Of a DNA stretch of 64,000 bases, positions 1 to 64,000 are shown piece by piece. Each line of letters begins with the position of its first letter. Within the stretch, counting starts at the first letter, position 1. The DNA is taken from positions 248,001 through 312,000 of IMG/VR virus record IMGVR_UViG_3300024239_000013. One strand, given 5' to 3'. Made by a program: the position numbers and the translations under genes. The notes under the pieces were generated by a model. The model saw only the letters and a program-made list of their open reading frames with translations, was not told the DNA's origin and made no database searches.

Positions 1-138
1 ATCACCTAAAACCTCTCCCTTATTAGTAAGAAGGAGCATTTTAAGTTGACCTATACAAATCTCTATTGGATCTGTAATTTCTAACTGGTACGGATTGTAA
101 TTTGGATCTAGTGGATCTCTGTTATAAATCTCTCTCAT
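1..138 (-). CDS. gp25-like baseplate wedge protein (5' part, runs off window start)
   Basis: Not in ORF track. Manual translation from ATG at 138: MREIYNRDPLDPNYNPYQLEITDPIEICIGQLKMLLLTNKGEVLGD. LLTxKGExLGD resembles the gp25/GPW motif; late motif 19 nt upstream. Confidence 0.65.
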   Translation of the reverse strand, partial: MREIYNRDPLDPNYNPYQLEITDPIEICIGQLKMLLLTNKGEVLGD

Positions 139-157
139 AGGAAAATTAATTTCCTAT

Positions 158-165
158 TATATATC
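158..165 (-). promoter_or_regulatory. late promoter motif GATATATA (representative copy)
   Basis: GATATATA also at 3671, 15694, 17514, 24465, 30086, 33533, 36307, 45096, 49186, 51478, 62195; GATAAATA at 8182, 16874, 58777; all just upstream of minus-strand starts. Confidence 0.75.
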
Positions 166-272
166 CATAATCAAAGAGAGGTCAAAAGAGGGGAAATTAT
201 ATAAATATCTGGATAATATTTCTTTTTTTATTTTCATACTTATCATAATACCATATGACCCCTGTGTATTTT

Positions 273-1049
273 TCAATTCCACTGTAAGAAATAAGATGGA
301 GTATTCTCACCATTGATCATGTCCATTACTTCCTGAAGCTCATTTGCTCCTTGGCTTCCGATTTCACTGGCGTTTATTTGAACTCCTCCCGGAAGATTAT
401 AAGTGAAAACACTCAACATCTGTGATAAGGCAATTTTACATTTGGCTATACAATATCTAACGAAGAGCTCATCATCGTATAAATATTCATCCAATATAGC
501 TACGTGACATCTTACTGATACATCAACTCCGCCTACACTGAATCCTTGAGCCATTTGACCCTTTCCTGATCTATTTGGATCTCTCCCTAATATTGTTAAA
601 AATTTAGTGTTCTTATTATATTTAAAAGCATATGTATTTAAAAGATAGGCTTTAGCCAAGTCGAAATATGAATACATAACTGTTCTATAAACTAAGTTAT
701 CTCCTACAAAAGGTGACAATAAAAGTTCGGAACCTAATAATTTAGAATCACCAAAATCTCTATCTGGGTTTCCTGATATACCATATCCACCAAGTTCTCT
801 AACCTCATAAACACTAATTATCGATTTCGGAAGCTTTATCTGTCTAGTTCTTTTAAATTCTTGATGTTGGAAAAGTTTATTTTCCAGAACAAATATTCTT
901 TCCTCTACCGCATATTGGTAATTATCATAAAACCAAGCCTTTGCCCTGTCTATAATTCTCTCAATCTCTGCGACATTTAGATTGTAAGGTAAAGCACAAC
1001 TAAAAGAAAGTGAATCTTGTATTTCCTGTATTAACTCTTCCTGTGTCAT
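273..1049 (-). CDS. neck protein, T4 gp13-like
   Basis: 258 aa; C-terminal LPGGVQINASEI..QG..EL motif typical of gp13. Confidence 0.65.
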   Translation of the reverse strand: MTQEELIQEIQDSLSFSCALPYNLNVAEIERIIDRAKAWFYDNYQYAVEERIFVLENKLFQHQEFKRTRQIKLPKSIISVYEVRELGGYGISGNPDRDFGDSKLLGSELLLSPFVGDNLVYRTVMYSYFDLAKAYLLNTYAFKYNKNTKFLTILGRDPNRSGKGQMAQGFSVGGVDVSVRCHVAILDEYLYDDELFVRYCIAKCKIALSQMLSVFTYNLPGGVQINASEIGSQGANELQEVMDMINGENTPSYFLQWN

Positions 1050-1065
1050 TTGTTATTAATTTTTT

Positions 1066-2472
1066 TTAGTAATTCATATTACCGAATCTTTGATCTTTGT
1101 ATTTATCATTTAGATCTTTTAATCTTTTATCAGTAACGAATCTTATCATTCTCTGGTCTTCAAGATTTTTAACTTTCATGGTCTCTTTACTAACATCTGC
1201 ATTTTCTCCAATGTTACCAGCTCTAAGAACTCCTCCTTCAATTTTACAGTTTATATTTTTTCCCTGACAGTCTATAAAGCAATCTTTAAGTTCATTCGAA
1301 TAATCAACAATAGTAGATTTAACCTTTGAAGATATAACTTTTGTCCCTGAAAAAATATAGGAATCTTCAACTGAGGATTTCTTAATTTCACAGTTGTATA
1401 TGTTACAATTTCTAATTATTGCATTTTTAATATCACAAAGGATTAAATCTATTCCTTCTATTTCAAAAGAGTTCCTAAATCTGGCTTCCTTTACCTGATA
1501 TCTTCCTGTTGTAGTATCATAATTAAAATAGCAAGATGTAATATTACCCTCTATAATAAGATCGAATATTTTATCTCTTATTGCAGGAAAGTAAGTTTTT
1601 ACATTCTCGTCCCACCCCTTTAGATCTATAAATATATGGAAGTCTGGATAATTTCTAAAGAAAAAATCTGGATTTGAAAAAGATCTTACAACTTTAGAAT
1701 ACTTATTCATCATTTTCTGAAGTTCTGCTAAATCATCTTTACTATATCCAGATATTCTATGACTAAGTATGTCGTATAAATAGAGTATAATATAATCTAT
1801 TATCTCTCTTATTTCTTTTATTTTTTTCTGATAATCTCTGTTACCTAAGTATCTAAATTCAATATAACCTTTAGGAATTTTGGTAAAATTAACTCCATAA
1901 TATTTGTCATCCGGAACTCTATACATTTTAGGATCTATTGTTTGTATATTTTCTAATATAGAAAATCTATTTCTCGGAACTACTTTTTTTATAGATTTTG
2001 CATAGACATTTTTTTCCCTATTCCCGAATCTAGAATAAATAAATCCTTCATCCAATCCTAAGATAAACTTAAGCTTGTCCAAAGTTTCTATTTTATCCTT
2101 TACGTCTCTCCTGTTTTTATCGAAGCTCACAGAAAATTGGAATGCACATCTATCCGTTGTCCATCCATTTTCGTCTATCCAATTTAAAACTTTAATTAAA
2201 ATTGGTATTGCTTCATTATAAGGAAGTGGTCCTGTTATAAACTCCATCATTTTACTTCCACCTGAATAATCGGGTTCGAGTTTAAAGTTATCTGAATCAA
2301 CAGGTACATTAGAGTGATATTTCTCAGAAACCACCACTTTCTTTTTTAAAAGTTTTGCCAATGACTCCGCAGCCTGACCTTTTAAAAGATCTGTATAGAA
2401 TTCAAATTCAAATCCTATTACTGAAGAGCCAAGGGCATTTATTTTATCAAAATGTGTTCTATTATCTGACAT
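1066..2472 (-). CDS. amidoligase-like (COOH-NH2 ligase fold) protein with C-terminal beta-helix-like repeats
   Basis: IGFEFEF, EPDYSGG, MEFITGP, YYGVNF and YIEFRYLG motifs; short I/C/S/N repeats at C-terminus. Confidence 0.6.
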   Translation of the reverse strand: MSDNRTHFDKINALGSSVIGFEFEFYTDLLKGQAAESLAKLLKKKVVVSEKYHSNVPVDSDNFKLEPDYSGGSKMMEFITGPLPYNEAIPILIKVLNWIDENGWTTDRCAFQFSVSFDKNRRDVKDKIETLDKLKFILGLDEGFIYSRFGNREKNVYAKSIKKVVPRNRFSILENIQTIDPKMYRVPDDKYYGVNFTKIPKGYIEFRYLGNRDYQKKIKEIREIIDYIILYLYDILSHRISGYSKDDLAELQKMMNKYSKVVRSFSNPDFFFRNYPDFHIFIDLKGWDENVKTYFPAIRDKIFDLIIEGNITSCYFNYDTTTGRYQVKEARFRNSFEIEGIDLILCDIKNAIIRNCNIYNCEIKKSSVEDSYIFSGTKVISSKVKSTIVDYSNELKDCFIDCQGKNINCKIEGGVLRAGNIGENADVSKETMKVKNLEDQRMIRFVTDKRLKDLNDKYKDQRFGNMNY

Positions 2473-3628
2473 CTATTAGTTCAACATATATTTTTCCTGA
2501 TATAGTGTCTACCTCATAAGGAAGAACTCTCAGGTCATCTCCAGGTTTGATATTAGCAGCTTTTTTCCCGAGTTTATCTTGAGGAACGAGAGCCATTAAA
2601 CCAAATTCAGTAAGCTCTACTAAAGCTCCATTTTTTCTTTTATGTTTAACTTTAGCATCTATAGCTTCACAGGTTCCTTCATTAACTTGTGATTCTAATT
2701 TTTGTATAATTATATTTCTTTCTAGAGGCTTATCTAAGGTTAAAGTTAATCTATTATTATCCTTTATCTCCTTAACATAAAATTCTACTTCAGATCCAGG
2801 AGAAAGAGTTGACAAAGAATCTTCTTCCGAAAATTCCGTTTTATGAATCAATCCGGTATAAACACTGTCCCATTCTACAAAAACTCCAAAATCACTGGTT
2901 CCTGTTACATATCCTTTATATTTTTTAGTAAGATCCAATTCCTGTATTTTGGAATCCATTATCTTATTAAGATATTTTTTATACGAAACGATAAAGATAT
3001 CCTTAGCTTCCACATAACCTTCAATCATAACATGAAGTTCTTTTCCGATGTATGATTCAAAATCTGTTATTTTATTAGCAGCTGCTAGTGATCCAGGTAA
3101 GAAACATTTAATTCCAGATAGTTCAGCAATATATCCTCCCTTATTAACACTGATTATTTTAACTTTATATGCACTGCTTTCCTTCTTAATTTGCTCAAAA
3201 AGTTCAGCTCTTAAAGTATGAATATAATATTCTATAACTGATCCTAAATAGTTACCGTTAGATTTTCTAACTCTAGCTTTAAGTTCAGCTCCAGGATTAA
3301 ACGAAAGATTTATAATATTAAGTCTTTCTGCGTCTCTCTTTTCCTTTTTAATATCTATATAAATAGTCTGACCTGATGCTGTCTGAGCTAATGCTTCATC
3401 CTCTTTCAGTTGTACTATTTTACAAAGATAAACAGATCCATCTACTAGATCTTTAGGTTCGAGTTCATAATCTGAAGAACCATAAGAATCAAAGTATAAT
3501 TCTGCTAATTCCTGAGCATAGGGTTCGTGACAAAAAATCTTATTACCCTTTGCTGATTTAATTTTGTTATTGACTGTTAGCCTGCTAGGTACGTCCCATT
3601 CAAAAGTGTCGAAATGATTCGAATTCAT
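2462..3628 (-). CDS. rpsA: ribosomal protein S1-like protein (about 4 S1 domains)
   Basis: KGGYIAELSGIKCFLPGS and GYVTGTSDFGVFVE..TGLIHKTE match bS1 domains 2 and 3; fourth repeat GALVEL..ALVP. Confidence 0.75.
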   Translation of the reverse strand: MNSNHFDTFEWDVPSRLTVNNKIKSAKGNKIFCHEPYAQELAELYFDSYGSSDYELEPKDLVDGSVYLCKIVQLKEDEALAQTASGQTIYIDIKKEKRDAERLNIINLSFNPGAELKARVRKSNGNYLGSVIEYYIHTLRAELFEQIKKESSAYKVKIISVNKGGYIAELSGIKCFLPGSLAAANKITDFESYIGKELHVMIEGYVEAKDIFIVSYKKYLNKIMDSKIQELDLTKKYKGYVTGTSDFGVFVEWDSVYTGLIHKTEFSEEDSLSTLSPGSEVEFYVKEIKDNNRLTLTLDKPLERNIIIQKLESQVNEGTCEAIDAKVKHKRKNGALVELTEFGLMALVPQDKLGKKAANIKPGDDLRVLPYEVDTISGKIYVELIDVR

Positions 3629-3663
3629 ATTTTTTTTAGTTTAAAGTGATTAAAAGTATCTTT

Positions 3664-3692
3664 ATTATACTATATATCATACATTGAGTTCC
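3664..3692 (-). promoter_or_regulatory. middle-type promoter GGAAC-N18-TATAAT with nested late motif (S1 operon)
   Basis: Exact 18-nt spacer; GATATATA at 3671-3678 lies inside the spacer. Confidence 0.65.
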
Positions 3693-3711
3693 TTTGTAAA
3701 GAAGTTTTTTA

Positions 3712-5148
3712 CTAAAAAACCAGAGGGACAAATCCTATCATTGATGTAGGTCCTTTAGCGGTAGGGATACCTCCACGGTATATAAATTTAAGTTCTAATA
3801 AATGCATAGCAAAGGAAAATGCTATAGCAGTCGAAACTAATTTACTAGCTATTGGAATCTCCCCGGTTTTTTTAAATCTTTTTCCGGTGTTAAAAGATCT
3901 TCTTAAATAGTTTGCGAGATTTTTCTGACTTCCATAATATACTGGAATATATTTACCTCCCTGAGGTTGTACTATAAGTGCAGGAAATACAGGGGGATTT
4001 GACGAAAGAGGTTGATCCAAGGTTGATTTCCAATAATCTATTATTCCCCTTGCCATAATATGATATGGGTCATTTTCTTCAACTGGATCTTCTTGGGGTT
4101 TTTCTGAATTGGCTATCTCTTCTATCCATTTAATTCTAAGATTTCTATATCTTTCATTTTCTTCATCATACTCTTTTCTTTTGGATTCTATAGATAAATT
4201 AAAAAATGTAGGGACACCTTCATAATCAAAAAGATTTGCATTAATATACGAATTTAATAAGGAAGATTCTGGATACTCATCAGACAAAACACTTATAACT
4301 TTTTTTATAGAAATTTCGTTGTTGGGAAATACTGTTTCCTTTATTGTGCTACTTAAATCATAATCAGACTTCCCTATGATTTTTTTAAAAAAATCAGAAT
4401 CATTAGAAGGTGAATATGAAAATTTTACGATAAAGTCTTTTGTTAAATAATCCGGTACTCTTTCTGGGTTGGTTGAATTATCTACCTGTAAAATTCTCTC
4501 CGTTATATTAATATCATCCAGATTCTTAGATACATCTATTAAATTTAGAGTAGATTCTTTGGATCCGCTTTCTTCTATAAGGACTCTAGCAATTTCTTTT
4601 AAAACATCAGAACCCCAATCTGAATATGTTCCATATTTTAAGGAATACAGCCATTCTATATAAGAAACTGAATTATATCTGGAAAATTGTGATATTAATT
4701 TTCTTGACAATTCCTTAATTGTTTGACTTCTATCTTTTGGGAATCCGGGGAACTGTGAAAAAAATTGTGAATATTTAAAAGGTTCGATGTCTTCCTCGTT
4801 TAGATCTGTCCAATCTCTGAAGTCTAGTTCTATTTGATCTATTGCTCCTTCAACACTAGTTTCCGGCAACTTTTCTTCTAGGTCTGCATACATCGGGTCG
4901 GATTCTTTCTCCTCTAGTGTTGGAGACGTTTCACTTTCTAACATTTTAAATGCCCTTGCAAAGGACGAAACTAAAATATCTGAAGATCCTTTTTTATGCA
5001 CATTACCAAAAGGCGACTGAGCCTTATCGACGGTTGCTTTTAAATATTGATCGCTTATAAAATTAGCAAAATCTTCAGAATCTTTTATATCTTGAGATTC
5101 TAATTTTTTACTAACGTTATCTATAAATGATTTCCAATCTGCTGGCAT
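3712..5148 (-). CDS. hypothetical protein (probable baseplate/virion)
   Basis: 478 aa ORF directly downstream of the spike gene. Confidence 0.45.
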   Translation of the reverse strand: MPADWKSFIDNVSKKLESQDIKDSEDFANFISDQYLKATVDKAQSPFGNVHKKGSSDILVSSFARAFKMLESETSPTLEEKESDPMYADLEEKLPETSVEGAIDQIELDFRDWTDLNEEDIEPFKYSQFFSQFPGFPKDRSQTIKELSRKLISQFSRYNSVSYIEWLYSLKYGTYSDWGSDVLKEIARVLIEESGSKESTLNLIDVSKNLDDINITERILQVDNSTNPERVPDYLTKDFIVKFSYSPSNDSDFFKKIIGKSDYDLSSTIKETVFPNNEISIKKVISVLSDEYPESSLLNSYINANLFDYEGVPTFFNLSIESKRKEYDEENERYRNLRIKWIEEIANSEKPQEDPVEENDPYHIMARGIIDYWKSTLDQPLSSNPPVFPALIVQPQGGKYIPVYYGSQKNLANYLRRSFNTGKRFKKTGEIPIASKLVSTAIAFSFAMHLLELKFIYRGGIPTAKGPTSMIGFVPLVF

Positions 5149-5151
5149 TTT

Positions 5152-5853
5152 TTATTTAGTTTTAGATACATTACTAAGATGTTCATTTTCTACCATTTTC
5201 TGTATAGGGATACCAGAAGGACCGACACCAGTTGGGTGAGTATGTGAATTAAAAAGTTTCATAAACTTATCACCTAGAATTATTTTTTCCATGGCTTTTT
5301 CACCAAGTTCTATATTTTCTGATTTAATTATAACCTTTTGCTTCCCACCATTTTTCTCCATTCTAATCTCGTCATCATTCATCTTAAGTTTAATTCTAAG
5401 TTTCTCTTTATCCTTTCCTGCATTTTGTGTATCTATCTGAATTGTTGCGTCGCCTAATTGGAATAATAATCCATTTTTTCTGGTGTATCCTATTTTTAAA
5501 ATCCCAGGTTCCGCCTCAGAATCATACACTAGGGCATGAGTTCCTTCATAAGAATTTTCTTGTTTCAGTTCATCCAAGAGTGCCTTGTCAAATTCCTTTA
5601 TGAAGTGATAAGACAATTTATAATAATTATTATGTTCGAAGTGAACTGCAACTATAGTACCTAAACGTGGTATAGATATGTTACCCCCTCCGTAATCCCC
5701 ACCAAAAGACATACCAGCAATTTGCTCAGCCCAAGGTAAATCTTCTACTGGAATACCATCAAAAAATCCAAAAACATCAATTTTAGCTCTCCCCTGATAA
5801 AGAGGATCTTTTATATCAACTATTCTACCTAGATATGTTTTTTCACTTGGCAT
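5152..5853 (-). CDS. baseplate spike, gp5 N-terminal OB-fold/gpV-like
   Basis: GRIVDIKDPLYQGRAKI..DLPWA, IPRLGTIVAVHF, C-terminal HTHPTGVGPSG apex motif; no lysozyme domain. Confidence 0.75.
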   Translation of the reverse strand: MPSEKTYLGRIVDIKDPLYQGRAKIDVFGFFDGIPVEDLPWAEQIAGMSFGGDYGGGNISIPRLGTIVAVHFEHNNYYKLSYHFIKEFDKALLDELKQENSYEGTHALVYDSEAEPGILKIGYTRKNGLLFQLGDATIQIDTQNAGKDKEKLRIKLKMNDDEIRMEKNGGKQKVIIKSENIELGEKAMEKIILGDKFMKLFNSHTHPTGVGPSGIPIQKMVENEHLSNVSKTK

Positions 5854-5858
5854 AATTA

Positions 5859-8159
5859 TTAAAATTCAGTTTCGGGAGTATTAAATCCTCCAGTACTTAT
5901 ATTGTATTTATTTTTAGGTTTTAGATTTCCCAGATTTTTAGGTTTGTCCATAATAAAATCTCCACTAGTTGGTGGGTAGATTCTACCGATATCTCCTCTA
6001 CTTTTTTTATCTATGGGTTTTTTATAGACTGGTAAAGGTTTTTGCTCAAATGAATTAGACTGATCTCTTAATTCTCCTCCAGAATTTATTATTCTTTTCT
6101 CAGGATAAACCATTTCTCCTAGATTATTTATATCTATAGATTTACCTTCGTCTTCATATACCCTATCTTTAGCTAAGAATTGGTAACTTGGCGTTTCTTT
6201 ATAAACATCTATATTATTCGGAAGCTGTTTAGTTTCTTCGGACTTACCATAAACGGAATCATTAAAAGAAGGATATTTTCTATTAGGGACACCAAGATCT
6301 TCTCCAGGTACCTTAGAATAAACATCATCATTTAAACCTCGATAAACTCTTTCAGGTAAACCTAAATCCTTGCCTGGAACGTTCTCATAAACATCACCAG
6401 ATGGTGCAGGATAGACTCTTCCAGACACACCCAAATCCTTGCCTGGAACGTTCTCATAAACATCTTCAGACGTTGAAGGATAGATTCTTTCAGGAGATCC
6501 TAGATCTTTCCCAGGAACATCAGAATATACGTCTCCCGTTGGAGTTTTATAAACTCTATCAGGAACACCTAGATCTTTCCCGGGAACATCAGAATATACG
6601 TCTCCAGTTGGAGTTTTATAAACTCTATCAGGAACACCTAGATCTTCACCAGGAACTTTGCTATATTCGTCTCCCGTTGGAGTTTTATAAACCCTTTCTG
6701 GAGGTCCTCCTAGTCCATTAGTTTTCGGATTTGGTAATTTAGATTTATTAAATCCACCATCAATACCACCTAAGCTATTTAAAAAATTCTGAGCATTATT
6801 ATACGAAAAATTAGAAGTCATCTGTGCTGGATTGAAACTATAAGAATTACCAAGAACTAAGCTATCTAATCCTCCTATATTAGGTTGAACTAAATTATTA
6901 ACCCCCTCGTTAATTAAATCATTAAGCGAATTACTCACAAAATTGGTTAAAAGTTCTCCTCCTAATGAAAGGATATCATTTGTATCTCTAGGATTTTTTT
7001 GAACCGATGATCTTGAAGAATCCCAGCTATCTCCAAGAATTAGAGGTTTTCCGTCTTGCCTGATATTAGGATATTGAGTTCTCATTCTAACCTTACCAAC
7101 ATGTATTTTAAATTTCTGTGTTACTGGTTCTGCGCTAATACCAACATTAATACTATTTGGTATAGGAGTACTTTCGGTAAAATCAAATTCGCAATTTCTA
7201 CACTCAAAAACAATCATTGGTTTTATTCCTGTTTGATCTTGTTGATTTTTAAGCAAAGAAAGATCATTATCTAAACCAGATTGATTTATTATATTACCTA
7301 CGAATGAATTAAAACTACTTGCAGGATTTATATTAGAATTACCGGATTTAAAATTTTTATCTTGATCTCCAATTATGGTATTAACCACACCTAAATTACT
7401 ACCTGGATTGTTACCAGACCCAAGTAAAGTAGAAAGATTATCAATTGCTGTAAGTGCTGCAGAAGAACCTAACAATCTAGAGGTCTTAAAAAAATTACGT
7501 ATCTCTGAAACAAAAATGTACATAGTAAATTTTCTAAGATTTCTTGGAAGCAATTCTCTCATATTATCGTAATCAAAAGTAGCTTGATTATAAAGATCTG
7601 CTAATGCAGTCATTCTTAGATTTAAAGATTCAAGTGTAGTAAATTCGAGTACCTTTCCTGCGGTTCTTTGCGGATTAAAAGCATTCTCTGAAGGATTTGA
7701 TTGATATCCGGGTCTAGAAACTTTAGCCAATTCGTCTAATCCATTTATCGATTGTATAAACCAGGGGGAATTTGATAAAAGATCGCTGAGTATTACCTTA
7801 AATTGTCTAAGCATATCTGATCTTTTCCCACCATAAAGGAAATCGGATTCTCTCTGTTCTAAATAACTTGCTGCAGAATAATAAGCAACCTTACCATTAG
7901 GTGATGGATTTATATAGTCATATTGTCTTTGTCCAAATGGATTTTCGCTAAAAAAGCTATTTCCTGATCCGTGATAATAGCTATCATCTTTAAAAAGTGG
8001 ACTTGGGGGAAGCCCGTCGTCAGCATTTATTGGAAGGGTTCCGAAATCAAAAACAAGTTTAAATCCAAGATATGTTGGATCCTCATAATTTCCTTGTTTT
8101 GATAGTTTAAATCCTTTTAAAAATAAACTTCTATGTTTGTCTGTTGCTCCTAATGACAT
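5859..8159 (-). CDS. baseplate/tail-tube-initiator-like protein with 23-aa tandem repeats
   Basis: 766 aa in baseplate cluster; repeats PDRVYKTPTGDVYSDVPGKDLGV; own late motif. Confidence 0.45.
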   Translation of the reverse strand: MSLGATDKHRSLFLKGFKLSKQGNYEDPTYLGFKLVFDFGTLPINADDGLPPSPLFKDDSYYHGSGNSFFSENPFGQRQYDYINPSPNGKVAYYSAASYLEQRESDFLYGGKRSDMLRQFKVILSDLLSNSPWFIQSINGLDELAKVSRPGYQSNPSENAFNPQRTAGKVLEFTTLESLNLRMTALADLYNQATFDYDNMRELLPRNLRKFTMYIFVSEIRNFFKTSRLLGSSAALTAIDNLSTLLGSGNNPGSNLGVVNTIIGDQDKNFKSGNSNINPASSFNSFVGNIINQSGLDNDLSLLKNQQDQTGIKPMIVFECRNCEFDFTESTPIPNSINVGISAEPVTQKFKIHVGKVRMRTQYPNIRQDGKPLILGDSWDSSRSSVQKNPRDTNDILSLGGELLTNFVSNSLNDLINEGVNNLVQPNIGGLDSLVLGNSYSFNPAQMTSNFSYNNAQNFLNSLGGIDGGFNKSKLPNPKTNGLGGPPERVYKTPTGDEYSKVPGEDLGVPDRVYKTPTGDVYSDVPGKDLGVPDRVYKTPTGDVYSDVPGKDLGSPERIYPSTSEDVYENVPGKDLGVSGRVYPAPSGDVYENVPGKDLGLPERVYRGLNDDVYSKVPGEDLGVPNRKYPSFNDSVYGKSEETKQLPNNIDVYKETPSYQFLAKDRVYEDEGKSIDINNLGEMVYPEKRIINSGGELRDQSNSFEQKPLPVYKKPIDKKSRGDIGRIYPPTSGDFIMDKPKNLGNLKPKNKYNISTGGFNTPETEF
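6270..6701 (-). repeat. 69-bp (23-aa) coding tandem repeat, 6 full copies plus a degenerate one
   Basis: Near-identical units such as ggagttttataaactctatcaggaacacctagatct seen directly. Confidence 0.9.
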
Positions 8160-8196
8160 CTGAGTTCTATAATATTTACTATATTTATCCTACATT

Positions 8197-9750
8197 TTAA
8201 AATTGTCTATTTTGGATCGATATCGGGAAAGCTTTAGGTATAGCCCCAGATTCATTAGCGACCCAAGTTCTTTTAGATAAAATAAGTATGTGTTTCATAC
8301 CACCTGCTGTTTCTGACCAGGTAACATGCATACCCATAACCACATACAACCCAGAAAGGAATTCATCCCTTGTTGGAATTAGATCAGTGTTTGTTTTTCT
8401 GTTTGGTATTTTTCCAACATTCTGTTGTCTAACTCCACCATCAAAAACATAAATTTCTACAGGTACTACTTGACCTCTATAGATACCGGGAAAATAGCCA
8501 TTCAATTCAACCTCCAATGTCATCTTAGTGACGTCATTAATATTTATTATATTTTGATATTTTGAATGATAATAGTTCTTATGAACTCCCTCTCCATTTT
8601 GAGGATCAGTATTTAGAATTCCTATCCATTCCCTTCTAGTTTCTAACTTATAATCATTACTTCTTGCCCTACCTTTTTGTAAAATACCACTAGATGGAAC
8701 GTTATCAGTTGTAAGTGATTCTATCTCGTAGCTTATGTATTTTTTTGAAGGGTCATCGGTTTCTAAATTTTCATCATAGAACCCTATGTTTGTAATATAC
8801 CCCATTTCGTTGCTGTTTATACCAGCTCTAGAAGTTAATGTATATCCGTTTATCATAAAAGGGTTTACTGCAGCTCCTATTACATTAGTCAAAAGTAAAG
8901 GGAGGCTAACTGGATCTCTAGTAGGGGTTCCAGGAAACATAGTATCAGCCTTTCCTCCTAAGTTGGTGTACCCTGGTACTATTACTATTTCTTCCTTGGT
9001 ATCTCCAGAAAAAGAAAATTGATTTCCTAAATTTGCAAAATTTAGATTATAATAACTGTCTATCCAGCAATCATAAAAACTGGATTCGTCATCCTTGTAT
9101 GATCTAATTGAAACTTCTTGTATAAAATCATAATAAGAGTAATTTGGACATATCCATGTCATCGAATCTTCAGTGTTTTTCTCGTTTGTAGAAAATCCTA
9201 AGTTTAATTCCTGAGAAACCTCTAATAATACATCAACAGAACTCATCGATTTGAAGGACTTTATCTTCGGTGTATATAAACCAGGAATATAACATTCAGC
9301 GACAACAAAAAATTTAAAATAAGATCCATTTGGGTCTGTTCCATCATTTGAATATCTACTAGAAACATCACCATCAACGGAAAGGATCTTGAAATCCATT
9401 CTGAATGGTTTATAGAAATCTCCAGGAGCTCTCATGTAAACCGAAACTATATCTCCGTCTTTTGGATAATTTACTGAAATAAAAGCTGTTTCTGCAGCAC
9501 TAAAAGTAAAATTAATAACAGGTAAAAATCCACTAAGATTTAAGCTAAAGTTTATTAAATATGTTGTAACATTATAACCATTAATTGAGATATAAGGGGA
9601 AACCACACCAGTTGCTTTCTCGTCAATTGATCCCATATTTCTCTTAGTTTCGATGCTTTCTGATCCGTTTGCAGCATCGATCTTAATAAGTTCATCAAGT
9701 TTTATATTATTTAGAGCTAGTGTTCCAAATTTTATATCATCTACAGTCAT
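8197..9750 (-). CDS. baseplate hub-like protein (gp27/gpD-like)
   Basis: Size and position; C-terminal GIYRGQVV...LSGLYVVMGMH pattern typical of hub proteins. Confidence 0.5.
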   Translation of the reverse strand: MTVDDIKFGTLALNNIKLDELIKIDAANGSESIETKRNMGSIDEKATGVVSPYISINGYNVTTYLINFSLNLSGFLPVINFTFSAAETAFISVNYPKDGDIVSVYMRAPGDFYKPFRMDFKILSVDGDVSSRYSNDGTDPNGSYFKFFVVAECYIPGLYTPKIKSFKSMSSVDVLLEVSQELNLGFSTNEKNTEDSMTWICPNYSYYDFIQEVSIRSYKDDESSFYDCWIDSYYNLNFANLGNQFSFSGDTKEEIVIVPGYTNLGGKADTMFPGTPTRDPVSLPLLLTNVIGAAVNPFMINGYTLTSRAGINSNEMGYITNIGFYDENLETDDPSKKYISYEIESLTTDNVPSSGILQKGRARSNDYKLETRREWIGILNTDPQNGEGVHKNYYHSKYQNIININDVTKMTLEVELNGYFPGIYRGQVVPVEIYVFDGGVRQQNVGKIPNRKTNTDLIPTRDEFLSGLYVVMGMHVTWSETAGGMKHILILSKRTWVANESGAIPKAFPISIQNRQF

Positions 9751-9763
9751 AATAAATTATAAA

Positions 9764-10354
9764 TTATACGGGTTTATTGAATCCCCCTCCACCTGCGCTA
9801 GGAGCAAATATTAAGAATCCATCTTTCTTTTCTATCGATTTATCGTTAGGTTGAGCTACATTAGGTGCCAATATCATAGAAGGCTGGTTCTTAATTTTGG
9901 ATTCTAAGAATTTTTTTCTACCTTCACTAACTTTGAATTTTTTCTGCTCCTGATTTTCTCTGAAAACCTGGTTCGGATTAGTATTAGTGTTTGATGATGA
10001 TGTTCTTTGGTTCTCATTTTTTTTAGACATAAAGCTTTCTTCCACAGTAGAAGAAGTTGGAATTAATAATACATTTCCCTCCATTAAAGAGAAAGGATTG
10101 CTGATATTATTCATTTTAAGAAGTGATCCTACTGAAGAATGGTCACCTAACTTTATAGCAGCTATTAAATCAGGCCTCATTTGATAGTATTCAGTAACAA
10201 GAAATACACTATCTACAGAAACTTTTACTGCATTATAAGTAATAGATGATTTAGTCAAGTCCCAAATACCATAGTTTCCACTAGATTCTAATGTTTTGTC
10301 AGGATTGAATATGTTCTTATTCCTATATAAGGTATCTATTTTAAAATATCCCAT
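9764..10354 (-). CDS. baseplate wedge gp53/LysM-like protein
   Basis: MRPDLIA...LLKMNNISNPFSLMEGNVLLIP motif. Confidence 0.6.
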   Translation of the reverse strand: MGYFKIDTLYRNKNIFNPDKTLESSGNYGIWDLTKSSITYNAVKVSVDSVFLVTEYYQMRPDLIAAIKLGDHSSVGSLLKMNNISNPFSLMEGNVLLIPTSSTVEESFMSKKNENQRTSSSNTNTNPNQVFRENQEQKKFKVSEGRKKFLESKIKNQPSMILAPNVAQPNDKSIEKKDGFLIFAPSAGGGGFNKPV

Positions 10355-10366
10355 TGTCTATTAATA

Positions 10367-12226
10367 TTATTGTTGTCCAGGAGCTTTTTGATCAGGTAAA
10401 TCTGCTCCGTAAGGATTAAGTGTCAATGTATCCTTAATAACTTCTTCACTCAATATATTACCAGCAGTATCAGCATAAGCATCATAACTTTGTAAAGAAG
10501 ATGAAGTTTCTAATGAGCTTTGATATAATCTACCATCACCTCTATTAAATATACTTTCTATTTCACCTCTTTCTCTGGATCTGGCATGTTTTAATGTAAA
10601 AGTAGCCTTTATCGTCGTAGGAAAATCGTCAGGACCTAAAGCATCTCCGAATTCTATTTTTAAATCATCACAGATCAAATTACCTATCATTGCTATAGGA
10701 TTACATGGATTTCCTATTGTTAAATGCCATTCTCCTATAGGAGTCCCTGTTAATAAACTTGAAGATGCCTGGATCTTTTCGATATAATCTGCTGTTACTA
10801 CGTTCTGTAAAATTCTACGAAGTGCACCAGGAAACTTTTTACTAAGATCTCTTATTTTATTAATATCTACTGTGGCTCCGTCTTTATTTGTTAATTGTAA
10901 TATCTGTGCTCTCAATTCAGCTAGATCTGAATTTTCCGTTGATGTTGAAGCCCCTGGGGATATTTCTCCAGTTATTTGTGCTCCTTGAGCGGATTTTGTC
11001 GCTTGTCCCTGTGCATTTAATATTTTTTCGCCATAAGTTAAAATAAAATTAAGCGGATCCTTATAGAATTGTAAAAGCCCTTCCTCTCCTCCAGGAAATC
11101 CCACTGCAGGGAATTCGCTATTGTATTTAATATCAGGACTTAAAAAATTACCATAGTTTGTTCCGATTGATAGTAAATTTCCCATTATATCCAGCATAGC
11201 AGCCTTAGTATTAACTTCACCGACTGATGTTAAATCATATTCAAATACAACATTCAGATTTTCCCACGTAAACTTAAGTCCAGATTTTCTTACATAGGTA
11301 TCTTTAATAACATCCATAGGAACCCATTGATATTTACTCAAAAGACCAAAATTTCCTTCAGTAGCTCTGTCCCTCAATCCACTGTACCTTCTACTTTCTA
11401 CTGTTGTGTTATTGGGGTCTGCATAAATAGCTGCATTTTCCCCTATAGACTGCAAAGCTAAAGAAAGGTCATCCGTACCTGTAACAACCCTAGCTGCTTC
11501 TGAGAACCATTTATAAGGTAAATCCCCATAGAAACCCTTTGATGTTGCTTCCTGCGTAATGACATCTGCTTGGGTATCTTGATCCCATTCTAGTCCGGTT
11601 GTAAATTGGATTAAACTACTAAGTACATTACCGGTATTTCCACCAAACCAGGTAACAGCTTGTGCTACTGGTCTTCCTGCACCTTTAGTAAGGTAAGCTT
11701 CTGATGTCTTAACCGATTCGGGTACTGATAAATTATCGAGAACTGGAGTTGGAAACCTTCTTAAGGTTATCATGTAATTATTAGGTATCGTTCCATAATA
11801 CTTACAATATAAAAAATCTTTCCAGTAATAAGGAGCAGAAAGTCCCCCGATAATACTTTTTTCGAATTTAGAAACAAATCCGGATAACCTTCCTTCATTG
11901 TTACCGATTATAGATTCCAGATCAGAGGTCTCTCTTACTAGATATCCTGCTGAAGGATTTTTTGATTTTAGTGAGGATACTCTTCTATTATATTCGGCAT
12001 TTTCCGATTTATAATAGGAATCCACAAAGTCATTTTCATTATTTCCTAATGAATAAAATAAGAACTGTCCATACGCATTTGGAGTTCTTTTTGCAGCTTC
12101 GTAGAAAAGACTTCTGGCTGTAGGTCCCTTAAATGGATTATTTGATCCTAGATTGCTATATCGTTTTACAATCGTAGAAACATTTTTTCTTAAAAGAGTT
12201 TCTTGTAAACTTGGTCCTGGAATCAT
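10367..12226 (-). CDS. probable baseplate/tail-tube-associated structural protein
   Basis: 619 aa; C-terminal WHLTIGNP..IGNLIC..GPDDFP..ATFTLK tube-like region; baseplate cluster. Confidence 0.45.
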   Translation of the reverse strand: MIPGPSLQETLLRKNVSTIVKRYSNLGSNNPFKGPTARSLFYEAAKRTPNAYGQFLFYSLGNNENDFVDSYYKSENAEYNRRVSSLKSKNPSAGYLVRETSDLESIIGNNEGRLSGFVSKFEKSIIGGLSAPYYWKDFLYCKYYGTIPNNYMITLRRFPTPVLDNLSVPESVKTSEAYLTKGAGRPVAQAVTWFGGNTGNVLSSLIQFTTGLEWDQDTQADVITQEATSKGFYGDLPYKWFSEAARVVTGTDDLSLALQSIGENAAIYADPNNTTVESRRYSGLRDRATEGNFGLLSKYQWVPMDVIKDTYVRKSGLKFTWENLNVVFEYDLTSVGEVNTKAAMLDIMGNLLSIGTNYGNFLSPDIKYNSEFPAVGFPGGEEGLLQFYKDPLNFILTYGEKILNAQGQATKSAQGAQITGEISPGASTSTENSDLAELRAQILQLTNKDGATVDINKIRDLSKKFPGALRRILQNVVTADYIEKIQASSSLLTGTPIGEWHLTIGNPCNPIAMIGNLICDDLKIEFGDALGPDDFPTTIKATFTLKHARSRERGEIESIFNRGDGRLYQSSLETSSSLQSYDAYADTAGNILSEEVIKDTLTLNPYGADLPDQKAPGQQ

Positions 12227-12244
12227 TTAGTACACATTCTTTTT

Positions 12245-12592
12245 TTAAAGAGTGTGTATGGTATATCCAAATTCTTCGGAATGCTCGTCTAAGAAGGTCT
12301 CAAAATTTTCTAAAAAATCCGGAGAAATGTTCTTATAGCAAACTAGTATACCATCACACTTCGTACTATATATTCCTTGTAGTATTTTCTTGCGAATAGT
12401 GTAGTTTATTATAAATTCAGATTCATTAGATAAATTGTCGATATCATATCCAAGTTCTCTTATTATTTTAGAAATATCTACTACATAAAAATCTGAGCCA
12501 TGAGTTGATCTTTTCTTGGCTTCTTTTGGTGAATATCGGGATATGTAGAATTTTACAATAATTTTATTATGCATCGGATTCATTAGATTCAA
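12245..12592 (-). CDS. hypothetical protein
   Basis: ORF in operon with neighbours; start uncertain. Confidence 0.5.
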   Translation of the reverse strand: MNLMNPMHNKIIVKFYISRYSPKEAKKRSTHGSDFYVVDISKIIRELGYDIDNLSNESEFIINYTIRKKILQGIYSTKCDGILVCYKNISPDFLENFETFLDEHSEEFGYTIHTL

Positions 12593-12863
12593 GACTATCC
12601 CAATTTTTATTTAGTAAAAAGGATTTAAGTGATGAATATTCAGTGGATTCGTTTCTATAAAAAAAGACATCATTAGAATCTGGTTCTTTACCAAATTTTT
12701 CTTTTTCTTGCTTTATAAGGTCGTTTTTAACAGCCTGAAGATGTTTTCTGTGTCTATTCTTTCCATATTCTACAGTTTCTTCAAGTTTAAGATTTTTTGA
12801 TTTTATGTCACCCAAAAGGCCCATTTTCCTTAAAATTTTTCTTCTTTCTTTTCTATTACTCAT
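12567..12863 (-). CDS. hypothetical basic protein
   Basis: 98 aa; starts MSNRKERRK. Confidence 0.55.
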   Translation of the reverse strand: MSNRKERRKILRKMGLLGDIKSKNLKLEETVEYGKNRHRKHLQAVKNDLIKQEKEKFGKEPDSNDVFFYRNESTEYSSLKSFLLNKNWDSLESNESDA

Positions 12864-12873
12864 AATAAATATA

Positions 12874-13455
12874 TTAGATATCTATACTAAATCCTTTATT
12901 TTTACCGAAAACTGAATCATCCCTGTTATAGAGATCCATTCCTACAACAAATTTAAAAAGCTTAAGGAATAGAGAAGGTATAAAAACATCCTTAACTTTA
13001 ACCACATCATTAGCAGGGATAAATTGGAAAGTTGACGATAACTCTTTATCTGAACCGTCCGTAATTGGCTCATTTCTTTTCATATCACTAACATCTATAG
13101 CAAAACAAGGATATTCCTTATCAATAAATTTAGAAGCGGTAACGGTACCTAAGAAATACCATTTATTATTATCCTGAATATCATACCCGGATTCCTCTTT
13201 TAGTTCTCTTTTTGCTGTTTGTAGATAGTCAGGATCTTCATCTTCTGAAGTTCCAGTAATTAAAGTTATCGAATATCCACCTTCTCTAAATGGGTTTTTT
13301 TCTTTTAGTACACCTAACATCAGAGGTAACCCGTTATCATCCTTTATGAAAGGTAACAAGATAACAGTTTCAGTATTCGAGCATATTCCGATACTATTTT
13401 CTCTTTCAACGACATTAAAATTAGGAGAACTGTATAAAATTTTTTCGTTATTCAT
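12874..13455 (-). CDS. Nudix hydrolase
   Basis: GTSEDEDPDYLQTAKRELKEESGY Nudix box. Confidence 0.8.
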   Translation of the reverse strand: MNNEKILYSSPNFNVVERENSIGICSNTETVILLPFIKDDNGLPLMLGVLKEKNPFREGGYSITLITGTSEDEDPDYLQTAKRELKEESGYDIQDNNKWYFLGTVTASKFIDKEYPCFAIDVSDMKRNEPITDGSDKELSSTFQFIPANDVVKVKDVFIPSLFLKLFKFVVGMDLYNRDDSVFGKNKGFSIDI

Positions 13456-14071
13456 TATTCTTAGAATTTTTTCCTATAGTTGATTTTTCTAAAACAAGAT
13501 TCTTTTCTGATTCTACTTTTTTATTTACAGAATAATAAGTTTTTTTTATAGAATCTGCCAGAGAAGATTTGATATCTTCAATATCAATACCATCTAAAAC
13601 AAAATTTATAATCTCACTATCTGCATCATCAAAAGAACTAGATAAAACTCCATATAGCTCTTTTGGAGGTAGATTTAACTTTAATTTTATAGAAACCTCT
13701 ACAATGTTTTCTTTTTGTTTTTTTAACAGCTTATATATCGGAGAATCCGTATCAACAAATAACTGAGGATCCTTATAAACTACCTCAGTAACAGATGATG
13801 TTTTTGACTGCGGGATCGCTTTTATAATATCAGATTCTCTGTGATCTATTTGTTTTAATTTTGGTTGGGCTGGAAAATAAGTCATATACTCTTCCAAAAG
13901 TTCTAAATTAATTCTCTTTCCACTTTCAAATTCAACAAAAACGCTCTCGCCGACTTTATTGACTCTTTTGAATGATTCTATCGATAAACTATCGTCTCCT
14001 TTTATCCATTGGAACTCCATATTAGAATACATACTACTAAGTTCTTCGAGATTAACTTTTTTATTTTCCAT
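13448..14071 (-). CDS. hypothetical protein
   Basis: ORF track gives 14122; ATG at 14071 (MENKKV) has the typical A-rich leader. Confidence 0.5.
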   Translation of the reverse strand: MENKKVNLEELSSMYSNMEFQWIKGDDSLSIESFKRVNKVGESVFVEFESGKRINLELLEEYMTYFPAQPKLKQIDHRESDIIKAIPQSKTSSVTEVVYKDPQLFVDTDSPIYKLLKKQKENIVEVSIKLKLNLPPKELYGVLSSSFDDADSEIINFVLDGIDIEDIKSSLADSIKKTYYSVNKKVESEKNLVLEKSTIGKNSKNNE

Positions 14072-14194
14072 TTTTTTATTTTTTTTATTTTTACCGAATA
14101 AAAGACCAATGAAATTAGGCATCTTTATACAATTTTACGTTTAGTATATGATTTTTTCCTACTATTAATAAATATATTTTAATAAAAAAATAAA

Positions 14195-14224
14195 ACCATC
14201 CAAGATTGTAGAATCCGGGATGGT
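14195..14224 (-). terminator. intrinsic terminator
   Basis: ACCATCCCGGATT-CTAC-AATCTTGGATGGT followed by a T-rich tract on minus strand. Confidence 0.65.
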
Positions 14225-14250
14225 CTTTTGTTTCGTATATGTTAAAATAT

Positions 14251-15207
14251 TTAATCCTTATTTTTAGAAACTTCCCTTATTTTTTTATCTGATATGAAGA
14301 AGCGTAAAAGTTTTTTTAATTTTTTTACATATTTTTCATCTTTCTTGCTTCTTTCTTGCTTTTCTTTTTCGTCCAAATCATTATATTTCCAATCTTCTCT
14401 ATTTTCAACTTCTAGGAAGTGGTTATATAATCTTTCTTCATCTTCACTATTTTCTATACCTAAAGATTTTTTAAGAAGATAGTTTAAATAATCGTTTTTA
14501 TTTATATCCTGGATATCTGATTCTATTTCCTCCTCTTCAAAACCATCTATATTAAAATTCAAGATTGTTTTACCTCTTTCGCTATTTATTGAAACTGAAG
14601 GATAAACGTCAGATTTTTTTCTAAATATTTCAAAATTACCTATGAATTGATCTGGAGATTTTTTTCTTATGTCCACCTGCATATCATTCATAAGAGATAT
14701 TTCATATTTCCCATCTTCGCATTTTTTCAAATCTTTAACTTCGCACGGAACTCCGAGTATTTCCATTATAAAATAAACATCATCCTTAACTGTGTCCAAT
14801 TGTCTAGTTTTATATGTCTCGTTATCTATTTTAGAATTAATGTAATCTTCTATAAAATCTTCTAGTATTTCTCTATTGGATCTTTTATTTAGCCATCTTT
14901 GATTAGGATCAATTTTTATAGAATATTGATTTTCCTGGATTTTATTAATCTTGATAGAATCTTTGGGCAGATTTATTTTTTTGTCCATTTTACCAAATCT
15001 ATTACAGAAAGAAATTGTAACGTTATTATCATCTTGTGAAGTAATCAATAACTTACCAACAGGGGGTATAGATTCATTCCCACTAAAATTTTCGGCGAAT
15101 ATTTCATATCCGTCTTCTATTATATTTTTAATTTCGTCAATTTCATAATTAAAAGACTCAGACTCCTTTATCATGAATTCTCTAAAATTTAGTATTCTGT
15201 TATTCAT
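14251..15207 (-). CDS. putative internal head protein (CTS-like leader)
   Basis: N-terminus MNNRILNFREFMIKES. Confidence 0.45.
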   Translation of the reverse strand: MNNRILNFREFMIKESESFNYEIDEIKNIIEDGYEIFAENFSGNESIPPVGKLLITSQDDNNVTISFCNRFGKMDKKINLPKDSIKINKIQENQYSIKIDPNQRWLNKRSNREILEDFIEDYINSKIDNETYKTRQLDTVKDDVYFIMEILGVPCEVKDLKKCEDGKYEISLMNDMQVDIRKKSPDQFIGNFEIFRKKSDVYPSVSINSERGKTILNFNIDGFEEEEIESDIQDINKNDYLNYLLKKSLGIENSEDEERLYNHFLEVENREDWKYNDLDEKEKQERSKKDEKYVKKLKKLLRFFISDKKIREVSKNKD

Positions 15208-15227
15208 ATTATCTACAGTCTAGCATA

Positions 15228-15677
15228 TTATTTTTCACCAAAATAAACAGTAATATCAAAGTTTCTTGGGTCTGTTGACTTATTCATATTTATTTCTAAT
15301 TTTTCAGGATAAGTTGGGATTGGTGAATCACTTACTTCATTTTTCAACTGGCTGTAGTCTATGGTTTTACCTGGAATTAAGTCTATATCAAATTCTTTAA
15401 TTCCATTTGGATAATCATCAACCTCAAATTCAAGCTCTATTGAATTTAAAGAGAATATGATTCCGTCGATTCCTCCCTTCTTTACAATTAGATCTACTGA
15501 ATACTCAATAAAAGCTTTACAGTCGTTTATTTCTTCATATTCTTCTGGTCTATCATATAAATCTATATCAACGTACTTTAACTCCCACCCAAAAGAATAG
15601 TCATTGATTCCGCCTCCTATTTTCTTTCCATTTGAATTGTTTTCTGAAAAAGCAGTATAATCGTATATTTTCGACAT
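15228..15677 (-). CDS. hypothetical acidic protein, possible head protein
   Basis: MSKIYDYTAFSEN leader; late motif at 15694. Confidence 0.45.
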   Translation of the reverse strand: MSKIYDYTAFSENNSNGKKIGGGINDYSFGWELKYVDIDLYDRPEEYEEINDCKAFIEYSVDLIVKKGGIDGIIFSLNSIELEFEVDDYPNGIKEFDIDLIPGKTIDYSQLKNEVSDSPIPTYPEKLEINMNKSTDPRNFDITVYFGEK

Positions 15678-15759
15678 TTTATTTTTTTTATTCTATATAT
15701 CCAAAGTAATATTTTTAGATTTAAAATATATAGATAGAGCATTTTAAAAAAATTGTATC

Positions 15760-16482
15760 ATGAAGCAAATAAGTCCAGTATGGTTTATAAAGAAACCACT
15801 AGATCAAGAACACAAGGAATACGTACTTTTAGATTATCTTAAAAAATTAAGTAGAAAATTAGATAAAGAAAATTGTTATTCCATACTAAGAGAAATCTCC
15901 AACAAAATAAAAATAATAAACGAATTTAAAGAATCTAAGATTATAAGTGAATTTCTAATAAATAATCTTAAGAAGGAAGATAAAAAAATAGCTAAAGAGT
16001 TTATATATGATAATTTAGACGAATCTGATAAATTATTATTGGAAAAAATATTAGAAAGTTCTCTAGAAATACTATACGAATATTTAGGTATTTGTTTAGA
16101 TATGATAAAAGAAGAAGAATCTAAAATAAGGATATTTAAAATAGACCCACCATCAGGAGTAGAAGATAGACAAAAATCTGGTATAGTAATAGTTAGAAAT
16201 ATGATAACAGATAGAATTATACCATATTATTGGCAGGATTCGGTTACTCTAAAAACAAAGGAAGGAGATAAAGAAATTTTTATATTAAAAAAAATTCATA
16301 TAAAAAACCAAACATTCTCCTTAAATTATGAGTACATTTATCACGAGATATTGGAAAAATTCAGTAAAAGTTCCAAGAGATTGTCCCCTGATTTACACAT
16401 AATTGAAATATATGAGAATTTTGAAGAAGACTCTGGTATTTATAAATTAGCAAAAGAAAAATTTATAGAAATGTTATCATAA
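15760..16482 (+). CDS. hypothetical protein (only convincing plus-strand gene)
   Basis: 240 aa ORF filling the gap between minus genes; ends at a bidirectional terminator. Confidence 0.7.
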   Translation: MKQISPVWFIKKPLDQEHKEYVLLDYLKKLSRKLDKENCYSILREISNKIKIINEFKESKIISEFLINNLKKEDKKIAKEFIYDNLDESDKLLLEKILESSLEILYEYLGICLDMIKEEESKIRIFKIDPPSGVEDRQKSGIVIVRNMITDRIIPYYWQDSVTLKTKEGDKEIFILKKIHIKNQTFSLNYEYIYHEILEKFSKSSKRLSPDLHIIEIYENFEEDSGIYKLAKEKFIEMLS

Positions 16483-16514
16483 AAAAAGAGAGCTAATTTT
16501 TAGCTCTCTTTTTT
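16482..16514. terminator. bidirectional intrinsic terminator
   Basis: aaaaaagagagctaa-ttt-ttagctctctttttt between convergent genes. Confidence 0.85.
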
Positions 16515-16515
16515 A

Positions 16516-16851
16516 TTAAAAATCATTTAGTTTTTTAATACTGAATTGTTCGGATTCACTAGTATCCATATTGAATATTCCACCTGATGCCGAAGCGTCA
16601 GCCATACCAGTAGTATCTCCTACATTCATTCTATATCCAGGTACTTCTATTTTAGACTGCTTACCAAAAACTGAATCAGCATAACCTACATAGTCGTAAG
16701 CATGTTGTCTAGTAATTTCAGATAGTCCAGTTTTTTCTGGTTGATGAGTTTGGTTTTCTTTTGAAAATGGTTTATATTCATTATCGTGGACTTTACCTAA
16801 AAATTGTTCATAGTCCAATATTTCTCTTTTTGCAACGTTTTGTTGGTTCAT
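16516..16851 (-). CDS. small putative head protein
   Basis: ILDYEQF near N-terminus and IKKLNDF at C-terminus; GATAAATA motif upstream. Confidence 0.45.
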   Translation of the reverse strand: MNQQNVAKREILDYEQFLGKVHDNEYKPFSKENQTHQPEKTGLSEITRQHAYDYVGYADSVFGKQSKIEVPGYRMNVGDTTGMADASASGGIFNMDTSESEQFSIKKLNDF

Positions 16852-16872
16852 GATCGATTTATTAATATTTTA

Positions 16873-17493
16873 TTATTTATCACTCTTACCAAAGAGTCCT
16901 TCCCAAAAAGATCCAAAAGAATTGGATTTTGTTTTTTCAGGATATTCTTTTACTAGCTGTTGCGATAGAGCATCCTTCATTTTTTCTTTACTTTCATCGT
17001 CAAGCTTATTGATAACATCTTTACCTACTGGTTCTTCTCCTAAAACTTTCAGAAAAAACTTAGTTAAATTTTCCTTACCCATTCTTTCCTGTAAACTTTC
17101 TCTTATTATGGAAGCTAACCATCCGTTAGGCATTATACCAAATGGAGTATAAAGGGAATCGAAACCTTTTCTTTGGATATATTCTTGTACGGCTTGAGCT
17201 AAACGAGGAGCTAAAAATTGAGCATTAGCATTTTTACCGGTTAATAATCCTGGGATTTCTTTAATCTCTATGGCGTCTACAACTTCTTGAATTATAGTAG
17301 AGGCTTCACTATTTTCAGAGATCCCTAATTTCTCCAGAAGCGAAGCTGCAAGTTTTTGTTTAACGGTTTTAACAAAACCTGCTCCTAATAAAGGAAGCAT
17401 CCTACCAAATATTGAGTTCATATCGGATATAAGATCTTCATTAACCTCATTTGAATCGTATGAAAAATCTTCAAAACTTTTTATCTTTGACAT
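16873..17493 (-). CDS. putative internal head protein
   Basis: MSKIKSFEDF...VNED leader; late motif at 17514. Confidence 0.5.
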   Translation of the reverse strand: MSKIKSFEDFSYDSNEVNEDLISDMNSIFGRMLPLLGAGFVKTVKQKLAASLLEKLGISENSEASTIIQEVVDAIEIKEIPGLLTGKNANAQFLAPRLAQAVQEYIQRKGFDSLYTPFGIMPNGWLASIIRESLQERMGKENLTKFFLKVLGEEPVGKDVINKLDDESKEKMKDALSQQLVKEYPEKTKSNSFGSFWEGLFGKSDK

Positions 17494-17546
17494 TTTTGGA
17501 TTTTATTTTAGTGTATATATCCAATAAAAATAAAAATATTCGAAGA

Positions 17547-18953
17547 TTAGGCTATAGCTAAAAATAATTCAACAGCCTTTTGTCTATAAGTTAATTTATC
17601 CTTTTTTATTTCTGGATTTTTGAGAGCCTCTTTTTTTCTATTTATTATTGATTCTGGTAACATAGGACCAAAAGTATCTTTTAATATCTTTTTGTCCTTT
17701 CTCCATTCTAGAGGAAGATGCATTGCAAATCTAACAATTTCTAAATTTAAAAACGGATTTCTTAATTCCAATGTATGAGCCATTGACATCTTATCAAGTC
17801 TTGGTAAATGATAGAAAGTAAGTTCTTCAAAAATATCAGATTTTTGTGAATCGTATTCATGAATTCTTGAATACCCTCCAAATAACTCATCTGCTCCATC
17901 TCCACTTAATACTATTCTATAATCAGTATTATTACGAATTGATTCGAATAAATGATATTGGGGTATAACAGATCCCAAATCTATCGGGCTTTCGTTCCAT
18001 TGTGCATATATAAGACCATTTTTTGCAGGATCCATATCATAGCTAAGGAAATTTACAGGAGTGTCTAAATGAGCTCTTAAATCGTTTATAAAGGGAGTTT
18101 CCCCATTTTCTATACTAAACCAAGTAACCTTTGCATCTAACTCTTTTAAAATAGCAGCAATTATAGAAGAATCCAATCCTCCGGAAACTAAAAGGGATAT
18201 CGGATAATTTCTAGATACCAATCTATTCTTAACACTTTCAAACATCTTATCCCAAAGCCAATCGACGTATGAGTCATAATCAGCACCTTCCAATTCAGGA
18301 ATTGGAAGATCCCATAATCTATAATAGTCCTTGTAGGTTTGTTCAAATCCGGGTGATTGCATATTATGATAATAAATTGTATTAGGAAGAACTCTTTTTA
18401 TATTTTTATATGCTGTTCTCGTATCCGTATTATATCCCCATTTTCTAACTGAGCTTATAAAAATTTCATCTATATCAGAAAAATTAGTATAAAGTCCTTT
18501 TATCTCAGAGCAGATTTCTCCCAATTCATTTTTATATAAAGATTTCTTTCCAAGAGGATCTGTAAAATATATAACGTCTCCGTTTTTTGAATTGTAGACC
18601 ACAATAGACCAAAAACCATCCCATTTTACAATGTGAGGAACATACATAGCAACAAAAAATTCTAAATTACCTCCTTTATAATTTTTAAAAAGATCACATA
18701 GGTATTCAGTATCAGATTCAAATATATTCGAATCATAATTAAAAATTTCACCATTAAACATCAGATAAATACCGTCGTTTATTTCTATTGGTTGGTTCCA
18801 ATTATCACCGTCTAAAGTTTGTATAGGTAATCTATGATGACATAGCGTTATGTCACCAAATGACTCTGTTGATCTTTCTATTCCCCTGTGTTTAATAGAG
18901 TCTAATATTCTATCATCAGAATTTCCTCTTGTAGTAAGTAATATTCCACACAT
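17547..18953 (-). CDS. asnB: asparagine synthetase B-like glutamine amidotransferase
   Basis: MCGI, HHRL, FNGEIFN, SGGLDSS, SGDGADELFGGY, ELRNPFL. Confidence 0.85.
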   Translation of the reverse strand: MCGILLTTRGNSDDRILDSIKHRGIERSTESFGDITLCHHRLPIQTLDGDNWNQPIEINDGIYLMFNGEIFNYDSNIFESDTEYLCDLFKNYKGGNLEFFVAMYVPHIVKWDGFWSIVVYNSKNGDVIYFTDPLGKKSLYKNELGEICSEIKGLYTNFSDIDEIFISSVRKWGYNTDTRTAYKNIKRVLPNTIYYHNMQSPGFEQTYKDYYRLWDLPIPELEGADYDSYVDWLWDKMFESVKNRLVSRNYPISLLVSGGLDSSIIAAILKELDAKVTWFSIENGETPFINDLRAHLDTPVNFLSYDMDPAKNGLIYAQWNESPIDLGSVIPQYHLFESIRNNTDYRIVLSGDGADELFGGYSRIHEYDSQKSDIFEELTFYHLPRLDKMSMAHTLELRNPFLNLEIVRFAMHLPLEWRKDKKILKDTFGPMLPESIINRKKEALKNPEIKKDKLTYRQKAVELFLAIA

Positions 18954-18955
18954 AA

Positions 18956-19537
18956 TTATTTAGATAAAATTTTTTTAAAGTTTTTTGTTATGTTTTGTAT
19001 CGAGGTCTCATCAAAATTATTTAGAAATCTATGTATTTTAGCTATTTCATATTTTTCAAAAACAGAAATGACCTTTAAATATGATTCAATTTCTCTAGAA
19101 TCTCCATCGATTCTATCCCATTGATCTTTATTCCTGTTATTTTTATTTGGATTGTCTCCATATAGGAATATAATCTCGATATTTTCCATTAGATTGAAAT
19201 CCTTAATTAGCTTAATTTGATCCTCCATTTCAGATTCAGATATTCTTCCTTCCATTATTCCCCAAGCAAGTACAGTAAGAATACCTCTATCGTGAATAAA
19301 AGAAAAAACATTTCCATTAGACTCAATAGGAACTAAATCCTTAAAAAGCTGCATTAACATAAGTTCTTTCCCCATAGAAAAAGCATGAGCTTCTTTACTA
19401 TTTTGACTTTCTAGACCAAGTCTAGAAAAATAGCCAGCAAAGGAAAATTGATACCTTTGGATGTTGAATTTCTCCGATATTAATTTGGAGATGAATGTTT
19501 TTCCAGAATTTCTAGGACCTTCAAATACGTATACCAT
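18956..19537 (-). CDS. P-loop nucleoside monophosphate kinase (thymidylate kinase-like)
   Basis: VFEGPRNSGKT and IHDRG; ATG at 19537 preferred over TTG 19552, which lies inside the promoter motif. Confidence 0.65.
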   Translation of the reverse strand: MVYVFEGPRNSGKTFISKLISEKFNIQRYQFSFAGYFSRLGLESQNSKEAHAFSMGKELMLMQLFKDLVPIESNGNVFSFIHDRGILTVLAWGIMEGRISESEMEDQIKLIKDFNLMENIEIIFLYGDNPNKNNRNKDQWDRIDGDSREIESYLKVISVFEKYEIAKIHRFLNNFDETSIQNITKNFKKILSK

Positions 19538-19541
19538 GTAT

Positions 19542-19570
19542 TTTATATCCAAAAAATACTAAATGTTTTC
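19542..19570 (-). promoter_or_regulatory. middle-type promoter GAAAA-N18-TATAAA (kinase-asnB)
   Basis: Variant -35; 4 nt before ATG. Confidence 0.5.
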
Positions 19571-19601
19571 AAAATAGTTATAAAAATTGACTTAAAATAA
19601 A

Positions 19602-19633
19602 AAAAAAAGAGGGATTTAATTCCCTCTTTTTTT
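19602..19633. terminator. intrinsic terminator
   Basis: aaaaaaagaggga-tttaat-tccctcttttttt. Confidence 0.8.
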
Positions 19634-19636
19634 ATT

Positions 19637-22120
19637 TTAATTTTTGAATTCCTTACATTTGAAAGGTGATGTTTGTGGTACCTGTTCGAATGTGTTTGCA
19701 TTCATTCTCTTTAGATGAGTTTTTATACTTGGATATATGTCTGCACCTATATAGTAACAGTTTTTGGCAAGAGATTTTCTTATAGGTGAATCTGGATTTA
19801 CGTCAGAAAGTATTCTAAGACCAGCTAAGTCTTCGCTAACTTCACCATTTTTATTAACTTTCCTCTCTGCTATCTTTTTGGAAGGTGCTGTTATTATGGT
19901 AGATTTTTCAAACCCTAATAAATTACCGGTATCTTCATCTTCATTAGTAGCTGAAAACATTTGGTCTCTATTTATTCTTTTAGCGGTAGCTTCACCCAAT
20001 AAATTATCATGAATCCATTTAACACAGCTGATGAATTTATTACCATCGAAAGATATTGCGTTTGCTATCATCACTAAGAAGTTATTTATAGCAACAAAAT
20101 CTTCTTTACCTAAATCTGGATTTTTTTCAGCAGTCTGTAATGCAATTTTAAATGCTTTTGCTATATCGCCTTTAAGGTCGTCATATTCTATGAAAGGTAT
20201 ACTCTTATTCTTAATAGAAGCACTCATCATTTCATAAGAAGAGCTTAGATCTAATTCATCATTCTGTGAATTTTCTCTGAGTAATGATTTTATACCTTCG
20301 TATCTATATTCAGGTCTAATCATACCAAAAGTTTTCCACCCTTTTAAATAATTCTCTATAAAATCAACCGAATCATCATTACCTAAATTTTTTATCCCTC
20401 TGGCATCTGCCCATTTATTCCAGTTACATGGATTTTTTAGAGAACTTGAAGATAGATTTAGATTATAAACACCTCCAGAAAAAAAGAAATATGAGTATTC
20501 TTCAATATCTTTTTCTTTCACTATCTTTTCTATACTGTCGTTCCAAGCTTTAATAAACTGTGGGCTATATGAAGATTTTAAAGATCCATCAGATTTAAGG
20601 AAATCCTCTTCCTCAACTTTTAGGTTATAAACAGACCTTAAATTTTTTGATAGGGTCTTAATTCCTGAAGAAGATCCTCCTCTACTTGGGGATTCGTAAG
20701 TTTCACCCTTATCTGAGACATTTCCTCCTAAATTTTTATATTGAGTATTAAGCTCTTTTTCGAAATCTGAATTATTTATGACTATTTTACTTTCATATAA
20801 CTTACTAAAATCATCTAGACTAACTACTGGACTATATCCCTCATTCATCTTGTTTCTTATAATATCCAAAGATCTTTGTATCGATTTCTTATCCTTATCA
20901 GAAACCCAATCAGAAGAAAGAATATCATCTAAAAGAACCTTATCTATTTCACCATTGTTGTTTTTATTTCCTATTATTTTCTGAAGAGTAGAAACTACAG
21001 CAGTTGTTGCTGGACCATATTTACCATTAGGACCGCCTTTAGATTTTATCAATTTAGAAGCAGAAGGAATCCCATTTACAAGTGCATTTTGAACGGCATA
21101 AATAAGTCCGCTTCCTTTTATTTTTTTATCCGAATCTGAGTCACCTCTTTTAAGTGGAAATACTGATTTAACTATCTGATTTTCTTCAGCTATTTTATCT
21201 TCTTTTATCTCCTTTGTTGTTATAGTATATTGTGCTTTAGCTCTAGTCAAAAGATCCAGTGCAGCATTAGTAAGATCTGTCACATCAGAATATGATGTAT
21301 AGACTTCTTCATCATCTTCTAAATTCTGTAAAGATCTATTAGCAGTTTGAATTAATGTTTTATTGAAATCCTCCTGGTATTTCTCAACTTGTTTCTCCAA
21401 CTCCTCTAGTGCTTTTCTGTCTCTTTCTCCAAATCCACCTCTGGTGGTATCCAAAACTTTTCTTTTCTCGTCAAGATCGATGAATGTTCTTTTCCAATCT
21501 CTACCATAACCATTTCTTTGGTCCTTTCCCTCTGCAGAAGTTATGAGATTATATAGAAGTTTTTTGAGATTCTCTATTCTTCCTTTATAACCGGTAAACA
21601 TGGATTCTAATATAGGATTACCCAGGAATAATTCAGATTCGTCTACTTTCTTACTTTTTAATTCCTTCTCTGCTTCTTTTGCTATATTATCTAAAGTGTT
21701 TTGTAATTTTACTGGAGACTTTCTAAAACTTTTTAAAATAACCTCGTCCTTATCTTTACCGATCTCAGAAGCTCTCTTTAGCGCTTCTGCAAGCTTTTTA
21801 AGAGCTTCCAAATAAAGTCTCTTAGTTTCAGCGTATTTAGAATTTAGCAAATCATTATCGTCTGCATAATCCAAAAGTTTAGCAGTTAACTCTTTAACAT
21901 TCTTAGAATTACTAATATCTGAAAGTTTTACTCTCATAACATCAGGATTTCTATCTCTGGCAGGAGCCAAATCAAAAGTCAATATTTTGAAAGCATCTAG
22001 AGCATTATCAGATATCTTATTTAAAAGTGCATCTACTTTTTCGTTCTCCAAAATTACTTCATAGTGCTCATTAAATAAAGATTTTGCTACTGGATTATTT
22101 AAGTATGGATTTTTTCTCAT
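19637..22120 (-). CDS. large coiled-coil virion protein with peptidoglycan-binding-like domain
   Basis: LKRGDS..IYAVQNAL..NGKYGPATTAVVSTLQK resembles PG_binding_1; several (I/L/M)xE sites. Confidence 0.5.
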   Translation of the reverse strand: MRKNPYLNNPVAKSLFNEHYEVILENEKVDALLNKISDNALDAFKILTFDLAPARDRNPDVMRVKLSDISNSKNVKELTAKLLDYADDNDLLNSKYAETKRLYLEALKKLAEALKRASEIGKDKDEVILKSFRKSPVKLQNTLDNIAKEAEKELKSKKVDESELFLGNPILESMFTGYKGRIENLKKLLYNLITSAEGKDQRNGYGRDWKRTFIDLDEKRKVLDTTRGGFGERDRKALEELEKQVEKYQEDFNKTLIQTANRSLQNLEDDEEVYTSYSDVTDLTNAALDLLTRAKAQYTITTKEIKEDKIAEENQIVKSVFPLKRGDSDSDKKIKGSGLIYAVQNALVNGIPSASKLIKSKGGPNGKYGPATTAVVSTLQKIIGNKNNNGEIDKVLLDDILSSDWVSDKDKKSIQRSLDIIRNKMNEGYSPVVSLDDFSKLYESKIVINNSDFEKELNTQYKNLGGNVSDKGETYESPSRGGSSSGIKTLSKNLRSVYNLKVEEEDFLKSDGSLKSSYSPQFIKAWNDSIEKIVKEKDIEEYSYFFFSGGVYNLNLSSSSLKNPCNWNKWADARGIKNLGNDDSVDFIENYLKGWKTFGMIRPEYRYEGIKSLLRENSQNDELDLSSSYEMMSASIKNKSIPFIEYDDLKGDIAKAFKIALQTAEKNPDLGKEDFVAINNFLVMIANAISFDGNKFISCVKWIHDNLLGEATAKRINRDQMFSATNEDEDTGNLLGFEKSTIITAPSKKIAERKVNKNGEVSEDLAGLRILSDVNPDSPIRKSLAKNCYYIGADIYPSIKTHLKRMNANTFEQVPQTSPFKCKEFKN

Positions 22121-22135
22121 TTTTGATTAATCTTT

Positions 22136-22405
22136 TTAGTATATATTAGTATTTCCTGCATCTGGATTTGCTCTAATTTCCGCAGCTAAAGTTTTAAGAA
22201 GATTTGATATCTGTAAGTAAACAACTGATTGTTTATTCAGAGATTCAATTTCAGAATTAACATTTCCTGGTTTTTTAGCTTTTTTAATTGCAGATATCTC
22301 AGAGAATTTTTTCGAAAGATCCAATTTCGTTTGTTCCATCTTAGATATTTCTGCTTCATTCATTTCAGAATATCCACCCATTTTAAATTCATTAAAACTA
22401 ATCAT
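22136..22405 (-). CDS. putative internal head protein
   Basis: MISFNEF...MNEA leader. Confidence 0.5.
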   Translation of the reverse strand: MISFNEFKMGGYSEMNEAEISKMEQTKLDLSKKFSEISAIKKAKKPGNVNSEIESLNKQSVVYLQISNLLKTLAAEIRANPDAGNTNIY

Positions 22406-23288
22406 GATTTCTTGCTACTGTTATTTTAGATCTGAGGTCTCTTATTTGACCCATATATTTTTCTCTAATTTCCTTTATTCTCTTAGCTGCTGATTCTCTA
22501 GTTTCTCCGTTCCCGGTTTTATTTGAAATTTCATTATTAAGAGCATCCCTTTCCAAATCCATCTGAACGTATAAAGAATCTCTTTCCTTTATAAGAGAGG
22601 AAGTTAGTTTTTTGATTTGTTCCTTGGTAAGAGATGAAATTTCTTTCGTAAACTCTGATATTGACATTGATGTATATCGATCGATAGAGCTATCATTTAA
22701 ACCAGAAGATTTCTTTTCGTCCTCCTTTGATTTAACTTCTCTACTAACCAAATCACCATAGTTTTTTTTGAATTCCAGATCTCTTTCCTTTGCTTTAAGA
22801 ACTGCCTTTTTGTATTTGTCATAAAGATCCTTAGATGTGGAAGAATCTGCTAATTCTTTAGACTTCTTATACATTTCCTCTGCAACTTCAGCATCGACTT
22901 TAGCTTTATTCACCTCCCAGAAATTTTGCAATTTAATGCTATCACTAATTACATCTTTAACAACCTTCATTAAATGATCTACTTTTTTAGCGTGAACCTT
23001 TTTAGAATTAGCTAAAACAGCATTATTTCTTTGGATATATCTTTCGGCTTTTTTTGCTTCTGCTGGGTCATTTTTAGATTGGGCTCTTTCCAATTCTAGT
23101 TTATCTATTTCAATTAAAACTTCCTCCCATTCATCAACAAATTCCAATTCTAGATTTTTATAGTCATTTAGGAGTCCTTGAAGTTTACTCATAGCTCCAC
23201 CAAAATTAGCACTAAACCAATCTTTAACTTTATCAAAAAAGTTTGCTTCATTTAGGGTTTCCCATTCTTTAAATTTAAGAGTCTTCAT
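22398..23288 (-). CDS. putative internal head protein, coiled-coil
   Basis: MKTLKFKEWETLNEA leader. Confidence 0.5.
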   Translation of the reverse strand: MKTLKFKEWETLNEANFFDKVKDWFSANFGGAMSKLQGLLNDYKNLELEFVDEWEEVLIEIDKLELERAQSKNDPAEAKKAERYIQRNNAVLANSKKVHAKKVDHLMKVVKDVISDSIKLQNFWEVNKAKVDAEVAEEMYKKSKELADSSTSKDLYDKYKKAVLKAKERDLEFKKNYGDLVSREVKSKEDEKKSSGLNDSSIDRYTSMSISEFTKEISSLTKEQIKKLTSSLIKERDSLYVQMDLERDALNNEISNKTGNGETRESAAKRIKEIREKYMGQIRDLRSKITVARNHD

Positions 23289-23289
23289 T

Positions 23290-24438
23290 TTAATCTATTA
23301 ATTTTGATTTAGCTTTTTTAATTCTTCCTACGTTAGCTGGAGAATTCTTATCTTTTTCTATACTAGCAAAAAGATCAGATACCACCTTTTTAGTTCCTGA
23401 ATTAGCATCATCTCCGTTAATAATCTCCTGATTTATTTTATTTGTTAACTTAGTAAAATCAGATTCTTTGGATAAAACCTTAGTTATCTCTGATTCAGTT
23501 TTACCTAGACCTCTAAATAGATGTAAGAGATTTTCCTTTGCATCTAAAGTAGAGCTCAGTTCAAGAAGATCCATTTTAAAAGTCTCTATGTACTTTAGTG
23601 ATATTGTTTTAGGGCTCTTAGCCATTTTAGATTCTAAAACATTCAATTTTCTCTCAATATCAGATCTTAAATCTGCTATTTCTTTTTCTAATTCATTTTT
23701 TCTTTGTATTAGGTCCTTACCCTTTCTACTCGAGATTTTTTTCTTCTCCTTTTCTAAATCTACAGATAGATCATTTTTAGGGGCTCTGTCCTCTAAATCT
23801 CTCTCAGTTTTAGCTTTTATATCATTAGCCTTTTCCTCTGCATCTCTCTTTGCATCTTCTATTTTTTCTTTATACTTTCTAATTTCAGTTTGGTCTTTAG
23901 ATCTTTCTGAAGCTAATTTATATTCTAGTTCTGCTATAGCAATTTCATCCTCTGCATATCCTGCAGCTAAATATTGTTTTCTTCTAGAATTATCATCAGT
24001 AAGTCTATAAGCAACATCTTTTGATTTTTTAATCTTTAATTTTTGAGCTTTCACATAAGCTTCAAATTCTTTAATTTTAGAATCTCTTTCTTTCTCTAAA
24101 GAATCTATTTTTTCTTTATTTCCGGATCTAGATAAGCTATCTATTTGAATATCTATTTTTTCTATATTCTTTTCAAACTCGTCTTTTTTTTCTATTAAAT
24201 CTAATTCTAAATCAAGAATAATTTTTCTAGCCTGATCAATCATACTTATTCTTGACATAGATCCAAGGAAAAATTTAGATAAGCTATTCTTTAAATTATT
24301 CATAAGATTCCCTTCATTAACCGAATGTATAGGTTCAACTCTTTCTAGGGAATTAAGCTCATTCAACAATTCAGGACTTACACTTTCCATCAAATCCCCA
24401 TATTTTTTGAATTCACTAAAAGATGGTATATTTTTCAT
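23290..24438 (-). CDS. putative internal head protein, coiled-coil
   Basis: MKNIPSFSEF..LMES..VNEG leader; late motif at 24465. Confidence 0.5.
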   Translation of the reverse strand: MKNIPSFSEFKKYGDLMESVSPELLNELNSLERVEPIHSVNEGNLMNNLKNSLSKFFLGSMSRISMIDQARKIILDLELDLIEKKDEFEKNIEKIDIQIDSLSRSGNKEKIDSLEKERDSKIKEFEAYVKAQKLKIKKSKDVAYRLTDDNSRRKQYLAAGYAEDEIAIAELEYKLASERSKDQTEIRKYKEKIEDAKRDAEEKANDIKAKTERDLEDRAPKNDLSVDLEKEKKKISSRKGKDLIQRKNELEKEIADLRSDIERKLNVLESKMAKSPKTISLKYIETFKMDLLELSSTLDAKENLLHLFRGLGKTESEITKVLSKESDFTKLTNKINQEIINGDDANSGTKKVVSDLFASIEKDKNSPANVGRIKKAKSKLID

Positions 24439-24502
24439 ATATAGACAATTATATTTTTCTATTCTATATATCCAATAAGATTTTTTATATGTTACCTAAA
24501 CT

Positions 24503-26239
24503 CTAATGAATTCCATATTTATAATTACCACAGTCCCATATTTTATAATATCCCATAGAATGCATAATATCATCAGCTTTTAAGTTTGGATCAAATCCAA
24601 GAGAAATCAATTTAGATTTTGTCCAGTTTAGTCGATTAGATTTTCTATCGTCAACAACCCAATAATATCCAGGAGTTGTTTTTCCGATATAAATAAATCC
24701 ACTTTTATAATAAGAAGTTTCTTTGTGATTGGGGGAGAAAGAAACATCGCAATAAGTAACTATAGATTTGGTAATATTATCTTTTATATACTTAATAATC
24801 CTAGAAACTCCACCAACTACAGTTGTATTAATAAGACTACAACTTCTGATTACCTCATATTCATATTTAGATTTTTTACTATCTATTAATTTTCTAGTTT
24901 TCGCTAAACTCATCAGAGAAACTAATACATTCTCGTAATATAATCCTATTATTATACTTGCTGGACAATATCCCTTGAGATGATTCTTCTGTGTAAAATG
25001 CTTATATTCACTTTTAGTGACCTGTTTTATTTCACACTTTCTGGCAAAAATTTTTCTTGAAATAGCACCAACTGCAGAAGATATCATAGACTTAACTATT
25101 TCTTTTTTATACCTCCAATCATCCTCCCATATATGATATAAACTAATACCTTTACTTGATAAAAATTCAGTTTTTTCTTGGTGATATTTAGAATTCTTAT
25201 ATATCTCAGAGTGCCAATAAAGTCCATTAAACTCAAAAGCAACGTTTATTTTTGGCAAATAGACGTCAACTTCAGAAAATTGTTTATTGTTTTTAAATAA
25301 ACTTCTATTATTAGATAATACCTCTCCAGGATATATTTCTTCTATATATTTTAGTAATTCCCTTTCCAAAACAGAAGATTTCATGTCTATTGGGTTACAA
25401 TATGGACATGGATCTATTCCATTTCTAAGTTTAGCATTTATAGTTGTTGAATGGAAACTAAAATCATGATTGCATCTTTCACAATTTAGATCAACCTTAG
25501 TTGTCGAATAACTAATCAATCCAATAGAATAAGAATCCAATTTACTAGAAAGTGTTTTTTGCTTAGTTATCGATGAAGACTCCGAAACTTTCTTAGCTAT
25601 TTCAGGATTTTTCATAGTATTCTCGTGTCCATACTTAAGAATATTGGTATTTCTTGACGACTCCGAATTAATAAAATCCAAGGTTCCATATTTTTCAATA
25701 CAGGTTTTAAGTCTTTTTTCAGAAATCTCCTTATTTTTTAAGGGAGAGTCTACACCATATTTTTCATTAAGGGTTTCCCTTATTTTTTCTTTTACTTCAT
25801 TGGATTTGAAATTATGATCAACCCCATATTTTGTTAACATAGTAGCTTCATATTTTTTTCTTTCTTCCGAACCTTTTTTGAAATACGAGTCTCCGTATTT
25901 TGACTTTATTGTATTTTTAAAACTATCGACTTTAATTTTTCTTTTACATTCAGAATTACCACATGTATTAAAGTAACCATCACTGAATCTATAGAATTTT
26001 TTAGGGTTTCCGCATATGCACTTTTCTACTAATTCCAAATTATTTATTATATGATATAATCTTTGTCCTATAGTAATGTCAAAATATACTTGATTTAGAA
26101 AATGTGTTACGTTCTCGATATCTGAAATTAATTCCTTATCGTTCCTTATTCTAGTGAATATGCCATTTAATGACATATTATTCGAAAGCTTATCGTTGAT
26201 GTCATTCGTTATTAATATCAGATTATTGCTAAGTTTCAT
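24503..26239 (-). mobile_element. free-standing homing endonuclease-like gene (KYG repeats, CxxC, PD-(D/E)xK/Vsr-like nuclease, GNAT/Mom-like C-terminus)
   Basis: EKYGV repeats, CERC/CPYC, EVDVYLP..AFEFNGLYWHS, HIWEDDW, ARKCEIK..YCD..IWDCG; sits downstream of the MCP terminator. Confidence 0.6.
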
Positions 26240-26276
26240 GTTTCGTAAAATTGCTTATATTGTTTAATATTATAGC

Positions 26277-26311
26277 AAAAAAAAGCTTTAGTTTTCACTA
26301 AAGCTTTTTTT
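26277..26311 (-). terminator. intrinsic terminator after major capsid gene
   Basis: aaaaaaagctttag-ttttca-ctaaagcttttttt. Confidence 0.85.
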
Positions 26312-26329
26312 ATTTATTTAATGTTTAGA

Positions 26330-28042
26330 TTATGCTAGACCTCCTGCAGGTACATTAACAAAGAATGTTAAGTACATAGTTTCAGGTAACATACCAGCTT
26401 CAACTAGAGCGTATCTAGATTTAACTGCTATTTTAGGTGACATAGTACCTTCAGAGATTGTCTGAATTGACTCTGCCATCATATAAGGCATGAATTTAAG
26501 ACCTGGTTCGTCGTCTCCACCTTTTCTACCAACTAATACTCTAGTATCTCCGTAGCTCATGTTTTGATCTACATAAACAGTCATACCAGCAAGAGATCCT
26601 ACCGGATATAATGTACCGTTATTTTGAGTTAGAGTGTTAGAGAAAGGAGCAAAAGTGAATTGAGAGATGTCTTGAAGTGCACTTGCAACTGCAGCGTTTG
26701 TTACGATGAAGTTAGCTGGACCTCTTCTACCTCTGTTAGCTACTACGTTAGCAGCTGCAAGAATTCTAGAGAATAATCTTCTTTGTAAAGTTGATAAGTT
26801 CTCGTAAGAAGTTGATGCAGGACCTGCTGGAATAGCCATAGCTACACCTTGATCTGATTTATTAACGTAAGCTGCTGTTGTACCAGTAGATCCGTTAAGT
26901 ACTAAGTTTAAGTTCAAGTTTTGGTTTTCAACGTTGTTGAATTGAACGTGGTTAGACCAACCTAGAGCAAATGCTCTTGAAAGGATGTGCTTGTTAATTG
27001 CTTGAGAAACCTCGTTAACTAATGCATTCTCGATCATTGAAATAACGTCGATACCGAATTGTTTGTTAAGGTCTTGGATTTGCTCAGTTGTAACTGAAGC
27101 AGCAACTTGGAAAGTCTCAGCTTCTACGAACTTAGTGAAAGTAGAAAGACCCATTGAGTTATAGTAAGTAGATTCAGCTACTCCTCTTAACATTGGGTTA
27201 TAAGTTTTAGTACCATCAACATAAGGTCCTTGCCAATCAGCATCGTTATTGAAACCAGCACCAGAGAATCCTTGGATGTGATCTTCTAAAGCTTTAACTA
27301 ATTGAGCAACGTATCCGTTAACTGAAGTAGAAGTACCAGTGTACATACCGCTAGTACCAACTTGTACTGAAGTACCGTTGACGATAGAAGCTATTGTATA
27401 GTTTTGAGTAACTCCAGCAACCTCGAAAATTGGGAAACCGTCAATTCTTGAAAGTCCAACGAAAGTTAAAGTTAAAGTACCACCGTTAACTACAGTGTAA
27501 GAAGTTCCTACTGTAAAAGTACCAGCTGTAGCACCAGTAGCACCAGCAGCAGATCCTTGATAAACAGGGAATTTAATCATTGATGGAGCTTTTGCTAAAG
27601 CATCTGCAGCAGAAGCATCTGAGCCAGTAGCACCAGCTAATTTACCACCTGCATATACATAATCTAGATAAGATAAGATACCAGTTGGTCCTGACATAGG
27701 AATAACAGGAACGATATCAAACCCGATTGTTTTAGCAGCTACTTGAATAGCTAAAGGTAACAATGATGGGAATTTATCTCCTGAACCTTGCCAAGATGCG
27801 TTATAGAAACCAGCATTAGCACCAGTTGATAATCCACCTGCTCCTGGGAATGATGGAGGGGTTACGTTACCCATACCATTTACAACACCTAAAGAGTTAT
27901 ATGCACCCGCAGATTCGTTTAATGAGTGATAGTGACAATATTTAGTTAACCACTCTTTTTTGCTTGAGTCAGTGATTCCTGCTTTACTCTCGATGATAGG
28001 AGACCAGGTTTCATAGATTTCTTGTTCGTTAATCAATTTCAT
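26330..28042 (-). CDS. gp23: major capsid protein, T4 gp23-like
   Basis: DIVPVIPMSGPTG, TEQIQDL, EVSQAINK, RGPANFIV, FMPY, PKIAVKSRYAL; strong codon bias; SLNES processing site. Confidence 0.92.
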   Translation of the reverse strand: MKLINEQEIYETWSPIIESKAGITDSSKKEWLTKYCHYHSLNESAGAYNSLGVVNGMGNVTPPSFPGAGGLSTGANAGFYNASWQGSGDKFPSLLPLAIQVAAKTIGFDIVPVIPMSGPTGILSYLDYVYAGGKLAGATGSDASAADALAKAPSMIKFPVYQGSAAGATGATAGTFTVGTSYTVVNGGTLTLTFVGLSRIDGFPIFEVAGVTQNYTIASIVNGTSVQVGTSGMYTGTSTSVNGYVAQLVKALEDHIQGFSGAGFNNDADWQGPYVDGTKTYNPMLRGVAESTYYNSMGLSTFTKFVEAETFQVAASVTTEQIQDLNKQFGIDVISMIENALVNEVSQAINKHILSRAFALGWSNHVQFNNVENQNLNLNLVLNGSTGTTAAYVNKSDQGVAMAIPAGPASTSYENLSTLQRRLFSRILAAANVVANRGRRGPANFIVTNAAVASALQDISQFTFAPFSNTLTQNNGTLYPVGSLAGMTVYVDQNMSYGDTRVLVGRKGGDDEPGLKFMPYMMAESIQTISEGTMSPKIAVKSRYALVEAGMLPETMYLTFFVNVPAGGLA

Positions 28043-28071
28043 GATTTTATTTACTTTTTTTTAATTTTAAT

Positions 28072-30060
28072 TTACCTTTTTGAGAATTTTTGCTCTAGTG
28101 CTGAAGCTATATAATTCATATAATCATTTGAATAAGCTTTTGGAGCATCGTCTTGAGCTAGATTTTCATTCTCGTTTAGTTTTTGAACACCAACTGGTTT
28201 AGTCCCTAGCTGTCTAGTAGACCAGAAGTTTTTGATCTGGTAAGGTGTATCTAATCTATAGAAGTTACTTTGAGCAATGATAGATTGCTGGTGGCCTTCG
28301 TTAAGAGATTCCCAAACCTGAACATATTCTTCAGGCATCTCGTCGATAAACTTAAGTCCTGTTTTGTTAGTGTTCTCGTTAAGAGTTTCTTCTGCCTTCT
28401 GTGTGTCGGCTGGTGCTTCTACAAATCTAGAAGCTTCGTTTATATTTGATTCAGTTTTTTGTGTTTTAACTGATTCTATCAAATTGTCAATTTTTGTTGA
28501 AAGATTATCATAATCTCCAGCAAATCCAGATTCATTTAAACCTGCTTTAGCTGAAAGATCTACGCTTTCTCTTAGTGATTCTTCTTTTTGCATAATTCCG
28601 TTATTAACGCTTTCTGCTATATATTCAGTATAAGATATTGATCTTTTAACTTTTTCTGCTAAATATTCAGAATAATCCAATCCTCTATTAAGATTTTCAG
28701 CTAAATAATCAGAATATTCGATTGATTTGTTTAAGTTTTCTGCTAAGTACTCAGTATATTCAATTCCATCATTTAGTTTTTCTGCTACGTATTCAGTGTA
28801 GGCAATACCTTTATCTAAGTTTTCTGCAATATATTCAGTGTAAGCAATACCTTTATCTACATTTTCTGCAAGATATTCAGCGTAGGCAATACCTTTATCT
28901 ACATTTTCTGCAAGATATTCAGAATATTGGATATTCTGATCAACTTTCTCTGCAAGATACTTAGAATATTCAATGGATTTATCTACATTTTCAGCAACAT
29001 ACTCAGAATAAGAAATGGATTTATCTACATTTTCAGCTAAATACTTAGAATAAGAAATATTCTTATCAAGATTTTCAGCTAAATATTTGCTGTAGCTGAT
29101 ACTAGAATCTAAATTCTCTGCAAGATATTCTCCGTACTTGATAGCATTATCTAAGTTTTCAGCAAGATATTCAGAATATTTTTCTAATTTTTTTACTCTT
29201 TCTTCTAGTGCTGAAGTATTAGAAGATTCATCAGATTCTGTCAATTTTTCTCTTTGGTCTTTAATTTCTGCTATTGAACTTTTCATAGCATCCATCTCTT
29301 TTTTTAAGAAAATCGAATATCGATTAAGTTCTTCTGCAGTAACAAGTTCTTTATTCTCCATGAGGATTGTTTTATTTTTGTCTATTTTTGATACGAGTTT
29401 GTTAAATTCTTCGTTATTTTCAACTTTATATATCTTTACTGAGGATTCATTTTCTAGGCCTAATGATTCATTCACACAAATTAAATCAGATAATACACTA
29501 GAATTTCTCATTTCGAAAAATTCTTCAAATGTATAACCTGCACTTTCATAAACTCTTTCAAGCTGTGCGTCTTGAAATCCAGGATCTGCAACTAGGTCGT
29601 AAGTAAATATCTTTTTAATTTGAACTTTCTTATCGTTACCTACCGCTCCTGCTGCTCTAGATGATATAGATAAAGGAACTCCAGCATCTACTAATTTCTT
29701 AGCAATCTGACCCGCTGGTGTATCTAGAAGTCTTACTTTAATTCTAATTTCTCTAGTATTCTTATCGTAAGTAAGATCCGTAATTATGTGGGATATGTTT
29801 TTTAAAGAAACGTCAAACTTTTCTGGGTGGTCTAATTCTCCAACCAGTCTTTTTTGAGCTATCTTATCTTTAAGATAATTTAAATGTGGAAGATATTCAG
29901 CTTCTTCATATATCCTATTGTTGTTGTTCTCTTTTCCGAAAACAGCAGCAATACCCTCAAGTACATATTCTTCAGAATCTGTTTTTTTAGATTCCAAAAC
30001 CGTTTCCTGTCTTTCTAGAATAAAAACTAAATCTTCGTTCAATTTTTGAGTTGTCGGCAT
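28072..30060 (-). CDS. gp21: prohead protease (gp21-like) fused to scaffold/core domain
   Basis: NNNNRIY, GELDHP, LLDTPAG, ISSRAAG, TYDLVADPGF, then 14 x 14-aa repeats. Confidence 0.88.
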   Translation of the reverse strand: MPTTQKLNEDLVFILERQETVLESKKTDSEEYVLEGIAAVFGKENNNNRIYEEAEYLPHLNYLKDKIAQKRLVGELDHPEKFDVSLKNISHIITDLTYDKNTREIRIKVRLLDTPAGQIAKKLVDAGVPLSISSRAAGAVGNDKKVQIKKIFTYDLVADPGFQDAQLERVYESAGYTFEEFFEMRNSSVLSDLICVNESLGLENESSVKIYKVENNEEFNKLVSKIDKNKTILMENKELVTAEELNRYSIFLKKEMDAMKSSIAEIKDQREKLTESDESSNTSALEERVKKLEKYSEYLAENLDNAIKYGEYLAENLDSSISYSKYLAENLDKNISYSKYLAENVDKSISYSEYVAENVDKSIEYSKYLAEKVDQNIQYSEYLAENVDKGIAYAEYLAENVDKGIAYTEYIAENLDKGIAYTEYVAEKLNDGIEYTEYLAENLNKSIEYSDYLAENLNRGLDYSEYLAEKVKRSISYTEYIAESVNNGIMQKEESLRESVDLSAKAGLNESGFAGDYDNLSTKIDNLIESVKTQKTESNINEASRFVEAPADTQKAEETLNENTNKTGLKFIDEMPEEYVQVWESLNEGHQQSIIAQSNFYRLDTPYQIKNFWSTRQLGTKPVGVQKLNENENLAQDDAPKAYSNDYMNYIASALEQKFSKR
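28610..29180 (-). repeat. 42-bp (14-aa) coding tandem repeat, 14 copies of Y-x-E-Y-L-A-E-N-L-D-K-x-I-x
   Basis: Counted directly in the translation. Confidence 0.92.
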
Positions 30061-30085
30061 TTTTCTATATTCTTTTTATCTTTCT

Positions 30086-30093
30086 TATATATC
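30086..30093 (-). promoter_or_regulatory. late promoter of protease-capsid operon
   Basis: GATATATA 25 nt upstream of ATG 30060. Confidence 0.75.
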
Positions 30094-30128
30094 AATAAAG
30101 ATTTTAATATTTTTAATCTTTTTTTATA

Positions 30129-32711
30129 TTATTCATATTTTATTCTATCTTCAACTTCAGTCGTAAACTTTTTAGCTATTTGGAAAGCTTCACCGTCGGT
30201 CACTCTATATTTTCTAACTCTATCCCCAGGGGATGCAAATTTATTTTTAAGTTTAACTTCTACTATATCTCCTCTGTTATCCTGTAGTGCTTTTGCGAAA
30301 GATATTGCCTTCCATCCTTCTACGCCTAGAACTTCTTTTTCCTTATCTGATAAGAACTTATCTATTAAGTTTATTCCACCAGTTACTGAATTGTCTCTTA
30401 TTATCGTAGAACTTCTTCTATCCTTAATTTTAACATCATTTGGATCAACCTTGATATAATAATCATCAGAAACCTTACCTTCTACTTTATCACCAGAAAC
30501 TTCTGGTTTTTTTTCATCGGTTTTTGGATTTACTACTGTTACGATATCAGATTCTCTTCCGTCTTTTTTATTATCAAGTTTGGCTTTTTTAAATTGATAT
30601 ACACCTCTCTTAGGATTGTTTATATCCTCATTTATGGTATTTGTCTGAACCGAAATCGATTCACCTCTTTTGGCTCCATAGTCACTTGGATCTATAGTAA
30701 AGTTAGTGAATTTTCCAGTTTTATATTTTCTTAATTCTGGATCTGCGTATTCTCTATCAGTAACCCAATATATTGCGACTTTTGCTGGTGTTGATAAATC
30801 GGCTGAAGATAGACTAACAATATCTCCTGATTTTTTATCCTCATTTATACCATAAATTCTATCGCTAAACGAAGAGAAGCTTGTAATGACATCATTTTCA
30901 TTAACAAGGTCCATGTATACTAAGCCACCGTCTTCTGATTCATTCTTTTTAGAACCATTTCCTGAATCTTCTTTAACTTCCTTAGGTATAAATATTTTAT
31001 CGATGTCATCTTTAGAAGTTGATCTTAATTCGTCATTATTCATAAGTCTACCAACAACATTTATTATATCACCTTCATCGTTCTGATAATAAAATTCATA
31101 ATTTTCTGGTGCACTATCATCTGAAATTATAAGTTGATCTGAAGAACTGTCCAAAGCTGTTTTAAAAACATCCCAATCACACATACCCTTAAATTTAAAG
31201 ATAGTTGCTAATTTAGATATTCCGTCAACATAAGATATTTTAAAATCAAGGTCTTCGTTATCGAAAACTCTAGCTATAGTATTTAGAGCACCTTCTTGGT
31301 CATTAACAATGTCGTTATTGTCCAATGCAATTAAAACAAGATCATGTTCTGCAAGTTGTTTCTGTGCTTCTTTAGAATTTATCTGAGTTAATATAAGTAT
31401 GGAGTAATTGTTCTTATCCGCTATTTTAATAAATTCTGCTGTTGTTCTCGTTTCATTGTTAAAAAGGAAACTAGTAACAGTGCCCCATCCTCCTCCTGCT
31501 GGCTGAGACCAACAAACTGTAATAGGTACTCCGATTGGGATTTTTTTAGAATCCATTTCCCTCTGTGCAAATGATTTAACCTCATTATATTTTGGAGCTT
31601 GCTTATCACTAAACCAATTCCAAGCTGATCCTATTACGTCAGTTAAAATAAGTATTTCACCAACAAAAGGAATAAGTTTAGCTCCTCCTTGAGCTGCTCC
31701 TCTTGTAAATCCTTTAGAAAATGCTTTTAAAGCACCCTTTGCTCCAACCTTACCTAATGTATAAGCTGATTTTGCTCCCTTTGCTCCTCTAACTATCGAA
31801 GATCCAATAGTTCTGGTGTTTTTAAGTAAAGCAACATCTTTAGCTCCTCCCCATAGACTTTTTATAGCAGAACCACCATAATTTTTTATCTTATCCATTA
31901 CACCAGGGGGAACCTGAGTTGCATTTTTTGGATTTATTCTAAATCCCGATATACTCTTAAGTAAAAGTGCTCCAGATAATGCTCCACCCGCAGCTTTTAA
32001 TGCTCCAAAAAGAGTGATACTAACCCCACCCATTACTGCTAATATTGATGCATCTTGTATAATTTTTTGAGTAAGACCTTCAGCAGTTTCATTTTCTGGA
32101 ATTTGACCACCGGGATACATCTCATTAACATCAAGAAGCATTATCTTTGATGCAGATTGAGATTTAGTGAAAGATTTCATTTTTACCGCCTTTAAGGTTT
32201 CCTGTATATCTTCTCCAGTATCTGGATCATTTCCACAGATAAAAATTGCCTTTTCCTTTCCATCTAATATTTCACCAGGACTTAAAGTTTCGTCTATTTT
32301 ACCTTCACTCTTTAATTTATTGTAAGCAAAATGGAATTTTATGGCTTCCCTAAATTTAGGATCATCATCAGCAGTATTAGTATCTTCATTCAATTTAGAA
32401 AAATTAGAAAAAGAAATTACTCCGTTATCTAAATCGTTCTCATCTAACGAAACGTTTATATCGTCTAAATTAAAATTATATTTTTCCTTGATGTATTCTG
32501 CAACATTAGAATATTTACTCATATCTTCAGAATCAGCGACCCAAGATCTAGGATTTTTATCAAGCCATTTTTGAAAATCCTCAGATTTTGCCCACCATTG
32601 AAAATCTTCAAAAGATGCACTTTCTGCTCCTTTCATATCAAGGGGAACTGTTAAGAATGGGAAATCGTCTCCGTTTTTATATTCTGTTTTTTTAGGTAGT
32701 AGTATAATCAT
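30129..32711 (-). CDS. large putative head/ejection protein with Gly/Ala-rich hydrophobic segments
   Basis: Internal ISFSNFSKLNED and ITSFSSF..INED motifs; ASILAVMGGVSITLFGAL and LIPFVGEILIL segments. Confidence 0.45.
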   Translation of the reverse strand: MIILLPKKTEYKNGDDFPFLTVPLDMKGAESASFEDFQWWAKSEDFQKWLDKNPRSWVADSEDMSKYSNVAEYIKEKYNFNLDDINVSLDENDLDNGVISFSNFSKLNEDTNTADDDPKFREAIKFHFAYNKLKSEGKIDETLSPGEILDGKEKAIFICGNDPDTGEDIQETLKAVKMKSFTKSQSASKIMLLDVNEMYPGGQIPENETAEGLTQKIIQDASILAVMGGVSITLFGALKAAGGALSGALLLKSISGFRINPKNATQVPPGVMDKIKNYGGSAIKSLWGGAKDVALLKNTRTIGSSIVRGAKGAKSAYTLGKVGAKGALKAFSKGFTRGAAQGGAKLIPFVGEILILTDVIGSAWNWFSDKQAPKYNEVKSFAQREMDSKKIPIGVPITVCWSQPAGGGWGTVTSFLFNNETRTTAEFIKIADKNNYSILILTQINSKEAQKQLAEHDLVLIALDNNDIVNDQEGALNTIARVFDNEDLDFKISYVDGISKLATIFKFKGMCDWDVFKTALDSSSDQLIISDDSAPENYEFYYQNDEGDIINVVGRLMNNDELRSTSKDDIDKIFIPKEVKEDSGNGSKKNESEDGGLVYMDLVNENDVITSFSSFSDRIYGINEDKKSGDIVSLSSADLSTPAKVAIYWVTDREYADPELRKYKTGKFTNFTIDPSDYGAKRGESISVQTNTINEDINNPKRGVYQFKKAKLDNKKDGRESDIVTVVNPKTDEKKPEVSGDKVEGKVSDDYYIKVDPNDVKIKDRRSSTIIRDNSVTGGINLIDKFLSDKEKEVLGVEGWKAISFAKALQDNRGDIVEVKLKNKFASPGDRVRKYRVTDGEAFQIAKKFTTEVEDRIKYE

Positions 32712-32713
32712 TT

Positions 32714-33514
32714 CTATTTTTCTGTGTAAATTTTATCGTATGATTTTGAAATAATATTTATCAATTTTTCTATATATCCTTCATTTCTAAGCTTTTTAAA
32801 TGCTAGGTTTCCTATAGACATTTCTCCTCCTTTTTCTAACCCCTCTCTTCTCATTTTAAATATTTTTTTCTTCATCGTAAGACATCTCTTATAAAGTTGT
32901 CTAGCATTTGAAGGTATCATCGAGTCAACAAGAAGTCTTGAATGTAATTGTTCTATGTCAGAAACTATGGAATTATATTTCTTTTCAACATCTCTCTCGT
33001 CTATTGAAGGTGGATTATATGATGGAGATTTTATCCATTCATTTTTTAAAAGAGAAAAGAGAGCAGATGCTGTATGTGGTTCTGATTCGTCCTGTACGTA
33101 AAGTTCAACGTCATAACCTCTAATAACGATATCATGTCTAAGATTCCACATGAATCTAATCCCACCTATGGCTTTTTTTAGTATTTGAGGATTGTCATCA
33201 TCAATACCTTTAAGGTTAACTATAATATGAACGTCAAGATCAGAAAAATCTGTGTAGTTGTAATTTGATAAAGATCCAGTTAATTGTATATCAACAATAT
33301 CCTTTTGTTTTAATACATCTTCATAATTAGAAAAAAATTCATTGGCTATCCTAAGTAGCTTTCTTCTAACTCTCTGGTCAAATACCCATTTATCCTTCTT
33401 CTTAGTCCAAAAAACTGGAGCCAACTCATCATGGTAGAAAGAATTTACCTTTCCTTCATTTAATGAATTGCTTCTTTTATTTAAAAATCTATTAAACTCT
33501 AATAATCTATCCAC
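32714..33514 (-). CDS. Pol-beta superfamily nucleotidyltransferase with CTS-like leader
   Basis: TGSLSNYNYTDFSDLDVHI (GS..DxD) and VELYVQD; GTG start; MDRLLEFNRF..LNEG. Confidence 0.75.
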   Translation of the reverse strand: MDRLLEFNRFLNKRSNSLNEGKVNSFYHDELAPVFWTKKKDKWVFDQRVRRKLLRIANEFFSNYEDVLKQKDIVDIQLTGSLSNYNYTDFSDLDVHIIVNLKGIDDDNPQILKKAIGGIRFMWNLRHDIVIRGYDVELYVQDESEPHTASALFSLLKNEWIKSPSYNPPSIDERDVEKKYNSIVSDIEQLHSRLLVDSMIPSNARQLYKRCLTMKKKIFKMRREGLEKGGEMSIGNLAFKKLRNEGYIEKLINIISKSYDKIYTEK

Positions 33515-33519
33515 AAAAA

Positions 33520-33553
33520 AAAAGCTTTTCTCTATATATCGAGAAAAGCTTTT
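33520..33553 (-). terminator. terminator hairpin whose loop is the late promoter motif
   Basis: AAAAGCTTTTCTC-GATATATA-GAGAAAAGCTTTT then T-run on minus strand. Confidence 0.8.
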
Positions 33554-33572
33554 AATGTATTTGATTTTTTTA

Positions 33573-34274
33573 CTAGAAGCAGATTTTTTTCATGATAAGC
33601 ATTAATGTTCTAACGTCGGACTCACAATATCTTGATATCTTCAAGTGATCTTTGTCCAACCAATACGTTTCATTTACTTTGGATCCATCAAGATCTCCTT
33701 TAGGAGATTCTATATTTAGGGAGCAGGCTAATAAATCTAAGCTAAGATATTTTTGTTGAACCCAGCTACCAAATGAAAATATCTCAGAGGTATCAACATA
33801 AGGGATTTCCCATGGTTTTTTGTCCCATACTTGTAAATTTCCTGATGGATTTATTCCATTGAATATCATTCTTTTACCAAGACATGGAACATCAAATCCC
33901 TTAATATTATGACCACACAATTTCCAATTTTTGGCCATTGCATTATTGAATATCTTGTTGGTTTTGTTTAGTATATCAACCTCATCGTCACCATAAAAAG
34001 ATTTAAACGACATTTCACCATCCGCACTAAAAGATCCAAAACTAACACATACAACTTTTGAAAATTCGGGTTCTAGAGATCCTTTTTGTAAAAATATTTC
34101 ACTGTCAGATGCTTTTTCTAGCTCTATATTAGATCCTCTATAATAATTTGCTCTCTTAGTCCAAAGAAGAGCAAGTCTAGGATTTAAATATTCCATGGAT
34201 GAGTAGGATTCGTATGCGCATGCTGTCTCTACATCAAAATAAAGTAGATTTTGTATTACTTCTTTTTTAAACAT
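33573..34274 (-). CDS. PolB-related 3'-5' exonuclease (DEDD)
   Basis: YFDVET, GHNIKGFDVP, YCESDV. Confidence 0.8.
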   Translation of the reverse strand: MFKKEVIQNLLYFDVETACAYESYSSMEYLNPRLALLWTKRANYYRGSNIELEKASDSEIFLQKGSLEPEFSKVVCVSFGSFSADGEMSFKSFYGDDEVDILNKTNKIFNNAMAKNWKLCGHNIKGFDVPCLGKRMIFNGINPSGNLQVWDKKPWEIPYVDTSEIFSFGSWVQQKYLSLDLLACSLNIESPKGDLDGSKVNETYWLDKDHLKISRYCESDVRTLMLIMKKICF

Positions 34275-34291
34275 AAAAAATTATTTTTAAG

Positions 34292-34299
34292 CAAATTTA
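34292..34299 (-). promoter_or_regulatory. Bacteroidota-type -7 element TAAATTTG (exonuclease)
   Basis: Matches TAnnTTTG; 17 nt before ATG. Confidence 0.55.
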
Positions 34300-34322
34300 A
34301 TAAAAATTCCCGAGAATAAAAA

Positions 34323-35225
34323 TTATTTTTTTAAAATTTTATTTATTATAGTAGGAGGAAGAGCTTTATAGGTTTTCATATATTTAATATATGATAGTTC
34401 TCTTTTAGGTGAATCTATTATAACATCACAATCTAAACCAAAAGTAGGTATTCTTCTGCTTAAAAATTGTACTGGATTTGGTGAAATAGAAATTCCGTTT
34501 TCATTTATTTCCTCAGATTCGGAATGTATATAAAAAGGTTTTTGACCGGGTCTCCATGTGGAAGCAGCTAAGAATAGTGCTTCTCTTATCGAGAGTCCAC
34601 CGTCATTAAATTGATGAGGAAGAGATCTGAAACAAAGAGGAATTCCAGATTCATAATATATTCCAGAAAGAAGATCAGTGATTGAAAATAAACTTGGCTT
34701 ATCGTCATTTGTTACACATAACTTCTGTCTAGTTCTATCAGATAACAATGAAAGTCTCTCGCAAAACAATTTCATCGTTTGTTTTCTGTTGCCATAAGCA
34801 GATCCAATTCTAACTATTATAGATGGATAATTAATGCCGAGAAGGTCTAGTATAGAACTCAATCGGTTTAAAAATAATACACTATTTTCTTTTACCGATT
34901 CTATTTGACTTCCTAAGAAATGTTCCTTCCCTACAAAAAAACAAATCTTTAGAGAATTCTTGTTAATTAATGAATTTATAGAATTTATTCTTGACGATAT
35001 CTCAGGATCCTCTTCCTCTATAACATCCAGGAAAAAAGATTCATGAAAATCAATTTCACCAACATCTAAACAAACAATATTTGCATGGATCCGTGAATTT
35101 ATTACACAAACATCCAATATTAACGAAAGTATATCCTTATAAGAGGTTATTGTAAAGTCCCCCTTTATATGTTCTCTTGGAATTCCAAGATATGAAATAT
35201 TCGGTTGATTATTTCCAGATAACAT
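34323..35225 (-). CDS. uvsE: UV damage endonuclease UvsE-like (divergent)
   Basis: IGSAYGNRK, TNDDK, HQFNDG, AASTW..PFYIHSE. Confidence 0.6.
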   Translation of the reverse strand: MLSGNNQPNISYLGIPREHIKGDFTITSYKDILSLILDVCVINSRIHANIVCLDVGEIDFHESFFLDVIEEEDPEISSRINSINSLINKNSLKICFFVGKEHFLGSQIESVKENSVLFLNRLSSILDLLGINYPSIIVRIGSAYGNRKQTMKLFCERLSLLSDRTRQKLCVTNDDKPSLFSITDLLSGIYYESGIPLCFRSLPHQFNDGGLSIREALFLAASTWRPGQKPFYIHSESEEINENGISISPNPVQFLSRRIPTFGLDCDVIIDSPKRELSYIKYMKTYKALPPTIINKILKK

Positions 35226-35237
35226 TTATTTTTTACT

Positions 35238-35266
35238 ATTGTATCTGAATAACAGTAAATAGTTTC
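35238..35266 (-). promoter_or_regulatory. middle-type promoter GAAAC-N18-TACAAT (uvsE)
   Basis: Read directly. Confidence 0.65.
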
Positions 35267-35271
35267 GCTAG

Positions 35272-35751
35272 TTATCCACCAGTAGTTTCCAAGCCAAGTT
35301 CGTTTGAGCTATATACAGTATCTGAATTGTAAGCAGATCCTGGTATTTCGTTATTTTTATATTTTGAAAGGGTTTCCATGTTACCGTGATCCCCACCTTC
35401 TGCAAATTTAACGGTGTCACTTTTAACCTCAATAACGCTTTCTGTTTTTTTACCGTCAGTATAAACTTGTATAAAATATCTATATTGCTGATTATCAGGA
35501 TTTCTAAAAGCTCTAACTATTACACCAATAACCTTCTTCTTTGAATTCAATGGCTGAGCAGTGATAACATCACCCAATTGAAATTGTGAACCCTTAACAG
35601 TTCTATCCACATTAGGATCTGGGCCAACGGAAACCGAAAGATCACTGAATGGCTTATAATTTATTTTAAATACACCATTGGCTCCGCCATATCCATAGCT
35701 GTCTCCAAATGCATTGCTATCAAATTCATTTATTGAGATTATGTGTTTCAT
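35272..35751 (-). CDS. hypothetical protein with CTS-like leader
   Basis: MKHIISINEF. Confidence 0.5.
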   Translation of the reverse strand: MKHIISINEFDSNAFGDSYGYGGANGVFKINYKPFSDLSVSVGPDPNVDRTVKGSQFQLGDVITAQPLNSKKKVIGVIVRAFRNPDNQQYRYFIQVYTDGKKTESVIEVKSDTVKFAEGGDHGNMETLSKYKNNEIPGSAYNSDTVYSSNELGLETTGG

Positions 35752-35752
35752 A

Positions 35753-36301
35753 TTAATTAATGTCGGGATTTTCCGAGTTATTTTGAAGCTTTATAACTTC
35801 TTTTATCTTAGAAGCTAATTCATATTGTTCATTGTCAATAGCCTTTTTGAACATAATCTCGAGTTTATTCTCATCGGAATCCTCAAATTTATTATTCTTA
35901 TATTGAGAATTTTCTATAGTTAGGACCCTTTGTGGAGAGTAGATGACTTCTAGTGTAGAATCTAGTACAATCTCTTCGAATTCCGCTTCTTCATCATCAT
36001 ATTGTTCCATCAGCTGGTTTAATGATTCTTCGGTCCATTCTGCATTGTTCCAGAAAATCATCCAATACCCATAAATTAATTCGGAAAGATCATTTTCTAT
36101 GACGTATTTTAATAGGCATTTTAGCTCATTTTTTATATCTGATTTGGTTATACCGGTATCAAAAGATTTTCTCTTAATTCCAGGTATAGCAGAGGTTCCG
36201 TCTCCGACACCTTTTTTAAAGCAAGTATTTACCGCATAAATAGAATCCCAGTCTAGACTAGAAATTACTTTTTCGATTAATTTATTGTTGGGCTTTTTCA
36301 T
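35753..36301 (-). CDS. hypothetical protein with C-terminal UVR (UvrB/C) motif
   Basis: LEIMFKKAIDNEQYELASKIKEVI. Confidence 0.6.
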   Translation of the reverse strand: MKKPNNKLIEKVISSLDWDSIYAVNTCFKKGVGDGTSAIPGIKRKSFDTGITKSDIKNELKCLLKYVIENDLSELIYGYWMIFWNNAEWTEESLNQLMEQYDDEEAEFEEIVLDSTLEVIYSPQRVLTIENSQYKNNKFEDSDENKLEIMFKKAIDNEQYELASKIKEVIKLQNNSENPDIN

Positions 36302-36317
36302 TTTTTTATATATCCTT

Positions 36318-36731
36318 TTATCTTCCTATTTGCTCTGCTATATCGGATATCCATTTCTGGTATCTTTCTGGATAGAAACTTTTTAACTGTAAAAGATCTT
36401 TTTTTGTAATTTTGTATTTTTCCCTTATTAAATCTTCAATATCAGGTAATTCTTTTACTGAATCTATCTTCTCCTTTTCTAATTTTTTAGTTTTTGTATA
36501 TATCCAAGTTGGAGGTTTGCTGTATCTGTGAGATAGATTGTCTCTCCACCAATCTACTACCGGAGGGGAGACAACCTTTAATTTATTGAATTGATTAGCC
36601 TGTATGGGAAATTGTATCGACATGATTCGATTGACCATAAAAAAATTCTTAGACTTATCAAATTTACCTACAGTTTTCCAAACTTTATCGTCACTTGAAA
36701 ATATATTTTTTATTAAAGTAAATAATTCCAT
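36318..36731 (-). CDS. clamp loader small subunit gp62-like (tentative)
   Basis: FFMVNRIMS resembles gp62 motif; same operon as gp44. Confidence 0.4.
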   Translation of the reverse strand: MELFTLIKNIFSSDDKVWKTVGKFDKSKNFFMVNRIMSIQFPIQANQFNKLKVVSPPVVDWWRDNLSHRYSKPPTWIYTKTKKLEKEKIDSVKELPDIEDLIREKYKITKKDLLQLKSFYPERYQKWISDIAEQIGR

Positions 36732-36736
36732 TGTTA

Positions 36737-37885
36737 TTAATTTAGAAAATTTTCAAAAGGATCAAATCCTTTAGGTTGGTATCCACTAGTTACCCATTCG
36801 GTTCCTTCTAATATTTTTATTCTATCTAGAGTTACTGATCTTTTTTCAATATTAGATCCTCTCTCAATCTCACTTAAACAACCTTTAGCTACAAAATCTG
36901 GTATCATACTTCGATCCAACCACATCAATTTAAAGTTCCTAATTATATTAGATTTAACTTTTACCCTGTTTTCTGTACTATCTACGCCTTTAGAAGTTCG
37001 AATTACAATACCACTAAGCCAATCCAGGAAATTCTCGCTATCTTCGGAATTTAACAAATAGCTAAAACTCTTATCAGACCATTCTGATTCTAGGAATGCA
37101 CCGTAAACAGCTTCTGCTTTTTTTTGTGTGAAATTGACAATCTTATTGTTATTGGTATAAGACCATACACTAGGTACAGAATCTCCTTTATCCCCGATTA
37201 AAATTTTATTAAATATGAAAGGTCTACTTTCAATTTCCTCTATCTGAACTTTCTTAAGAAAATCTTTAAACCTTTCCTTTTCTGGGGAAATTGCAGAAGC
37301 CATATTAAAAATATCAATAGACTCGTTTTTATCCAGCCAATCCTCTTTCCATCCTTTAGGAACCGAAATCACATTTTTCTTAGAGTTATTGTTCCATATC
37401 GTAGTCCACGATTTATTAGAAATTTTTGCTAATTGGTGCAAATCCTTATCACCAGTTATGATTATGCAATTTTCTCCTGCTTCGTTAAAGTGATCTGACC
37501 AGTACATAAGTAAATCGTCACCCTCTGCACCTTCGGTTTTAGAAAAAATGAATCCCATTTTTTCTAATTGGGCACCAAAAGATTGCATGAGATCAAAAAA
37601 TATAGTCCAGTCTACTGCTTCATCTTTTACTCTTCCTGATTTATACCCCCCGTCCTCTATTTCAATATCCTTCCTCCAGCTTCTACTATCAGAAGTAAAA
37701 ATTAATCTTCCCCCTTGTGGGATCATTTTCAGGGAGGAGCAAAGATCGGTAGAAACTTTTCGGATAAATGCAGCTTGTTCAGATTTATCTTTTAAGATTT
37801 TACCAGGATCTACATTTCCATACCCACCAAATATTCCAAAGGTTTTATGAAATATATAATTCCCGTCTATTAATATATTAACCAT
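36737..37885 (-). CDS. rnh: 5'-3' exonuclease / T4 RNase H-like
   Basis: LIDGN, DSRSWRK, EGDD, TGDKDLHQL, GDKGDSVP. Confidence 0.85.
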   Translation of the reverse strand: MVNILIDGNYIFHKTFGIFGGYGNVDPGKILKDKSEQAAFIRKVSTDLCSSLKMIPQGGRLIFTSDSRSWRKDIEIEDGGYKSGRVKDEAVDWTIFFDLMQSFGAQLEKMGFIFSKTEGAEGDDLLMYWSDHFNEAGENCIIITGDKDLHQLAKISNKSWTTIWNNNSKKNVISVPKGWKEDWLDKNESIDIFNMASAISPEKERFKDFLKKVQIEEIESRPFIFNKILIGDKGDSVPSVWSYTNNNKIVNFTQKKAEAVYGAFLESEWSDKSFSYLLNSEDSENFLDWLSGIVIRTSKGVDSTENRVKVKSNIIRNFKLMWLDRSMIPDFVAKGCLSEIERGSNIEKRSVTLDRIKILEGTEWVTSGYQPKGFDPFENFLN

Positions 37886-37893
37886 TTCTTTTA

Positions 37894-38415
37894 TTATATT
37901 TTATATTTATTAACATCTGCCCATTCAACATCTAATTTAAAATTAGGGTCGGTTATTTTATAATCGAAATCAGTAAAGTTTTCAAAATCCTTTTTATCTG
38001 ATTCCAATCTTCTATTTACAGTATCAGCATCTTTCCTATCGGATAATCTTTTTTTTCTTATCTCCTCGTCTATATCAAAATAAACTATAAAAGACTCCTT
38101 TCTATCTTCAGGTTTTAATCTCATGATCCCGGATGGTGTCATTATAAATAAATTGGATTTAGAAAATTCTTCAATAGTTGTTCCGTATAACCATCCATTA
38201 AAAATTACATATTCATAAAATAAATCTTTAGCTATAAAATGATGGTTAGCAGAGTCCATAGATATAAAATGATAATCCTTCCCATCAACCTCACCAATTC
38301 TAGGAGGTCTTGTGGTATGGGATATACAATAGACAAATCCAGATTCCTCCAGAATTTCTCTAGCATAATCTTTTCCTGAAGCTCCTTTACCCACTAATAT
38401 AATTCTTTTCATCAA
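37894..38415 (-). CDS. gmk: guanylate kinase
   Basis: GKGASGKD, SHTTRPPRIGEVDGKDYHF, WLYGT. Confidence 0.88.
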   Translation of the reverse strand: MMKRIILVGKGASGKDYAREILEESGFVYCISHTTRPPRIGEVDGKDYHFISMDSANHHFIAKDLFYEYVIFNGWLYGTTIEEFSKSNLFIMTPSGIMRLKPEDRKESFIVYFDIDEEIRKKRLSDRKDADTVNRRLESDKKDFENFTDFDYKITDPNFKLDVEWADVNKYKI

Positions 38416-39356
38416 TCTATCATTTTTTGTATCTGATAAACTAAGGATAAAAGGGAAACCATCGGATCTATTACCTGTGTTCTTTGAGCTTGATGTTCGG
38501 CCACTAGTATTATAACACCAGGTATTATTTTTTTATGCTCAGGCTTATTGTCGATTATCCATTTTATGAATTCATCTCCTAATGCAGACATTACATCATC
38601 TACCTTACCTTGATATTCACCAACTATAGATTGATAATTCTTGATAGGATCCTTCGAATTTAATATGAGATCGTAAAGAGTCTCGTAAGACCAGCCTAGT
38701 TCCTTCATTTTATTCTGATCTACGGTTTTAACTCCTTCGATAGTCCAACTTTGAATTTTATTTAAAGCTGATCTAAAATCAGGATAATAATTTCTCTGGA
38801 ATTCTAAAAGTGATTCGCTATCGATAGAAATATTCAATTTGCTAAGAATTAAACTAATTCTTTTATTCCATTCTTCTTTTAGTTGGTTTTCTTCTTCAGT
38901 TGTTGCTGGAGTAAAATCTATAACTTCGAATCTACTTTTTATAGCATCTGGGATTTTGTTGATATAGTTACATGTGGATATGAATCTGGTATTTCCAGCA
39001 AATTTCTCGATAGTTCCTCTTAAAGCTTTATGAAACTGATCTGAAACCCCATCAAACTCATCCAATATTACCACTTTTTTTGAAGACTTACCATCCAATA
39101 CAGATATTGTTGAGCAGAAATCATTTATCTTAACTCTAAGGGTTTCTACTGAACTCTCATCTGATCCATTTATGAATATATGGGGATAAGGCGCAGCTAA
39201 AATTTTAGCCAGAGTTGTCTTCCCACACCCCGGAGGTCCACTAAGAAGTACATTTTGATTTAATCCATTTTCAAACACTCTTGAAATTCTTTGAGGCAAT
39301 ATCATATGTCTCAATTCTTTCGGTCTAAGCTTTTCTGTTAATAATTCTTGTATCAT
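38412..39356 (-). CDS. gp44: clamp loader AAA+ subunit, gp44/RFC-like
   Basis: EKLRP, GPPGCGKTT, ILDEFD, SRF, PDFR. Confidence 0.88.
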   Translation of the reverse strand: MIQELLTEKLRPKELRHMILPQRISRVFENGLNQNVLLSGPPGCGKTTLAKILAAPYPHIFINGSDESSVETLRVKINDFCSTISVLDGKSSKKVVILDEFDGVSDQFHKALRGTIEKFAGNTRFISTCNYINKIPDAIKSRFEVIDFTPATTEEENQLKEEWNKRISLILSKLNISIDSESLLEFQRNYYPDFRSALNKIQSWTIEGVKTVDQNKMKELGWSYETLYDLILNSKDPIKNYQSIVGEYQGKVDDVMSALGDEFIKWIIDNKPEHKKIIPGVIILVAEHQAQRTQVIDPMVSLLSLVYQIQKMID

Positions 39357-39360
39357 ACTA

Positions 39361-39389
39361 ATTCTAGTGAATAAATTAATTCTTGTTTC
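39361..39389 (-). promoter_or_regulatory. middle-type promoter GAAAC-N18-TAGAAT (clamp loader operon)
   Basis: Fills the 33-nt intergenic gap. Confidence 0.7.
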
Positions 39390-40721
39390 TTAAAATTTAT
39401 TAGAAAAGTCATCTGAAGTTGTCTTGTCGGATCTTATCTCTATAAATCTTGGTAAAAATAAAGATCTGTTTCCGTGTTTATCCTCTATAGTTACGTTATA
39501 TTGGACAGCAGCAATTTTTCCAATATGAGAATCTGGATCTTCACTTAGTGTTTTTAAATCATTGTCAGTAAATCCGGCTCCGACTTTAACATTAAGAGTC
39601 CCACTTGAATCTGTTAAGATAAATCCACCAATAAATCCTTCTCTCTTTCCCTCTCCTGGATACCATCCAGTTATAAGAAGATCGCAATCATTAACCTCTT
39701 TAAATTTTATCCAAGACTTAGATCTTTTACATTCATAAACAACATCAGCTTTACAAATAACTCCCTCCCCACCTTCATCGACAATCTTTTTATAAATAGA
39801 CGAAACTTCACTGGCATCTTTAAGCTCCCACATTTTAGCTAATTTAACCGGGGATTCTTCTGAAATCGAGGATAAAACTTTTTCTAACGTATCTCTTCTT
39901 ATTTTGTAATTAATAACTCCAGAGCCAGTATCTAGAGTAGATGCTTCCTCCAGATCAAAAATATTAAAAAGAAGTCCCTTTTCTATAGATGAATCAACTT
40001 TACCCTTAAGTATCTGAGTAACCTTGCCACTGACTGATTTTCTATTCAAATCCGTTAATTCGCCATCGAAAAACCAATCACCCTTCAATCCGCTATTTAT
40101 CATACACGTTTTAAGATCGAAAGTTATTTTAGGAAAACAAGAGGAATCAAGTTCATTAAATGCTCTAGTAAAGTAGGAAAATTCACCATTCTTATAAAGT
40201 GCTATTACTCTCACTCCATCATATTTCTCCTCACAATATACTTTTCCCCATTTTTCTATGTTATCGTGATCATCTGTTGCCAGCATAAGAGAAGGATCGG
40301 GGATTAATTCTCTCTTAAGTGCTTTATTGATAAGTTTTGCACCTATACCTATGTTCATTCTTTTGGTTAATATTTTCATAAGTACAGTTCTGAGTTCCAA
40401 ATCCTCAGCATCATCTTCAGATATTCTCTGTGAGATGATATTTTGAGCTCTACCTCTAAGTATATCGTTTGCTGCAGGGGCTTTTTTAAGCTCTTCTACA
40501 AGGGCTTTAAATTCATCCCAATGATTAGGATTACTTTCACTTAAAGATTCGTTAAAAGATATCTTATGAAGTTTTGTGGTAATAAATGGGTTATAACAGA
40601 CGTCTAGAATATAAGAGAATTTGTCTGTTAAGTTTTCTTCGATTAATTTTTGTTTTGCCTTTTGAGATCCCTCTCCTGTAAGATTTTCTAGATTTTTAAA
40701 AATTCTTAATTCTTGTATCAT
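39390..40721 (-). CDS. ATP-dependent DNA ligase
   Basis: EKYDGVR, FDGEL, EGVICK, KRSKSWIKFK, SLFLPRF. Confidence 0.92.
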   Translation of the reverse strand: MIQELRIFKNLENLTGEGSQKAKQKLIEENLTDKFSYILDVCYNPFITTKLHKISFNESLSESNPNHWDEFKALVEELKKAPAANDILRGRAQNIISQRISEDDAEDLELRTVLMKILTKRMNIGIGAKLINKALKRELIPDPSLMLATDDHDNIEKWGKVYCEEKYDGVRVIALYKNGEFSYFTRAFNELDSSCFPKITFDLKTCMINSGLKGDWFFDGELTDLNRKSVSGKVTQILKGKVDSSIEKGLLFNIFDLEEASTLDTGSGVINYKIRRDTLEKVLSSISEESPVKLAKMWELKDASEVSSIYKKIVDEGGEGVICKADVVYECKRSKSWIKFKEVNDCDLLITGWYPGEGKREGFIGGFILTDSSGTLNVKVGAGFTDNDLKTLSEDPDSHIGKIAAVQYNVTIEDKHGNRSLFLPRFIEIRSDKTTSDDFSNKF

Positions 40722-40738
40722 ATTGATTTATTTTTTCA

Positions 40739-40746
40739 CAAATATA
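40739..40746 (-). promoter_or_regulatory. Bacteroidota-type -7 element TATATTTG (ligase)
   Basis: Matches TAnnTTTG; 17 nt before ATG. Confidence 0.55.
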
Positions 40747-40770
40747 ATACAAAAATTCGAACTGAAAAAA

Positions 40771-41742
40771 TTATAAATTGAAATATTTACTATTATAGAC
40801 ATCTTCTATCCCGACCGAAACCGCACCTACACTAGAGCATGCGATAGATCCAGCTATATTACATAATTTTAAAGATTCTTTTATATCCAACCCAGAAGAA
40901 AAACATAAAGATATCATAGCGGTAACGGTATCACCAGCACCCGAAACGTCGGAAATTTTCACAGGATATGAAGGAGAGTGATATGATTCATTAGCAGTGA
41001 TGAAAATTACCCCATTTTCTGATAAGGTGACTAGTATAGATTCTATACCTAATTTAGATATAATATTCCTTCCCTCATAAACTATGGAATCGAAATCATT
41101 GGGACTCAATTTTTTATTGATTAAACTACAAAACTCTAAGAAATTGGGTTTAATCAAAGTACAACCGCTATATGAATCAAAATTTTTTAATTTAGGGTCT
41201 ACTAATACTGGCTTATTTTTTTCCTTGCAAATTTTTATAATTCCCTTTATAAGTACAGAGGTTAATAATCCTTTATTATAGTCCTCCATAATAACACAAT
41301 CATAAAAATCTATAACGGATTCTATTTTTGATAATATAATAGATTCTAAATTACTATCAATATCAATTATATCCTCATTATCAACTCTTAATAATTGATG
41401 AGAATTTGAAATGTATCTTGATTTAGTAGTTGTCTTTATTCCCGACCTTTTTATAAGAAGGCTGAGATCAGATTTTTCTGAAACCAAACTTTCTACCTTA
41501 TCTCCATTAAGATCATTTCCTATAACAGAAATAATATCGCTATATCCACCTAAAGAATGAATGTTTAGAAAAACATTACCTGCCCCTCCTAAATAGTAAT
41601 TTTCAGATTTATTTAATAATACCGGTACTGGAGCTTCTGGGGATATTCTAGATACGATTCCATTTACATAATGGTCTAGCATGATATCTCCAATGACCAA
41701 TATTTTAAGTCTGGAAAAAATATCCCTGATGTCTAGATTCAT
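40771..41742 (-). CDS. rfaE: heptose-7-phosphate kinase (RfaE/HldE kinase domain, PfkB family)
   Basis: GDIMLDHY..RISPEAPVPV, GGAGNV, DYNKG, VDPK, DVSGAGDT. Confidence 0.85.
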   Translation of the reverse strand: MNLDIRDIFSRLKILVIGDIMLDHYVNGIVSRISPEAPVPVLLNKSENYYLGGAGNVFLNIHSLGGYSDIISVIGNDLNGDKVESLVSEKSDLSLLIKRSGIKTTTKSRYISNSHQLLRVDNEDIIDIDSNLESIILSKIESVIDFYDCVIMEDYNKGLLTSVLIKGIIKICKEKNKPVLVDPKLKNFDSYSGCTLIKPNFLEFCSLINKKLSPNDFDSIVYEGRNIISKLGIESILVTLSENGVIFITANESYHSPSYPVKISDVSGAGDTVTAMISLCFSSGLDIKESLKLCNIAGSIACSSVGAVSVGIEDVYNSKYFNL

Positions 41743-41774
41743 TTGAGATTGAGTTTTTTAGAGATTATTTATTA

Positions 41775-43442
41775 TTATAGTGTCACTTCCGGAGTTTCTT
41801 CATCTGTTCCCCCTTCTGCTGGTGTTGTTCCCTCGGTCGGTGAAACTTCTTCACCAGTAGCGGATTCTGCTCCAGCTTCTCCTGATTCTGCTTCATTTTT
41901 TTTAGCAGCTTTAGCTTCCTTTTCTTTATAGATTTTATTCATTTTTATTTCGTCTGGATTCATTCCAAGAAATCTCTGGATTAAGAAATCATTATCGAAA
42001 TAAGATTTTTCCTCTTCTCCGACTTTAACTTTAAGTTCAGCTAATCCCTTAATAAATTCACTTCTTTTTGTAAATGACGTCATCTGTACAGATTCCTCAA
42101 ATTCATTATCTCTATAAAAATTTAAACCAAGATTTGATTTAAAGCTTTTATCTTTAGATAATTCAGGATGATCTAAGCACATCTGAATATAAAGAGGTTT
42201 TACTAGGATCTCCTGGAATATCGATCTAAGTCTTCTAAGGAATTTTTCAAATCTTATTTCGTCTCTTTCTAGCTGATCTATAGCTATTTGATAATTGGCA
42301 GGTGTTCCATTTTTAGAGGCAAATCTAGCATAAGGTATTTTAGAATCCATTTTAAGTTTATTGAAGAAAAATAAAACACTCTCCATCACATTAAAATCTG
42401 GTCCAGATGGGTTTAACGATTCTATCTGTGGGGACTGCCCATCTTTCTCGGGAAACAGATAATTCTTATAGAACTGAACTTTAGGTCTACCGTTAATCGT
42501 CAATTCTCCAGAAGCATCATTGATAGAAATATCCTCTTTATAGTTAGACATCAGTTGTCCCAATGTTTGCATAGCTTTTTGTGAAGATTGACTTCCTATA
42601 GGTATAATAAATTTAAGTCTATATGAAGCATTCATAACATTCCATATAACTCTGGAGTTTTCCATTATTCTTAGAATATTATAAGATCTCACCAATCTTT
42701 CTACGTAACTTACTCTTGAAATACTATTTCCCTTTGCATAAGAAATATAGATAACCTGTTCGTTAGTGAGTTTTCGGGTCATCTGTGGATTTTTTGGATA
42801 TTGTAGCCAAAATTGAACATATTCGCTTTCTCCAACCTTTTCAACTACAGGTTGCAAAGAAGCAGGATCTAATTCTTTAAATCCTATAATCTCTTTCCCC
42901 TTGTTATCATAAATTATTTCAAAAGCTAAAAACCCATCTATGAGAAACTGTCTAAAATACTGCCACCCCAAAACACTATTCTGAAATCCAAAAACATTAT
43001 ATATTCTATTATAATGTTTGAACATTTTTTCCTTCATTTTTTCCTTCAGATCCATGTTGATAAATGAGGGTTGTGCAAAATAATTTCTATCGTCGTAATT
43101 TATTGCCTCGTCACTAATAGTATCCAATATAAATTCTATCTCACCATTCAAAGAAAACTTTCTGAGATAATTTCTCTTATCGTTATAGTCTCTATCGAAA
43201 TATGCAATATATTTTCTTACCTTTGTATCCTGGTAAGAAGCTGTCCAATAAAAAGCATCATTTTGGGTAAATCCTGTTCCCTCTTGACTGGAGAAGAATC
43301 CCTCAGTTTTCCCAATGGCCTGTGAATTTCTCACAACCATATCGTCATACTGCATACCAAATTTTGATATATTCCCTAGATTTTTTAATATATTACCTAG
43401 TGCGGATTGGTTTGGTTTTAAATAATCTAAAAATCCTGCCAT
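41775..43442 (-). CDS. gp20: portal protein gp20-like, copy 2
   Basis: FRQFLIDG, SYVERL, KIPYARF, RDEIRFEKFLRRLRSIF. Confidence 0.85.
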   Translation of the reverse strand: MAGFLDYLKPNQSALGNILKNLGNISKFGMQYDDMVVRNSQAIGKTEGFFSSQEGTGFTQNDAFYWTASYQDTKVRKYIAYFDRDYNDKRNYLRKFSLNGEIEFILDTISDEAINYDDRNYFAQPSFINMDLKEKMKEKMFKHYNRIYNVFGFQNSVLGWQYFRQFLIDGFLAFEIIYDNKGKEIIGFKELDPASLQPVVEKVGESEYVQFWLQYPKNPQMTRKLTNEQVIYISYAKGNSISRVSYVERLVRSYNILRIMENSRVIWNVMNASYRLKFIIPIGSQSSQKAMQTLGQLMSNYKEDISINDASGELTINGRPKVQFYKNYLFPEKDGQSPQIESLNPSGPDFNVMESVLFFFNKLKMDSKIPYARFASKNGTPANYQIAIDQLERDEIRFEKFLRRLRSIFQEILVKPLYIQMCLDHPELSKDKSFKSNLGLNFYRDNEFEESVQMTSFTKRSEFIKGLAELKVKVGEEEKSYFDNDFLIQRFLGMNPDEIKMNKIYKEKEAKAAKKNEAESGEAGAESATGEEVSPTEGTTPAEGGTDEETPEVTL

Positions 43443-43446
43443 TTTA

Positions 43447-45036
43447 TTATAATGTTACTTCCGGGGTTTCTTCACCTTCACCCTTATTTTCGGCTTTCTT
43501 TTTTTCCCTTTCCTTTCTTTCTAAAGCTTCTTTATTTGCAACTATATCTTGTTTAGAAATACCTAAGTAGTTTTCTATAAGAAAAGCATTAGAAAAATAC
43601 GGTTCTTCATTATCTCCTAAAATTCCACTCATGGATAGAATTGCTTCTTTCTTCTTTTCTATTGTTGCTATTTCCTGATTTATTTTAAATGGATTATCAG
43701 AGAAATAATCTAAACCTAATTGGCTTTTAAATAAGAAATCATCTTCAAGATTAGGATATTTCTTAACCATTTGTATCCAAAGTGGTTTTATTAGAATCTC
43801 CTGGAAAGTAGATCTTAGTCTAGATATGAATTTTGAAAATCTTATTTCTTCCTTATCCAGTCCCTCTGCACCATTTGAATAAGGAGACGTACTTCCTCCA
43901 TCTGGATTATGAAACCTAGAAGGAGGTACTTTAGATTCTAATATAAACTTATCGAAAAAATAACTCAAAGGTTGAGGATCGTTTAAATTAGGACCCTCCG
44001 TATTTATAGGTTCTATAGTAGGTGTACCATTTACACCAGAAGGCATCAGATAGTTTTTGTAGAATTGTATCTTTGGTCTACCGTCTATTGTCAATTCACC
44101 ACTTTCATCATTAAGTTCTATATCCTCCTTATAAATGCTCATTAGTTCGCCTAGAGTTTGCATTCCTTTTTGCTGGGATTTAGATCCTATCGGAACTGTC
44201 ATTTTCAGCTTAAATGAAGCGTTCATAACGGACCAAATAACTCTAGTATATTCCATGATTCGTAGAATATTATAGGGTCTTATAAGTCTCTCTATATAGC
44301 TTATTCTTGATATAGCATTACCCTTCGCATAAGAAATATAAATTATCTGTGGATCATATAAAACTCTTTTTCTTTTAGGATCTTGTGGATATTGTGTCCA
44401 TGTATTTATAAAAGTCCCATCTATTTGTTTTTCTACACTAGGAACTAGGGTTACCGCATCTAATTCTTTAAATCCTATTATATTTTCTCCTCTATCATCA
44501 TAGATTATCTCAAATGCTAAGAAACCATCTATTATAAATTGTCTGAAATATTGCCAGGCTGTTATATCGTCCGAAAATCCCCAGATGTCATATAATTTTT
44601 TATATGATTCATAAAGTTCATCCTTTAATTTTTCATTTATATCAGTAATATCAATAAAGTCGGGATAAGCAAAGAAATTTGAAGGATCATAGGATATCGA
44701 CTCGTCACATATAGTATCTAGGACCCATTCAATCTCAGGATTAAGTGAGAATTTTCTTAAGAAATCTCTTTTCCCTTTATAGTCCTTATCGAAATATCCG
44801 ATAAACTGTTTAGTAGTTATATCCTGCTTTGCTAAAGTCCATAACATACTTTCGTCCTCCACGTTGGACTTATTCTTGTTTAAGAAGTTTGCTTCGGTTA
44901 CACCTACAGCCTGTGAATTTCTGATGACCATGTCATCATACTTCATACCAAAGGTACTTATCTTCCTAACAGAGTCTCGGATTCTCTGTATAACAGGAGT
45001 CTGTGATGGATTATTATTATCTACAAAGCCAGCCAT
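43447..45036 (-). CDS. gp20: portal protein gp20-like, copy 1
   Basis: FRQFIIDG, SYIERL, KVPPSRF, KEEIRFSKFISRLRSTF. Confidence 0.85.
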   Translation of the reverse strand: MAGFVDNNNPSQTPVIQRIRDSVRKISTFGMKYDDMVIRNSQAVGVTEANFLNKNKSNVEDESMLWTLAKQDITTKQFIGYFDKDYKGKRDFLRKFSLNPEIEWVLDTICDESISYDPSNFFAYPDFIDITDINEKLKDELYESYKKLYDIWGFSDDITAWQYFRQFIIDGFLAFEIIYDDRGENIIGFKELDAVTLVPSVEKQIDGTFINTWTQYPQDPKRKRVLYDPQIIYISYAKGNAISRISYIERLIRPYNILRIMEYTRVIWSVMNASFKLKMTVPIGSKSQQKGMQTLGELMSIYKEDIELNDESGELTIDGRPKIQFYKNYLMPSGVNGTPTIEPINTEGPNLNDPQPLSYFFDKFILESKVPPSRFHNPDGGSTSPYSNGAEGLDKEEIRFSKFISRLRSTFQEILIKPLWIQMVKKYPNLEDDFLFKSQLGLDYFSDNPFKINQEIATIEKKKEAILSMSGILGDNEEPYFSNAFLIENYLGISKQDIVANKEALERKEREKKKAENKGEGEETPEVTL

Positions 45037-45069
45037 TTAAATAATACTTTATTAATTTTATCGAATTTC

Positions 45070-45672
45070 TTAAATTAATTTCGATCTATATTCATTATAT
45101 ATCCCCTGTATGGATAACCCCTCTATCATATTAAAACTAAGATAAGGAATTTTTGGCCAATCCTCCATGGAAATAACCTTAACATTTTTTATGAATTTAT
45201 ATTTAAATCCAAAATAGGAATTTAAATATCCAGTACCTTTAAGAATATTCTTTAGCACAGGGTCCTTTAAATTCACTGGAACTTTGGTCGATCCTCTTTC
45301 GTATGAATTCTTATTAGCTAATAATTGTTCATAGAAATTATCATATATTCTTTCTATTATATCAACTCTTATTATATTCGGTACAGTTATTAAATCTATA
45401 CCTTTTATTACAGTTCCAGATTCTAATGTGTTGAAAACATCGGTACAAATAACAAGAGGCATTCGATCTACGAAAGGCCTTTTTTTGCTAATTTCAGAAT
45501 CCGTTAAATACCTAAAAGAGTAAATCTCTCCTGGGATGAATGGAGGAATGAAAGATATATCTGGTGAATCGTTCTTAAAATATTTACTTAAGAACAGATC
45601 ATTAGTTGAAGTGAATATGTTTCCCGAACTAGTTTCATCTTCTTTGTATTTAAGAACTAAATCTTTATACAT
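45070..45672 (-). CDS. DNA end protector gp2-like (tentative)
   Basis: PGEIYSFRY..DRMPLV pattern; adjacent to gp4. Confidence 0.5.
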   Translation of the reverse strand: MYKDLVLKYKEDETSSGNIFTSTNDLFLSKYFKNDSPDISFIPPFIPGEIYSFRYLTDSEISKKRPFVDRMPLVICTDVFNTLESGTVIKGIDLITVPNIIRVDIIERIYDNFYEQLLANKNSYERGSTKVPVNLKDPVLKNILKGTGYLNSYFGFKYKFIKNVKVISMEDWPKIPYLSFNMIEGLSIQGIYNEYRSKLI

Positions 45673-46157
45673 TATTTACTTTTAAATAGGAAATTTTCAT
45701 CAATAACACCAAATTTATAGCCCCTTTTTTCAGCCCATATTTTTGCAGCTTTGAATTTTGCTTGGTTTGTTATCCAGATCTGCATATTTCTATTATATGA
45801 TTTTAACTTTGCAACCGTCATCTTACCCTCATAAATTGGTTTTTTCGTTTGATTCTCTGGTTTTATTTCAATTATCCATTCTTGAGCATCTCCAGATTCC
45901 TTTACAACCTTGATATAAAAATCTACATTATATTTATGCTCTTTTTTATCTAATGGATTATAATACTCGATAGCAATTGGTTCGGAACTCCACTTTACTA
46001 TAGAATCATTTGTATCACAATACGTACAAAAACGATACTCCCAAGAGGATCTATATATGATGTTATGAATATCTCCTATATACTTTTCAGGATTTCTGGG
46101 TTCGTATTTACCGGATTTATATTCACCGTTTGGTTTTATCTTCTTTATATCAGGCAT
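45672..46157 (-). CDS. gp4: head completion nuclease, gp4-like (TnsA-like)
   Basis: GKYEPRNPEKYIGD, YRSSWE, WSSE, YNVDF, EIKP, NQAKFKAA. Confidence 0.85.
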   Translation of the reverse strand: MPDIKKIKPNGEYKSGKYEPRNPEKYIGDIHNIIYRSSWEYRFCTYCDTNDSIVKWSSEPIAIEYYNPLDKKEHKYNVDFYIKVVKESGDAQEWIIEIKPENQTKKPIYEGKMTVAKLKSYNRNMQIWITNQAKFKAAKIWAEKRGYKFGVIDENFLFKSK

Positions 46158-46163
46158 ATGGTA

Positions 46164-46523
46164 TTAAATATTATATGAATTATCATCACCAGTGATATAG
46201 CTAAATGGTATAGTTTTAGGATTTTTAGGGGGATGTAATTTTTTCCATCCCTTAGCAAATCCATTTTTAGCAATCTGTGTAAAATAAGCAAATGGATTAT
46301 TAGACTTTTCAGGATTGAATCGATTCCAATATTTACAGAGATCTTCCATAGCAAAGGCCATACAATCTTCTTTATCTTCTGGATCTTTATATGACATTTT
46401 CTTAGCTATACCGTTTATCATTAAGGTAAACATTTCTATAGTTTCCGGTGTCAGCTTACCGGCTTTCTTTGATTCTATTACAGCAAGCATAAGCTCACTA
46501 TTTTTAACATATTCTTTTGCCAT
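46164..46523 (-). CDS. gp55: late-transcription sigma factor, T4 gp55-like (short)
   Basis: YVKNSEL, FNPEKSNNPFAYFTQIAKN; start reassigned to ATG 46523 because the longer ORF crosses a terminator and promoter. Confidence 0.8.
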   Translation of the reverse strand: MAKEYVKNSELMLAVIESKKAGKLTPETIEMFTLMINGIAKKMSYKDPEDKEDCMAFAMEDLCKYWNRFNPEKSNNPFAYFTQIAKNGFAKGWKKLHPPKNPKTIPFSYITGDDNSYNI

Positions 46524-46549
46524 TAATTGTTTAATTAGTTTGGATTTAT

Positions 46550-46578
46550 ATTCTAGTATAAAAAATGGTAAATATTTC
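46550..46578 (-). promoter_or_regulatory. middle-type promoter GAAAT-N18-TAGAAT (late sigma gene)
   Basis: Between terminator and ATG 46523. Confidence 0.65.
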
Positions 46579-46580
46579 AT

Positions 46581-46617
46581 AAAAAAAGAATGTAGCTTTT
46601 TGGTTACATTCTTTTTT
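46581..46617 (-). terminator. intrinsic terminator
   Basis: aaaaaagaatgta ... tacattctttttt inverted repeat. Confidence 0.75.
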
Positions 46618-46775
46618 ATTTTTATTCCTTTCTTCTCCGGTTTCGTCTGCATCCGAATCGTCTTTTATTTCTTTTCCATCTGGTGCCTTACTTAATTTTC
46701 CTTCCGAAGATTGAACGAAGGGTTCACCCGGTTTATTTTGATCTTCCGATTTTGGAGCAAAATAAAAGTTACGAC

Positions 46776-49163
46776 TTAGTTTTTTTTTAAAGTTTCAGAT
46801 TCGGTTAAATTCCCATCATTTTCAACTTTACCCTCTCTAAGATTATATCCAATTTCATATTTTTCCCCATCTGCATCTTCTGCATCAAAATTAGTTTTAT
46901 CTTTGGTTTTAGGTGAATCAGCTAAAAGTTTTTCTCCTTCCACTTTACCCTTTTCTTTTTTATTGTTTCCTGGGGCTTTTGCAAGATCGTCATTACCATC
47001 TTTCTTCTTAGCTTCGTTCATAGTAATATTATACCCATGAAGAGAATCTAATTCCATTTCTATGGAATCTTGTTCTCCCTTAGGAGCTTTAGAAAAACTG
47101 TGGCTATCTGCAAAATTCTTTAAAAGAGTTTTTTGCTCTTCTATGCTTAGGTCTGATTTATTAAGATTATTTGACTCTTTAACTTCTTCTGCTTCCTCCT
47201 CCTCTTTAGCATCTTTTTCATTTTTATCTGCAGCTTGACTTAAAGCTTCTTCCAAATCAGAAATTTCATTAACTAGGAAATCTTCGGTTTTTCCGTTGTC
47301 TAAAAGTATAGTATATCTTCCAGATGTCCCATCTACTGAAATTATCTTACCGGTTTCTCCTGATTCTTTAACTTTTATAAAATCTCCAATATTGAATTTT
47401 TCATCTTCTGATATATTAATTTTGTCAGCAAATGAAATTTCTTCTTCTATTTTAGATATTTCAGTGTTTATTTGGTTCCATTTTTCTCTTAGAACATTTA
47501 GTTCGTTTTCTAATGCAGATTTAGCAGTTAGAATTTCATTAGAGCTTTTATATAAAGGTGAAGATTCTAATAAAGAATTTATTTTATTAATCTCATTCTC
47601 AACTTTAGAAATATTTTCTAAAACTTTATTTCTATCATTTACCATGATAGATTTTAGTTTATTTTCGCCTTCCAAGAACTCAGTTAACCCTTCCGAAATA
47701 TCATATTTTAAATAAGACTTAACCATAGAAACTGCTTGAGTTCCACTAACTTTGAAAATTGAATTTTCATTCATAGTTTGGTTAATCTTTTGTAAATAGA
47801 TCTGATTATTCCACTTGAACATATTTACACCAACTCCTTCATAGATATTAGAATTTATACTTTTTGCAAAATCTAACTCAACTATATCTGAATAGTTATT
47901 GTATAAGAACATTGTATCATTAACAACTTCTGATTCATTTACTCCAAAATAAGAGCTAGACTCTAATCCTAATATTTTAGCAAGTCCAATATTATCTGAA
48001 AATCTTAATTTATCTTTTCCTAAATAAACTGCTACATTTTCTCCCTCTTCTACTAGTTTAACTATTTTTTTACCAAATCTAATGGAAATACCATTCTCAT
48101 TAATAGTAACATGTGGTTTTTTAGTAATCTCCACTAATTTAAGATAATCTGAAGGTAATTCAGAAACCTGTTTTTCTGTTAATTTAACTAATTCTTTTTC
48201 TGATGCTTCGAATACAGAATTTCCTATATGGAAGAAAGTTCTTCCATTTTCAAATAAAATAGGCGAGTAAACTCTAGAAACGCTAGATTCACCCTGAGCT
48301 TTTATTGGAATTTCCAAGAATCTATTATCCTCTTTCTCGTTTATATTTAGAAAATTTATTAAATTTCTAACAACTGGATTGAAACTATATTTAGAAATAT
48401 CTCTAACTAATAAACCATTTGACTTTTCTTCTGAAACCAACCAAGAATTTAAAGTTTCAGAAAGTTCAGAATAGAATGCATAGCTTCCACTATTTTTGAT
48501 AGATTCTAAAACTTTAGAAACCTCAATTTCTCTAGAATATTTTTTAGCTTTATTCTTTAACTCTTCTGCTATACCTCTAACTGAATTTTCCCAATTAAAA
48601 GATTCTAATTCAGCAATAAAATTATTCACTACAACAAACTCAGGAAGATTCTTATTTAAAATAAGATTCTGATATTGTTCAAAAAGTACTTTTGCTTTAG
48701 GATACTCACAGATAGAAGATTCTTTCAACTTGGAAATTGCCTCCATAACTCCCAAGTTTTTAATTCCTTGAGATTCAATAAATGAAATAGCAGATCCGTC
48801 TTTATCTTCTAAACTAGATATACTCTCTAATAGTTTTTCAGATTTGGCATCGTCCATTTCATTACCAGGAAGATATGATCCTGAATTTGATGATGTGTTT
48901 TTACCTAATCCTGACCAAGATTCCATAAGTGCTTCTGCTGCTCTTTTAGATACCTCAGCTTCTTCCTTTCTTATTGCTTCAATGTGATTGACAATACTAG
49001 GAGATTCGTTTTGTGTCATTTCTGAATTATTATGTTCGTTGATAGAAGCTATTAATTGATCTTTAGAAACGGATTCGCCTCTAAGAAAACTCTCACATAG
49101 TGATTTTACCTCTGGAGATTTTGTTACCTCTTTTAATTTTTTTACTTGGTTTATAAAGTCCAT
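46776..49163 (-). CDS. large acidic virion/prohead-core-like protein with KOW-like domain; possible -1 frameshift extension
   Basis: 795 aa; many (I/L/M/V)xE sites; FNIGDFIKV..GKIISVD; late motif at 49186. Confidence 0.5.
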   Translation of the reverse strand: MDFINQVKKLKEVTKSPEVKSLCESFLRGESVSKDQLIASINEHNNSEMTQNESPSIVNHIEAIRKEEAEVSKRAAEALMESWSGLGKNTSSNSGSYLPGNEMDDAKSEKLLESISSLEDKDGSAISFIESQGIKNLGVMEAISKLKESSICEYPKAKVLFEQYQNLILNKNLPEFVVVNNFIAELESFNWENSVRGIAEELKNKAKKYSREIEVSKVLESIKNSGSYAFYSELSETLNSWLVSEEKSNGLLVRDISKYSFNPVVRNLINFLNINEKEDNRFLEIPIKAQGESSVSRVYSPILFENGRTFFHIGNSVFEASEKELVKLTEKQVSELPSDYLKLVEITKKPHVTINENGISIRFGKKIVKLVEEGENVAVYLGKDKLRFSDNIGLAKILGLESSSYFGVNESEVVNDTMFLYNNYSDIVELDFAKSINSNIYEGVGVNMFKWNNQIYLQKINQTMNENSIFKVSGTQAVSMVKSYLKYDISEGLTEFLEGENKLKSIMVNDRNKVLENISKVENEINKINSLLESSPLYKSSNEILTAKSALENELNVLREKWNQINTEISKIEEEISFADKINISEDEKFNIGDFIKVKESGETGKIISVDGTSGRYTILLDNGKTEDFLVNEISDLEEALSQAADKNEKDAKEEEEAEEVKESNNLNKSDLSIEEQKTLLKNFADSHSFSKAPKGEQDSIEMELDSLHGYNITMNEAKKKDGNDDLAKAPGNNKKEKGKVEGEKLLADSPKTKDKTNFDAEDADGEKYEIGYNLREGKVENDGNLTESETLKKN

Positions 49164-49247
49164 TTTTTACTTTTTTTTTACTGTTTATATATCCAACTAA
49201 GGACAAGAAACTTTTACTATATATTTTACGATATAATCTTTTTTTTC

Positions 49248-49742
49248 TTAATGACATACTAATATTTCCAATTTAACTGTTATATCAGTACTTGGATTAT
49301 AAAATGATATTCCACCATCACCAATATTACCGGAAACTGTTCCAGGTTTAGATAGATTCCATCCAAGATATTCTGAATTTATAGTAGAAACTTTAGGTCC
49401 GGAAAGCACCATCAATTCACCCATATTATTAATATTTCCCTGATATGTCCAATTTATGTATTTTCTAGATTCTACGACCGTGCTCGGGTATACTGCTTTT
49501 ACTGCTATGAATGAAACATATCCATTTTCATCTGCAATATCACTTTGACTCAATAGAGATCTACTACCAGGTCTTAAAGTTACTCTAGATCTAGAAAATT
49601 TATTCACGGGTATACTCAAATCACTCAAAGAAAGGTATTTTATGGGATTCATAGAATTGCCATCATCTAATACTAAGTCTTCTTTATAAAATCTAAGTCC
49701 TTCTGTTACGTCATAAGGACAATTGATAGGTTGTGTTGCCAT
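49248..49742 (-). CDS. hypothetical virion protein (paralog of 49744-50418)
   Basis: Shared VSxIxxKAxY, MGExMxLSG and F.NP motifs. Confidence 0.55.
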   Translation of the reverse strand: MATQPINCPYDVTEGLRFYKEDLVLDDGNSMNPIKYLSLSDLSIPVNKFSRSRVTLRPGSRSLLSQSDIADENGYVSFIAVKAVYPSTVVESRKYINWTYQGNINNMGELMVLSGPKVSTINSEYLGWNLSKPGTVSGNIGDGGISFYNPSTDITVKLEILVCH

Positions 49743-49743
49743 T

Positions 49744-50418
49744 TTAATTTGCTGTTATTACTATTAATTTTACCTCTGAAGATGTTGGGTTAGTAAAAAT
49801 AAAACCACCCATCGAAGAATCCGAATTTTCGCTGTGGTCATACGTAGAAAATGGATCTACGTCCCATCCCATCCAAGATGAATTATTTTTAATTGCACCA
49901 GAAAGAATCATAATTTCACCCATTACATTTCTCTGATTTGCCTTATAGTCCCAAAATAATATCTTATCCTCTTCGGGGGTTCCTGGTAGATATTCGGCTT
50001 TAGCTATTATAAGGGAAACTTCTCCGTTTGTGCTGGTAAATGAAGAAGGGTCCAAATTAGCTGATGTTTTTGGCGATATAACAAAGGTTTGCTTTTGGTA
50101 ATTAGAAAATTCTTGAAGTGGATGAAAAAAATCAATCACACTAAGCTTATCCAATATTTTATCCTGGAAAACAACATCAAAAGCTCTGTTTATGAACTTT
50201 ATTTGATTAGGATCGTTGAATCTTTTAAATGTAGCTTCTATTACTTCCATCTGTGGTATAGATCTAGCTATATTTTGATATTCTATATCAAAAGAAGCAG
50301 TATCACCAGAAGGTGATATCGAGAACTGTGAATTCCCACCTAATATTGAATTAGAACTACTTTGTATCGAATTCCCTCCATCGAAATTTTCATTGTTTAA
50401 TATTTCTGTATCTGACAC
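49744..50418 (-). CDS. hypothetical virion protein (paralog of 49248-49742)
   Basis: Same shared motifs; GTG start. Confidence 0.55.
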   Translation of the reverse strand: MSDTEILNNENFDGGNSIQSSSNSILGGNSQFSISPSGDTASFDIEYQNIARSIPQMEVIEATFKRFNDPNQIKFINRAFDVVFQDKILDKLSVIDFFHPLQEFSNYQKQTFVISPKTSANLDPSSFTSTNGEVSLIIAKAEYLPGTPEEDKILFWDYKANQRNVMGEIMILSGAIKNNSSWMGWDVDPFSTYDHSENSDSSMGGFIFTNPTSSEVKLIVITAN

Positions 50419-50435
50419 TTTTACTTGTGATATTT

Positions 50436-51140
50436 TTATAGTTTGGTTGGATCTATATCCTGATGTATTCTATTTCTATTTACGTGTTTTAATTTCTCAT
50501 CATATTCTGAATTAGAGTTACTAGAATCTGATAAATCTAATATCTGGATCTCATCAGTATTATTAGTTTCAGATCCCAATCCATCAACAAAAAATTCAGA
50601 TTCTTCCTCTTTTTTTTCAAAATCCATCAATTCCTCATTTATTTTAGAATTAGTATCAGAATCGTTATTATCTGATTGTGTTCTACTATTTCCAATTTCA
50701 ACTTCTTCTTCCGGTTTTATGTAGTCAACTAGGGATTTAATAAAACCCAAAGCAATGACAGGAAGAACTGCTCCACTTATAATAGACAATACTCTTTTCT
50801 GATAGATTTTCTCTTCCTCGTCAAGACCAAATAATTCAGACCAACCCTGAAAATCTTGTAGATGAGTATATGCATAGAAAGTATTACCCATTGCTTGCAT
50901 AAGGGTTAATATAATAAATAAGCTCCAAACCATTCCCTTGTTCATTTTATCTAAGGAAATTAAAGATGCTAATGATGCAGCCGCACCAATCTCAAAGGCA
51001 ATAGCCAAACTAACTGCTAGCCAAGTGGGATTGGAGAGTTTAAAGAAATCTATAACGTGAATGGTCGATATAACCGAAACCATCAGATATAAACTAACAA
51101 ATGTACCTATTATAAAATAACTTACTGTTTTTTTGCTCAT
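50436..51140 (-). CDS. multi-pass membrane protein with acidic tail
   Basis: Four hydrophobic helices in the first ~140 aa. Confidence 0.65.
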   Translation of the reverse strand: MSKKTVSYFIIGTFVSLYLMVSVISTIHVIDFFKLSNPTWLAVSLAIAFEIGAAASLASLISLDKMNKGMVWSLFIILTLMQAMGNTFYAYTHLQDFQGWSELFGLDEEEKIYQKRVLSIISGAVLPVIALGFIKSLVDYIKPEEEVEIGNSRTQSDNNDSDTNSKINEELMDFEKKEEESEFFVDGLGSETNNTDEIQILDLSDSSNSNSEYDEKLKHVNRNRIHQDIDPTKL

Positions 51141-51154
51141 TATTATCGATTCTG

Positions 51155-51457
51155 TTATTTTTTAAGACTTTCAAGTTTTTTTATTTCTAAATCAATTTCA
51201 CTCTGTCTGTTCACGTCTAATATTTTTCTATCCGTAGATTGAATCATTCTTTTTTCAACTTTAAGACCTTCTATTTCGATCATATTTTTTAATTCCTGTT
51301 TATTCGCTACAGAATCAAGAATAGCTGATTGTATTTTAGATTGTTTAGCTAATTTTTCAATATCACTATTAGCTCCACACTGTTTAACGAAAAGAACAGC
51401 TAAAAACACAAGTACAATAACTTCAAAATTAGATTTGATTTTCTCGATTATTTTCAT
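51155..51457 (-). CDS. single-TM coiled-coil protein (spanin/lipoprotein-like)
   Basis: Start reassigned to ATG 51457, downstream of terminator and late motif; VIVLVFLAVLFVKQC then coiled coil. Confidence 0.5.
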   Translation of the reverse strand: MKIIEKIKSNFEVIVLVFLAVLFVKQCGANSDIEKLAKQSKIQSAILDSVANKQELKNMIEIEGLKVEKRMIQSTDRKILDVNRQSEIDLEIKKLESLKK

Positions 51458-51502
51458 AATATTAATTTTTATTTTTTTATATATCCAAAAACAAACTCCA
51501 CA

Positions 51503-51535
51503 AAAAAACCAGTAATAAAAATCACTGGTTTTTTT
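51503..51535 (-). terminator. intrinsic terminator
   Basis: aaaaaaaccagt ... actggttttttt. Confidence 0.75.
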
Positions 51536-51554
51536 CATTTTTTTTATGTTTATA

Positions 51555-52112
51555 TTAACCTAGAGTAACTCCTTGCATAGCTGCAGCTAGTTGTTTTTCT
51601 AAATCTTTTACTAAAGCTGCATCTTCTTTTGCATCGGATAATGCTTGATCGAATGCTTTAAACAGTCTAAGAAAATCTTCAGCGCTCTTTAAACCAACAC
51701 CTTTGGATTTAGAAAGGAAATAGTGACTTGCTTCCAGAGGTAAAGCACTCATATAAATAGTATTGTCTTTAATTCCTTCTTTTCTGATCTTTTTAATCTG
51801 TTTATTAACTTCAACAACACCTAAAGCTTCAGTTGAATTCCATTCAGCCTTTTCCTGCATGAATTTTTCATATTCAGAGAAAAGATCTTGATTACAAGAA
51901 ATAGCATAAAGCTTTGTCTTAATCTCTTCTTTTTTAGCAGAAATTTCTTTATGTAATTGATCCACTTTTTCTTGATCAATTCCTATAGGTGAATCCAAAA
52001 TTGAATCTTGAGGAACAGTTGGACCATTAGTATTAAATTTGATTACATTCGATGCTAGAGGTTCGGTATTTCCAATCTCTATTTTTTGTGAATTCTTCTT
52101 AGTTGATGACAT
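51555..52112 (-). CDS. hypothetical protein
   Basis: 185 aa with own GAAAC-N18-TAGAAC motif and terminator. Confidence 0.6.
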   Translation of the reverse strand: MSSTKKNSQKIEIGNTEPLASNVIKFNTNGPTVPQDSILDSPIGIDQEKVDQLHKEISAKKEEIKTKLYAISCNQDLFSEYEKFMQEKAEWNSTEALGVVEVNKQIKKIRKEGIKDNTIYMSALPLEASHYFLSKSKGVGLKSAEDFLRLFKAFDQALSDAKEDAALVKDLEKQLAAAMQGVTLG

Positions 52113-52129
52113 ATTTTTTTAATTTTATA

Positions 52130-52158
52130 GTTCTAGTTATTTTTATTTGTTTTGTTTC
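52130..52158 (-). promoter_or_regulatory. middle-type promoter GAAAC-N18-TAGAAC
   Basis: Read directly. Confidence 0.65.
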
Positions 52159-52977
52159 TTATCTTATATCAAAAATATCAAAATTAGTTCTATTTTGTTC
52201 GAGATATGCTCTCAGAGGCTCTCTTAGATCTTTTGCCGGATATATTTTGGGATTTGAATTTGGTCCTATGTGACAAAGAAATCCACTTTCGGTTTCTATT
52301 CCAATTTCCTCCTCCAATATTAATCTATATAGACTTATTTGTATAGAATATAAGTTGTGCTCATTCTCCCATAAATGAGTAAAAGGTCTTAATAATCTTT
52401 TATACCTTCCTTCAGGATGATCATCATGCTTAAATACACCATTTGTTTTCCAGTCTCCTATAAGTAGAAATAATTTTTCTCTTTTCTGGTCCCAAAATAA
52501 AAATGGTTGGTCGACAGTTCCAGCAAGTCTCCACCTTCTAGAGAATATTTTGAGCTCAGAAGGAAGTGGTACCAATACATGAAATTTTCTATTGTAGAGT
52601 TCAATAAATTTATTTACTCTCAATGAATATTCATCATCAGGATCTATAGAAGGAATCTCTGGATTTTCACCACTCCAAAAATCCTCTATAAATTTATGAA
52701 CCTTCGTACCAAGTTCATTTGCTACATTTGCTTTATTTTTCCATTCATCTAATATAACCGAAACGTCGACTCCTCTTTCTGCTGCTTTTCTCTTAGACCA
52801 ATATTCTCTATTAAAAGGGGCCTTAAAATTTTTAATGTATGTTGTTACGGAATCGAATAATATACCATCATATCTATATGTATGCGTGGCTTCATCAAAA
52901 ACAAATTTAGGATCCTTCGAAAAAATAGCCAATTTGCTTTCTATATCTTTTTTTGTGCTTTCTATGTATTCCTTCAT
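52159..52977 (-). CDS. PD-(D/E)xK exonuclease
   Basis: SVTT, GTKVH, SE, AGTVD, DWKTN, YSIQISLY. Confidence 0.75.
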   Translation of the reverse strand: MKEYIESTKKDIESKLAIFSKDPKFVFDEATHTYRYDGILFDSVTTYIKNFKAPFNREYWSKRKAAERGVDVSVILDEWKNKANVANELGTKVHKFIEDFWSGENPEIPSIDPDDEYSLRVNKFIELYNRKFHVLVPLPSELKIFSRRWRLAGTVDQPFLFWDQKREKLFLLIGDWKTNGVFKHDDHPEGRYKRLLRPFTHLWENEHNLYSIQISLYRLILEEEIGIETESGFLCHIGPNSNPKIYPAKDLREPLRAYLEQNRTNFDIFDIR

Positions 52978-53420
52978 TAAACTAAATTAATAATTTTTAA
53001 GAGCCATTCCCACTTAATAGCAACAAAAACTATAAGTGAAACCTCAACAATAAATCTAAGAATCCACAATAGACTAATATATCTAAATAAGAATTGATAT
53101 ACTACTAAATATGATTCTTCATCGGTTCCTTTTACTGGCTCTATCCACATCGTAAGTAACTCCTCTAAATTAAGAGATTTGAAATACTCGTTAGTAGGCT
53201 TAATTTCACTTATAACAAAAGAAGGTCTAGCATCTTTAGGAAGATCTACAGAAAGAGTAACCTGTGGGGGAAGATTAACGACAGTGTATATTCTATTTAA
53301 ATAATCTCTTCTTAAATTTCTTCTTGCCCATATAGGAGAATCTGTCTCCTCTTTTTTTATGATTTTCACATATTCAAGATAGAGTAAAAATTCTTTTATA
53401 ACCTTAAAAATTCTAAACAT
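52977..53420 (-). CDS. hypothetical protein with C-terminal TM helix
   Basis: Hydrophobic C-terminus. Confidence 0.55.
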   Translation of the reverse strand: MFRIFKVIKEFLLYLEYVKIIKKEETDSPIWARRNLRRDYLNRIYTVVNLPPQVTLSVDLPKDARPSFVISEIKPTNEYFKSLNLEELLTMWIEPVKGTDEESYLVVYQFLFRYISLLWILRFIVEVSLIVFVAIKWEWLLKIINLV

Positions 53421-53432
53421 GATGGTTTATTT

Positions 53433-53461
53433 TTTATATCATCGTAAATCTTTATTGTTTC
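53433..53461 (-). promoter_or_regulatory. middle-type promoter GAAAC-N18-TATAAA
   Basis: -35 lies in the last codons of the ECF sigma gene. Confidence 0.6.
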
Positions 53462-54060
53462 TCGTCTATTTTTTTTCTGATTTTACTGCGAGCTCTTCTG
53501 ATCCTTGTAGCGATGGATCTTTTCTTTATCCCATATTTTTCTGCAATGTCCTTATATTTCATATTGTTTATCTCTCGGTCGATCATAATGTCTCTGTATA
53601 ACTCTGGGAGATCTCTAATCTCATCCAGAACGGATTCATAAAACTCATCAAAAGTAGATTCCTCCTTATAGAATGCATACAAAGGATCCTCTTCTAAAAC
53701 ATACTGTCCTCCTATCTCATTGGATTCGTTTTTTGAAGAAAGATATTCGAGTTCAGCATCAGTGTGATTGTGATATCTTTTTCTGGACTTCATTAAGAGG
53801 AGAGATTCATTTCTTGCTATATTATAACACCAAGTTGAAAAATTTCCTCTTTCATTGTTATACTGGTCTATTTTTATCCAAATTTTAGACATGGTATTAA
53901 TGAAAGCATCTTCAGCAAGTTCCTGTTCTTTTACAATCAAAAAACAATGGTTTAGTATACCAGGTCGGAGTCTCTCGAATAAAATTTTAAAATTCTTATC
54001 ATTTTTCACAGTTATGAAATCCTCAGCTATCTTTTGGATATTCTTTTCTTTTTGTTGCAT
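53452..54060 (-). CDS. ECF-type (sigma-70 group 4) sigma factor
   Basis: Region 2 AED...FSTWCYNIARN; region 4 LPELYR..MKYKDIAE..SIATRIRRAR. Confidence 0.85.
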   Translation of the reverse strand: MQQKEKNIQKIAEDFITVKNDKNFKILFERLRPGILNHCFLIVKEQELAEDAFINTMSKIWIKIDQYNNERGNFSTWCYNIARNESLLLMKSRKRYHNHTDAELEYLSSKNESNEIGGQYVLEEDPLYAFYKEESTFDEFYESVLDEIRDLPELYRDIMIDREINNMKYKDIAEKYGIKKRSIATRIRRARSKIRKKIDEKQ

Positions 54061-54063
54061 ATA

Positions 54064-54669
54064 TTAAAATTGGTTTTTTATTTTACTGTTTGAAAATTTT
54101 ACTATTTCTATATTGGCTTCTACCAAGAACGATAAAGATTCAGGTTTTCTATAAACCTCTGAAAAAATAACTCTCTTTATACCAGATTGGATTATTAGTT
54201 TAGAACACTCATAACAGGGAGAAAGAGTTACATATAAACTAGAACCCTCAGAACTCTGAGTTCCCTTCGCTAGCTTAGTTATCGCATTAGCTTCTGCGTG
54301 TAATACATAAGGAAGAGTTATATTATCCACATTTTCACAAATGTTCGGGAACCCTGTAGGAGATCCGTTATATCCGTCCGATATTATCGATTTGTCTTTA
54401 ACTATTAAACATCCAACTTTCATTCGATTGCAATGAGAATTTTTAGACCAAACCGAAGCCATTTCCAGGTAAATTGAATCTTTTTTATCCGTTACTTCCG
54501 AAAATTCACGATCGGACAATTCAGATTCAGAATAGAATACTTCTAATTTTTTATCTTCGTTAGTTTTAACCGACCAAAAGGGTAAAGACAGAAAATCATC
54601 CGTCATAAAAGACATGTCATCACAGACTCGTCTATTAACATTTTCTGTAATTTTTATAGATTTTAACAT
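54064..54669 (-). CDS. dCMP deaminase
   Basis: KVGCLIV, GYNG, HAEANAI, SPCYEC. Confidence 0.88.
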   Translation of the reverse strand: MLKSIKITENVNRRVCDDMSFMTDDFLSLPFWSVKTNEDKKLEVFYSESELSDREFSEVTDKKDSIYLEMASVWSKNSHCNRMKVGCLIVKDKSIISDGYNGSPTGFPNICENVDNITLPYVLHAEANAITKLAKGTQSSEGSSLYVTLSPCYECSKLIIQSGIKRVIFSEVYRKPESLSFLVEANIEIVKFSNSKIKNQF

Positions 54670-54689
54670 ACAACTACATTTGATTGGTG

Positions 54690-54697
54690 CAAATGTA
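54690..54697 (-). promoter_or_regulatory. Bacteroidota-type -7 element TACATTTG (dCMP deaminase-ECF sigma operon)
   Basis: Matches TAnnTTTG; 20 nt before ATG. Confidence 0.55.
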
Positions 54698-54737
54698 GAT
54701 CAAAATCTCGCTATAAAAAAATATTTTGTATTATTTT

Positions 54738-56255
54738 TTAGATTCTTCTCGAATCCGGTCTTAATACTCTGTCACCTGAGGTAACGTTTAAAGGTCCTTC
54801 TAGTAATAAAGCTATTCTAACTAAGGTAGCTTTCATTTCTTGTATATCTTTAGAACTTAAGCTTTCAGATTGATTATTACTTTTAGATGGATCCTTATCA
54901 TCAGATTTAGAAACTGTTTTTATATCATTAACTGGTTTCTGTAAATTATTATCAGGTAAACCTGTATCTGTAGTAGAATTTTCAATAACTGATGGGGATA
55001 ACTTGGACTGAGGTTTAGGGGAAAGACTAGTTATAGACTTCTTTATCTCGGGAGCTTTTATAGCTGGAATTTTAGTAGATAGTGAAGGTATTTTATTCTC
55101 TTTAAAAGTTGGAGTTATATTTTTAGATTGTAGAGGTTCTATCTTATTTAAAAATGAATCCTGTTTATTTTTACTGAACATACTTCCTACACTCTTAGCT
55201 AAACCAACTCCAGTACCCATTAAATTATTTTTATCTAAGCCCTTTAATAAAGATCCACCCTTTTGTATTAATTCCGAAGGATTATCTAGACCAAAATCTA
55301 AATTTTTTACTTTATTTAAAGTGTCAAAAGCACCAGATAATAGAGGGGATTCTTTTAGATTTAATTTTCCACTAAAATTTTTACCTATATTACTAACAAA
55401 ACCAGAAAGAGAATCGGGACTTAATATATTTTCTATCTTAGATGATATTGATTTATTTAAATTTCCCAATCCTTCCTTAAATATTGGATTTTTATCATCA
55501 AAATTCAAAAGTGATGACATTTCTTTTAGAGGGGATTCTATATTCTTCAAAAGATCTGTTGGAATTAGACCCTTTATATTATCCATCACGCTATTACCAG
55601 AATTCTTGGTAAAGGTTTCAAGTATGTCATTTATAGGATTTTCTGTGGTTTTTTTAGAGAACTCTGTTTTTATTAATTCTGGTAGTTTATCCCCCATTAA
55701 CGAGTTAAATGCTTCTTCAAGATTCTTAGATTCATTAGGTATACCCAACAAATCATTACCTTTTTTTAATAAGGTTTCCATAGAACCAGAAACGATTTCC
55801 GAAATTTTATCAGAATTTAACGGTTCGTCTGGTTTTTTAGCTATAATTTCTTTAGCTAAATTTGGAATATTTTTTATATCTGTTTTTATAACATTACTGA
55901 TATCCTTTAGACCAAGATTTTCTATCCCTTTGTAAACCCCCTTGAAATCTAGAGATTTTATATCATTAGAAAGTTCTTTAAAATCTAGAGTTTTCAGGTC
56001 AGTAGAAAGACCTTTAAAATCCAGCTCACCAATACTTTTAGTGAGCTGGTTAAATTCATTCTTTAGACTATTTAGATCTAGTCCGTTTATTTTTTCAACT
56101 ACCTTTACTATTTTATCCCCACTCTCTGAACTTTTTTCGTGGGATTCTATTAAATCATCTGTAGATGCTATATTTTTTCTAATGTCGCTAGAAAGTTTAT
56201 CAACGTTTCTAGACAAATCCAATAGAGAGGATATAAGTTTTTGATCTGTGGCCAT
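54738..56255 (-). CDS. tape-measure-like protein (short)
   Basis: Follows tube and chaperone genes; helical low-complexity sequence with 11-aa LDFKxLSxDxK repeats. Confidence 0.4.
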   Translation of the reverse strand: MATDQKLISSLLDLSRNVDKLSSDIRKNIASTDDLIESHEKSSESGDKIVKVVEKINGLDLNSLKNEFNQLTKSIGELDFKGLSTDLKTLDFKELSNDIKSLDFKGVYKGIENLGLKDISNVIKTDIKNIPNLAKEIIAKKPDEPLNSDKISEIVSGSMETLLKKGNDLLGIPNESKNLEEAFNSLMGDKLPELIKTEFSKKTTENPINDILETFTKNSGNSVMDNIKGLIPTDLLKNIESPLKEMSSLLNFDDKNPIFKEGLGNLNKSISSKIENILSPDSLSGFVSNIGKNFSGKLNLKESPLLSGAFDTLNKVKNLDFGLDNPSELIQKGGSLLKGLDKNNLMGTGVGLAKSVGSMFSKNKQDSFLNKIEPLQSKNITPTFKENKIPSLSTKIPAIKAPEIKKSITSLSPKPQSKLSPSVIENSTTDTGLPDNNLQKPVNDIKTVSKSDDKDPSKSNNQSESLSSKDIQEMKATLVRIALLLEGPLNVTSGDRVLRPDSRRI

Positions 56256-56271
56256 ATTGTATATATTTATT

Positions 56272-56508
56272 CTACTTTTTTAGATTAAATACTTGTTTCA
56301 CACCTCCTTCATTCTGTGCTTCTGCATTTTCAGCTTCTATGGTAGCATTTAATTTATTTAGCCATATCTGATATTCGTAGAAAGGTATGGATTCTAACCA
56401 TTCTGGGTCTATTCCATGTTCTCTCCACATTCTAAACTTAATATCAAAGAAGTTCTCTAAAGATATCTGAAATAACGAAAAGAGATCTAATCCCTCTGGG
56501 AAATGCAA
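56272..56508 (-). CDS. gp51-like / tail chaperone second ORF (possibly made by frameshift)
   Basis: SLENFF..LESIPFYE pattern; TTG start only; overlaps upstream gene in +1 frame. Confidence 0.5.
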   Translation of the reverse strand: MHFPEGLDLFSLFQISLENFFDIKFRMWREHGIDPEWLESIPFYEYQIWLNKLNATIEAENAEAQNEGGVKQVFNLKK

Positions 56509-57529
56509 GGTAAGCGGATACCTCTTCTTGTCCGCACAATTCGCACTTTTGTTTAACGGTTAATTCAGTTCCCAATTTTATTCTTTCGGAAAGCTCAAAA
56601 TATAAACTATATTCTTCTTTTGTCCAATAATCAGATTCCCTCATTTTGAACATTATTTTTTCAGTTGTTAAATCTCTCCACTCTTCAAATAGGAAAGGTG
56701 ATATTTTAAGGAATCCCTCATCTATTTCTATTCCTTTTTTAACTGAATCTGCCACAAACTTAGATATTGCTTTAGTAACTCCTATGCTAGGTATAAACAT
56801 TTCTATTTTTTTACCAATTCTCTTAACATCAAAAACAAAAGATCTAGTTTCCGGATTATAATATTCCATTATTTTTTCATCAAGTTCATATGAACTTAAA
56901 ACGCCGGTTCTTAATTCTATTCCATCCTTATATGGACACTGTGGATTATTACCACATTCCTTATTTAAAGGAAGAATTATCGAATTCTCTCCTTTTACAA
57001 AAGTAAGATCCCTGATTGCCATTATAACAAAAAATCTATCCTCCTGCTTAAGATCCATATATGAAACTACTCCTTCCCCTGGAAAATCGATTCTTAGACA
57101 TCTGTCCAAGATATAGCTAAGCTTATCTTCTACGTCAAGTCTATCTTCGTCATCAATAGTCGAGAAATGTCTTATCTCTCTTACCTCAGCAGATCTTATA
57201 GCTAATTTAGATCCATCGGGATAAAAAAGACCCATTGAAGGAAGTATTTCAACTGGAAGATTTTTCCAACCAGTATCAAAAGCTGGAGAAGCTGATTGTG
57301 CCTTACCAAAACTATTAACTAGTGGTTCCTCCGAATTTAAACTAGATTCTAGTTTTATCGGTTCCTTTCTGATTAGATTATCAGGGATGTTAATTTGTTT
57401 TGACTGATCTATTTCTACTCCAACTACTGAACTTTGCATATTTTCGTTAGAAGTTACCGGATCATCATAAACTATTCCTCCTGACAATTCCTTATTCTTT
57501 AGAATTTCTTCTGGTGATATGTTATCCAT
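56444..57529 (-). CDS. gp26-like baseplate hub / tail assembly chaperone
   Basis: LPSMGLFY, EDRFF..IRDLT, CxxC motifs. Confidence 0.6.
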   Translation of the reverse strand: MDNISPEEILKNKELSGGIVYDDPVTSNENMQSSVVGVEIDQSKQINIPDNLIRKEPIKLESSLNSEEPLVNSFGKAQSASPAFDTGWKNLPVEILPSMGLFYPDGSKLAIRSAEVREIRHFSTIDDEDRLDVEDKLSYILDRCLRIDFPGEGVVSYMDLKQEDRFFVIMAIRDLTFVKGENSIILPLNKECGNNPQCPYKDGIELRTGVLSSYELDEKIMEYYNPETRSFVFDVKRIGKKIEMFIPSIGVTKAISKFVADSVKKGIEIDEGFLKISPFLFEEWRDLTTEKIMFKMRESDYWTKEEYSLYFELSERIKLGTELTVKQKCELCGQEEVSAYLAFPRGIRSLFVISDIFRELL

Positions 57530-57562
57530 AATTTTTTATTTATTCATTATATAACCAAAAAC

Positions 57563-57594
57563 AAAAAAAGAGACCAAAATTGATCTCTTTTTTT
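57563..57594 (-). terminator. intrinsic terminator after tube genes
   Basis: aaaaaaagaga ... tctcttttttt. Confidence 0.7.
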
Positions 57595-57619
57595 TATATA
57601 ATTTAAAAAAATTATCAAA

Positions 57620-58195
57620 TTACAAGAAAAGGTCTTCCCAATAATCACAAACCCAACTAGTTGTTATTGTATAGATAGTTGCTTGTTCATAGTCTAGTTC
57701 CATGGGATTTATAGCTTCACTCAAGAAACATGAGGGTATTCTTATTCTCCTAAAAACATCCCCTCTTTTATTAAAGATTGATATTGAGATAGATCCTACA
57801 TAGTCTGCTTTTATCCCCATTGCACCTGTAAGAGGATTATAAATTAAATCTGACCATTGTCTAAGTATTTTATAAACGCTCATCGAATTAGCATCATTTA
57901 AGTTAACCTCAAATTCCATGGTCAATGTCATATCACTTTGAGAAGGTTCTCCCCCTGCATATCTTCTTGTTGCAAACTTATAGTTTTGGTTAATAGTCTG
58001 TGCAGGAGCAATATCAACAGCTAACCCTGTTATAGATTTAACTTGTTGTGCTAATATTCCCTCCCCATTAAATGCCGTTGTTGCATCTAAAATACCAGCA
58101 GGAGGATTTATAATAACTTCAAACTGGTTCAAAAATACCGGTTCATAGTTATTTATTGCTGCTTTAGAATTCGTAAAATGTGGTAATCCTGCCAT
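57620..58195 (-). CDS. gp19: tail tube protein gp19-like, copy 2
   Basis: Directly after sheath and tube 1; LRQWSDLIYNPLTG, DYWEDLFL. Confidence 0.8.
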   Translation of the reverse strand: MAGLPHFTNSKAAINNYEPVFLNQFEVIINPPAGILDATTAFNGEGILAQQVKSITGLAVDIAPAQTINQNYKFATRRYAGGEPSQSDMTLTMEFEVNLNDANSMSVYKILRQWSDLIYNPLTGAMGIKADYVGSISISIFNKRGDVFRRIRIPSCFLSEAINPMELDYEQATIYTITTSWVCDYWEDLFL

Positions 58196-58212
58196 TTATT
58201 ATTTTTAATTTT

Positions 58213-58767
58213 TTATAGGAATAAATCTTCCCAATAATCAACCGCCCAAGTCATATCGTCAATTTTATATAAATCGGTAGAGGTATAATTTAAATTCATA
58301 GGAGATATTGGTTTAGTAGGAAAGCAATCCTTACATGTTATTCTTCTAAAAACGTCTCCTTGTTTATTAAAAATCGATATAACTATAGTTCCCGTATAGT
58401 CGCTTTTAATGCCCATTGCACCAGTCAATGGATTATAAATCAAATCTGACCATTGTCTTAATGTTTTGAAAACATACATAGAGTTAGCATCATTAAGGTT
58501 TACAGTAAAACTTAAACTAACGTCCATAAATGTATTTTCGGGTTTAGCTCCAGCATAATTTCTTTTAGCAAATTTATACTTTTGGCTAGTTACTCCGGGA
58601 TTCTTATCTAAAGAAAGTCCGCTAACCTTAGTAACATGTTGGAGTAATATTTCACCACCAGCTACAGCAGCAGGAGGTATTATTGTTACCTCGAACTGGT
58701 TCAGATAAACAGGTTCAAATTTGTTTATAGCTGAAAGTGAATTTTGAAAATGTGATAGTCCTGCCAT
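58213..58767 (-). CDS. gp19: tail tube protein gp19-like, copy 1
   Basis: Follows sheath; same motifs as copy 2. Confidence 0.8.
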   Translation of the reverse strand: MAGLSHFQNSLSAINKFEPVYLNQFEVTIIPPAAVAGGEILLQHVTKVSGLSLDKNPGVTSQKYKFAKRNYAGAKPENTFMDVSLSFTVNLNDANSMYVFKTLRQWSDLIYNPLTGAMGIKSDYTGTIVISIFNKQGDVFRRITCKDCFPTKPISPMNLNYTSTDLYKIDDMTWAVDYWEDLFL

Positions 58768-58811
58768 AGTTAGTTATATTTATCTTTACTTATGAAAATC
58801 ATCAAATTACA

Positions 58812-61800
58812 TTATACAAATTGTATAAATCCTCCTGATGATATTCCTCCTGTTTTACTAACAGTAAGTCTGTTGATGAATTTTTGAATTCCTTTTGCAG
58901 GTTCAACAATAACATCAATTATACCCATATTCATATCTATGATTGAAGGGGTGTTATTAGAAGCATCCATAATAGTCTGATATGCATAAATACCTCCTCC
59001 TGCTCTAACTCCATCAAGATAATTATCAACTAAAGTTTTTATCTCAAGTCTGATTGTGTCTTCATTGAAATCAAAAAGATAATTAGCTAGAATTTCTTGT
59101 ACGTCAGTTTCGATACTAATTAAAAGATCTCTAACATGTATAAGATTAAAAGCAGAGTTAACTTGTTGATAAGCAGTTTGGTTACCATAGATGGCTACAC
59201 CAACCCCTCTTCTTTTTATAATTGGATTGATACCAAAAGGCTCTAAATTACCTCTATCTTCTTCATCGAAATCATATTCAACCCCTACTATATTAGATCC
59301 GCTTATTAAACCTCTTTTTTGACCAGCAATGATAGCATAAGGTTCTCCGTTAGAAAATTTTCTAAGGAAATTGTTAGAAACAAATGCTGCAGGAGGAACG
59401 TTTATATTTCTATTTCCCTCTCTTACTGTTATGTATGGAGCATAGAAACCACAGAATTTAGCTCCATCTTCTTCGCTAGGTAAGCTGAAAGTGTAGGTTG
59501 GATTTAATGATAAATTACCTCCTTCCGTAATATAAGCTGTATTTAGCTTAGGATATGGGTTTACAGAAGTAGGAGCATCGGTAAATCTAGGGTCTGTACT
59601 AGCTCTAAATTGTTCCATAGAAGGAGCATTTATAATAGCAAGTGCTTGTTGTCTTAGTTTAGCAAGTCTACTTAATTGATATTTAGAATTAGGTAGAATT
59701 TGACCAGAGAATGTGTCTACAATATATCTAAATGATATAACGTCTTTAGAGGATAAAGTTTTAGCTATGTTTGTGTTGTACATAACATCTAAAATCTCTG
59801 ATATTCTCGCGTCTGTTCCGTTAGGTCTATGCCAATCATTCATACTAAATCCTGAAAGATATGAGAAATCAAAAGATCTAGTAAATTGAGCAATAGATGC
59901 AAATTTTTGAACTCTGACCCCATTAGCAGTAGAATAGTATAATACAGGTCTTGAAGAAACTACTTTATAAATACCTGCTGTACTAGTTCTTGAAACTGAT
60001 GTAATTTTAGCTAATCTATTTTGTCTGTTTCCATTAACATTTTCACAAACATCCAAGTCTGTAGATACTACCAAGTCACCTACAGAAAATGGAACATTAC
60101 CGTTCAAATCTAATCCAATAGTGAACGTATTAACATCTATTCTTGTACAATCAATAAATTGATTAATGGAACCATTTTTAGAAACGATATCAAATTTCTG
60201 AGTGTCTACTGGATATCCAATATTATCTGAAGCATATGTCGTGCCAAAAGAAGGAACGTCTGTTATCGTAGCATCATCTAGATCTACATTGCTATAAGCC
60301 CTAGTATAAACTAGATTAAATTGGTCTCTATCTACTGTAGATTCAAACCCCAAATATCTAACTTGCGTTCCTGCAGAGTTAATCCAAGCAAGATCCCCTG
60401 TAGTAATTTCCGAATATTTATGATCCTGATAAAGTTGGGATGCATTATAAGCTAAGATTGCATTAGAAATACCCAAAGGTGCTCCAGGCCCAGTTATTCC
60501 ATTAGGTGTAAATATACTTTCTATATTAACATAATCCGAATTACCAAATTGATAAGCTTTAGCGTAGAACGGTTGGCTACTTCCCGATGCTCCTGTATTA
60601 TAAGAATTTAAATTATAAGTAGGGGTAACGGTTATACCCTGAGATCTATAGAAAGGAGTATCTAAAGGATGTGTGAAATAAATTCTAAGTGCTCCAGAAA
60701 CCTCCTTAGTTCCAGTAACTTTAAGTTTAACTATACTTGCTTCAGAGAATTGATTTATTAATGCACCTGTTAATCCCCCAGTGTATCCTGAAACTACTCC
60801 TAGTATAAATTTCTGATCGTTTGAAGAGGTAACACTTAAGAAACTTTTAAGTTCAGCAACATCTGTATTATTTTGGATGTAACCTGCGGTAACACCATAA
60901 GTAGTTTTAGTTTGCAAATAATGTAAACCACTATCATAAGCAGAAGGATCATAGATTTCAAAAGAATCAGAAACGATCCCTGCAGTAGCTCCTTCGGAAC
61001 CGGTTAAAGTAAATAAAGTACCAACTTTAGTTCCTGTAGTAAATACAGTTGCTCCAGTTGGACTAGTAAATCCAGTAGCACCAGTTACACCAACTACTTT
61101 TTGAGAGTATAAGTAATCTGCAACTAAAACCTGGTCATAACTTAAGAAATTGATCTTTGGTGTTTTAAGGTCTCTGTCTCCTGTTAATTCATCAATTAAG
61201 TGGTTACCAACTAAATCTATTCTAGATGTATTTTGACAAATGCTATCAAATGCTTGTTCATCAATAGCACAGAATAACCCAGTTGACGGAGTATTATTAT
61301 TAACTAGTGTTTGTATATACTGATTAACTCCATTTAAATCAACGAAATCTGGAATTATACATCCAGTAACATTCGTAACAATAGAAACATCAGGATCGTT
61401 TAGAAATTGATCAATTCTATCTTTTATAAATCCATTATTGGTAAAATATTTACTCCATTTCGGATCTATTGAAAGTGCTTGATAATTTGTCCAGTTACCA
61501 TAAACTGCTATAACATCAATAAAATAATCAGATATGTAATCATAAGGGTGCATGAAACTAGGAACATTATCAGCACCATACCAATCTATTGCGAAAATAT
61601 CATAACCTTTAAGCGGCTTATTAGAATCTGTAGATTTTCTAACTATTACGCTCATAGGTGATTTACCGAGATTCGTTAAATTAAACAATTTACCTTGGTC
61701 TTCTACGCTTAGTGTTGCAAGGAAATAATTTGGATCTGCAAACCAGAATCTCTCCTTATTATAATAAGAAGAATAAAGTCTGCTTGTTACAACACCATTA

Positions 61801-62165
61801 TTTTCTTCAGTGTCAATTGAATATGATTGATATGTTGCTTTATCTGGGTTAGATGATTCTTCGTCGTCATTTAATCTTAATAGATTTAACGCAAAGACTG
61901 GTCCAGTATTTAGACATGTTAATATTGACCTTTGAAAGAAAGATCCTTTATTTTCTAGTGATCTATCGACGTCACCGAAAATAGATATAAGAGTTGTTAC
62001 GTCTGGAATATAGACTGGTGTATTGAACGGTCCCTTATTAGAGAATCCTACAACTAATCTGATAGTCTGAGATGTTAATATTACATTTTGAGTTGTCTCA
62101 AATTCCAATGTATAAACTCCAGATGCTCTAAATTGAGAGTAGTCTATTTTTACCTTATTTGCCAT
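58812..62165 (-). CDS. gp18: contractile tail sheath protein gp18-like
   Basis: GVYTLE, GPFNTP, VPPAAFV, INPI, GNQT, VRDLL, FDFN, NNTP. Confidence 0.9.
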   Translation of the reverse strand: MANKVKIDYSQFRASGVYTLEFETTQNVILTSQTIRLVVGFSNKGPFNTPVYIPDVTTLISIFGDVDRSLENKGSFFQRSILTCLNTGPVFALNLLRLNDDEESSNPDKATYQSYSIDTEENNGVVTSRLYSSYYNKERFWFADPNYFLATLSVEDQGKLFNLTNLGKSPMSVIVRKSTDSNKPLKGYDIFAIDWYGADNVPSFMHPYDYISDYFIDVIAVYGNWTNYQALSIDPKWSKYFTNNGFIKDRIDQFLNDPDVSIVTNVTGCIIPDFVDLNGVNQYIQTLVNNNTPSTGLFCAIDEQAFDSICQNTSRIDLVGNHLIDELTGDRDLKTPKINFLSYDQVLVADYLYSQKVVGVTGATGFTSPTGATVFTTGTKVGTLFTLTGSEGATAGIVSDSFEIYDPSAYDSGLHYLQTKTTYGVTAGYIQNNTDVAELKSFLSVTSSNDQKFILGVVSGYTGGLTGALINQFSEASIVKLKVTGTKEVSGALRIYFTHPLDTPFYRSQGITVTPTYNLNSYNTGASGSSQPFYAKAYQFGNSDYVNIESIFTPNGITGPGAPLGISNAILAYNASQLYQDHKYSEITTGDLAWINSAGTQVRYLGFESTVDRDQFNLVYTRAYSNVDLDDATITDVPSFGTTYASDNIGYPVDTQKFDIVSKNGSINQFIDCTRIDVNTFTIGLDLNGNVPFSVGDLVVSTDLDVCENVNGNRQNRLAKITSVSRTSTAGIYKVVSSRPVLYYSTANGVRVQKFASIAQFTRSFDFSYLSGFSMNDWHRPNGTDARISEILDVMYNTNIAKTLSSKDVISFRYIVDTFSGQILPNSKYQLSRLAKLRQQALAIINAPSMEQFRASTDPRFTDAPTSVNPYPKLNTAYITEGGNLSLNPTYTFSLPSEEDGAKFCGFYAPYITVREGNRNINVPPAAFVSNNFLRKFSNGEPYAIIAGQKRGLISGSNIVGVEYDFDEEDRGNLEPFGINPIIKRRGVGVAIYGNQTAYQQVNSAFNLIHVRDLLISIETDVQEILANYLFDFNEDTIRLEIKTLVDNYLDGVRAGGGIYAYQTIMDASNNTPSIIDMNMGIIDVIVEPAKGIQKFINRLTVSKTGGISSGGFIQFV

Positions 62166-62194
62166 TATTTTTCAAGATATTTTTGCTTCATGTC

Positions 62195-62202
62195 TATATA
62201 TC
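62195..62202 (-). promoter_or_regulatory. late promoter of sheath gene
   Basis: GATATATA 29 nt upstream of ATG 62165. Confidence 0.75.
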
Positions 62203-62247
62203 AAAAAAGAAAACGGAATTATTGGTAAGAGAGATTAAATGGATATA

Positions 62248-64000
62248 TTACATGAGTTTACTAAAGTCTCCATAGCTCCTTCCTTCCTTAGTAGAAGGTC
62301 CCCTTTGTTCCTCATCAAACGACATTCCATCTTCGAGTTTACCGATAATAATATCCTTGTATGGATTATCTTCCATCTCATCAAAAACTTCTCCAATCAA
62401 TTGATTGAAATCATATCCTTCGAAAAGACCAGAAAGATTTACTAAAGTCATTACAACATCGTCATGTCCACTTTGACTTGAGTATGTTCCTCTTGAATTT
62501 AATCCGAATGTAAAAAGCTCTGGTATGGTCCATTTCTTTTCATTGATTAGTATCTTGTCTGATTTAACTAAACTTCTGAGAACCTCACAGTATTTCATTT
62601 TGTTCTTTTCGTTGTATTTTATACCAGGTTTTAGAATCCTTGCACTTTCTGTGTGTTTGGTGAAGAGGAACATTTCATCGAAAAAGTCATCTCTTGATAT
62701 CAGTTTATCATATAAAAGTTCACCCTTGAAGTTCATTTCAAGTGCTATTTTAACTCTATCTACAGTGAAAACATCAGTACAAAGGAGTTGTAAGAGTTTA
62801 GTTAATTCTTCCAATTTTATTTCATTATCTCTAAATACACCAACCTGTACAAGACCGAAGAAATCAGATTCATCATCAAACTCTTCAATTCTTTCTATAA
62901 CAACTCTGGGTAAAGGAACAATCTTAAGTATATTAATTACGGTAAAGTCCCCACTCCCACCTGCGCTAAGATCTACAGATAAAACAAATTTTTTACCTGG
63001 TCGGTCGCATTTATCGAGATTAAATTTTGGATGCCATATCAGATTCTCGTAGTTTATTCCGCTATCATGTAAACACTCAATCTCTCTCCAGATGTACTCA
63101 ACCTCATTTTTTCTAATCTTTCTAAGCTCGCTAGAGCCTAATAATAAACTAGACGAACTTAAAAATTGATTCCCATATTCCTGATTAAAAAGTTCCTCGC
63201 TACCAAGGTTACCAATTTCTTTCTGTTTCCACTCTTCGTCTCTACCTGGAACCTGCCACCAATCAACACGGATTGGATTAAAGCTATTCTCCCCTGTTAG
63301 TGCTCCCTGGTATATCTCATAGAACTTATTCATTCCATTAGGAGTTGAAGTAATAATAATTCTGGAGACTTTAGACGAAGAAACAGTTGGGTATGTAGAT
63401 CTAAAGAAAGCTTCTATAAAGTTGGGATTAATGTGAGCAAATTCATCCATGTATAGAAAGTGTATCGTAAAACCAATACCCGACGTTTTTGTAGTTGTCT
63501 TAGCTAATACTCTGCATCCATTATCGAAACGCATTGACATCACGTTATTCACCATTATACCTGGTTTAAGGAAGAATGGCAGACCTTTTATTATGGATTT
63601 AATCTTATCCATTAATTCTTCTGCTGTATCCCCTACGTTCGCCAATATCATAGCGTTTTTATCATGATTGAAAAGAAGATACCAAACAAGTATTATAGAA
63701 GAAGTGATAGATTTACCAACTTGTCTGGGTGCTAGAAAAACATTAAATCTATTGCTCTGGTATTCTCTAAGAACCGATTCCTGATAGTCTCTAAGTCTAA
63801 TATATTCTAATCCAGTATCAGTCATTACTTTACAATATTTAGCAAAGTAGGTAACGTCCTCTGCACATTTTTTCATTTCAAGAATTTCCTCTTTGGTATA
63901 CTCCCAAAGAATATTTGCTCTTTTTAGTTCTGGATTATTATCATGAAATGGATTCTCGACACTTTTATAGTCAAGTCCTTCTTCATCAACTCTTCTTAAA
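62248..64000 (-). CDS. gp17: terminase large subunit gp17-like (5' end beyond window)
   Basis: PRQVGKS, YMDEFA, TSTPNG, QEY, VDLS, HDDVVM; frame open from 63999 (LRRVDEEG...) through ATG 63876. Confidence 0.92.
   Translation of the reverse strand, partial: LRRVDEEGLDYKSVENPFHDNNPELKRANILWEYTKEEILEMKKCAEDVTYFAKYCKVMTDTGLEYIRLRDYQESVLREYQSNRFNVFLAPRQVGKSITSSIILVWYLLFNHDKNAMILANVGDTAEELMDKIKSIIKGLPFFLKPGIMVNNVMSMRFDNGCRVLAKTTTKTSGIGFTIHFLYMDEFAHINPNFIEAFFRSTYPTVSSSKVSRIIITSTPNGMNKFYEIYQGALTGENSFNPIRVDWWQVPGRDEEWKQKEIGNLGSEELFNQEYGNQFLSSSSLLLGSSELRKIRKNEVEYIWREIECLHDSGINYENLIWHPKFNLDKCDRPGKKFVLSVDLSAGGSGDFTVINILKIVPLPRVVIERIEEFDDESDFFGLVQVGVFRDNEIKLEELTKLLQLLCTDVFTVDRVKIALEMNFKGELLYDKLISRDDFFDEMFLFTKHTESARILKPGIKYNEKNKMKYCEVLRSLVKSDKILINEKKWTIPELFTFGLNSRGTYSSQSGHDDVVMTLVNLSGLFEGYDFNQLIGEVFDEMEDNPYKDIIIGKLEDGMSFDEEQRGPSTKEGRSYGDFSKLM

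What the first reader, a model, noticed from the sequence alone, without database searches (positions are those of the whole stretch)
158..62202. Late promoter GATATATA/GATAAATA, a shifted version of T4 TATAAATA
15 copies lie 5-60 nt upstream of starts, mostly of virion genes (gp25, protease/MCP, portal, sheath, tube, head proteins). One-mismatch variants occur at 15725 (+), 56264 and 57548. The motif predicts late expression for hypothetical ORFs and corrects a start (51457). The cognate gp55-like sigma is only about 119 aa. At 36307 only 5 nt separate motif and ATG.
Basis: partly seen in the sequence, partly recalled or inferred. Interest (0 to 1): 0.6.

Follow-up and report, generated by a model that had tools for sequence, protein, structure and literature searches.

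The report
Jumbo-phage late promoter GATATATA
An 8-base signal, GATATATA, lies just upstream of the virion and lysis genes of a 319-kb phage that probably infects Bacteroidota. It is most likely the late-gene promoter read by a miniature (119 aa) T4-gp55-type sigma factor, a new sequence variant of a well-known system.

Summary
The total count of GATAWATA is not above chance, but its placement is. In the whole 319-kb genome, 37 of 55 GATATATA copies lie on the sense strand within 40 nt upstream of a start; about 1.9 are expected and 4 are antisense.

In hundreds of related IMG/VR contigs the 8-mer stays fixed upstream of the same genes while the flanks diverge. Seventeen of the window's 24 exact copies are conserved. 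Six copies are not conserved and look like chance: four of the six GATAAATA copies and two coding GATATATA copies.

The motif has no -35 partner. It never co-occurs with a second, Bacteroidota-type early promoter class. It precedes virion, endolysin and homing-endonuclease genes.

The gp55 homologue is confirmed. It is 119 aa in 80 of 80 relatives, and it is a sigma-region-2 domain without T4's helix-loop-helix motif.

Related huge phages use nATATATA or ATAAATA, so the motif is a substitution variant of T4 TATAAATA (positions -13 and -9), not a shifted one.

Caveats: no start-site or timing data exist. The phage encodes two further sigma factors. No gp33 or gp45 homologue was found.

Verdict: a new variant of a known kind.

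The parts
158..165 (-). GATATATA, 19 nt upstream of the gp25-like baseplate gene (start at 138)
   Evidence: Kept in 20/20 distinct relatives. Weak phrog_261 match.
3671..3678 (-). GATATATA, 42 nt upstream of ORF 2462-3628
   Evidence: Kept in 11/11 relatives.
8182..8189 (-). GATAAATA variant, 22 nt upstream of ORF 5859-8159
   Evidence: Kept in 20/22 relatives.
13732..13739 (-). GATATATA inside ORF 13448-14122; candidate internal promoter
   Evidence: Kept in 15/19 relatives although the flanking protein sequence diverges.
15694..15701 (-). GATATATA, 16 nt upstream of ORF 15228-15677
   Evidence: Kept in 16/16 relatives.
15725..15732 (+). AATATATA variant, 27 nt upstream of the only + strand gene in the window (15760-16482); divergent from the site at 15694
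   Evidence: Kept in 14/15 relatives.
17514..17521 (-). GATATATA, 20 nt upstream of ORF 16873-17493
   Evidence: Kept in 14/14 relatives.
24465..24472 (-). GATATATA, 26 nt upstream of ORF 23290-24438
   Evidence: Kept in 8/8 relatives, where it sits just behind a terminator hairpin.
29427..29434 (-). GATATATA inside the protease-scaffold gene, 65 nt upstream of the in-frame ATG at 29361 (M234; nested 429-aa scaffold ORF)
   Evidence: Kept in 11/11 relatives at synonymous sites while neighbouring codons vary.
30086..30093 (-). GATATATA, 25 nt upstream of the protease-scaffold gene (28072-30060). The MCP gene (26330-28042) follows without a motif of its own and ends at the terminator 26277-26307.
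   Evidence: Kept in 11/11 relatives; no motif before the MCP gene in 9/9. phrog_207 and phrog_138 matches.
32771..32778 (-). GATATATA, 59 nt upstream of ORF 30129-32711, within the 3' end of the preceding gene
   Evidence: Kept in 11/11 relatives; the neighbouring GATAAATA at 32755 is kept in only 3/11.
33515..33553 (-). Intrinsic-terminator hairpin (13-bp stem, run of nine U) whose 8-nt loop is GATATATA (33533-33540), 18 nt upstream of the GTG start of ORF 32714-33514
   Evidence: Folds at -18.4 kcal/mol, z = -7.6. Hairpin and loop motif kept in 10/10 relatives, with compensatory stem changes.
36307..36314 (-). GATATATA, only 5 nt upstream of the ATG of ORF 35753-36301 (leaderless geometry)
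   Evidence: Motif present in 6/9 relatives, always 4-5 nt from the ATG.
45096..45103 (-). GATATATA, 59 nt upstream of portal gene 43447-45036, within the 3' end of the gp2-like gene
   Evidence: Kept in 45/46 relatives. phrog_213 match.
46164..46523 (-). gp55-type late sigma gene, 119 aa (a sigma region 2 domain plus a 23-aa tail)
   Evidence: phrog_234, E = 3e-14. PDB 7D7C gp55, E = 9e-4. Pfam Sigma70_r2. 119 aa in 80/80 relatives, 82-93% identical. AF2 model with 4 helices; best PDB fold match 7d7c_F.
46551..46612 (-). Terminator hairpin (46581-46612), then a conserved GAAAT-N17-ACTAGAA element (46551-46578) upstream of gp55; a candidate middle promoter, not of the GATATATA class
   Evidence: The hairpin lies inside the spurious 162-aa ORF extension.
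49186..49193 (-). GATATATA, 22 nt upstream of ORF 46776-49163
   Evidence: Kept in 20/20 relatives.
51478..51485 (-). GATATATA, 20 nt upstream of the corrected start at 51457 (100-aa ORF); the terminator 51502-51528 lies just upstream
   Evidence: Kept in 14/15 relatives. In-frame stops in relatives break the longer ORF.
56260..56271 (-). AATATATA (56260-56267), overlapping AATAAATA (56264-56271), 4 nt upstream of ORF 54738-56255
   Evidence: AATATATA is kept in 19/20 relatives, at variable spacing.
57548..57555 (-). GTTATATA variant, 18 nt upstream of ORF 56444-57529, just behind the terminator 57563-57588
   Evidence: Kept in 26/26 relatives.
58777..58784 (-). GATAAATA variant, 9 nt upstream of tail tube gene 58213-58767
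   Evidence: Present upstream of the tube gene in relatives (40 distinct sequences); its paralogue 57620-58195 has no motif. phrog_45 match.
62195..62202 (-). GATATATA, 29 nt upstream of tail sheath gene 58812-62165
   Evidence: Invariant in about 50 distinct relatives whose sheath is 66-87% identical, while the flanks diverge.
53452..54060 (-). ECF-like sigma gene (202 aa; regions 2 and 4), downstream of an early-type promoter at 54690-54721; a rival reader of the motif or a middle-stage sigma

Best explanation
GATATATA is the -10-like element of this phage's late promoters. GATAAATA, AATATATA and GTTATATA are rarer, site-specific forms of it. The host RNA polymerase core, carrying the phage's 119-aa gp55-type sigma (a sigma region 2 domain only), recognises the 8-mer without any -35 element and starts about 6 nt downstream. 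This gives 10-25 nt A-rich leaders for most late genes and leaderless mRNAs where the ATG lies 4-6 nt behind the motif.

Shown: the motif's position, strand bias, conservation, gene classes and exclusivity with the early promoter class; and the identity, size and fold of the gp55 homologue.

Inferred: The probable order of events is as follows. Host sigma-A reads the early TTTTTTTATC-N13-TAnATTTG class. That class expresses an ECF-like sigma and a sigma-70-like sigma. gp55 is then made from its own GAAAT-N17-ACTAGAA promoter. gp55 finally turns on the GATATATA genes.
For: Placement: 37 of 55 genomic copies are sense-strand and within 40 nt upstream of starts, against 1.85 expected.

No conserved positions upstream of the 8-mer; A enrichment at the 5th and 6th nt downstream.

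Spacing peaks at 15-29 nt, with a second class at 4-6 nt. The spacing of the d=5 site is conserved.

Phylogenetic footprints at 17 exact and 3 variant window sites. Synonymous drift destroys the non-functional coding copy at 36497.

Sites sit directly behind intrinsic terminators.

Downstream genes are virion, lysis and homing-endonuclease genes. Replication genes carry other promoters, and no gene has both classes.

gp55 homologue. The T4 base-pocket residues N13, Y97 and T99 are conserved (with PMC7892883).

Related huge phages with gp55 homologues use nATATATA (LR756500, LR756504) or ATAAATA (Lak-A1) at the same distances.

No phage RNA polymerase was detected.
Against: There is no transcription start or time-course data. 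The RNA runs are assembled contigs only, and two of the four cross the MCP-operon promoter.

The genome encodes two other sigma factors.

The gp55 homologue lacks the helix-loop-helix motif, whose truncation cripples T4 gp55 (PMC7892883).

No gp33 or sliding clamp was detected.

T4 gp55 flips A(-9) into a pocket, and this motif has T there. No gp55 residue was found that co-varies with that change: T4's H95 is F here, but it is also F in cyanophages that use ATAAATA.

Chryseobacterium phage MA9V-2, which has a 135-aa homologue, showed no clear motif in 40 kb.
Confidence: 0.7

Rival explanations
1. The motif is a promoter element, but it is read by one of the two other phage sigma factors: the ECF-like 202-aa protein (window 53452-54060) or the 305-aa sigma-70-like protein (genome 6573-7490). 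gp55 would then do something else or read only a subset.
For: Both genes exist and have intact regions 2 and 4. Both sit behind early-type promoters, so they are made before late genes. The mini-gp55 lacks the HLH motif needed in T4.
Against: Two-domain sigmas normally need a -35 element, and none is conserved here. A separate bipartite GAAAT-N17-ACTAGAA element exists that would suit an ECF-type sigma. The early class has its own upstream box. The motif is 6/8 (GATATATA) or 7/8 (GATAAATA) identical to the gp55 target in T4. gp55 is more conserved (82-93%) than the sheath (66-87%), in step with the invariance of the motif.
Confidence: 0.15
2. The motif acts at the RNA level, as an endonuclease processing site or a translation signal in the 5' leader, not as a promoter.
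For: It is sense-strand specific and always lies within the region just upstream of start codons. At 33533 it forms the loop of a conserved RNA hairpin.
Against: Many copies lie directly behind strong terminators, where little read-through RNA exists. The spacing to ATG varies from 4 to 65 nt, which is too loose for a ribosome signal. A palindromic GATATATATC serves divergent genes at 22 nt on each side. The likeness to the gp55 target and the presence of gp55 are left unexplained.
Confidence: 0.05
3. It is a host sigma-A promoter of the extended -10 kind (TGnTATAAT-like), used throughout infection.
For: G-A-TATATA resembles G-n-TATAAT at five of the positions. A T or G often precedes it.
Against: The host is very likely a Bacteroidota member, whose sigma-A reads TAnnTTTG. 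That class is present separately and never occurs together with this motif. The critical -7 T of a TATAAT box is an A here. The gene classes downstream are late ones.
Confidence: 0.05
4. It is a chance product of AT-rich intergenic DNA.
For: The total count in the window is not above shuffles. Six window copies are unconserved.
Against: There is a 20-fold excess over a model trained on the upstream regions themselves, a strand bias of 37:4, and invariance across relatives at diverged flanks (and others).
Confidence: 0.01

Closest known systems
T4 late promoters (TATAAATA) read by gp55 with gp33 and the gp45 sliding clamp (PMC2988020; PMC7892883)
   Same: An 8-bp A/T element in the -10 position with no -35 element, lying upstream of virion and lysis genes and homing endonucleases. 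A phage sigma-region-2 protein with conserved base-pocket residues (T4 N13, Y97, T99). Variation at the first position is tolerated; T4 itself has A(-13) at nine sites.
   Different: The consensus is G at -13 and T at -9. The sigma is 119 aa against 185 aa and lacks the helix-loop-helix motif. It has a different conserved tail (IPFSYITGDDNSYN[IV]) in place of T4's SLDFLYE clamp-binding motif. No gp33 or gp45 homologue was found. The host is Bacteroidota-like. Two further phage sigmas are present.
Late-promoter variants in other T4-related phages: cyanophage S-PM2 consensus highly similar to T4's, and Aeh1 with a/gC at -13/-12 (in silico; cited in PMC2988020)
   Same: They show that the first two positions of the element drift between lineages while the ATA..ATA core stays.
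   Different: None of them changes the -9 A. Cyanophage gp55 proteins are 156-188 aa in the two examples aligned.
Rak2-like jumbo phages CBB and GAP32: ATAAATA upstream of structural genes plus a gp55-like sigma, with no gp33 or gp45 detected (PMC5259590)
   Same: A jumbo myovirus with a gp55-like sigma, an in-silico late motif of the T4 type, no detectable co-activator or clamp, and several promoter classes.
   Different: Enterobacterial hosts, an ATAAATA core, and an unrelated lineage.
Huge phages of Bacteroidota: Prevotella Lak phages, LR756500/LR756504, Chryseobacterium phages MA9V-1 and MA9V-2, and 'moraphages' (PMC12619734)
   Same: They hold the closest gp55 homologues (34-47% identity, 119-135 aa, same short architecture). 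LR756500 and LR756504 use nATATATA at the same spacings, including 1-5 nt.
   Different: Lak-A1 uses ATAAATA. The G at the first position is specific to this phage's clade. No promoter analysis of these phages turned up in the library search.

Membership tests
T4-type (gp55-dependent) late promoter | A single 8-bp A/T-rich -10-like element matching TATAAATA | tested here: met
   GATATATA matches at 6 of 8 positions and GATAAATA at 7 of 8. It has the same length and the same distance class to start codons.
T4-type (gp55-dependent) late promoter | No conserved -35 element | tested here: met
   Information content is 0.6 bit or less at all 20 positions upstream of 38 aligned sites.
T4-type (gp55-dependent) late promoter | Precedes late genes (virion, lysis, homing endonucleases) and not early or replication genes | tested here: met
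   Of 442 genes, none carries both this motif and the early-class promoter.
T4-type (gp55-dependent) late promoter | Transcription starts about 6 nt downstream of the element, late in infection | not testable with these tools
   Only assembled contigs of RNA runs were on hand. Indirect support: ATG 4-6 nt behind the motif at five genomic sites, and A enrichment at +5/+6.
T4-type (gp55-dependent) late promoter | The phage encodes a gp55-family sigma | tested here: met
   phrog_234, E = 3e-14; PDB 7D7C gp55; Sigma70_r2; fold match to 7d7c_F with probability 1.0.
T4-type (gp55-dependent) late promoter | Activation through gp33 and the gp45 sliding clamp | tested here: inconclusive
   No match to the gp45 Pfam models, to T4 or P-HM1 gp45, to beta-clamp or PCNA models, or to T4 gp33. 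A gp44-type clamp loader is present, so a divergent clamp may exist.
gp55 protein family | A sigma-region-2-like four-helix domain with the base-pocket residues (T4 N13, H95, Y97, T99) | tested here: met
   The AF2 model has helices 8-21, 26-41, 48-68 and 77-96. N, Y and T are conserved. H95 is F, as in the cyanophage homologues.
gp55 protein family | An extended H4 plus H5 helix-loop-helix motif and a C-terminal SLDFL-type clamp-binding motif | tested here: not met
   The protein ends 23 residues after the region-2 domain, with a PP break after H4. The tail is conserved but unlike T4's.

The most novel reading that the evidence does not exclude
A 119-aa protein made of nothing but a sigma region 2 domain and a short conserved tail is a complete promoter-specificity factor for Bacteroidota RNA polymerase. 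It reads an 8-mer with T at the position where T4 gp55 flips out an A, and it works without the helix-loop-helix motif, gp33 or a gp45-type clamp. It is the last step of a three-sigma cascade in a widespread clade of environmental jumbo phages. That would make it the smallest known working sigma and would uncouple T4-type late transcription from the replication clamp.
Probability: 0.3. Interest if true: 0.65.

Novelty: new variant of a known kind. Interest (0 to 1): 0.5.

Why it matters
It gives a sequence rule that sorts the genes of a large, uncultured clade of 250-430-kb phages of Bacteroidota into temporal classes. The clade is abundant in wastewater, river and subsurface metagenomes. The rule assigns late expression to dozens of hypothetical ORFs. 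It corrects gene starts. It exposes nested genes, such as a scaffold ORF inside the protease gene, and compact designs, such as a promoter in the loop of a terminator. It also offers a natural minimal gp55 and a natural -9 A-to-T promoter change as test cases for how region-2-only sigmas read DNA and whether clamp coupling is universal in T4-type late transcription.

Tried and rejected
(1) RNA evidence. Runs holding the region are kept only as contigs. Two wastewater metatranscriptomes cover 26341-28590 and 29130-29929 and stop short of the promoter at 30086 and of the terminator at 26277-26307. Two other runs cross the promoter. No start, strand or level can be read from this.

(2) Co-variation of a gp55 residue with the -9 base. 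T4's H95 is F here, but it is also F in P-HM1 and Melnitz gp55, whose phage group (T4-like cyanophages) is reported to use ATAAATA-type elements. I rejected this as a specificity determinant.

(3) A shared clamp-binding tail between gp55 and the split DNA polymerase. The C-termini are unlike each other.

(4) Search for a sliding clamp (gp45 Pfam models, T4 and P-HM1 gp45, a two-sequence profile, beta-clamp and PCNA models) and for gp33. Nothing was found. This is not evidence of absence.

No Rpb1, Rpb2 or T7-type match was found. The T7-type model rang in no control genome, so that search is weak.

(6) Chryseobacterium phage MA9V-2. No enriched ATATATA or ATAAATA class in 40 kb around its gp55.

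(7) GATAAATA as an equal partner of GATATATA. Rejected: 4 of the 6 window copies are unconserved.

(8) Literature. No paper pairs GATATATA with a phage late promoter. The one hit is an unrelated TFIID study.

Full report
WHERE THE WINDOW LIES. The window is positions 248001-312000 of a 319,334-bp IMG/VR virus record. GC content is 31% and CheckV completeness is 100%. Of 442 called ORFs, 385 are on the - strand. The window holds T4-like morphogenesis genes:
- tail sheath, 58812-62165
- tail tube, 58213-58767
- two tandem portal paralogues, 41775-43442 and 43447-45036
- a protease-scaffold fusion, 28072-30060
- major capsid protein (MCP), 26330-28042
- large terminase, 62248 onwards
- gp4-like and gp2-like genes
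It also holds a gp44-type clamp loader, a DNA ligase and nucleotide-metabolism genes. Start codons are preceded by A-rich leaders without Shine-Dalgarno sequences.

THE OBSERVATION. GATAWATA occurs 24 times in the window, 23 times on the - strand. The total is no higher than in shuffles (24 against 19.95 +/- 4.55), so raw frequency is not the signal. Position is the signal.
- An unbiased scan for 8-mers enriched within 70 nt upstream of starts ranks GATAAATA and GATATATA first and third, with the overlapping ATATATAG second.
- In the whole genome, 37 of 55 GATATATA copies lie on the sense strand within 40 nt upstream of a same-strand start. Those positions make up 2.8% of the two strands (binomial p = 2e-44). 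Only 4 copies are antisense there.
- A first-order Markov model trained on the upstream regions themselves gives 1.85 +/- 1.38 copies, with a maximum of 8 in 1000 simulations. AT-richness of intergenic DNA therefore does not explain the excess.
- The distance to the ATG peaks at 15-29 nt (30 of 44 copies within 100 nt). A separate group lies at 4-6 nt.
- GATAAATA is a minor form: only 4 of its 26 genomic copies are upstream of starts.
- No position in the 20 nt upstream of the 8-mer carries more than 0.6 bit. The 5th and 6th nt downstream are A in 28 of 38 sites.

CONSERVATION, SITE BY SITE. Five scans of IMG/VR fetched hundreds of related contigs from environmental metagenomes. The queries were the sheath, ORF 30129-32711, ORF 8197-9750, portal A and gp55. 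Sheath identity to these relatives is 66-87%. Upstream of the sheath gene the 8-mer is invariant in about 50 distinct sequences, including ones whose flanks cannot be aligned.

Across 46 relatives' loci of 12 kb or more, GATATATA is again the most enriched upstream 8-mer, with 115 of 173 copies upstream of starts. These loci are related, so they are not independent.

Window copies kept in relatives (distinct upstream sequences with the motif / all):
- 158 (20/20)
- 3671 (11/11)
- 8182, GATAAATA (20/22)
- 15694 (16/16)
- 17514 (14/14)
- 24465 (8/8)
- 30086 (11/11)
- 32771 (11/11)
- 33533 (10/10)
- 36307 (6/9, always 4-5 nt from the ATG)
- 45096 (45/46)
- 49186 (20/20)
- 51478 (14/15)
- 58777, GATAAATA (all 40 tube orthologues)
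- 62195

- AATATATA at 15725-15732 (+) (14/15)
- AATATATA at 56260-56267 (19/20)
- GTTATATA at 57548-57555 (26/26)

Negative controls behave as chance copies should.
- At 36497 the encoded W-I-Y-T is conserved, but synonymous changes destroy the 8-mer in 11/11 relatives.
- Site 40094 is kept in 0/12, site 16874 in 0/15, site 1100 in 5/21 and site 32755 in 3/11.
- Genes without a motif (MCP, portal B, ORF 49248-49742, ORF 8197-9750) have none in relatives either.

Two coding copies are, unexpectedly, conserved.
- Site 29427 lies inside the protease-scaffold gene (11/11). Its Ile and Tyr codons are fixed while neighbouring codons drift. It lies 65 nt upstream of the in-frame ATG at 29361, which opens a nested 429-aa scaffold ORF just past the protease domain.
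- Site 13732 lies inside ORF 13448-14122 (15/19).

In sum, 17 of the 24 exact copies and all 3 variants look functional. Six copies look like chance. The + strand copy at 18764 was not tested.

WHAT THE MOTIF PRECEDES. In the window it precedes these genes:
- the gp25-like gene
- the protease-scaffold-MCP operon, which ends at a strong terminator at 26277-26307
- portal A
- the sheath and tube genes
- several conserved hypothetical genes in the morphogenesis block

Elsewhere in the genome, the motif-bearing genes with a recognisable function are three endolysin- or transglycosylase-like proteins, an amidase and two homing endonucleases. These are the classes that T4 also expresses late (my own knowledge for T4's lysozyme and I-TevI).

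Replication genes carry other signals. A second, sharply defined promoter class, TTATTTTTTTATC-N~13-TAnATTT(G/A)C, is dense at 11-36 kb. It also precedes the ligase, an exonuclease and the dCMP-deaminase/ECF-sigma operon in the window. Its downstream box fits the Bacteroidota sigma-A -7 consensus TAnnTTTG (my own knowledge). No gene has both classes.

Several GATATATA sites sit directly behind intrinsic terminators: 51478, 57548, and 24465 in relatives. A new transcript must therefore begin there.

THE SIGMA. ORF 46164-46652 (162 aa from its first ATG) matches phrog_234, 'late sigma transcription factor' (E = 3e-14), T4 gp55 of PDB 7D7C (E = 9e-4) and Pfam Sigma70_r2. The similarity begins at the internal ATG at 46523. 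A terminator hairpin (46581-46612) lies inside the longer ORF. All 80 relatives have a 119-aa protein, 74 of them with no upstream in-frame ATG.

The AF2 model (pLDDT 81) has four helices (8-21, 26-41, 48-68, 77-96) and a disordered tail. Its best PDB match is gp55 chain 7d7c_F (probability 1.0, TM 0.70), followed by region 2 of many sigmas.

In T4, A(-12), A(-9) and A(-8) are flipped into pockets formed by Y97, by N13 with H95, and by T99 (PMC7892883). Here N, Y and T are conserved and H95 is F.

T4's extended H4 plus H5 helix-loop-helix motif and its C-terminal SLDFL clamp-binding motif have no counterpart. Truncating the helix-loop-helix motif impairs open-complex formation in T4. Here the chain breaks at PP after H4 and ends in a tail, IPFS[YH]ITG[DE]DN.YN[IV], that is nearly invariant in the clade. 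A ...D/G..Y[NS]I end recurs in LR756500 and LR756504.

gp55 is 82-93% identical among relatives. That is tighter than the sheath, and it fits an invariant target.

RELATIVES AND CO-VARIATION. The nearest gp55 homologues in GenBank phages are:
- uncultured huge phage LR756500 (47%)
- Prevotella Lak megaphages (46%)
- LR745206, LR756502 and LR756504 (34-39%)
- Chryseobacterium phages MA9V-1 and MA9V-2 (34%; 135 aa in MA9V-2)
- only then cyanophages (about 35% over a shorter stretch)
All named hosts in the top group are Bacteroidota. Together with the early-promoter box and the missing Shine-Dalgarno sequences, this makes a Bacteroidota host very likely. A 2025 paper describes a freshwater 'moraphage' lineage of this kind and does not analyse promoters (PMC12619734).

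In 40-kb stretches around gp55:
- LR756504 has 12 of 22 ATATATA copies upstream of starts, mostly AATATATA, at 17-30 nt or 1-5 nt.
- LR756500 has g/a/t-ATATATA at 15-26 nt.
- Lak-A1 has n-ATAAATA at 18-33 nt.
- MA9V-2 shows no clear class.

The element is therefore a family trait whose core is ATATATA or ATAAATA and whose first base is lineage-specific. The motif here differs from T4's TATAAATA by substitutions at -13 and -9 in the same register. It is not shifted. I found no gp55 residue that tracks the -9 base, because F at T4 position 95 is also found in the two cyanophage-type homologues.

MECHANISM AND ITS WEAK POINTS. The best reading is a T4-type late promoter. Host core polymerase plus the mini-gp55 binds the 8-mer as a -10-like element and starts about 6 nt downstream.

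The distances argue against an activator box at -30 or -35. With the ATG only 4-6 nt behind the motif at five sites, a start 20-30 nt further on would fall inside the gene. If the start is the 5th-7th nt after the motif, as in T4 (element at -13 to -6), these five genes get leaderless mRNAs.

The site at 33533 shows an elegant use of this geometry. The 8-mer is exactly the loop of a 13-bp terminator hairpin (-18.4 kcal/mol, z = -7.6; stem covariation). The hairpin ends an early-type gene. A transcript starting 6 nt behind the loop lacks the 5' arm, so it cannot form the terminator.

Four weak points remain.
- No start-site or timing data exist.
- The genome encodes two more sigmas: a 305-aa protein with regions 1.2 to 4, and a 202-aa ECF-like protein at 53452-54060. 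Both sit behind early-type promoters. I assign the motif to gp55 for three reasons. A promoter without a -35 element fits a region-2-only protein. The motif resembles gp55's known target. The other two sigmas have plausible targets of their own. One such target is the conserved GAAAT-N17-ACTAGAA element in front of gp55 itself in 44 distinct relatives. Similar elements lie in front of the clamp loader and three other genes.
- No gp33, gp45, beta-clamp or PCNA homologue was found, although a clamp loader exists. Clamp coupling is therefore open.
- No phage RNA polymerase was detected.

COMPARISON WITH WHAT IS KNOWN, AND NOVELTY. gp55-dependent late promoters and their drift are known. T4 has A(-13) variants. 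Aeh1 has a/gC at -13/-12. S-PM2's consensus is described as highly similar to T4's. Rak2-like jumbo phages have ATAAATA with a gp55-like sigma and no gp33 or gp45 (PMC2988020, PMC5259590). GATATATA as a phage late promoter did not turn up in the library.

The finding is therefore a new variant of a known kind. Its less ordinary aspects are the A-to-T change at a base that T4 gp55 flips into a pocket, the minimal 119-aa sigma without the helix-loop-helix motif, and its place in a probable three-sigma cascade in Bacteroidota phages. Interest is 0.5.

Noticed in passing
window 54690-54721, 34292-34322, 40722-40770; densest at genome 11-36 kb: A second, very regular promoter class, TTATTTTTTTATC-N~13-TAnATTT(G/A)C. 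Its downstream box fits the Bacteroidota sigma-A -7 consensus. It precedes small early genes, the ligase, an exonuclease, the dCMP-deaminase/ECF-sigma operon and the 305-aa sigma gene. It never occurs together with GATATATA.
   Followed up: partly
window 53452-54060 (-); genome 6573-7490 (+): Two further phage sigma genes. One is an ECF-like 202-aa protein (regions 2 and 4). The other is a 305-aa sigma-70-type protein (regions 1.2, 2, 3, 4).
   Followed up: partly
window 46551-46578; similar elements at 39362-39389 and 52131-52158: A bipartite element, GAAA(T/C)-N16-17-ACTA(G/A)AA. It is conserved upstream of gp55 in 44 distinct relatives' sequences and is also found before the clamp loader and a few other genes. 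It may be a middle promoter for one of the other sigmas.
   Followed up: partly
window 33515-33553 (-): A terminator hairpin whose loop is exactly the promoter 8-mer. It is conserved with compensatory stem changes in 10/10 relatives. Late transcripts would start inside the 3' arm and so escape termination.
   Followed up: yes
window 28072-30060 (-): A protease-scaffold fusion gene with a long YSEYLAENLD-type repeat region. It holds a conserved internal GATATATA at 29427 and an in-frame ATG at 29361, which suggests a nested scaffold gene like lambda C/Nu3.
   Followed up: partly
window 41775-43442 and 43447-45036 (-): Two tandem portal-protein paralogues (555 and 529 aa, both phrog_213). Both are conserved in relatives. 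Only the upstream one has a promoter.
   Followed up: partly
window 24503-26239 (-): A 578-aa homing endonuclease (phrog_3339) sits just behind the MCP terminator. It has a match in only one of the related loci searched, so it is a mobile insertion.
   Followed up: partly
genome 191231-192637 and 173120-174268 (-); possibly also 214663-215511: The family-B DNA polymerase is split into separate genes about 17 kb apart. In Chryseobacterium phage MA9V-2 it is also split, with a TnpB gene between the parts.
   Followed up: no
genome 131460-131469: A palindromic GATATATATC gives one motif on each strand. Each lies 22 nt from the ATG of a divergent gene, an apparent bidirectional late promoter.
   Followed up: no
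genome about 92-102 kb: A repeated element, AAAACTTCCCACT..., lies upstream of several small ORFs. It is either another promoter class or a structured RNA.
   Followed up: no
genome about 9.3-9.6 kb: Tandem copies of a 14-mer (CATCTATAAAGAAC) lie in a GC-richer intergenic region between divergent small ORFs. They look like iterons and may mark an origin.
   Followed up: no
runs X5, X9, X10, X14: Small sequencing runs of 2014 labelled with single organisms hold about 55% of the 31-mers of window 24400-34000. A cultured close relative, or a culture carrying one, may therefore exist. DNA holders also include subsurface, wastewater and river metagenomes.
   Followed up: no
L109 (Prevotella phage Lak-A1, 214129-254416): Coding density rises from 0.66 to 0.85 when TAG is not read as a stop. 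Under the standard code the gp55 ORF stops at a TAG after 19 codons. This fits the stop-codon recoding reported for Lak phages.
   Followed up: no

What the first reader, a model, noticed from the sequence alone, without database searches (positions are those of the whole stretch)
2462..3692. Phage ribosomal protein S1 homolog under nested middle and late promoters
A four-domain bS1-like protein with a divergent N-terminus. Phage leaders here are A-rich and lack SD sites, the kind of mRNA thought to depend on bS1. A late motif nested in the middle promoter spacer implies sustained expression. S1 homologs are reported in huge phages but their function is untested. Inference: it reprograms ribosomes toward phage mRNA.
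Basis: partly seen in the sequence, partly recalled or inferred. Interest (0 to 1): 0.6.

Follow-up and report, generated by a model that had tools for sequence, protein, structure and literature searches.

The report
Jumbo-phage four-domain ribosomal protein S1
A 319-kb phage of a probably Bacteroidia host encodes a shortened copy of ribosomal protein S1 that keeps the part which anchors S1 to the ribosome, so it most likely sits on host ribosomes during phage protein production; such phage S1 genes were already reported, and their function remains untested.

Summary
Window 2462..3628 (minus strand) encodes a 388-aa protein with four S1/OB domains. These are collinear with domains 1-4 of bacterial bS1, behind a 60-residue N-terminus. 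That N-terminus is a modified Bacteroidia-type bS1 anchor: an FxW motif, an 11-residue insertion, then a helix with the [F/Y]-A-Q motif that in E. coli docks on bS2. A complex prediction with Flavobacterium bS2 passed (0.69 against 0.00 for the best control), using the known bS2 surfaces.

The gene belongs to a large, strongly conserved family (dN/dS 0.05-0.18) of 250-434-kb phages. It always lies between baseplate genes and an amidoligase-like gene. Distant relatives occur in Lak and other huge phages.

Leaders are A-rich (peaks at -14 to -11 and at -3) and depleted of Shine-Dalgarno motifs. Host mRNAs of Bacteroidia look the same, so selectivity for phage mRNA does not follow.

The GATATATA motif is invariant in 53 orthologous upstream regions and precedes structural genes. 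It sits inside a GGAACT-N16-TATAAT element shared with three non-structural genes. The temporal labels for these elements are untested.

Verdict: a new member of a known kind (phage bS1, Al-Shayeb 2020). Ribosome docking is plausible; reprogramming is unproven.

The parts
2462..3628 (-). CDS of the phage S1 homolog (388 aa, P0001), stop codon included
   Evidence: ORF list and translation; Pfam S1; NCBIfam rpsA models about 81-83 bits, far below their cut-offs; dN/dS 0.05-0.18 against eight orthologs
3449..3628 (-). N-terminal anchor region, residues 1-60: FxW motif (F9, W11), beta-hairpin 21-33, helix 37-49 with invariant Y37-A38
   Evidence: AF2 model; family alignment; profile-profile alignment to the Bacteroidia bS1 N-termini, P 0.0015 for this region alone; predicted contacts with bS2
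3236..3439 (-). S1 domain 1 (residues 64-131), equivalent to the ribosome-binding d1 of bS1
   Evidence: AF2; hhalign collinear with Bacteroidia bS1; Foldseek 9guq_B (d1-d2) TM 0.73
2981..3172 (-). S1 domain 2 (residues 153-216), the most conserved part (mean column identity 0.87)
   Evidence: phmmer alignment to E. coli bS1 residues 115-225; per-region conservation
2735..2923 (-). S1 domain 3 (residues 236-298), canonical RNA-binding S1 domain and best Pfam match
   Evidence: Pfam best stretch 236-294
2465..2665 (-). S1 domain 4 (residues 322-388)
   Evidence: AF2; weak Pfam OB_cyt-4 hit at 326-385; hhalign aligns it to bS1 d4
3629..3663 (-). A-rich, SD-less, unstructured 5' leader with a run of eight A before the ATG
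   Evidence: Sequence; fold z-score -0.16; no Rfam family; conserved in orthologs
3670..3678 (-). GATATATAG: the phage 'late-type' promoter motif, starting 50 nt before the ATG
   Evidence: 19-fold intergenic enrichment; 42 genes carry it upstream, including head protease, portal and tail sheath and a tail-fibre-like gene; invariant in all 53 orthologous upstream regions
3664..3692 (-). Bipartite element GGAACT(C)-N16-TATAAT that encloses the GATATATA motif; the GGAACT box resembles the -35 of ECF-type sigma promoters
   Evidence: GGAACT box and a TAnnAT-like -10 at fixed spacing are conserved in orthologs down to about 62% protein identity. Only three other sense intergenic sites exist, 49-60 nt before a DNA polymerase B fragment, a DUF2828/DUF7788 gene and a Thg1-like gene. 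The phage encodes three sigma-70-family proteins
1066..2472 (-). Amidoligase_2-like gene (468 aa); its start overlaps the S1 stop by 11 nt, and it is the constant downstream partner of S1
   Evidence: Pfam PF12224 E 6e-4, below cut-off; Atlas clusters named Amidoligase_2, score 0.96; same order in all 63 IMG/VR loci, and a homolog lies near S1 in LR756500
3712..12226 (-). Upstream baseplate/tail block: hub/lysozyme-like 5152..5853, wedge/sheath-like 9764..10354, and conserved unknown genes
   Evidence: PHROGs hits; conserved synteny

Best explanation
The gene encodes a phage version of ribosomal protein bS1, cut down to the N-terminal ribosome anchor plus OB domains 1-4.

Inferred mechanism:
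1. During the middle and late phases it is made from a GGAACT-type promoter and a GATATATA-type promoter, together with virion genes.
2. Its N-terminal strand and helix (residues 28-49) and domain 1 dock on host bS2, at the site normally used by the exchangeable host bS1.
3. Domains 3-4 then hold the unstructured, A-rich region of SD-less mRNAs, around -11 to -15, at the mRNA entry to the platform. This keeps initiation going, or boosts it, when phage structural messages dominate.

Shown: homology, domain order, conservation, gene context and motif conservation.
Inferred: ribosome binding, timing of expression, and any benefit to translation.
Preference for phage over host mRNA is possible but not indicated by the sequence.
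For: Homology and collinearity:
- NCBIfam rpsA models align over residues 55-363.
- Residues 161-268 align to E. coli bS1 115-225, that is d2-d3.
- The best Foldseek hits are ribosome-bound E. coli bS1: 9gut_B E 4e-23, and the d1-d2 chain 9guq_B at TM 0.73.
- hhalign against 29 Bacteroidia bS1 sequences gives probability 97.6-99.3, collinear from residue 5 to 380.

Anchor:
- Bacteroidia bS1 proteins carry F[DN]W followed by a helix.
- The phage has F9-x-W11 and the helix P-Y37-A-Q-E-L41, against E. coli S-F5-A-Q-L-F9. F5 and F9 are essential for binding bS2 (PMC4288201).
- Y37 and A38 are invariant in 35 family members.

Docking prediction with RS2_FLAJ1:
- ipSAE 0.69 against 0.00 for the best of three controls. 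That mark was reached by 58 of 80 solved complexes and 2 of 110 mismatched pairs.
- The three runs agree in at least 92% of contacts; partner pLDDT is at least 73.
- The interface uses bS2 residues 32-45 and 204-210. These correspond to the beta-strand-2 and zinc-pocket surfaces of the E. coli complex.

Sufficiency of a short S1:
- Domains 1-3 of E. coli S1 retain 30S binding, mRNA binding and RNA melting.
- Deleting d5-6 has little effect (PMC3858243).
- Domain 4 is placed near mRNA -12 to -15 (PMC6847099), which is where the phage leaders peak in A.

Selection and spread:
- dN/dS is 0.05-0.18.
- More than 120 clusters at 55-99% identity were found.
- 63 syntenic loci were recovered.

Timing:
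- The GATATATA motif is shared with head protease, portal and sheath genes.
- It is invariant upstream of S1 in the orthologs.
Against: - No experiment or transcript data exist. The only runs holding the sequence are wastewater libraries that are probably DNA.
- The N-terminus alone is not significant by HMMER and only modestly so by hhalign (P 0.0015).
- The docking pass may reflect the model's memory of solved bS1-bS2 complexes. The bS2 used is from Flavobacterium, not the unknown host.
- Interface residues are only marginally more conserved than the rest of residues 1-135 (0.69 against 0.60, permutation p 0.055).
- Scores against curated rpsA models are far below cut-off (81 against 577 bits).
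- Host and phage leaders share the same A-rich signature, so no basis for selectivity is visible.
Confidence: 0.55

Rival explanations
1. Selective reprogramming. The phage S1 displaces host bS1 and changes mRNA preference, so that phage leaders are initiated in preference to host leaders.
For: - The anchor carries an extra 11-residue insertion. It forms a hairpin whose second strand (residues 28-33) gives the best-defined predicted contacts with bS2. This could raise affinity over host bS1.
- Domains d2-d3 are strongly conserved yet diverged from the host's.
- The idea is proposed for huge phages in PMC7162821.
Against: - Phage leaders have the same A-rich features (-12/-13 and -3) described for host mRNAs in F. 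johnsoniae (PMC6847099).
- No phage-specific leader motif was found.
- The S1 leader itself is unstructured and ordinary.
Confidence: 0.2
2. Off-ribosome RNA-binding protein. It acts as a free RNA chaperone, a protector of phage mRNA, or a cofactor of a nuclease or polymerase. Host S1 plays such roles with T4 RegB and Q-beta replicase.
For: - S1 domains are ubiquitous in RNA metabolism: PNPase, RNase R and GSP13 models also match d3 weakly.
- Al-Shayeb et al. leave open a role 'on or off the ribosome'.
- The phage carries other RNA-handling genes: RNA ligase and a Thg1-like gene.
Against: - Collinearity with d1-d4, including the non-RNA-binding d1-d2, and the conserved anchor motif and helix are not needed by a free RNA binder.
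- The docking prediction passed.
Confidence: 0.17
3. Dominant-negative shut-off factor. It occupies the bS2 site only to evict host bS1 and block host translation, as the E. coli S1 N-terminal fragment or peptide does for canonical mRNAs.
For: - The free S1 N-terminal segment competes with S1 and interferes with translation of a canonical mRNA (PMC4288201).
- The anchor is conserved in the phage protein.
Against: - The most conserved parts are d2-d3 (0.82-0.88 column identity), not the anchor (0.49-0.67). A blocker would not need four intact OB domains.
- The phage's own mRNAs have leaders and would be blocked too.
Confidence: 0.06
4. Virion-associated or assembly-related protein. It is packaged or used during tail or baseplate assembly, given its fixed place inside the baseplate/adaptor gene block.
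For: - Constant synteny between hub/wedge-like genes and an adaptor-like gene.
- A late-type promoter.
Against: - There is no structural-protein homology.
- The fold and sequence are those of bS1.
- bS21 in other Bacteroidota phages also sits among structural genes without being structural (PMC9723584).
Confidence: 0.04

Closest known systems
Bacterial ribosomal protein bS1 (rpsA), especially the Bacteroidia form
   Same: - Tandem S1/OB domains in the same order, d1-d4.
- The FLPGS-type d2 motif.
- An N-terminal FxW motif and a helix with [F/Y]-A-Q.
- A predicted docking surface on bS2.
   Different: - Four domains instead of six (388 against about 590-620 aa).
- An 11-residue insertion in the anchor.
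- About 21% identity to Bacteroidia bS1.
- It fails every curated rpsA cut-off.
- It sits on a very long branch outside the Bacteroidia clade.
Phage 'rpS1' proteins of huge phages (Al-Shayeb et al. 2020, PMC7162821), including Lak megaphages and LR745206/LR756500/LR756502
   Same: - Encoded by phages over 200 kb whose genomes lack SD sites.
- 30-34% identity.
- One clade in the tree.
- Lak-A2 shares the N-terminal W-containing motif and the SYAQEL helix.
- LR756500 also keeps the amidoligase neighbour.
   Different: - A different, much more populous family of about 386 aa in 250-434-kb phages.
- The Lak version has three OB domains and an acidic tail.
Phage-encoded bS21 of Bacteroidota lake phages (Chen et al. 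2022, PMC9723584)
   Same: - A ribosomal initiation protein encoded among structural genes of large Bacteroidota phages.
- Proposed to substitute into host ribosomes late in infection.
   Different: - A different protein and a different site on the 30S subunit.
- This genome has no bS21 gene.
Four-domain S1 of Firmicutes (NCBIfam PRK06676) and chloroplast S1
   Same: Similar length and domain number; the alignment covers residues 62-353 against positions 17-311 of the 391-position model; the chloroplast S1 also matches.
   Different: The score of 82.7 bits is far below the cut-off of 368. The anchor motifs point to Bacteroidia rather than Firmicutes.

Membership tests
bS1 / rpsA ribosomal protein | Several tandem S1 (OB-fold) domains | tested here: met
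   Four OB domains in the AF2 model; Pfam S1 E 6.8e-16
bS1 / rpsA ribosomal protein | Domain-by-domain collinearity with bS1 (d1, d2, d3, d4), not just a generic S1 domain | tested here: met
   hhalign probability 97.6-99.3, residues 5-380 collinear; phmmer d2-d3 match to E. coli bS1; Foldseek top hits are bS1 chains
bS1 / rpsA ribosomal protein | N-terminal segment with an aromatic helix that anchors the protein to bS2 | tested here: inconclusive
   The Y37-A-Q-E-L41 helix and FxW motif align with the Bacteroidia N-termini (hhalign P 0.0015), but HMMER on this region alone is not significant. The docking prediction passed, 0.69 against 0.00 for the best control, but it is only a model
bS1 / rpsA ribosomal protein | Score above the curated equivalog cut-offs (TIGR00717, PRK06299, PRK06676) | tested here: not met
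   81-83 bits against cut-offs of 368-918 bits
bS1 / rpsA ribosomal protein | Six domains, as in Gram-negative and Bacteroidia bS1 | tested here: not met
   Four domains, 388 aa; Bacteroidia open frames are about 590-760 aa
bS1 / rpsA ribosomal protein | Physical, reversible association with the 30S subunit | not testable with these tools
   Needs co-sedimentation or cryo-EM
Phage-encoded S1 of huge phages (Al-Shayeb 2020) | An S1-repeat protein encoded by a phage genome over 200 kb that lacks SD sites | tested here: met
   319,334-bp virus record; SD motifs depleted; homologs in Lak and LR7565xx phages
Late-promoter regulon of this phage (GATATATA class) | Motif in sense orientation a few tens of nt before the ATG, shared with virion genes, conserved in orthologs | tested here: met
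   Motif starts 50 nt before the ATG against a usual 24-39 nt; virion genes carry it; invariant in 53 orthologous regions. The transcription start itself was not tested

The most novel reading that the evidence does not exclude
The phage runs a small ribosome-remodelling programme, not just a spare part.
- A four-domain S1 has a reinforced anchor: an extra hairpin that adds a strand against bS2. This lets it outcompete the exchangeable host bS1.
- A translationally coupled amidoligase, conserved next to S1 across the family and in one distant huge phage, modifies S1 or 30S platform proteins.
- A RimK-like bS6 glutamate ligase elsewhere in the genome does the same kind of job.

Together these would change how the SD-blind Bacteroidia ribosome picks start sites late in infection.
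Probability: 0.1. Interest if true: 0.8.

Novelty: new member of a known kind. Interest (0 to 1): 0.45.

Why it matters
How Bacteroidia ribosomes start translation without Shine-Dalgarno pairing is still open. The favoured idea is that bS1 reads the A-rich motif near -12/-13, and it has not been tested directly (PMC6847099).

A naturally minimised, strongly conserved phage bS1 offers a compact reagent for that test. It keeps the anchor and stops exactly after domain 4, the domain placed next to that motif. It is also a clear candidate for studying viral takeover of initiation.

Phage S1 genes, and their link to SD-less genomes, were already described. This case refines the picture rather than changing it. 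What it adds:
- the anchor is recognisable;
- docking on bS2 is predicted;
- the gene is under two conserved promoter-like elements;
- it has a constant amidoligase partner.

Tried and rejected
- PHROGs gave no family for the S1 protein.
- Megablast of 8 kb against INPHARED phages found nothing.
- Expression could not be tested. The runs that hold the locus are wastewater 'RNA-Seq' libraries kept as contigs and flagged as probably DNA.
- The N-terminal region alone found nothing in PDB sequences. It was not significant by HMMER against Bacteroidota bS1 sequences plus decoys.
- The PDB entry 'Ribosomal protein S1 homologue' (9TVU) is the Chlamydomonas chlororibosome, not a phage protein.
- There is no bS21 gene, no tRNA or tmRNA gene and no RNAP beta subunit in the genome.
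- The Saprospirales MAG that holds a related phage contig lacks a detectable bS2. The Swiss-Prot Flavobacterium johnsoniae bS2 was used instead.
- The tree cannot date or source the acquisition. All phage S1 proteins sit on a branch of length 10, with long-branch warnings.
- An autoregulatory structured leader was considered and rejected: fold z-score -0.16 and no Rfam hit.
- GGAACT as a general intergenic motif was rejected: 13 of 180 copies are intergenic, about as expected. Only the bipartite, sense-oriented sites stand out.
- An alternative genetic code was considered because Lak phages recode TAG. Table 11 gives 91% coding density, so no other code was used.
- The large representative-protein search was not run, because the protein was not left open.
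- The search for homologous proteins sees only proteins of 213-679 aa for this query.
Full report
WHAT IS THERE

The window is bases 248,001-312,000 of a 319,334-bp IMG/VR virus record. The record has 31% G+C, about 419 ORFs and 91% coding density under table 11, with 88% of genes on the minus strand. It has no tRNA or tmRNA gene.

The finding's coordinates cover a minus-strand ORF, 2462..3628 (388 aa, P0001), plus 64 nt of upstream DNA. Pfam finds S1 domains (E 6.8e-16, two significant stretches). PHROGs finds nothing.

An AlphaFold2 model built on a 35-member family alignment has mean pLDDT 76.8. It shows four OB/S1 domains at residues 66-130, 154-215, 237-297 and 323-387. Before them lie a beta-hairpin (21-33) and a helix (37-49).

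IS IT bS1 OR JUST AN S1-DOMAIN PROTEIN?

Four results say it is bS1-like:
- NCBIfam rpsA models align over residues 55-363 at about 81-83 bits. That is far below their curated cut-offs of 368-918 bits.
- Against PDB sequences the best hit is E. coli bS1. Phage residues 161-268 align to bS1 115-225, that is d2 and d3.
- Foldseek's best matches are ribosome-bound E. coli bS1 chains. 9gut_B scores E 4e-23, and the d1-d2 chain 9guq_B has TM 0.73.
- I took bS1 genes from 31 Bacteroidia genomes and 24 other Bacteroidota genomes. A profile-profile comparison of the phage family with the Bacteroidia set is collinear from phage residue 5 to 380, with probability 97.6-99.3.

The protein therefore corresponds to the N-terminus plus domains 1-4 of bS1. 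Domains 5-6 are missing.

THE 'DIVERGENT' N-TERMINUS

Nearly all Bacteroidia bS1 proteins start with an F-[DN]-W motif, followed about ten residues later by a helix. Most other Bacteroidota classes lack the FxW motif.

The phage family has F9-x-W11, with W11 invariant. An 11-residue insertion follows and forms the hairpin. Then comes the helix P-Y37-A-Q-E-L41-A-E-L-Y45, with Y37 and A38 invariant.

E. coli bS1 begins S-F5-A-Q-L-F9. F5 and F9 stack on F32 of bS2 and are essential for ribosome binding (PMC4288201).

The statistical support is modest:
- The N-terminal regions alone give hhalign P 0.0015 in the same register.
- HMMER on this region alone is not significant.

The Lak-A2 homolog has the same W-containing motif and an S-Y-A-Q-E-L helix.

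DOCKING TEST

I asked for one complex: Flavobacterium johnsoniae bS2 (RS2_FLAJ1) with phage residues 1-135.
- The score was 0.69 against 0.00 for the best of three controls.
- That mark was reached by 58 of 80 solved complexes and 2 of 110 mismatched pairs.
- The runs agree in at least 92% of contacts, and partner pLDDT is at least 73.
- The interface uses phage residues 28-33 (a strand), 37-49 (the helix) and 72-90 (d1).
- On bS2 it uses residues 7-45 and 204-210. These correspond to the strand-2 and zinc-pocket surfaces of the solved E. coli complex.

The tool warns that a pass for a family with a solved complex shows likeness, not binding. Interface residues are only marginally more conserved than their surroundings (p 0.055).

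FAMILY AND CONTEXT

The word-based protein search returned more than 120 clusters at 55-99% identity. Nearly all are 384-397 aa, on contigs up to 434 kb. IMG/VR gave 63 loci.

dN/dS against eight orthologs is 0.05-0.18. The d2-linker-d3 stretch is the most conserved part (0.82-0.88 column identity).

Gene order is fixed in every locus: baseplate-like genes, then S1, then a 468-aa gene, then a 258-aa gene. The 468-aa gene overlaps the S1 stop by 11 nt and belongs to Amidoligase_2-like viral clusters.

Distant homologs (30-34% identity) occur in the Lak megaphages and in huge phages LR745206, LR756500 and LR756502. LR756500 also keeps the amidoligase nearby.

In a tree, all phage S1 proteins form one group outside the Bacteroidia clade. 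The group sits on a branch of length 10, so its origin cannot be read from the tree.

BFVD already holds three S1 proteins of 373-385 aa from uncultured viruses or phages; two are named '30S ribosomal protein S1' and one 'S1 motif domain-containing protein'.

Leads to the host:
- The Bacteroidia-type leader and promoter signals.
- A related 64-kb contig binned into a Saprospirales MAG.
- Near-identical sequence in wastewater runs.

LEADERS

Over 283 ATG genes, A peaks at -14..-11 (0.62-0.67) and at -3 (0.66). SD motifs are rarer than in coding background.

This is the signature that Baez et al. reported for Flavobacterium johnsoniae's own mRNAs. In that paper, bS1 domain 4 is placed next to mRNA positions -12 to -15 (PMC6847099). 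Two consequences follow:
- A phage S1 that ends after domain 4 still reaches that region.
- Phage and host messages look alike, so selectivity does not follow from leader composition.

PROMOTERS

Three classes emerge.

1. A Bacteroidia-type class: a T-run plus ATC, followed by TAnnTTTG. It is dense in the 10-36-kb region of small genes, and also precedes DNA ligase, RNA ligase, DnaJ and UvdE genes.

2. GATATATA[A/G]:
- It is 19-fold enriched between genes and usually lies 24-39 nt before the ATG.
- It precedes head protease, portal, tail sheath and tail-fibre-like genes.
- Upstream of S1 it starts 50 nt before the ATG.
- It is invariant in all 53 orthologous regions examined, down to 55% protein identity.

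3. GGAACT(Y)-N15/16-TA(T/G)AA(A/T)TA:
- There are only four sense intergenic sites, 49-64 nt before the ATG.
- They precede S1, a DNA polymerase B fragment, a DUF2828/DUF7788 gene and a Thg1-like gene.
- The S1 copy (3692..3664) encloses the GATATATA motif.
- Its GGAACT box, and a TAnnAT at fixed spacing, are conserved in orthologs down to about 62% identity.

The phage has three sigma-70-family genes, one with the region-2 plus region-4_2 make-up typical of ECF-type sigmas. It has no RNAP beta subunit gene. Several promoter classes read by host core polymerase are therefore plausible.

The nested arrangement is real. The names 'middle' and 'late', and 'sustained expression', remain inferences.

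The leader is unstructured and matches no Rfam family.

INTERPRETATION

The best-supported reading is a ribosome-bound substitute or supplement for host bS1 during the phase of mass virion protein synthesis (confidence about 0.55).

E. coli work shows that domains 1-3 carry the 30S binding, mRNA binding and RNA melting activities. It also shows that loss of d5-6 matters little (PMC3858243). The phage protein therefore has what it needs.

Rivals are listed with their tests: selective reprogramming, a free RNA-binding role, a dominant-negative blocker, and a virion-related role.

NOVELTY

Phage S1 genes, and their association with SD-less huge-phage genomes, were published in 2020 (PMC7162821). 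Another phage bS1 was described in 2026 (PMC13157829).

This is a new member of a known kind. It adds a recognisable Bacteroidia-type anchor with an insertion, a passing docking prediction, a dual conserved promoter-like region, and a constant amidoligase neighbour.

Noticed in passing
G000:C1:171110-172570 (locus L141/L149), outside the window: A RimK-family ATP-grasp protein (PF08443 E 3e-35; PHROG 'ribosomal protein S6 glutaminyl transferase') lies behind a GATATATA motif. It is a second gene that may touch the 30S platform: bS6 helps sequester the anti-SD in Bacteroidia.
   Followed up: partly
window 1066..2472 (-): An Amidoligase_2-like gene has a start that overlaps the S1 stop by 11 nt. 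The S1-amidoligase pair is kept in all 63 related IMG/VR loci, and a homolog lies near S1 in the distant huge phage LR756500. Its substrate is unknown.
   Followed up: partly
window 46164..46652 (-), window 53452..54060 (-), and L146:1327-2244 (+) (genome about 6.6-7.5 kb): Three sigma-70-family genes (162, 202 and 305 aa) and no RNAP beta subunit gene. The phage probably redirects host core polymerase with its own sigma factors.
   Followed up: partly
genome 10.8-32.5 kb (outside the window), e.g. 10886, 11420, 17997, 19104, 20630: Thirteen copies of a roughly 45-nt cassette (T-run + ATC[C/T]GG ... CTTACATTTAC) lie in front of small genes. It is a Bacteroidia-type promoter (-33/-7 like), repeated almost verbatim in what looks like the early region.
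   Followed up: partly
whole genome G000: No tRNA or tmRNA gene was found in a 319-kb phage, and no bS21, unlike many huge phages with translation genes.
   Followed up: yes
genome 191231-192637 (L150), 168669-170090 (L151), 71756-72598 (L152): These genes share the GGAACTY-N15/16-TATA-like element with S1. They are a 468-aa piece of a family B DNA polymerase (exonuclease domain plus the start of the polymerase domain, possibly a split gene), a DUF2828/DUF7788 protein, and a Thg1-like tRNA-His guanylyltransferase.
   Followed up: partly
L071 (CALAZP010000190.1, 64-kb contig) and L070: Related phage contigs are binned inside bacterial MAGs, one labelled Saprospirales. This is a weak host lead that fits the wastewater occurrence of near-identical sequence.
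   Followed up: partly
window 3630: Wastewater contigs about 97-98% identical to the window have one base fewer in the A-run just before the S1 start codon.
   Followed up: no
window 17547..18953 (-), 39390..40721 (-); genome 178566-179603, 180198-181112, 89534-90631, 144798-145883: Auxiliary genes: asparagine synthase-like amidotransferase, ATP-dependent DNA ligase, a full DnaJ, UV endonuclease UvdE, T4-type RNA ligase and an M42 aminopeptidase.
   Followed up: no

What the first reader, a model, noticed from the sequence alone, without database searches (positions are those of the whole stretch)
3664..53461. Middle promoter class G(A/G)AA(C)-N18-TAnAA(T) with invariant 18-nt spacer
Seven copies with an exact 18-nt spacer: 3664 (S1), 19542 (kinase/asnB), 35238 (uvsE), 39361 (clamp loader/gmk/rnh), 46550 (gp55), 52130 and 53433. 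All sit directly upstream of non-structural genes. At 39361 and 19542 the ATG is only 4 nt past the -10, which suggests leaderless mRNAs.
Basis: partly seen in the sequence, partly recalled or inferred. Interest (0 to 1): 0.7.

Follow-up and report, generated by a model that had tools for sequence, protein, structure and literature searches.

The report
Phage sigma-dependent middle promoter class
A two-box promoter (GAAAC, 18 bases, TAnAAT) sits in front of replication, repair and late-sigma genes of a 319-kb phage of Bacteroidota and is conserved in its relatives; it is most likely read by the phage's own ECF-type sigma factor, the middle step of a three-step transcription cascade.

Summary
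The motif is real, and it lies on the minus strand. Site 19542 is doubtful. The loose pattern shared by all seven is not specific (41 window matches against about 27 expected).

The support comes from three tests:
- **Spacer:** counts in intergenic DNA peak sharply at an 18-base spacer in this genome and in two related genomes.
- **Orientation:** all of about 23 genome-wide sites point at the gene downstream.
- **Conservation:** orthologous promoters in relatives keep both boxes and the spacing while the spacer sequence diverges.

The spacer is mostly 18 bases, with 17 tolerated, so it is not invariant.

The genome has three promoter classes:
- a host-type Bacteroidota class (TAnnTTTG box);
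- this class, upstream of DNA polymerase, clamp loader, UvdE, DNA-modification genes and the gp55-like sigma gene;
- GATATATA, upstream of structural genes.

An ECF-type sigma gene (53452-54060) lies behind a host-type promoter. It is conserved in every relative that carries the motif, whereas a third, RpoS-like sigma is not. The best reading is therefore a cascade: host sigma, then phage ECF sigma, then gp55-like sigma.

Timing, the sigma assignment and leaderless starts are inferred. No transcription start data could be obtained. I class this as a new member of a known kind.

The parts
39361..39389 (-). Class M promoter of the clamp-loader operon (clamp loader 38412-39356, guanylate kinase, 5'-3' exonuclease): GAAAC-N18-TAGAAT. 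The -10 box ends 4 bases before the ATG at 39356.
   Evidence: Both boxes and the spacing are conserved upstream of clamp-loader orthologues although the spacer diverges. RNA-library contigs of a related strain diverge from the window exactly at 39389.
35238..35266 (-). Class M promoter of the UvdE-like UV endonuclease gene (34323-35225): GAAAC-N18-TACAAT, 12 bases to the ATG.
   Evidence: The orthologue in G001 has GGAAC-N18-TACAAA with a different spacer.
52130..52158 (-). Class M promoter of gene 51555-52112 (185 aa, no family match): GAAAC-N18-TAGAAC, 17 bases to the ATG.
   Evidence: The orthologue in G001 has GAAAC-N18-TAGAAA.
53433..53461 (-). Class M promoter of genes 52977-53420 (147 aa, unknown) and 52159-52977 (exonuclease): GAAAC-N18-TATAAA. 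The -35 box overlaps the last codons of the ECF sigma gene.
   Evidence: G001 keeps GAAAC-N18-TATAAA but not the GATATAAA string, so the class M reading is the conserved one.
46550..46578 (-). Class M promoter of the gp55-like late sigma gene: GAAAT-N18-TAGAAT, 26 bases to the ATG at 46523.
   Evidence: In 44 distinct relatives, 33 have GAAAT-N18-TA[AG][AG]A, 3 have N17, none has N19 and 8 have no match.
46579..46617 (-). Intrinsic-terminator-like hairpin and U run that ends directly at the -35 box of the 46550 promoter.
   Evidence: Fold energy -11 kcal/mol, z = -5.5, no shuffle folds as well. The hairpin and T run are also seen in relatives.
3664..3692 (-). Class M promoter (GGAAC-N18-TATAAT) of the S1-domain protein gene 2462-3628. 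Its spacer holds a late-class box, GATATATA, at 3671-3678, so it may be a dual middle/late promoter.
   Evidence: Both the class M boxes and the GATATATA box are conserved in G001.
19542..19570 (-). Doubtful member: GAAAA-N18-TATAAA, 4 bases before the ATG at 19537. It also reads TTGGATATAAA, a one-mismatch late-class box. It lies about 60 bases downstream of a terminator-like hairpin, so some promoter is expected here.
   Evidence: Matrix score 11.8 against 19-27 for the others. The G001 orthologue has a host-type TATATTTGC box instead.
53452..54060 (-). ECF-type sigma factor gene (202 aa; sigma-70 regions 2 and 4 only). It is the proposed reader of class M.
   Evidence: Pfam r2 and r4_2. TIGR02937 scores 69.6 bits against a cut-off of 42.9; the best subfamily is the Bacteroides-type TIGR02985. 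The best solved relative is SigW. Orthologues are present in G001, G002, G003 and Lak phages.
54690..54697 (-). Host-type (class E) -7 box TACATTTG, with a T run upstream, in front of the dCMP deaminase (54064-54669) and ECF sigma operon.
   Evidence: The box is conserved in G001. In G003 a TATATTTG box lies directly upstream of the sigma gene. The TAnnTTTG consensus of Bacteroidota sigma-A is taken from PMC9723704.
46164..46523 (-). gp55-like sigma gene (119 aa from the conserved ATG; region 2 only). It is the proposed reader of the late GATATATA class.
62195..62202 (-). Example of the late-class box GATATATA, upstream of the tail sheath gene 58812-62165. Others lie at 30086-30093 (head protease), 49186-49193, 24465-24472, 17514-17521, 15694-15701 and 45096-45103 (upstream of the portal gene).
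   Evidence: The window has 17 copies on the minus strand and none on the plus strand.

Best explanation
The sites are promoters of a phage-specific class, consensus (c)GAAAC(w)a-N18-TA(t/g)AA(t). I propose that host RNA polymerase core reads them when it carries the phage's own ECF-type sigma factor (gene 53452-54060).

The proposed cascade has three steps:
1. The sigma gene lies behind a host-type Bacteroidota promoter (TAnnTTTG box), so it would be made early.
2. The sigma's region 4 would bind the AAC-type -35 box and its region 2 the -10 box, at a nearly fixed distance. This would switch on replication, repair, nucleotide and DNA-modification genes, and also the gene of a gp55-like sigma.
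3. The gp55-like sigma would then read the single-box GATATATA promoters of the structural genes.

Shown here:
- the motif, its enrichment, its orientation and its spacer preference;
- its conservation in relatives;
- the three promoter classes and their gene content;
- the presence and conservation of the sigma genes.

Inferred:
- which sigma reads which class;
- the timing;
- where transcripts start, including a possible leaderless clamp-loader mRNA.
For: **Motif reality**
- Intergenic matches peak at spacer 18 in three genomes.
- Intergenic shuffles give 21 against 3.25, 16 against 1.6 and 9 against 0.6.
- All intergenic hits are sense to the gene downstream.

**Conservation**
- Twelve orthologous pairs between G000 and G001 keep both boxes at N18 while the middle of the spacer is only about 50% identical.
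- Upstream of the gp55-like gene, 36 of 44 distinct relatives carry the motif.
- Upstream of the clamp loader, 29 of 67 distinct relatives carry it, against 0 of 76 inside the gene and 3 of 76 on the reverse complement.

**Gene content**
- Genes downstream are DNA polymerase B, clamp loader, UvdE, glycosyl- and methyltransferases, a Vsr/Mom-like protein and the gp55-like sigma. None is structural.
- GATATATA precedes the protease, the sheath and the portal.

**Sigma assignment**
- The 202-aa protein is ECF-type, with regions 2 and 4. It therefore fits a two-box promoter with rigid spacing.
- Its recognition helix aligns with those of SigW and RpoE.
- It is conserved in G001, G002, G003 and Lak phages. 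The motif is enriched in G001, G003, Lak-B5 and LR756500.
- The motif is not enriched in PTm1 and PAU, where tblastn found no orthologue.
- The sigma gene lies behind a host-type box in G000, G001 and G003.
- No AsiA or MotA homologue was found.
Against: - There are no transcription start or time-course data. The RNA-library contigs were uninformative, and one contig spans the promoter.
- The -10 box TAnAAT is of housekeeping type. It is not the CGT-type box usual for ECF sigmas, including those of Flavobacterium (PMC9723704).
- No conserved class M promoter lies upstream of the sigma gene itself, so the autoregulation typical of ECF sigmas is not seen.
- G002 has the sigma but shows only weak enrichment of the motif.
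- The genome also encodes an RpoS/RpoD-like sigma, which by family would be expected to read TAnAAT-type boxes.
- Co-occurrence across a single clade is confounded by shared ancestry.
Confidence: 0.6

Rival explanations
1. Sigma appropriation. The sites are read by host sigma-A holoenzyme remodelled by phage proteins, with GAAAC as the binding site of a phage activator (as the MotA box is in T4) and TAnAAT as a weak host-type -10 box.
For: T4-like phages use this logic for middle genes (PMC2988021, listed). The -10 box shares its TA start with the host TAnnTTTG box. Most genes of the genome have no family match, so an unrecognised activator could be present.
Against: No AsiA or MotA homologue was found. 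The -10 box lacks the TTTG that defines Bacteroidota sigma-A promoters. A conserved two-domain sigma is present and needs a promoter class.
Confidence: 0.12
2. A host ECF sigma of the same Bacteroidota family reads the sites, and the phage sigma is a captured copy that reinforces or replaces it.
For: The phage sigma is closest to Bacteroides/Flavobacteria-type ECF models (TIGR02985, NF058625). The GAAAC -35 box is a generic ECF-type box (my own knowledge of SigW and RpoE promoters; not tested here).
Against: The ECF promoters mapped in Flavobacterium carry a CGT -10 box. The phage conserves its own copy across relatives as far as 28% identity, which argues that the copy is needed.
Confidence: 0.1
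3. The 305-aa RpoS/RpoD-like sigma (genome 6573-7490, outside the window) reads the sites.
For: Its family reads TATAAT-type -10 boxes (general knowledge). A GAAAC-N18-TATAGA site lies 46 bases upstream of its own gene.
Against: The gene is absent from G001 (99% complete), G002 and G003, yet the promoter class is present in G001 and G003.
Confidence: 0.05
4. The motif is a by-product of A+T-rich intergenic composition and is not a functional element.
For: The loose pattern is common in the window (41 matches against 27 expected). The strict pattern is only 4 against about 1.
Against: The counts peak at spacer 18, intergenic DNA is enriched over its own shuffles, the hits are strictly sense-oriented, and the boxes are conserved across diverged spacers in many relatives.
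Confidence: 0.02

Closest known systems
Phage phiEco32 gp36, a phage-encoded distant sigma homologue that directs host RNA polymerase to middle and late promoters
   Same: A phage sigma with an N-terminal -10-reading domain and a C-terminal -35-reading domain replaces the host sigma after the early phase. Early genes use the host sigma (PMC12276001).
   Different: phiEco32 promoters are defined by AATGTA centred at -11.5 and need the cofactor gp79. One sigma serves both the middle and late classes. Here there are two boxes with an 18-base spacer, a separate gp55-like sigma for late genes and no known cofactor. The host phylum also differs.
Bacillus phage SPO1 sigma cascade (host sigma-A, then gp28 for middle genes, then gp33/34 for late genes)
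   Same: A three-step cascade in which a phage sigma made early reads the middle promoters, and the middle genes include the late sigma (abstract of PMC13401047; details from my own knowledge).
   Different: The sigma families and promoter sequences differ. Here the late step uses a T4 gp55-type, region-2-only sigma.
Phage T4 middle promoters (MotA box plus sigma-70 -10 box, with AsiA)
   Same: The position in the programme is the same: replication and nucleotide-metabolism genes of a T4-like gene set (clamp loader, gp55). Both have a two-element architecture with a TA...T-type -10 box.
   Different: There is no MotA or AsiA homologue. The upstream box is GAAAC at -35 distance, not a MotA box at -30. 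A dedicated sigma is available instead of an appropriated host sigma.
Cellular ECF sigma promoters (B. subtilis SigW TGAAAC-N16-CGTA; E. coli RpoE GGAACTT-N16-TCAAA; consensus sequences quoted from memory)
   Same: The -35 box contains AAC and the spacing is rigid. Counted from AAC, the distance to the -10 region is the same to within 2 bases.
   Different: The -10 box is TAnAA(T), with no CGT. There is no adjacent anti-sigma gene and no autoregulatory promoter.

Membership tests
ECF (group 4) sigma-70 family: the 202-aa protein | Only regions 2 and 4, about 200 aa, and a score above the family cut-off | tested here: met
   Pfam Sigma70_r2 and Sigma70_r4_2 only. TIGR02937 scores 69.6 bits against a cut-off of 42.9. 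The best solved relatives are SigW and RpoE.
ECF (group 4) sigma-70 family: the 202-aa protein | Membership of a defined ECF subfamily (equivalog or subfamily cut-off) | tested here: not met
   The best subfamily, TIGR02985, scores 80 bits against a cut-off of 126.4; NF058625 scores 71.5 against 130. It is a divergent phage lineage.
ECF-type regulon architecture | The sigma gene is preceded by its own promoter (autoregulation) and followed by an anti-sigma gene | tested here: not met
   The gene lies in an operon behind a host-type TACATTTG box. The GAAAT-N18-TAAAAT site at 54080-54108 is inside the deaminase gene and is not conserved in G001. The gene downstream (147 aa) has no family match.
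ECF-type promoter | -35 box with an AAC core | tested here: met
   G[AG]AA[CT], mostly GAAAC, in G000, G001 and G003.
ECF-type promoter | -10 box with a CGT core | tested here: not met
   The -10 box is TA(t/g/a)AA(t). A CGT box is reported for Flavobacterium ECF promoters.
ECF-type promoter | Narrow spacer tolerance | tested here: met
   There is a peak at N18 with a shoulder at N17 and background elsewhere. At the gp55-like locus the counts are 33 N18, 3 N17 and 0 N19.
T4-type middle promoter (sigma appropriation) | MotA and AsiA proteins encoded | tested here: not met
   No match to PF09114 or PF09010 in the whole genome at E <= 1.
Bacteroidota sigma-A promoter | TAnnTTTG box at -12 to -5 | tested here: not met
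   Class M -10 regions lack TTTG. A separate class of about 35 sites carries the box. The consensus is taken from PMC9723704.
T4-type late promoter (gp55-dependent) | A single extended -10 box with no -35 element, upstream of structural genes | tested here: not met
   Class M has a conserved -35 box and non-structural genes downstream. The GATATATA class fits this description instead.
Leaderless mRNA (39361 and 19542) | The transcript starts at the A of the start codon | not testable with these tools
   Only assembled contigs of RNA libraries were available, and they gave no 5' ends. The geometry is 4 bases from the -10 box to the ATG, and 4-6 bases in relatives. A separate group of late boxes also lies 4-6 bases from an ATG.
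Middle temporal class | Expression after early genes and before late genes, dependent on an early phage protein | not testable with these tools
   There is no cultured host and no time course. The timing is inferred from gene content and from the promoter types in front of the two sigma genes.

The most novel reading that the evidence does not exclude
A whole clade of huge Bacteroidota phages (relatives of the Lak megaphages and the freshwater 'moraphage'-like genomes) shares an ancient three-sigma programme. In it, an ECF-type sigma has been retooled to read a hybrid promoter with an ECF-type -35 box (GAAAC) and a housekeeping-type -10 box (TAnAAT). Some middle and late promoters are placed 4-6 bases from the ATG so that they make leaderless mRNAs in a host phylum that does not use Shine-Dalgarno sequences.
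Probability: 0.4. Interest if true: 0.6.

Novelty: new member of a known kind. Interest (0 to 1): 0.45.

Why it matters
Huge phages of Bacteroidota are known almost only from metagenomes, and their gene expression programme is unknown. Papers on these lineages list sigma genes but give no promoters.

A three-class promoter map has several uses:
- It gives a way to assign temporal classes to hundreds of genes of unknown function.
- It helps to call operon boundaries and true start codons.
- It supports prediction of the host phylum, because the early class carries the Bacteroidota TAnnTTTG box.

An ECF-type sigma paired with a TAnAAT -10 box would also be an unusual specificity. It could serve as an orthogonal sigma/promoter pair for Bacteroidota genetics.

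The regulatory logic itself, a phage sigma cascade, is well known from SPO1, T4 and phiEco32.

Tried and rejected
- **Near-identity search in GenBank phages:** no match.
- **Second read-laying run:** it gave only assembled contigs of four RNA libraries. There were no pile-ups of ends. One contig spans the 39361 promoter, and others break at 39389 because the strain differs upstream. This is no evidence on transcription starts.
- **Sigma-DNA complex prediction:** not folded by the tool, so it is no evidence either way.
- **Autoregulatory site upstream of the sigma gene (54080-54108):** rejected, because it is inside a coding region and is not conserved in G001.
- **GAAAT-N18-TATTAT, 4 bases before the portal ATG (45041-45069):** rejected as a class member. 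Its -35 box is absent in G001, and a conserved GATATATA box lies at 45096-45103.
- **In-gene strict match at 34898-34926:** treated as chance, with a low flank score.
set aside because the gene is absent from relatives that keep the motif.
- **GATATAAA as evidence that 19542 belongs to the late class:** weak, because this one-mismatch string is common in coding DNA.


Full report
**Setting**

The window is bases 248001-312000 of a single 319,334-base virus record with 31% G+C. About 86% of the open reading frames lie on the minus strand. The nearest named relatives are the Lak megaphages of Prevotella, at about 40% identity for the clamp loader, and uncultured huge phages. IMG/VR holds many closer relatives. 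A 2025 paper describes a freshwater lineage of 200-307 kb phages of Bacteroidota, sister to the Lak phages, with a sigma factor in its core genes. The passages found by my search for 'sigma' and 'promoter' hold no promoter analysis (PMC12619734).

**The observation**

All seven sites exist at the stated coordinates and are read on the minus strand. The pattern that all seven share (GRAA-N19-TAnAA) is not specific: it has 41 matches in the window against 26.8 +/- 5.6 in shuffles. The strict form, GRAAC-N18-TAnAAT, has 4 matches against 0.97. The window counts alone would therefore not carry the claim.

**Is it more than chance?**

Three independent tests say yes.

- *Spacer scan.* With the two boxes fixed and the spacer varied from 12 to 24, matches in coding DNA stay flat. 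Matches in intergenic DNA peak at 18. For GRAAC..TAnAAT the count is 7 against 0-2 at other spacers. For the relaxed G[AG]AA[CT]..TAnAA[ACT] it is 23 against a mean of 5 at spacers other than 17-19. The same peak appears in two related complete genomes: G001 (clamp loader 86% identical) and G003 (44%).
- *Shuffles.* Shuffling each intergenic region gives 3.25 +/- 1.75 relaxed matches against 21 observed. G001 gives 1.6 against 16. In G003 the pattern GAAAC-N18-TAnAA gives 0.6 against 9.
- *Orientation.* All 23 intergenic N18 matches point at the gene downstream. This includes three on the plus strand that sit in front of plus-strand genes.

An unseeded dyad count over all upstream regions also recovers GAAA-N17-ACTA, 8 observed against 0.67 expected.

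**Conservation**

- For twelve promoters, the orthologous upstream region in G001 has the same two boxes at N18, while the middle of the spacer is only about 50% identical. Because the sites were located by the pattern, the telling fact is that the pattern is found at the same place in both genomes.
- Upstream of the gp55-like gene, 44 distinct relatives give 33 N18, 3 N17, 0 N19 and 8 without a match. The -35 box is GAAAT in all but one of the 36 matches, and in most of them it directly follows a run of T, the end of a terminator-like hairpin where that is in view.
- Upstream of the clamp loader, 67 distinct relatives reaching down to about 32% identity give 16 N18, 9 N17 and 4 N19. The controls give 0 of 76 inside the gene and 3 of 76 on the reverse complement.
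- G003 has its own flavour of the motif, GAAACT-N15-CATATAA, in many copies on its coding strand.
- Lak-B5 and LR756500 show 15 against 3 and 14 against 3 relative to the reversed-pattern control.
- Two T4-like jumbo phages outside the clade show no excess: Tenacibaculum phage PTm1 (8 against 12) and Sphingomonas phage PAU (5 against 13).

**The seven sites one by one**

- Sites 35238, 39361, 46550, 52130 and 53433 are conserved class members. They score 19-27 on the class matrix.
- Site 3664 is also conserved, but its spacer contains a conserved late-class box, GATATATA, at 3671-3678. It may serve two classes.
- Site 19542 is doubtful. Its -35 box is GAAAA and its score is 11.8. The G001 orthologue has a host-type TATATTTGC box instead. 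The site also reads TTGGATATAAA, one mismatch from the late box, although that string is common and weak as evidence. A terminator-like hairpin lies about 60 bases upstream, so some promoter is expected there.

**Three promoter classes**

Printing all upstream regions shows two further classes.

- *Class E.* About 35 sites carry a T run, TATC and TAnATTTG(c). They are concentrated in the left 180 kb. Three lie in the window, in front of the exonuclease 33573-34274, the ligase 39390-40721 and the deaminase-sigma operon. TAnnTTTG at -12 to -5 is the sigma-A box of Bacteroidota (PMC9723704).
- *Class L.* This is (TTG)GATATATA, with 41 copies in upstream regions against 12 in all coding DNA. The window has 17 copies on the minus strand and none on the plus strand. 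It lies in front of the head protease, tail sheath, portal and other genes, and is conserved in G001 and partly in G003.
- *Class M.* Its downstream genes are DNA polymerase B, clamp loader, guanylate kinase, 5'-3' exonuclease, UvdE, an exonuclease, glycosyl- and methyltransferases, a DegT-like aminotransferase, a Vsr/Mom-like protein, an S1-domain protein and the gp55-like sigma. None is a recognised structural gene. However, a head-closure gene follows the gp55-like gene with no evident terminator.

**Who reads class M?**

The genome encodes three sigma-70 family proteins.

- *The 202-aa protein (53452-54060).* It has regions 2 and 4 only and passes the ECF superfamily cut-off. It is closest to Bacteroides/Flavobacteria-type ECF models, and SigW is its best solved relative. 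Its region 4 recognition helix aligns with those of SigW and RpoE.
- *The gp55-like protein.* It has region 2 only, which fits a single-box promoter such as class L.
- *The 305-aa RpoS/RpoD-like protein.* It lies at genome 6573-7490.

The ECF-type and gp55-like genes are present in G001, G002 and G003. The RpoS-like gene is in none of them, although G001 and G003 have class M.

The ECF-type gene lies behind a class E box in G000 and G001 (as the second gene of the deaminase operon) and directly behind one in G003. The gp55-like gene lies behind a class M promoter across the clade. No AsiA or MotA homologue is present.

The simplest reading is a cascade: host sigma-A, then phage ECF-type sigma, then gp55-like sigma. 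This is inference. It rests on architecture, gene order and co-occurrence within one clade.

Three facts count against it:
- The -10 box is of housekeeping type rather than the CGT type of ECF promoters.
- The sigma gene has no conserved class M promoter of its own.
- G002 has the sigma but shows only weak enrichment of the motif.

**Leaderless starts**

At 39361 the -10 box ends 4 bases before a start codon whose reading MIQE is conserved. In close relatives the distance is 4-6 bases.

Late boxes show two groups of distances to the ATG: 4-6 bases (7 cases) and 16-31 bases (most cases). This suggests that a short-distance arrangement is used on purpose.

If TA sits at -12/-11, as in the host box, a 4-base gap would put the usual start 2 bases past the A of the ATG. 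A leaderless AUG therefore needs a short discriminator. In Flavobacterium only 5.5% of mRNAs are leaderless. The idea is open, and I put it near even odds for the clamp loader.

**Expression data**

Public runs that hold near-identical sequence include four metatranscriptomes, but only as assembled contigs. Laid on 37000-41200 they show scattered pieces and no pile-ups of ends. One contig crosses the promoter. Two contigs from groundwater libraries match up to 39389, the first base of the -35 box, and then continue with unrelated sequence. That is a strain difference whose breakpoint coincides with the promoter edge. None of this bears on transcription starts.

**Comparison with known systems**

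- The logic matches phage sigma cascades: SPO1 (gp28, then gp33/34) and phiEco32 gp36, whose middle and late promoters carry AATGTA at -11.5 and need gp79 (PMC12276001).
- The position in the programme matches T4 middle promoters, but the T4 proteins are absent here.
- The -35 box and the rigid spacing match cellular ECF promoters. The -10 box does not.

I file this as a new member of a known kind: a phage-sigma-dependent promoter class, newly defined for a clade of uncultured huge phages.

Noticed in passing
window 62195-62202, 49186-49193, 45096-45103, 30086-30093, 24465-24472, 17514-17521, 15694-15701, 158-165 (all minus strand): Late-class promoter box (TTG)GATATATA with no -35 element. 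The window has 17 copies on the minus strand and none on the plus strand. It precedes the sheath, head protease, portal and other genes, and is conserved in G001 and partly in G003. It is probably read by the gp55-like sigma.
   Followed up: partly
window 54690-54697, 40739-40746, 34292-34299 (minus strand); about 35 sites genome-wide, mostly at genome 13-181 kb: Early-class promoters with a T run, TATC and a TAnATTTG(c) box, the Bacteroidota sigma-A -7 box. This points to a host in that phylum.
   Followed up: partly
L080:6573-7490 (+), genome coordinates, outside the window: A third sigma gene, RpoS/RpoD-like (305 aa; regions 2, 3 and 4). It is absent from G001, G002 and G003. A GAAAC-N18-TATAGA site lies 46 bases upstream of its ATG.
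   Followed up: partly
window 39389/39390: Contigs from two groundwater RNA libraries (X17, X19) match the window up to the first base of the -35 box and then continue with unrelated sequence. The strain rearrangement breakpoint lies exactly at the promoter edge.
   Followed up: no
genome-wide; window 19542-19549 is one case: Seven late-type boxes lie only 4-6 bases from an ATG, while most lie 16-31 bases away. The distances form two groups, which hints at leaderless late mRNAs.
   Followed up: no
window 24503-26239 (-): A 578-aa protein matches homing/HNH endonuclease families (phrog_3339, E 6e-103). It sits among structural-region genes behind a terminator-like hairpin and a TATAAT-like box.
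   Followed up: no
L082 region, genome 38681-47470 (minus-strand reading, inside a plus-strand gene block): Four near-identical copies of a roughly 50-base stretch beginning GAACTTTCATTTA turned up in the pattern scan. This is a repeated element or a family of paralogous gene ends.
   Followed up: no
runs X3, X4, X7, X9, X10: Small 2014 runs labelled with single organisms (A-D) hold 55-63% of the sampled words of this phage region. This is unexpected for a sequence otherwise seen in groundwater and wastewater metagenomes.
   Followed up: no
W02 (LR756500.1) 108604-119042 and L097 (G003, upstream of the sigma gene): In more distant relatives, several GAAAC-N18-TATAAT sites carry a TATATTTG host-type box inside the spacer. 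These may be overlapping early and middle promoters.
   Followed up: no
window 15678-15759: An 82-base divergent intergenic region lies between the only plus-strand gene of the window (15760-16482) and a minus-strand gene that has a late box.
   Followed up: no
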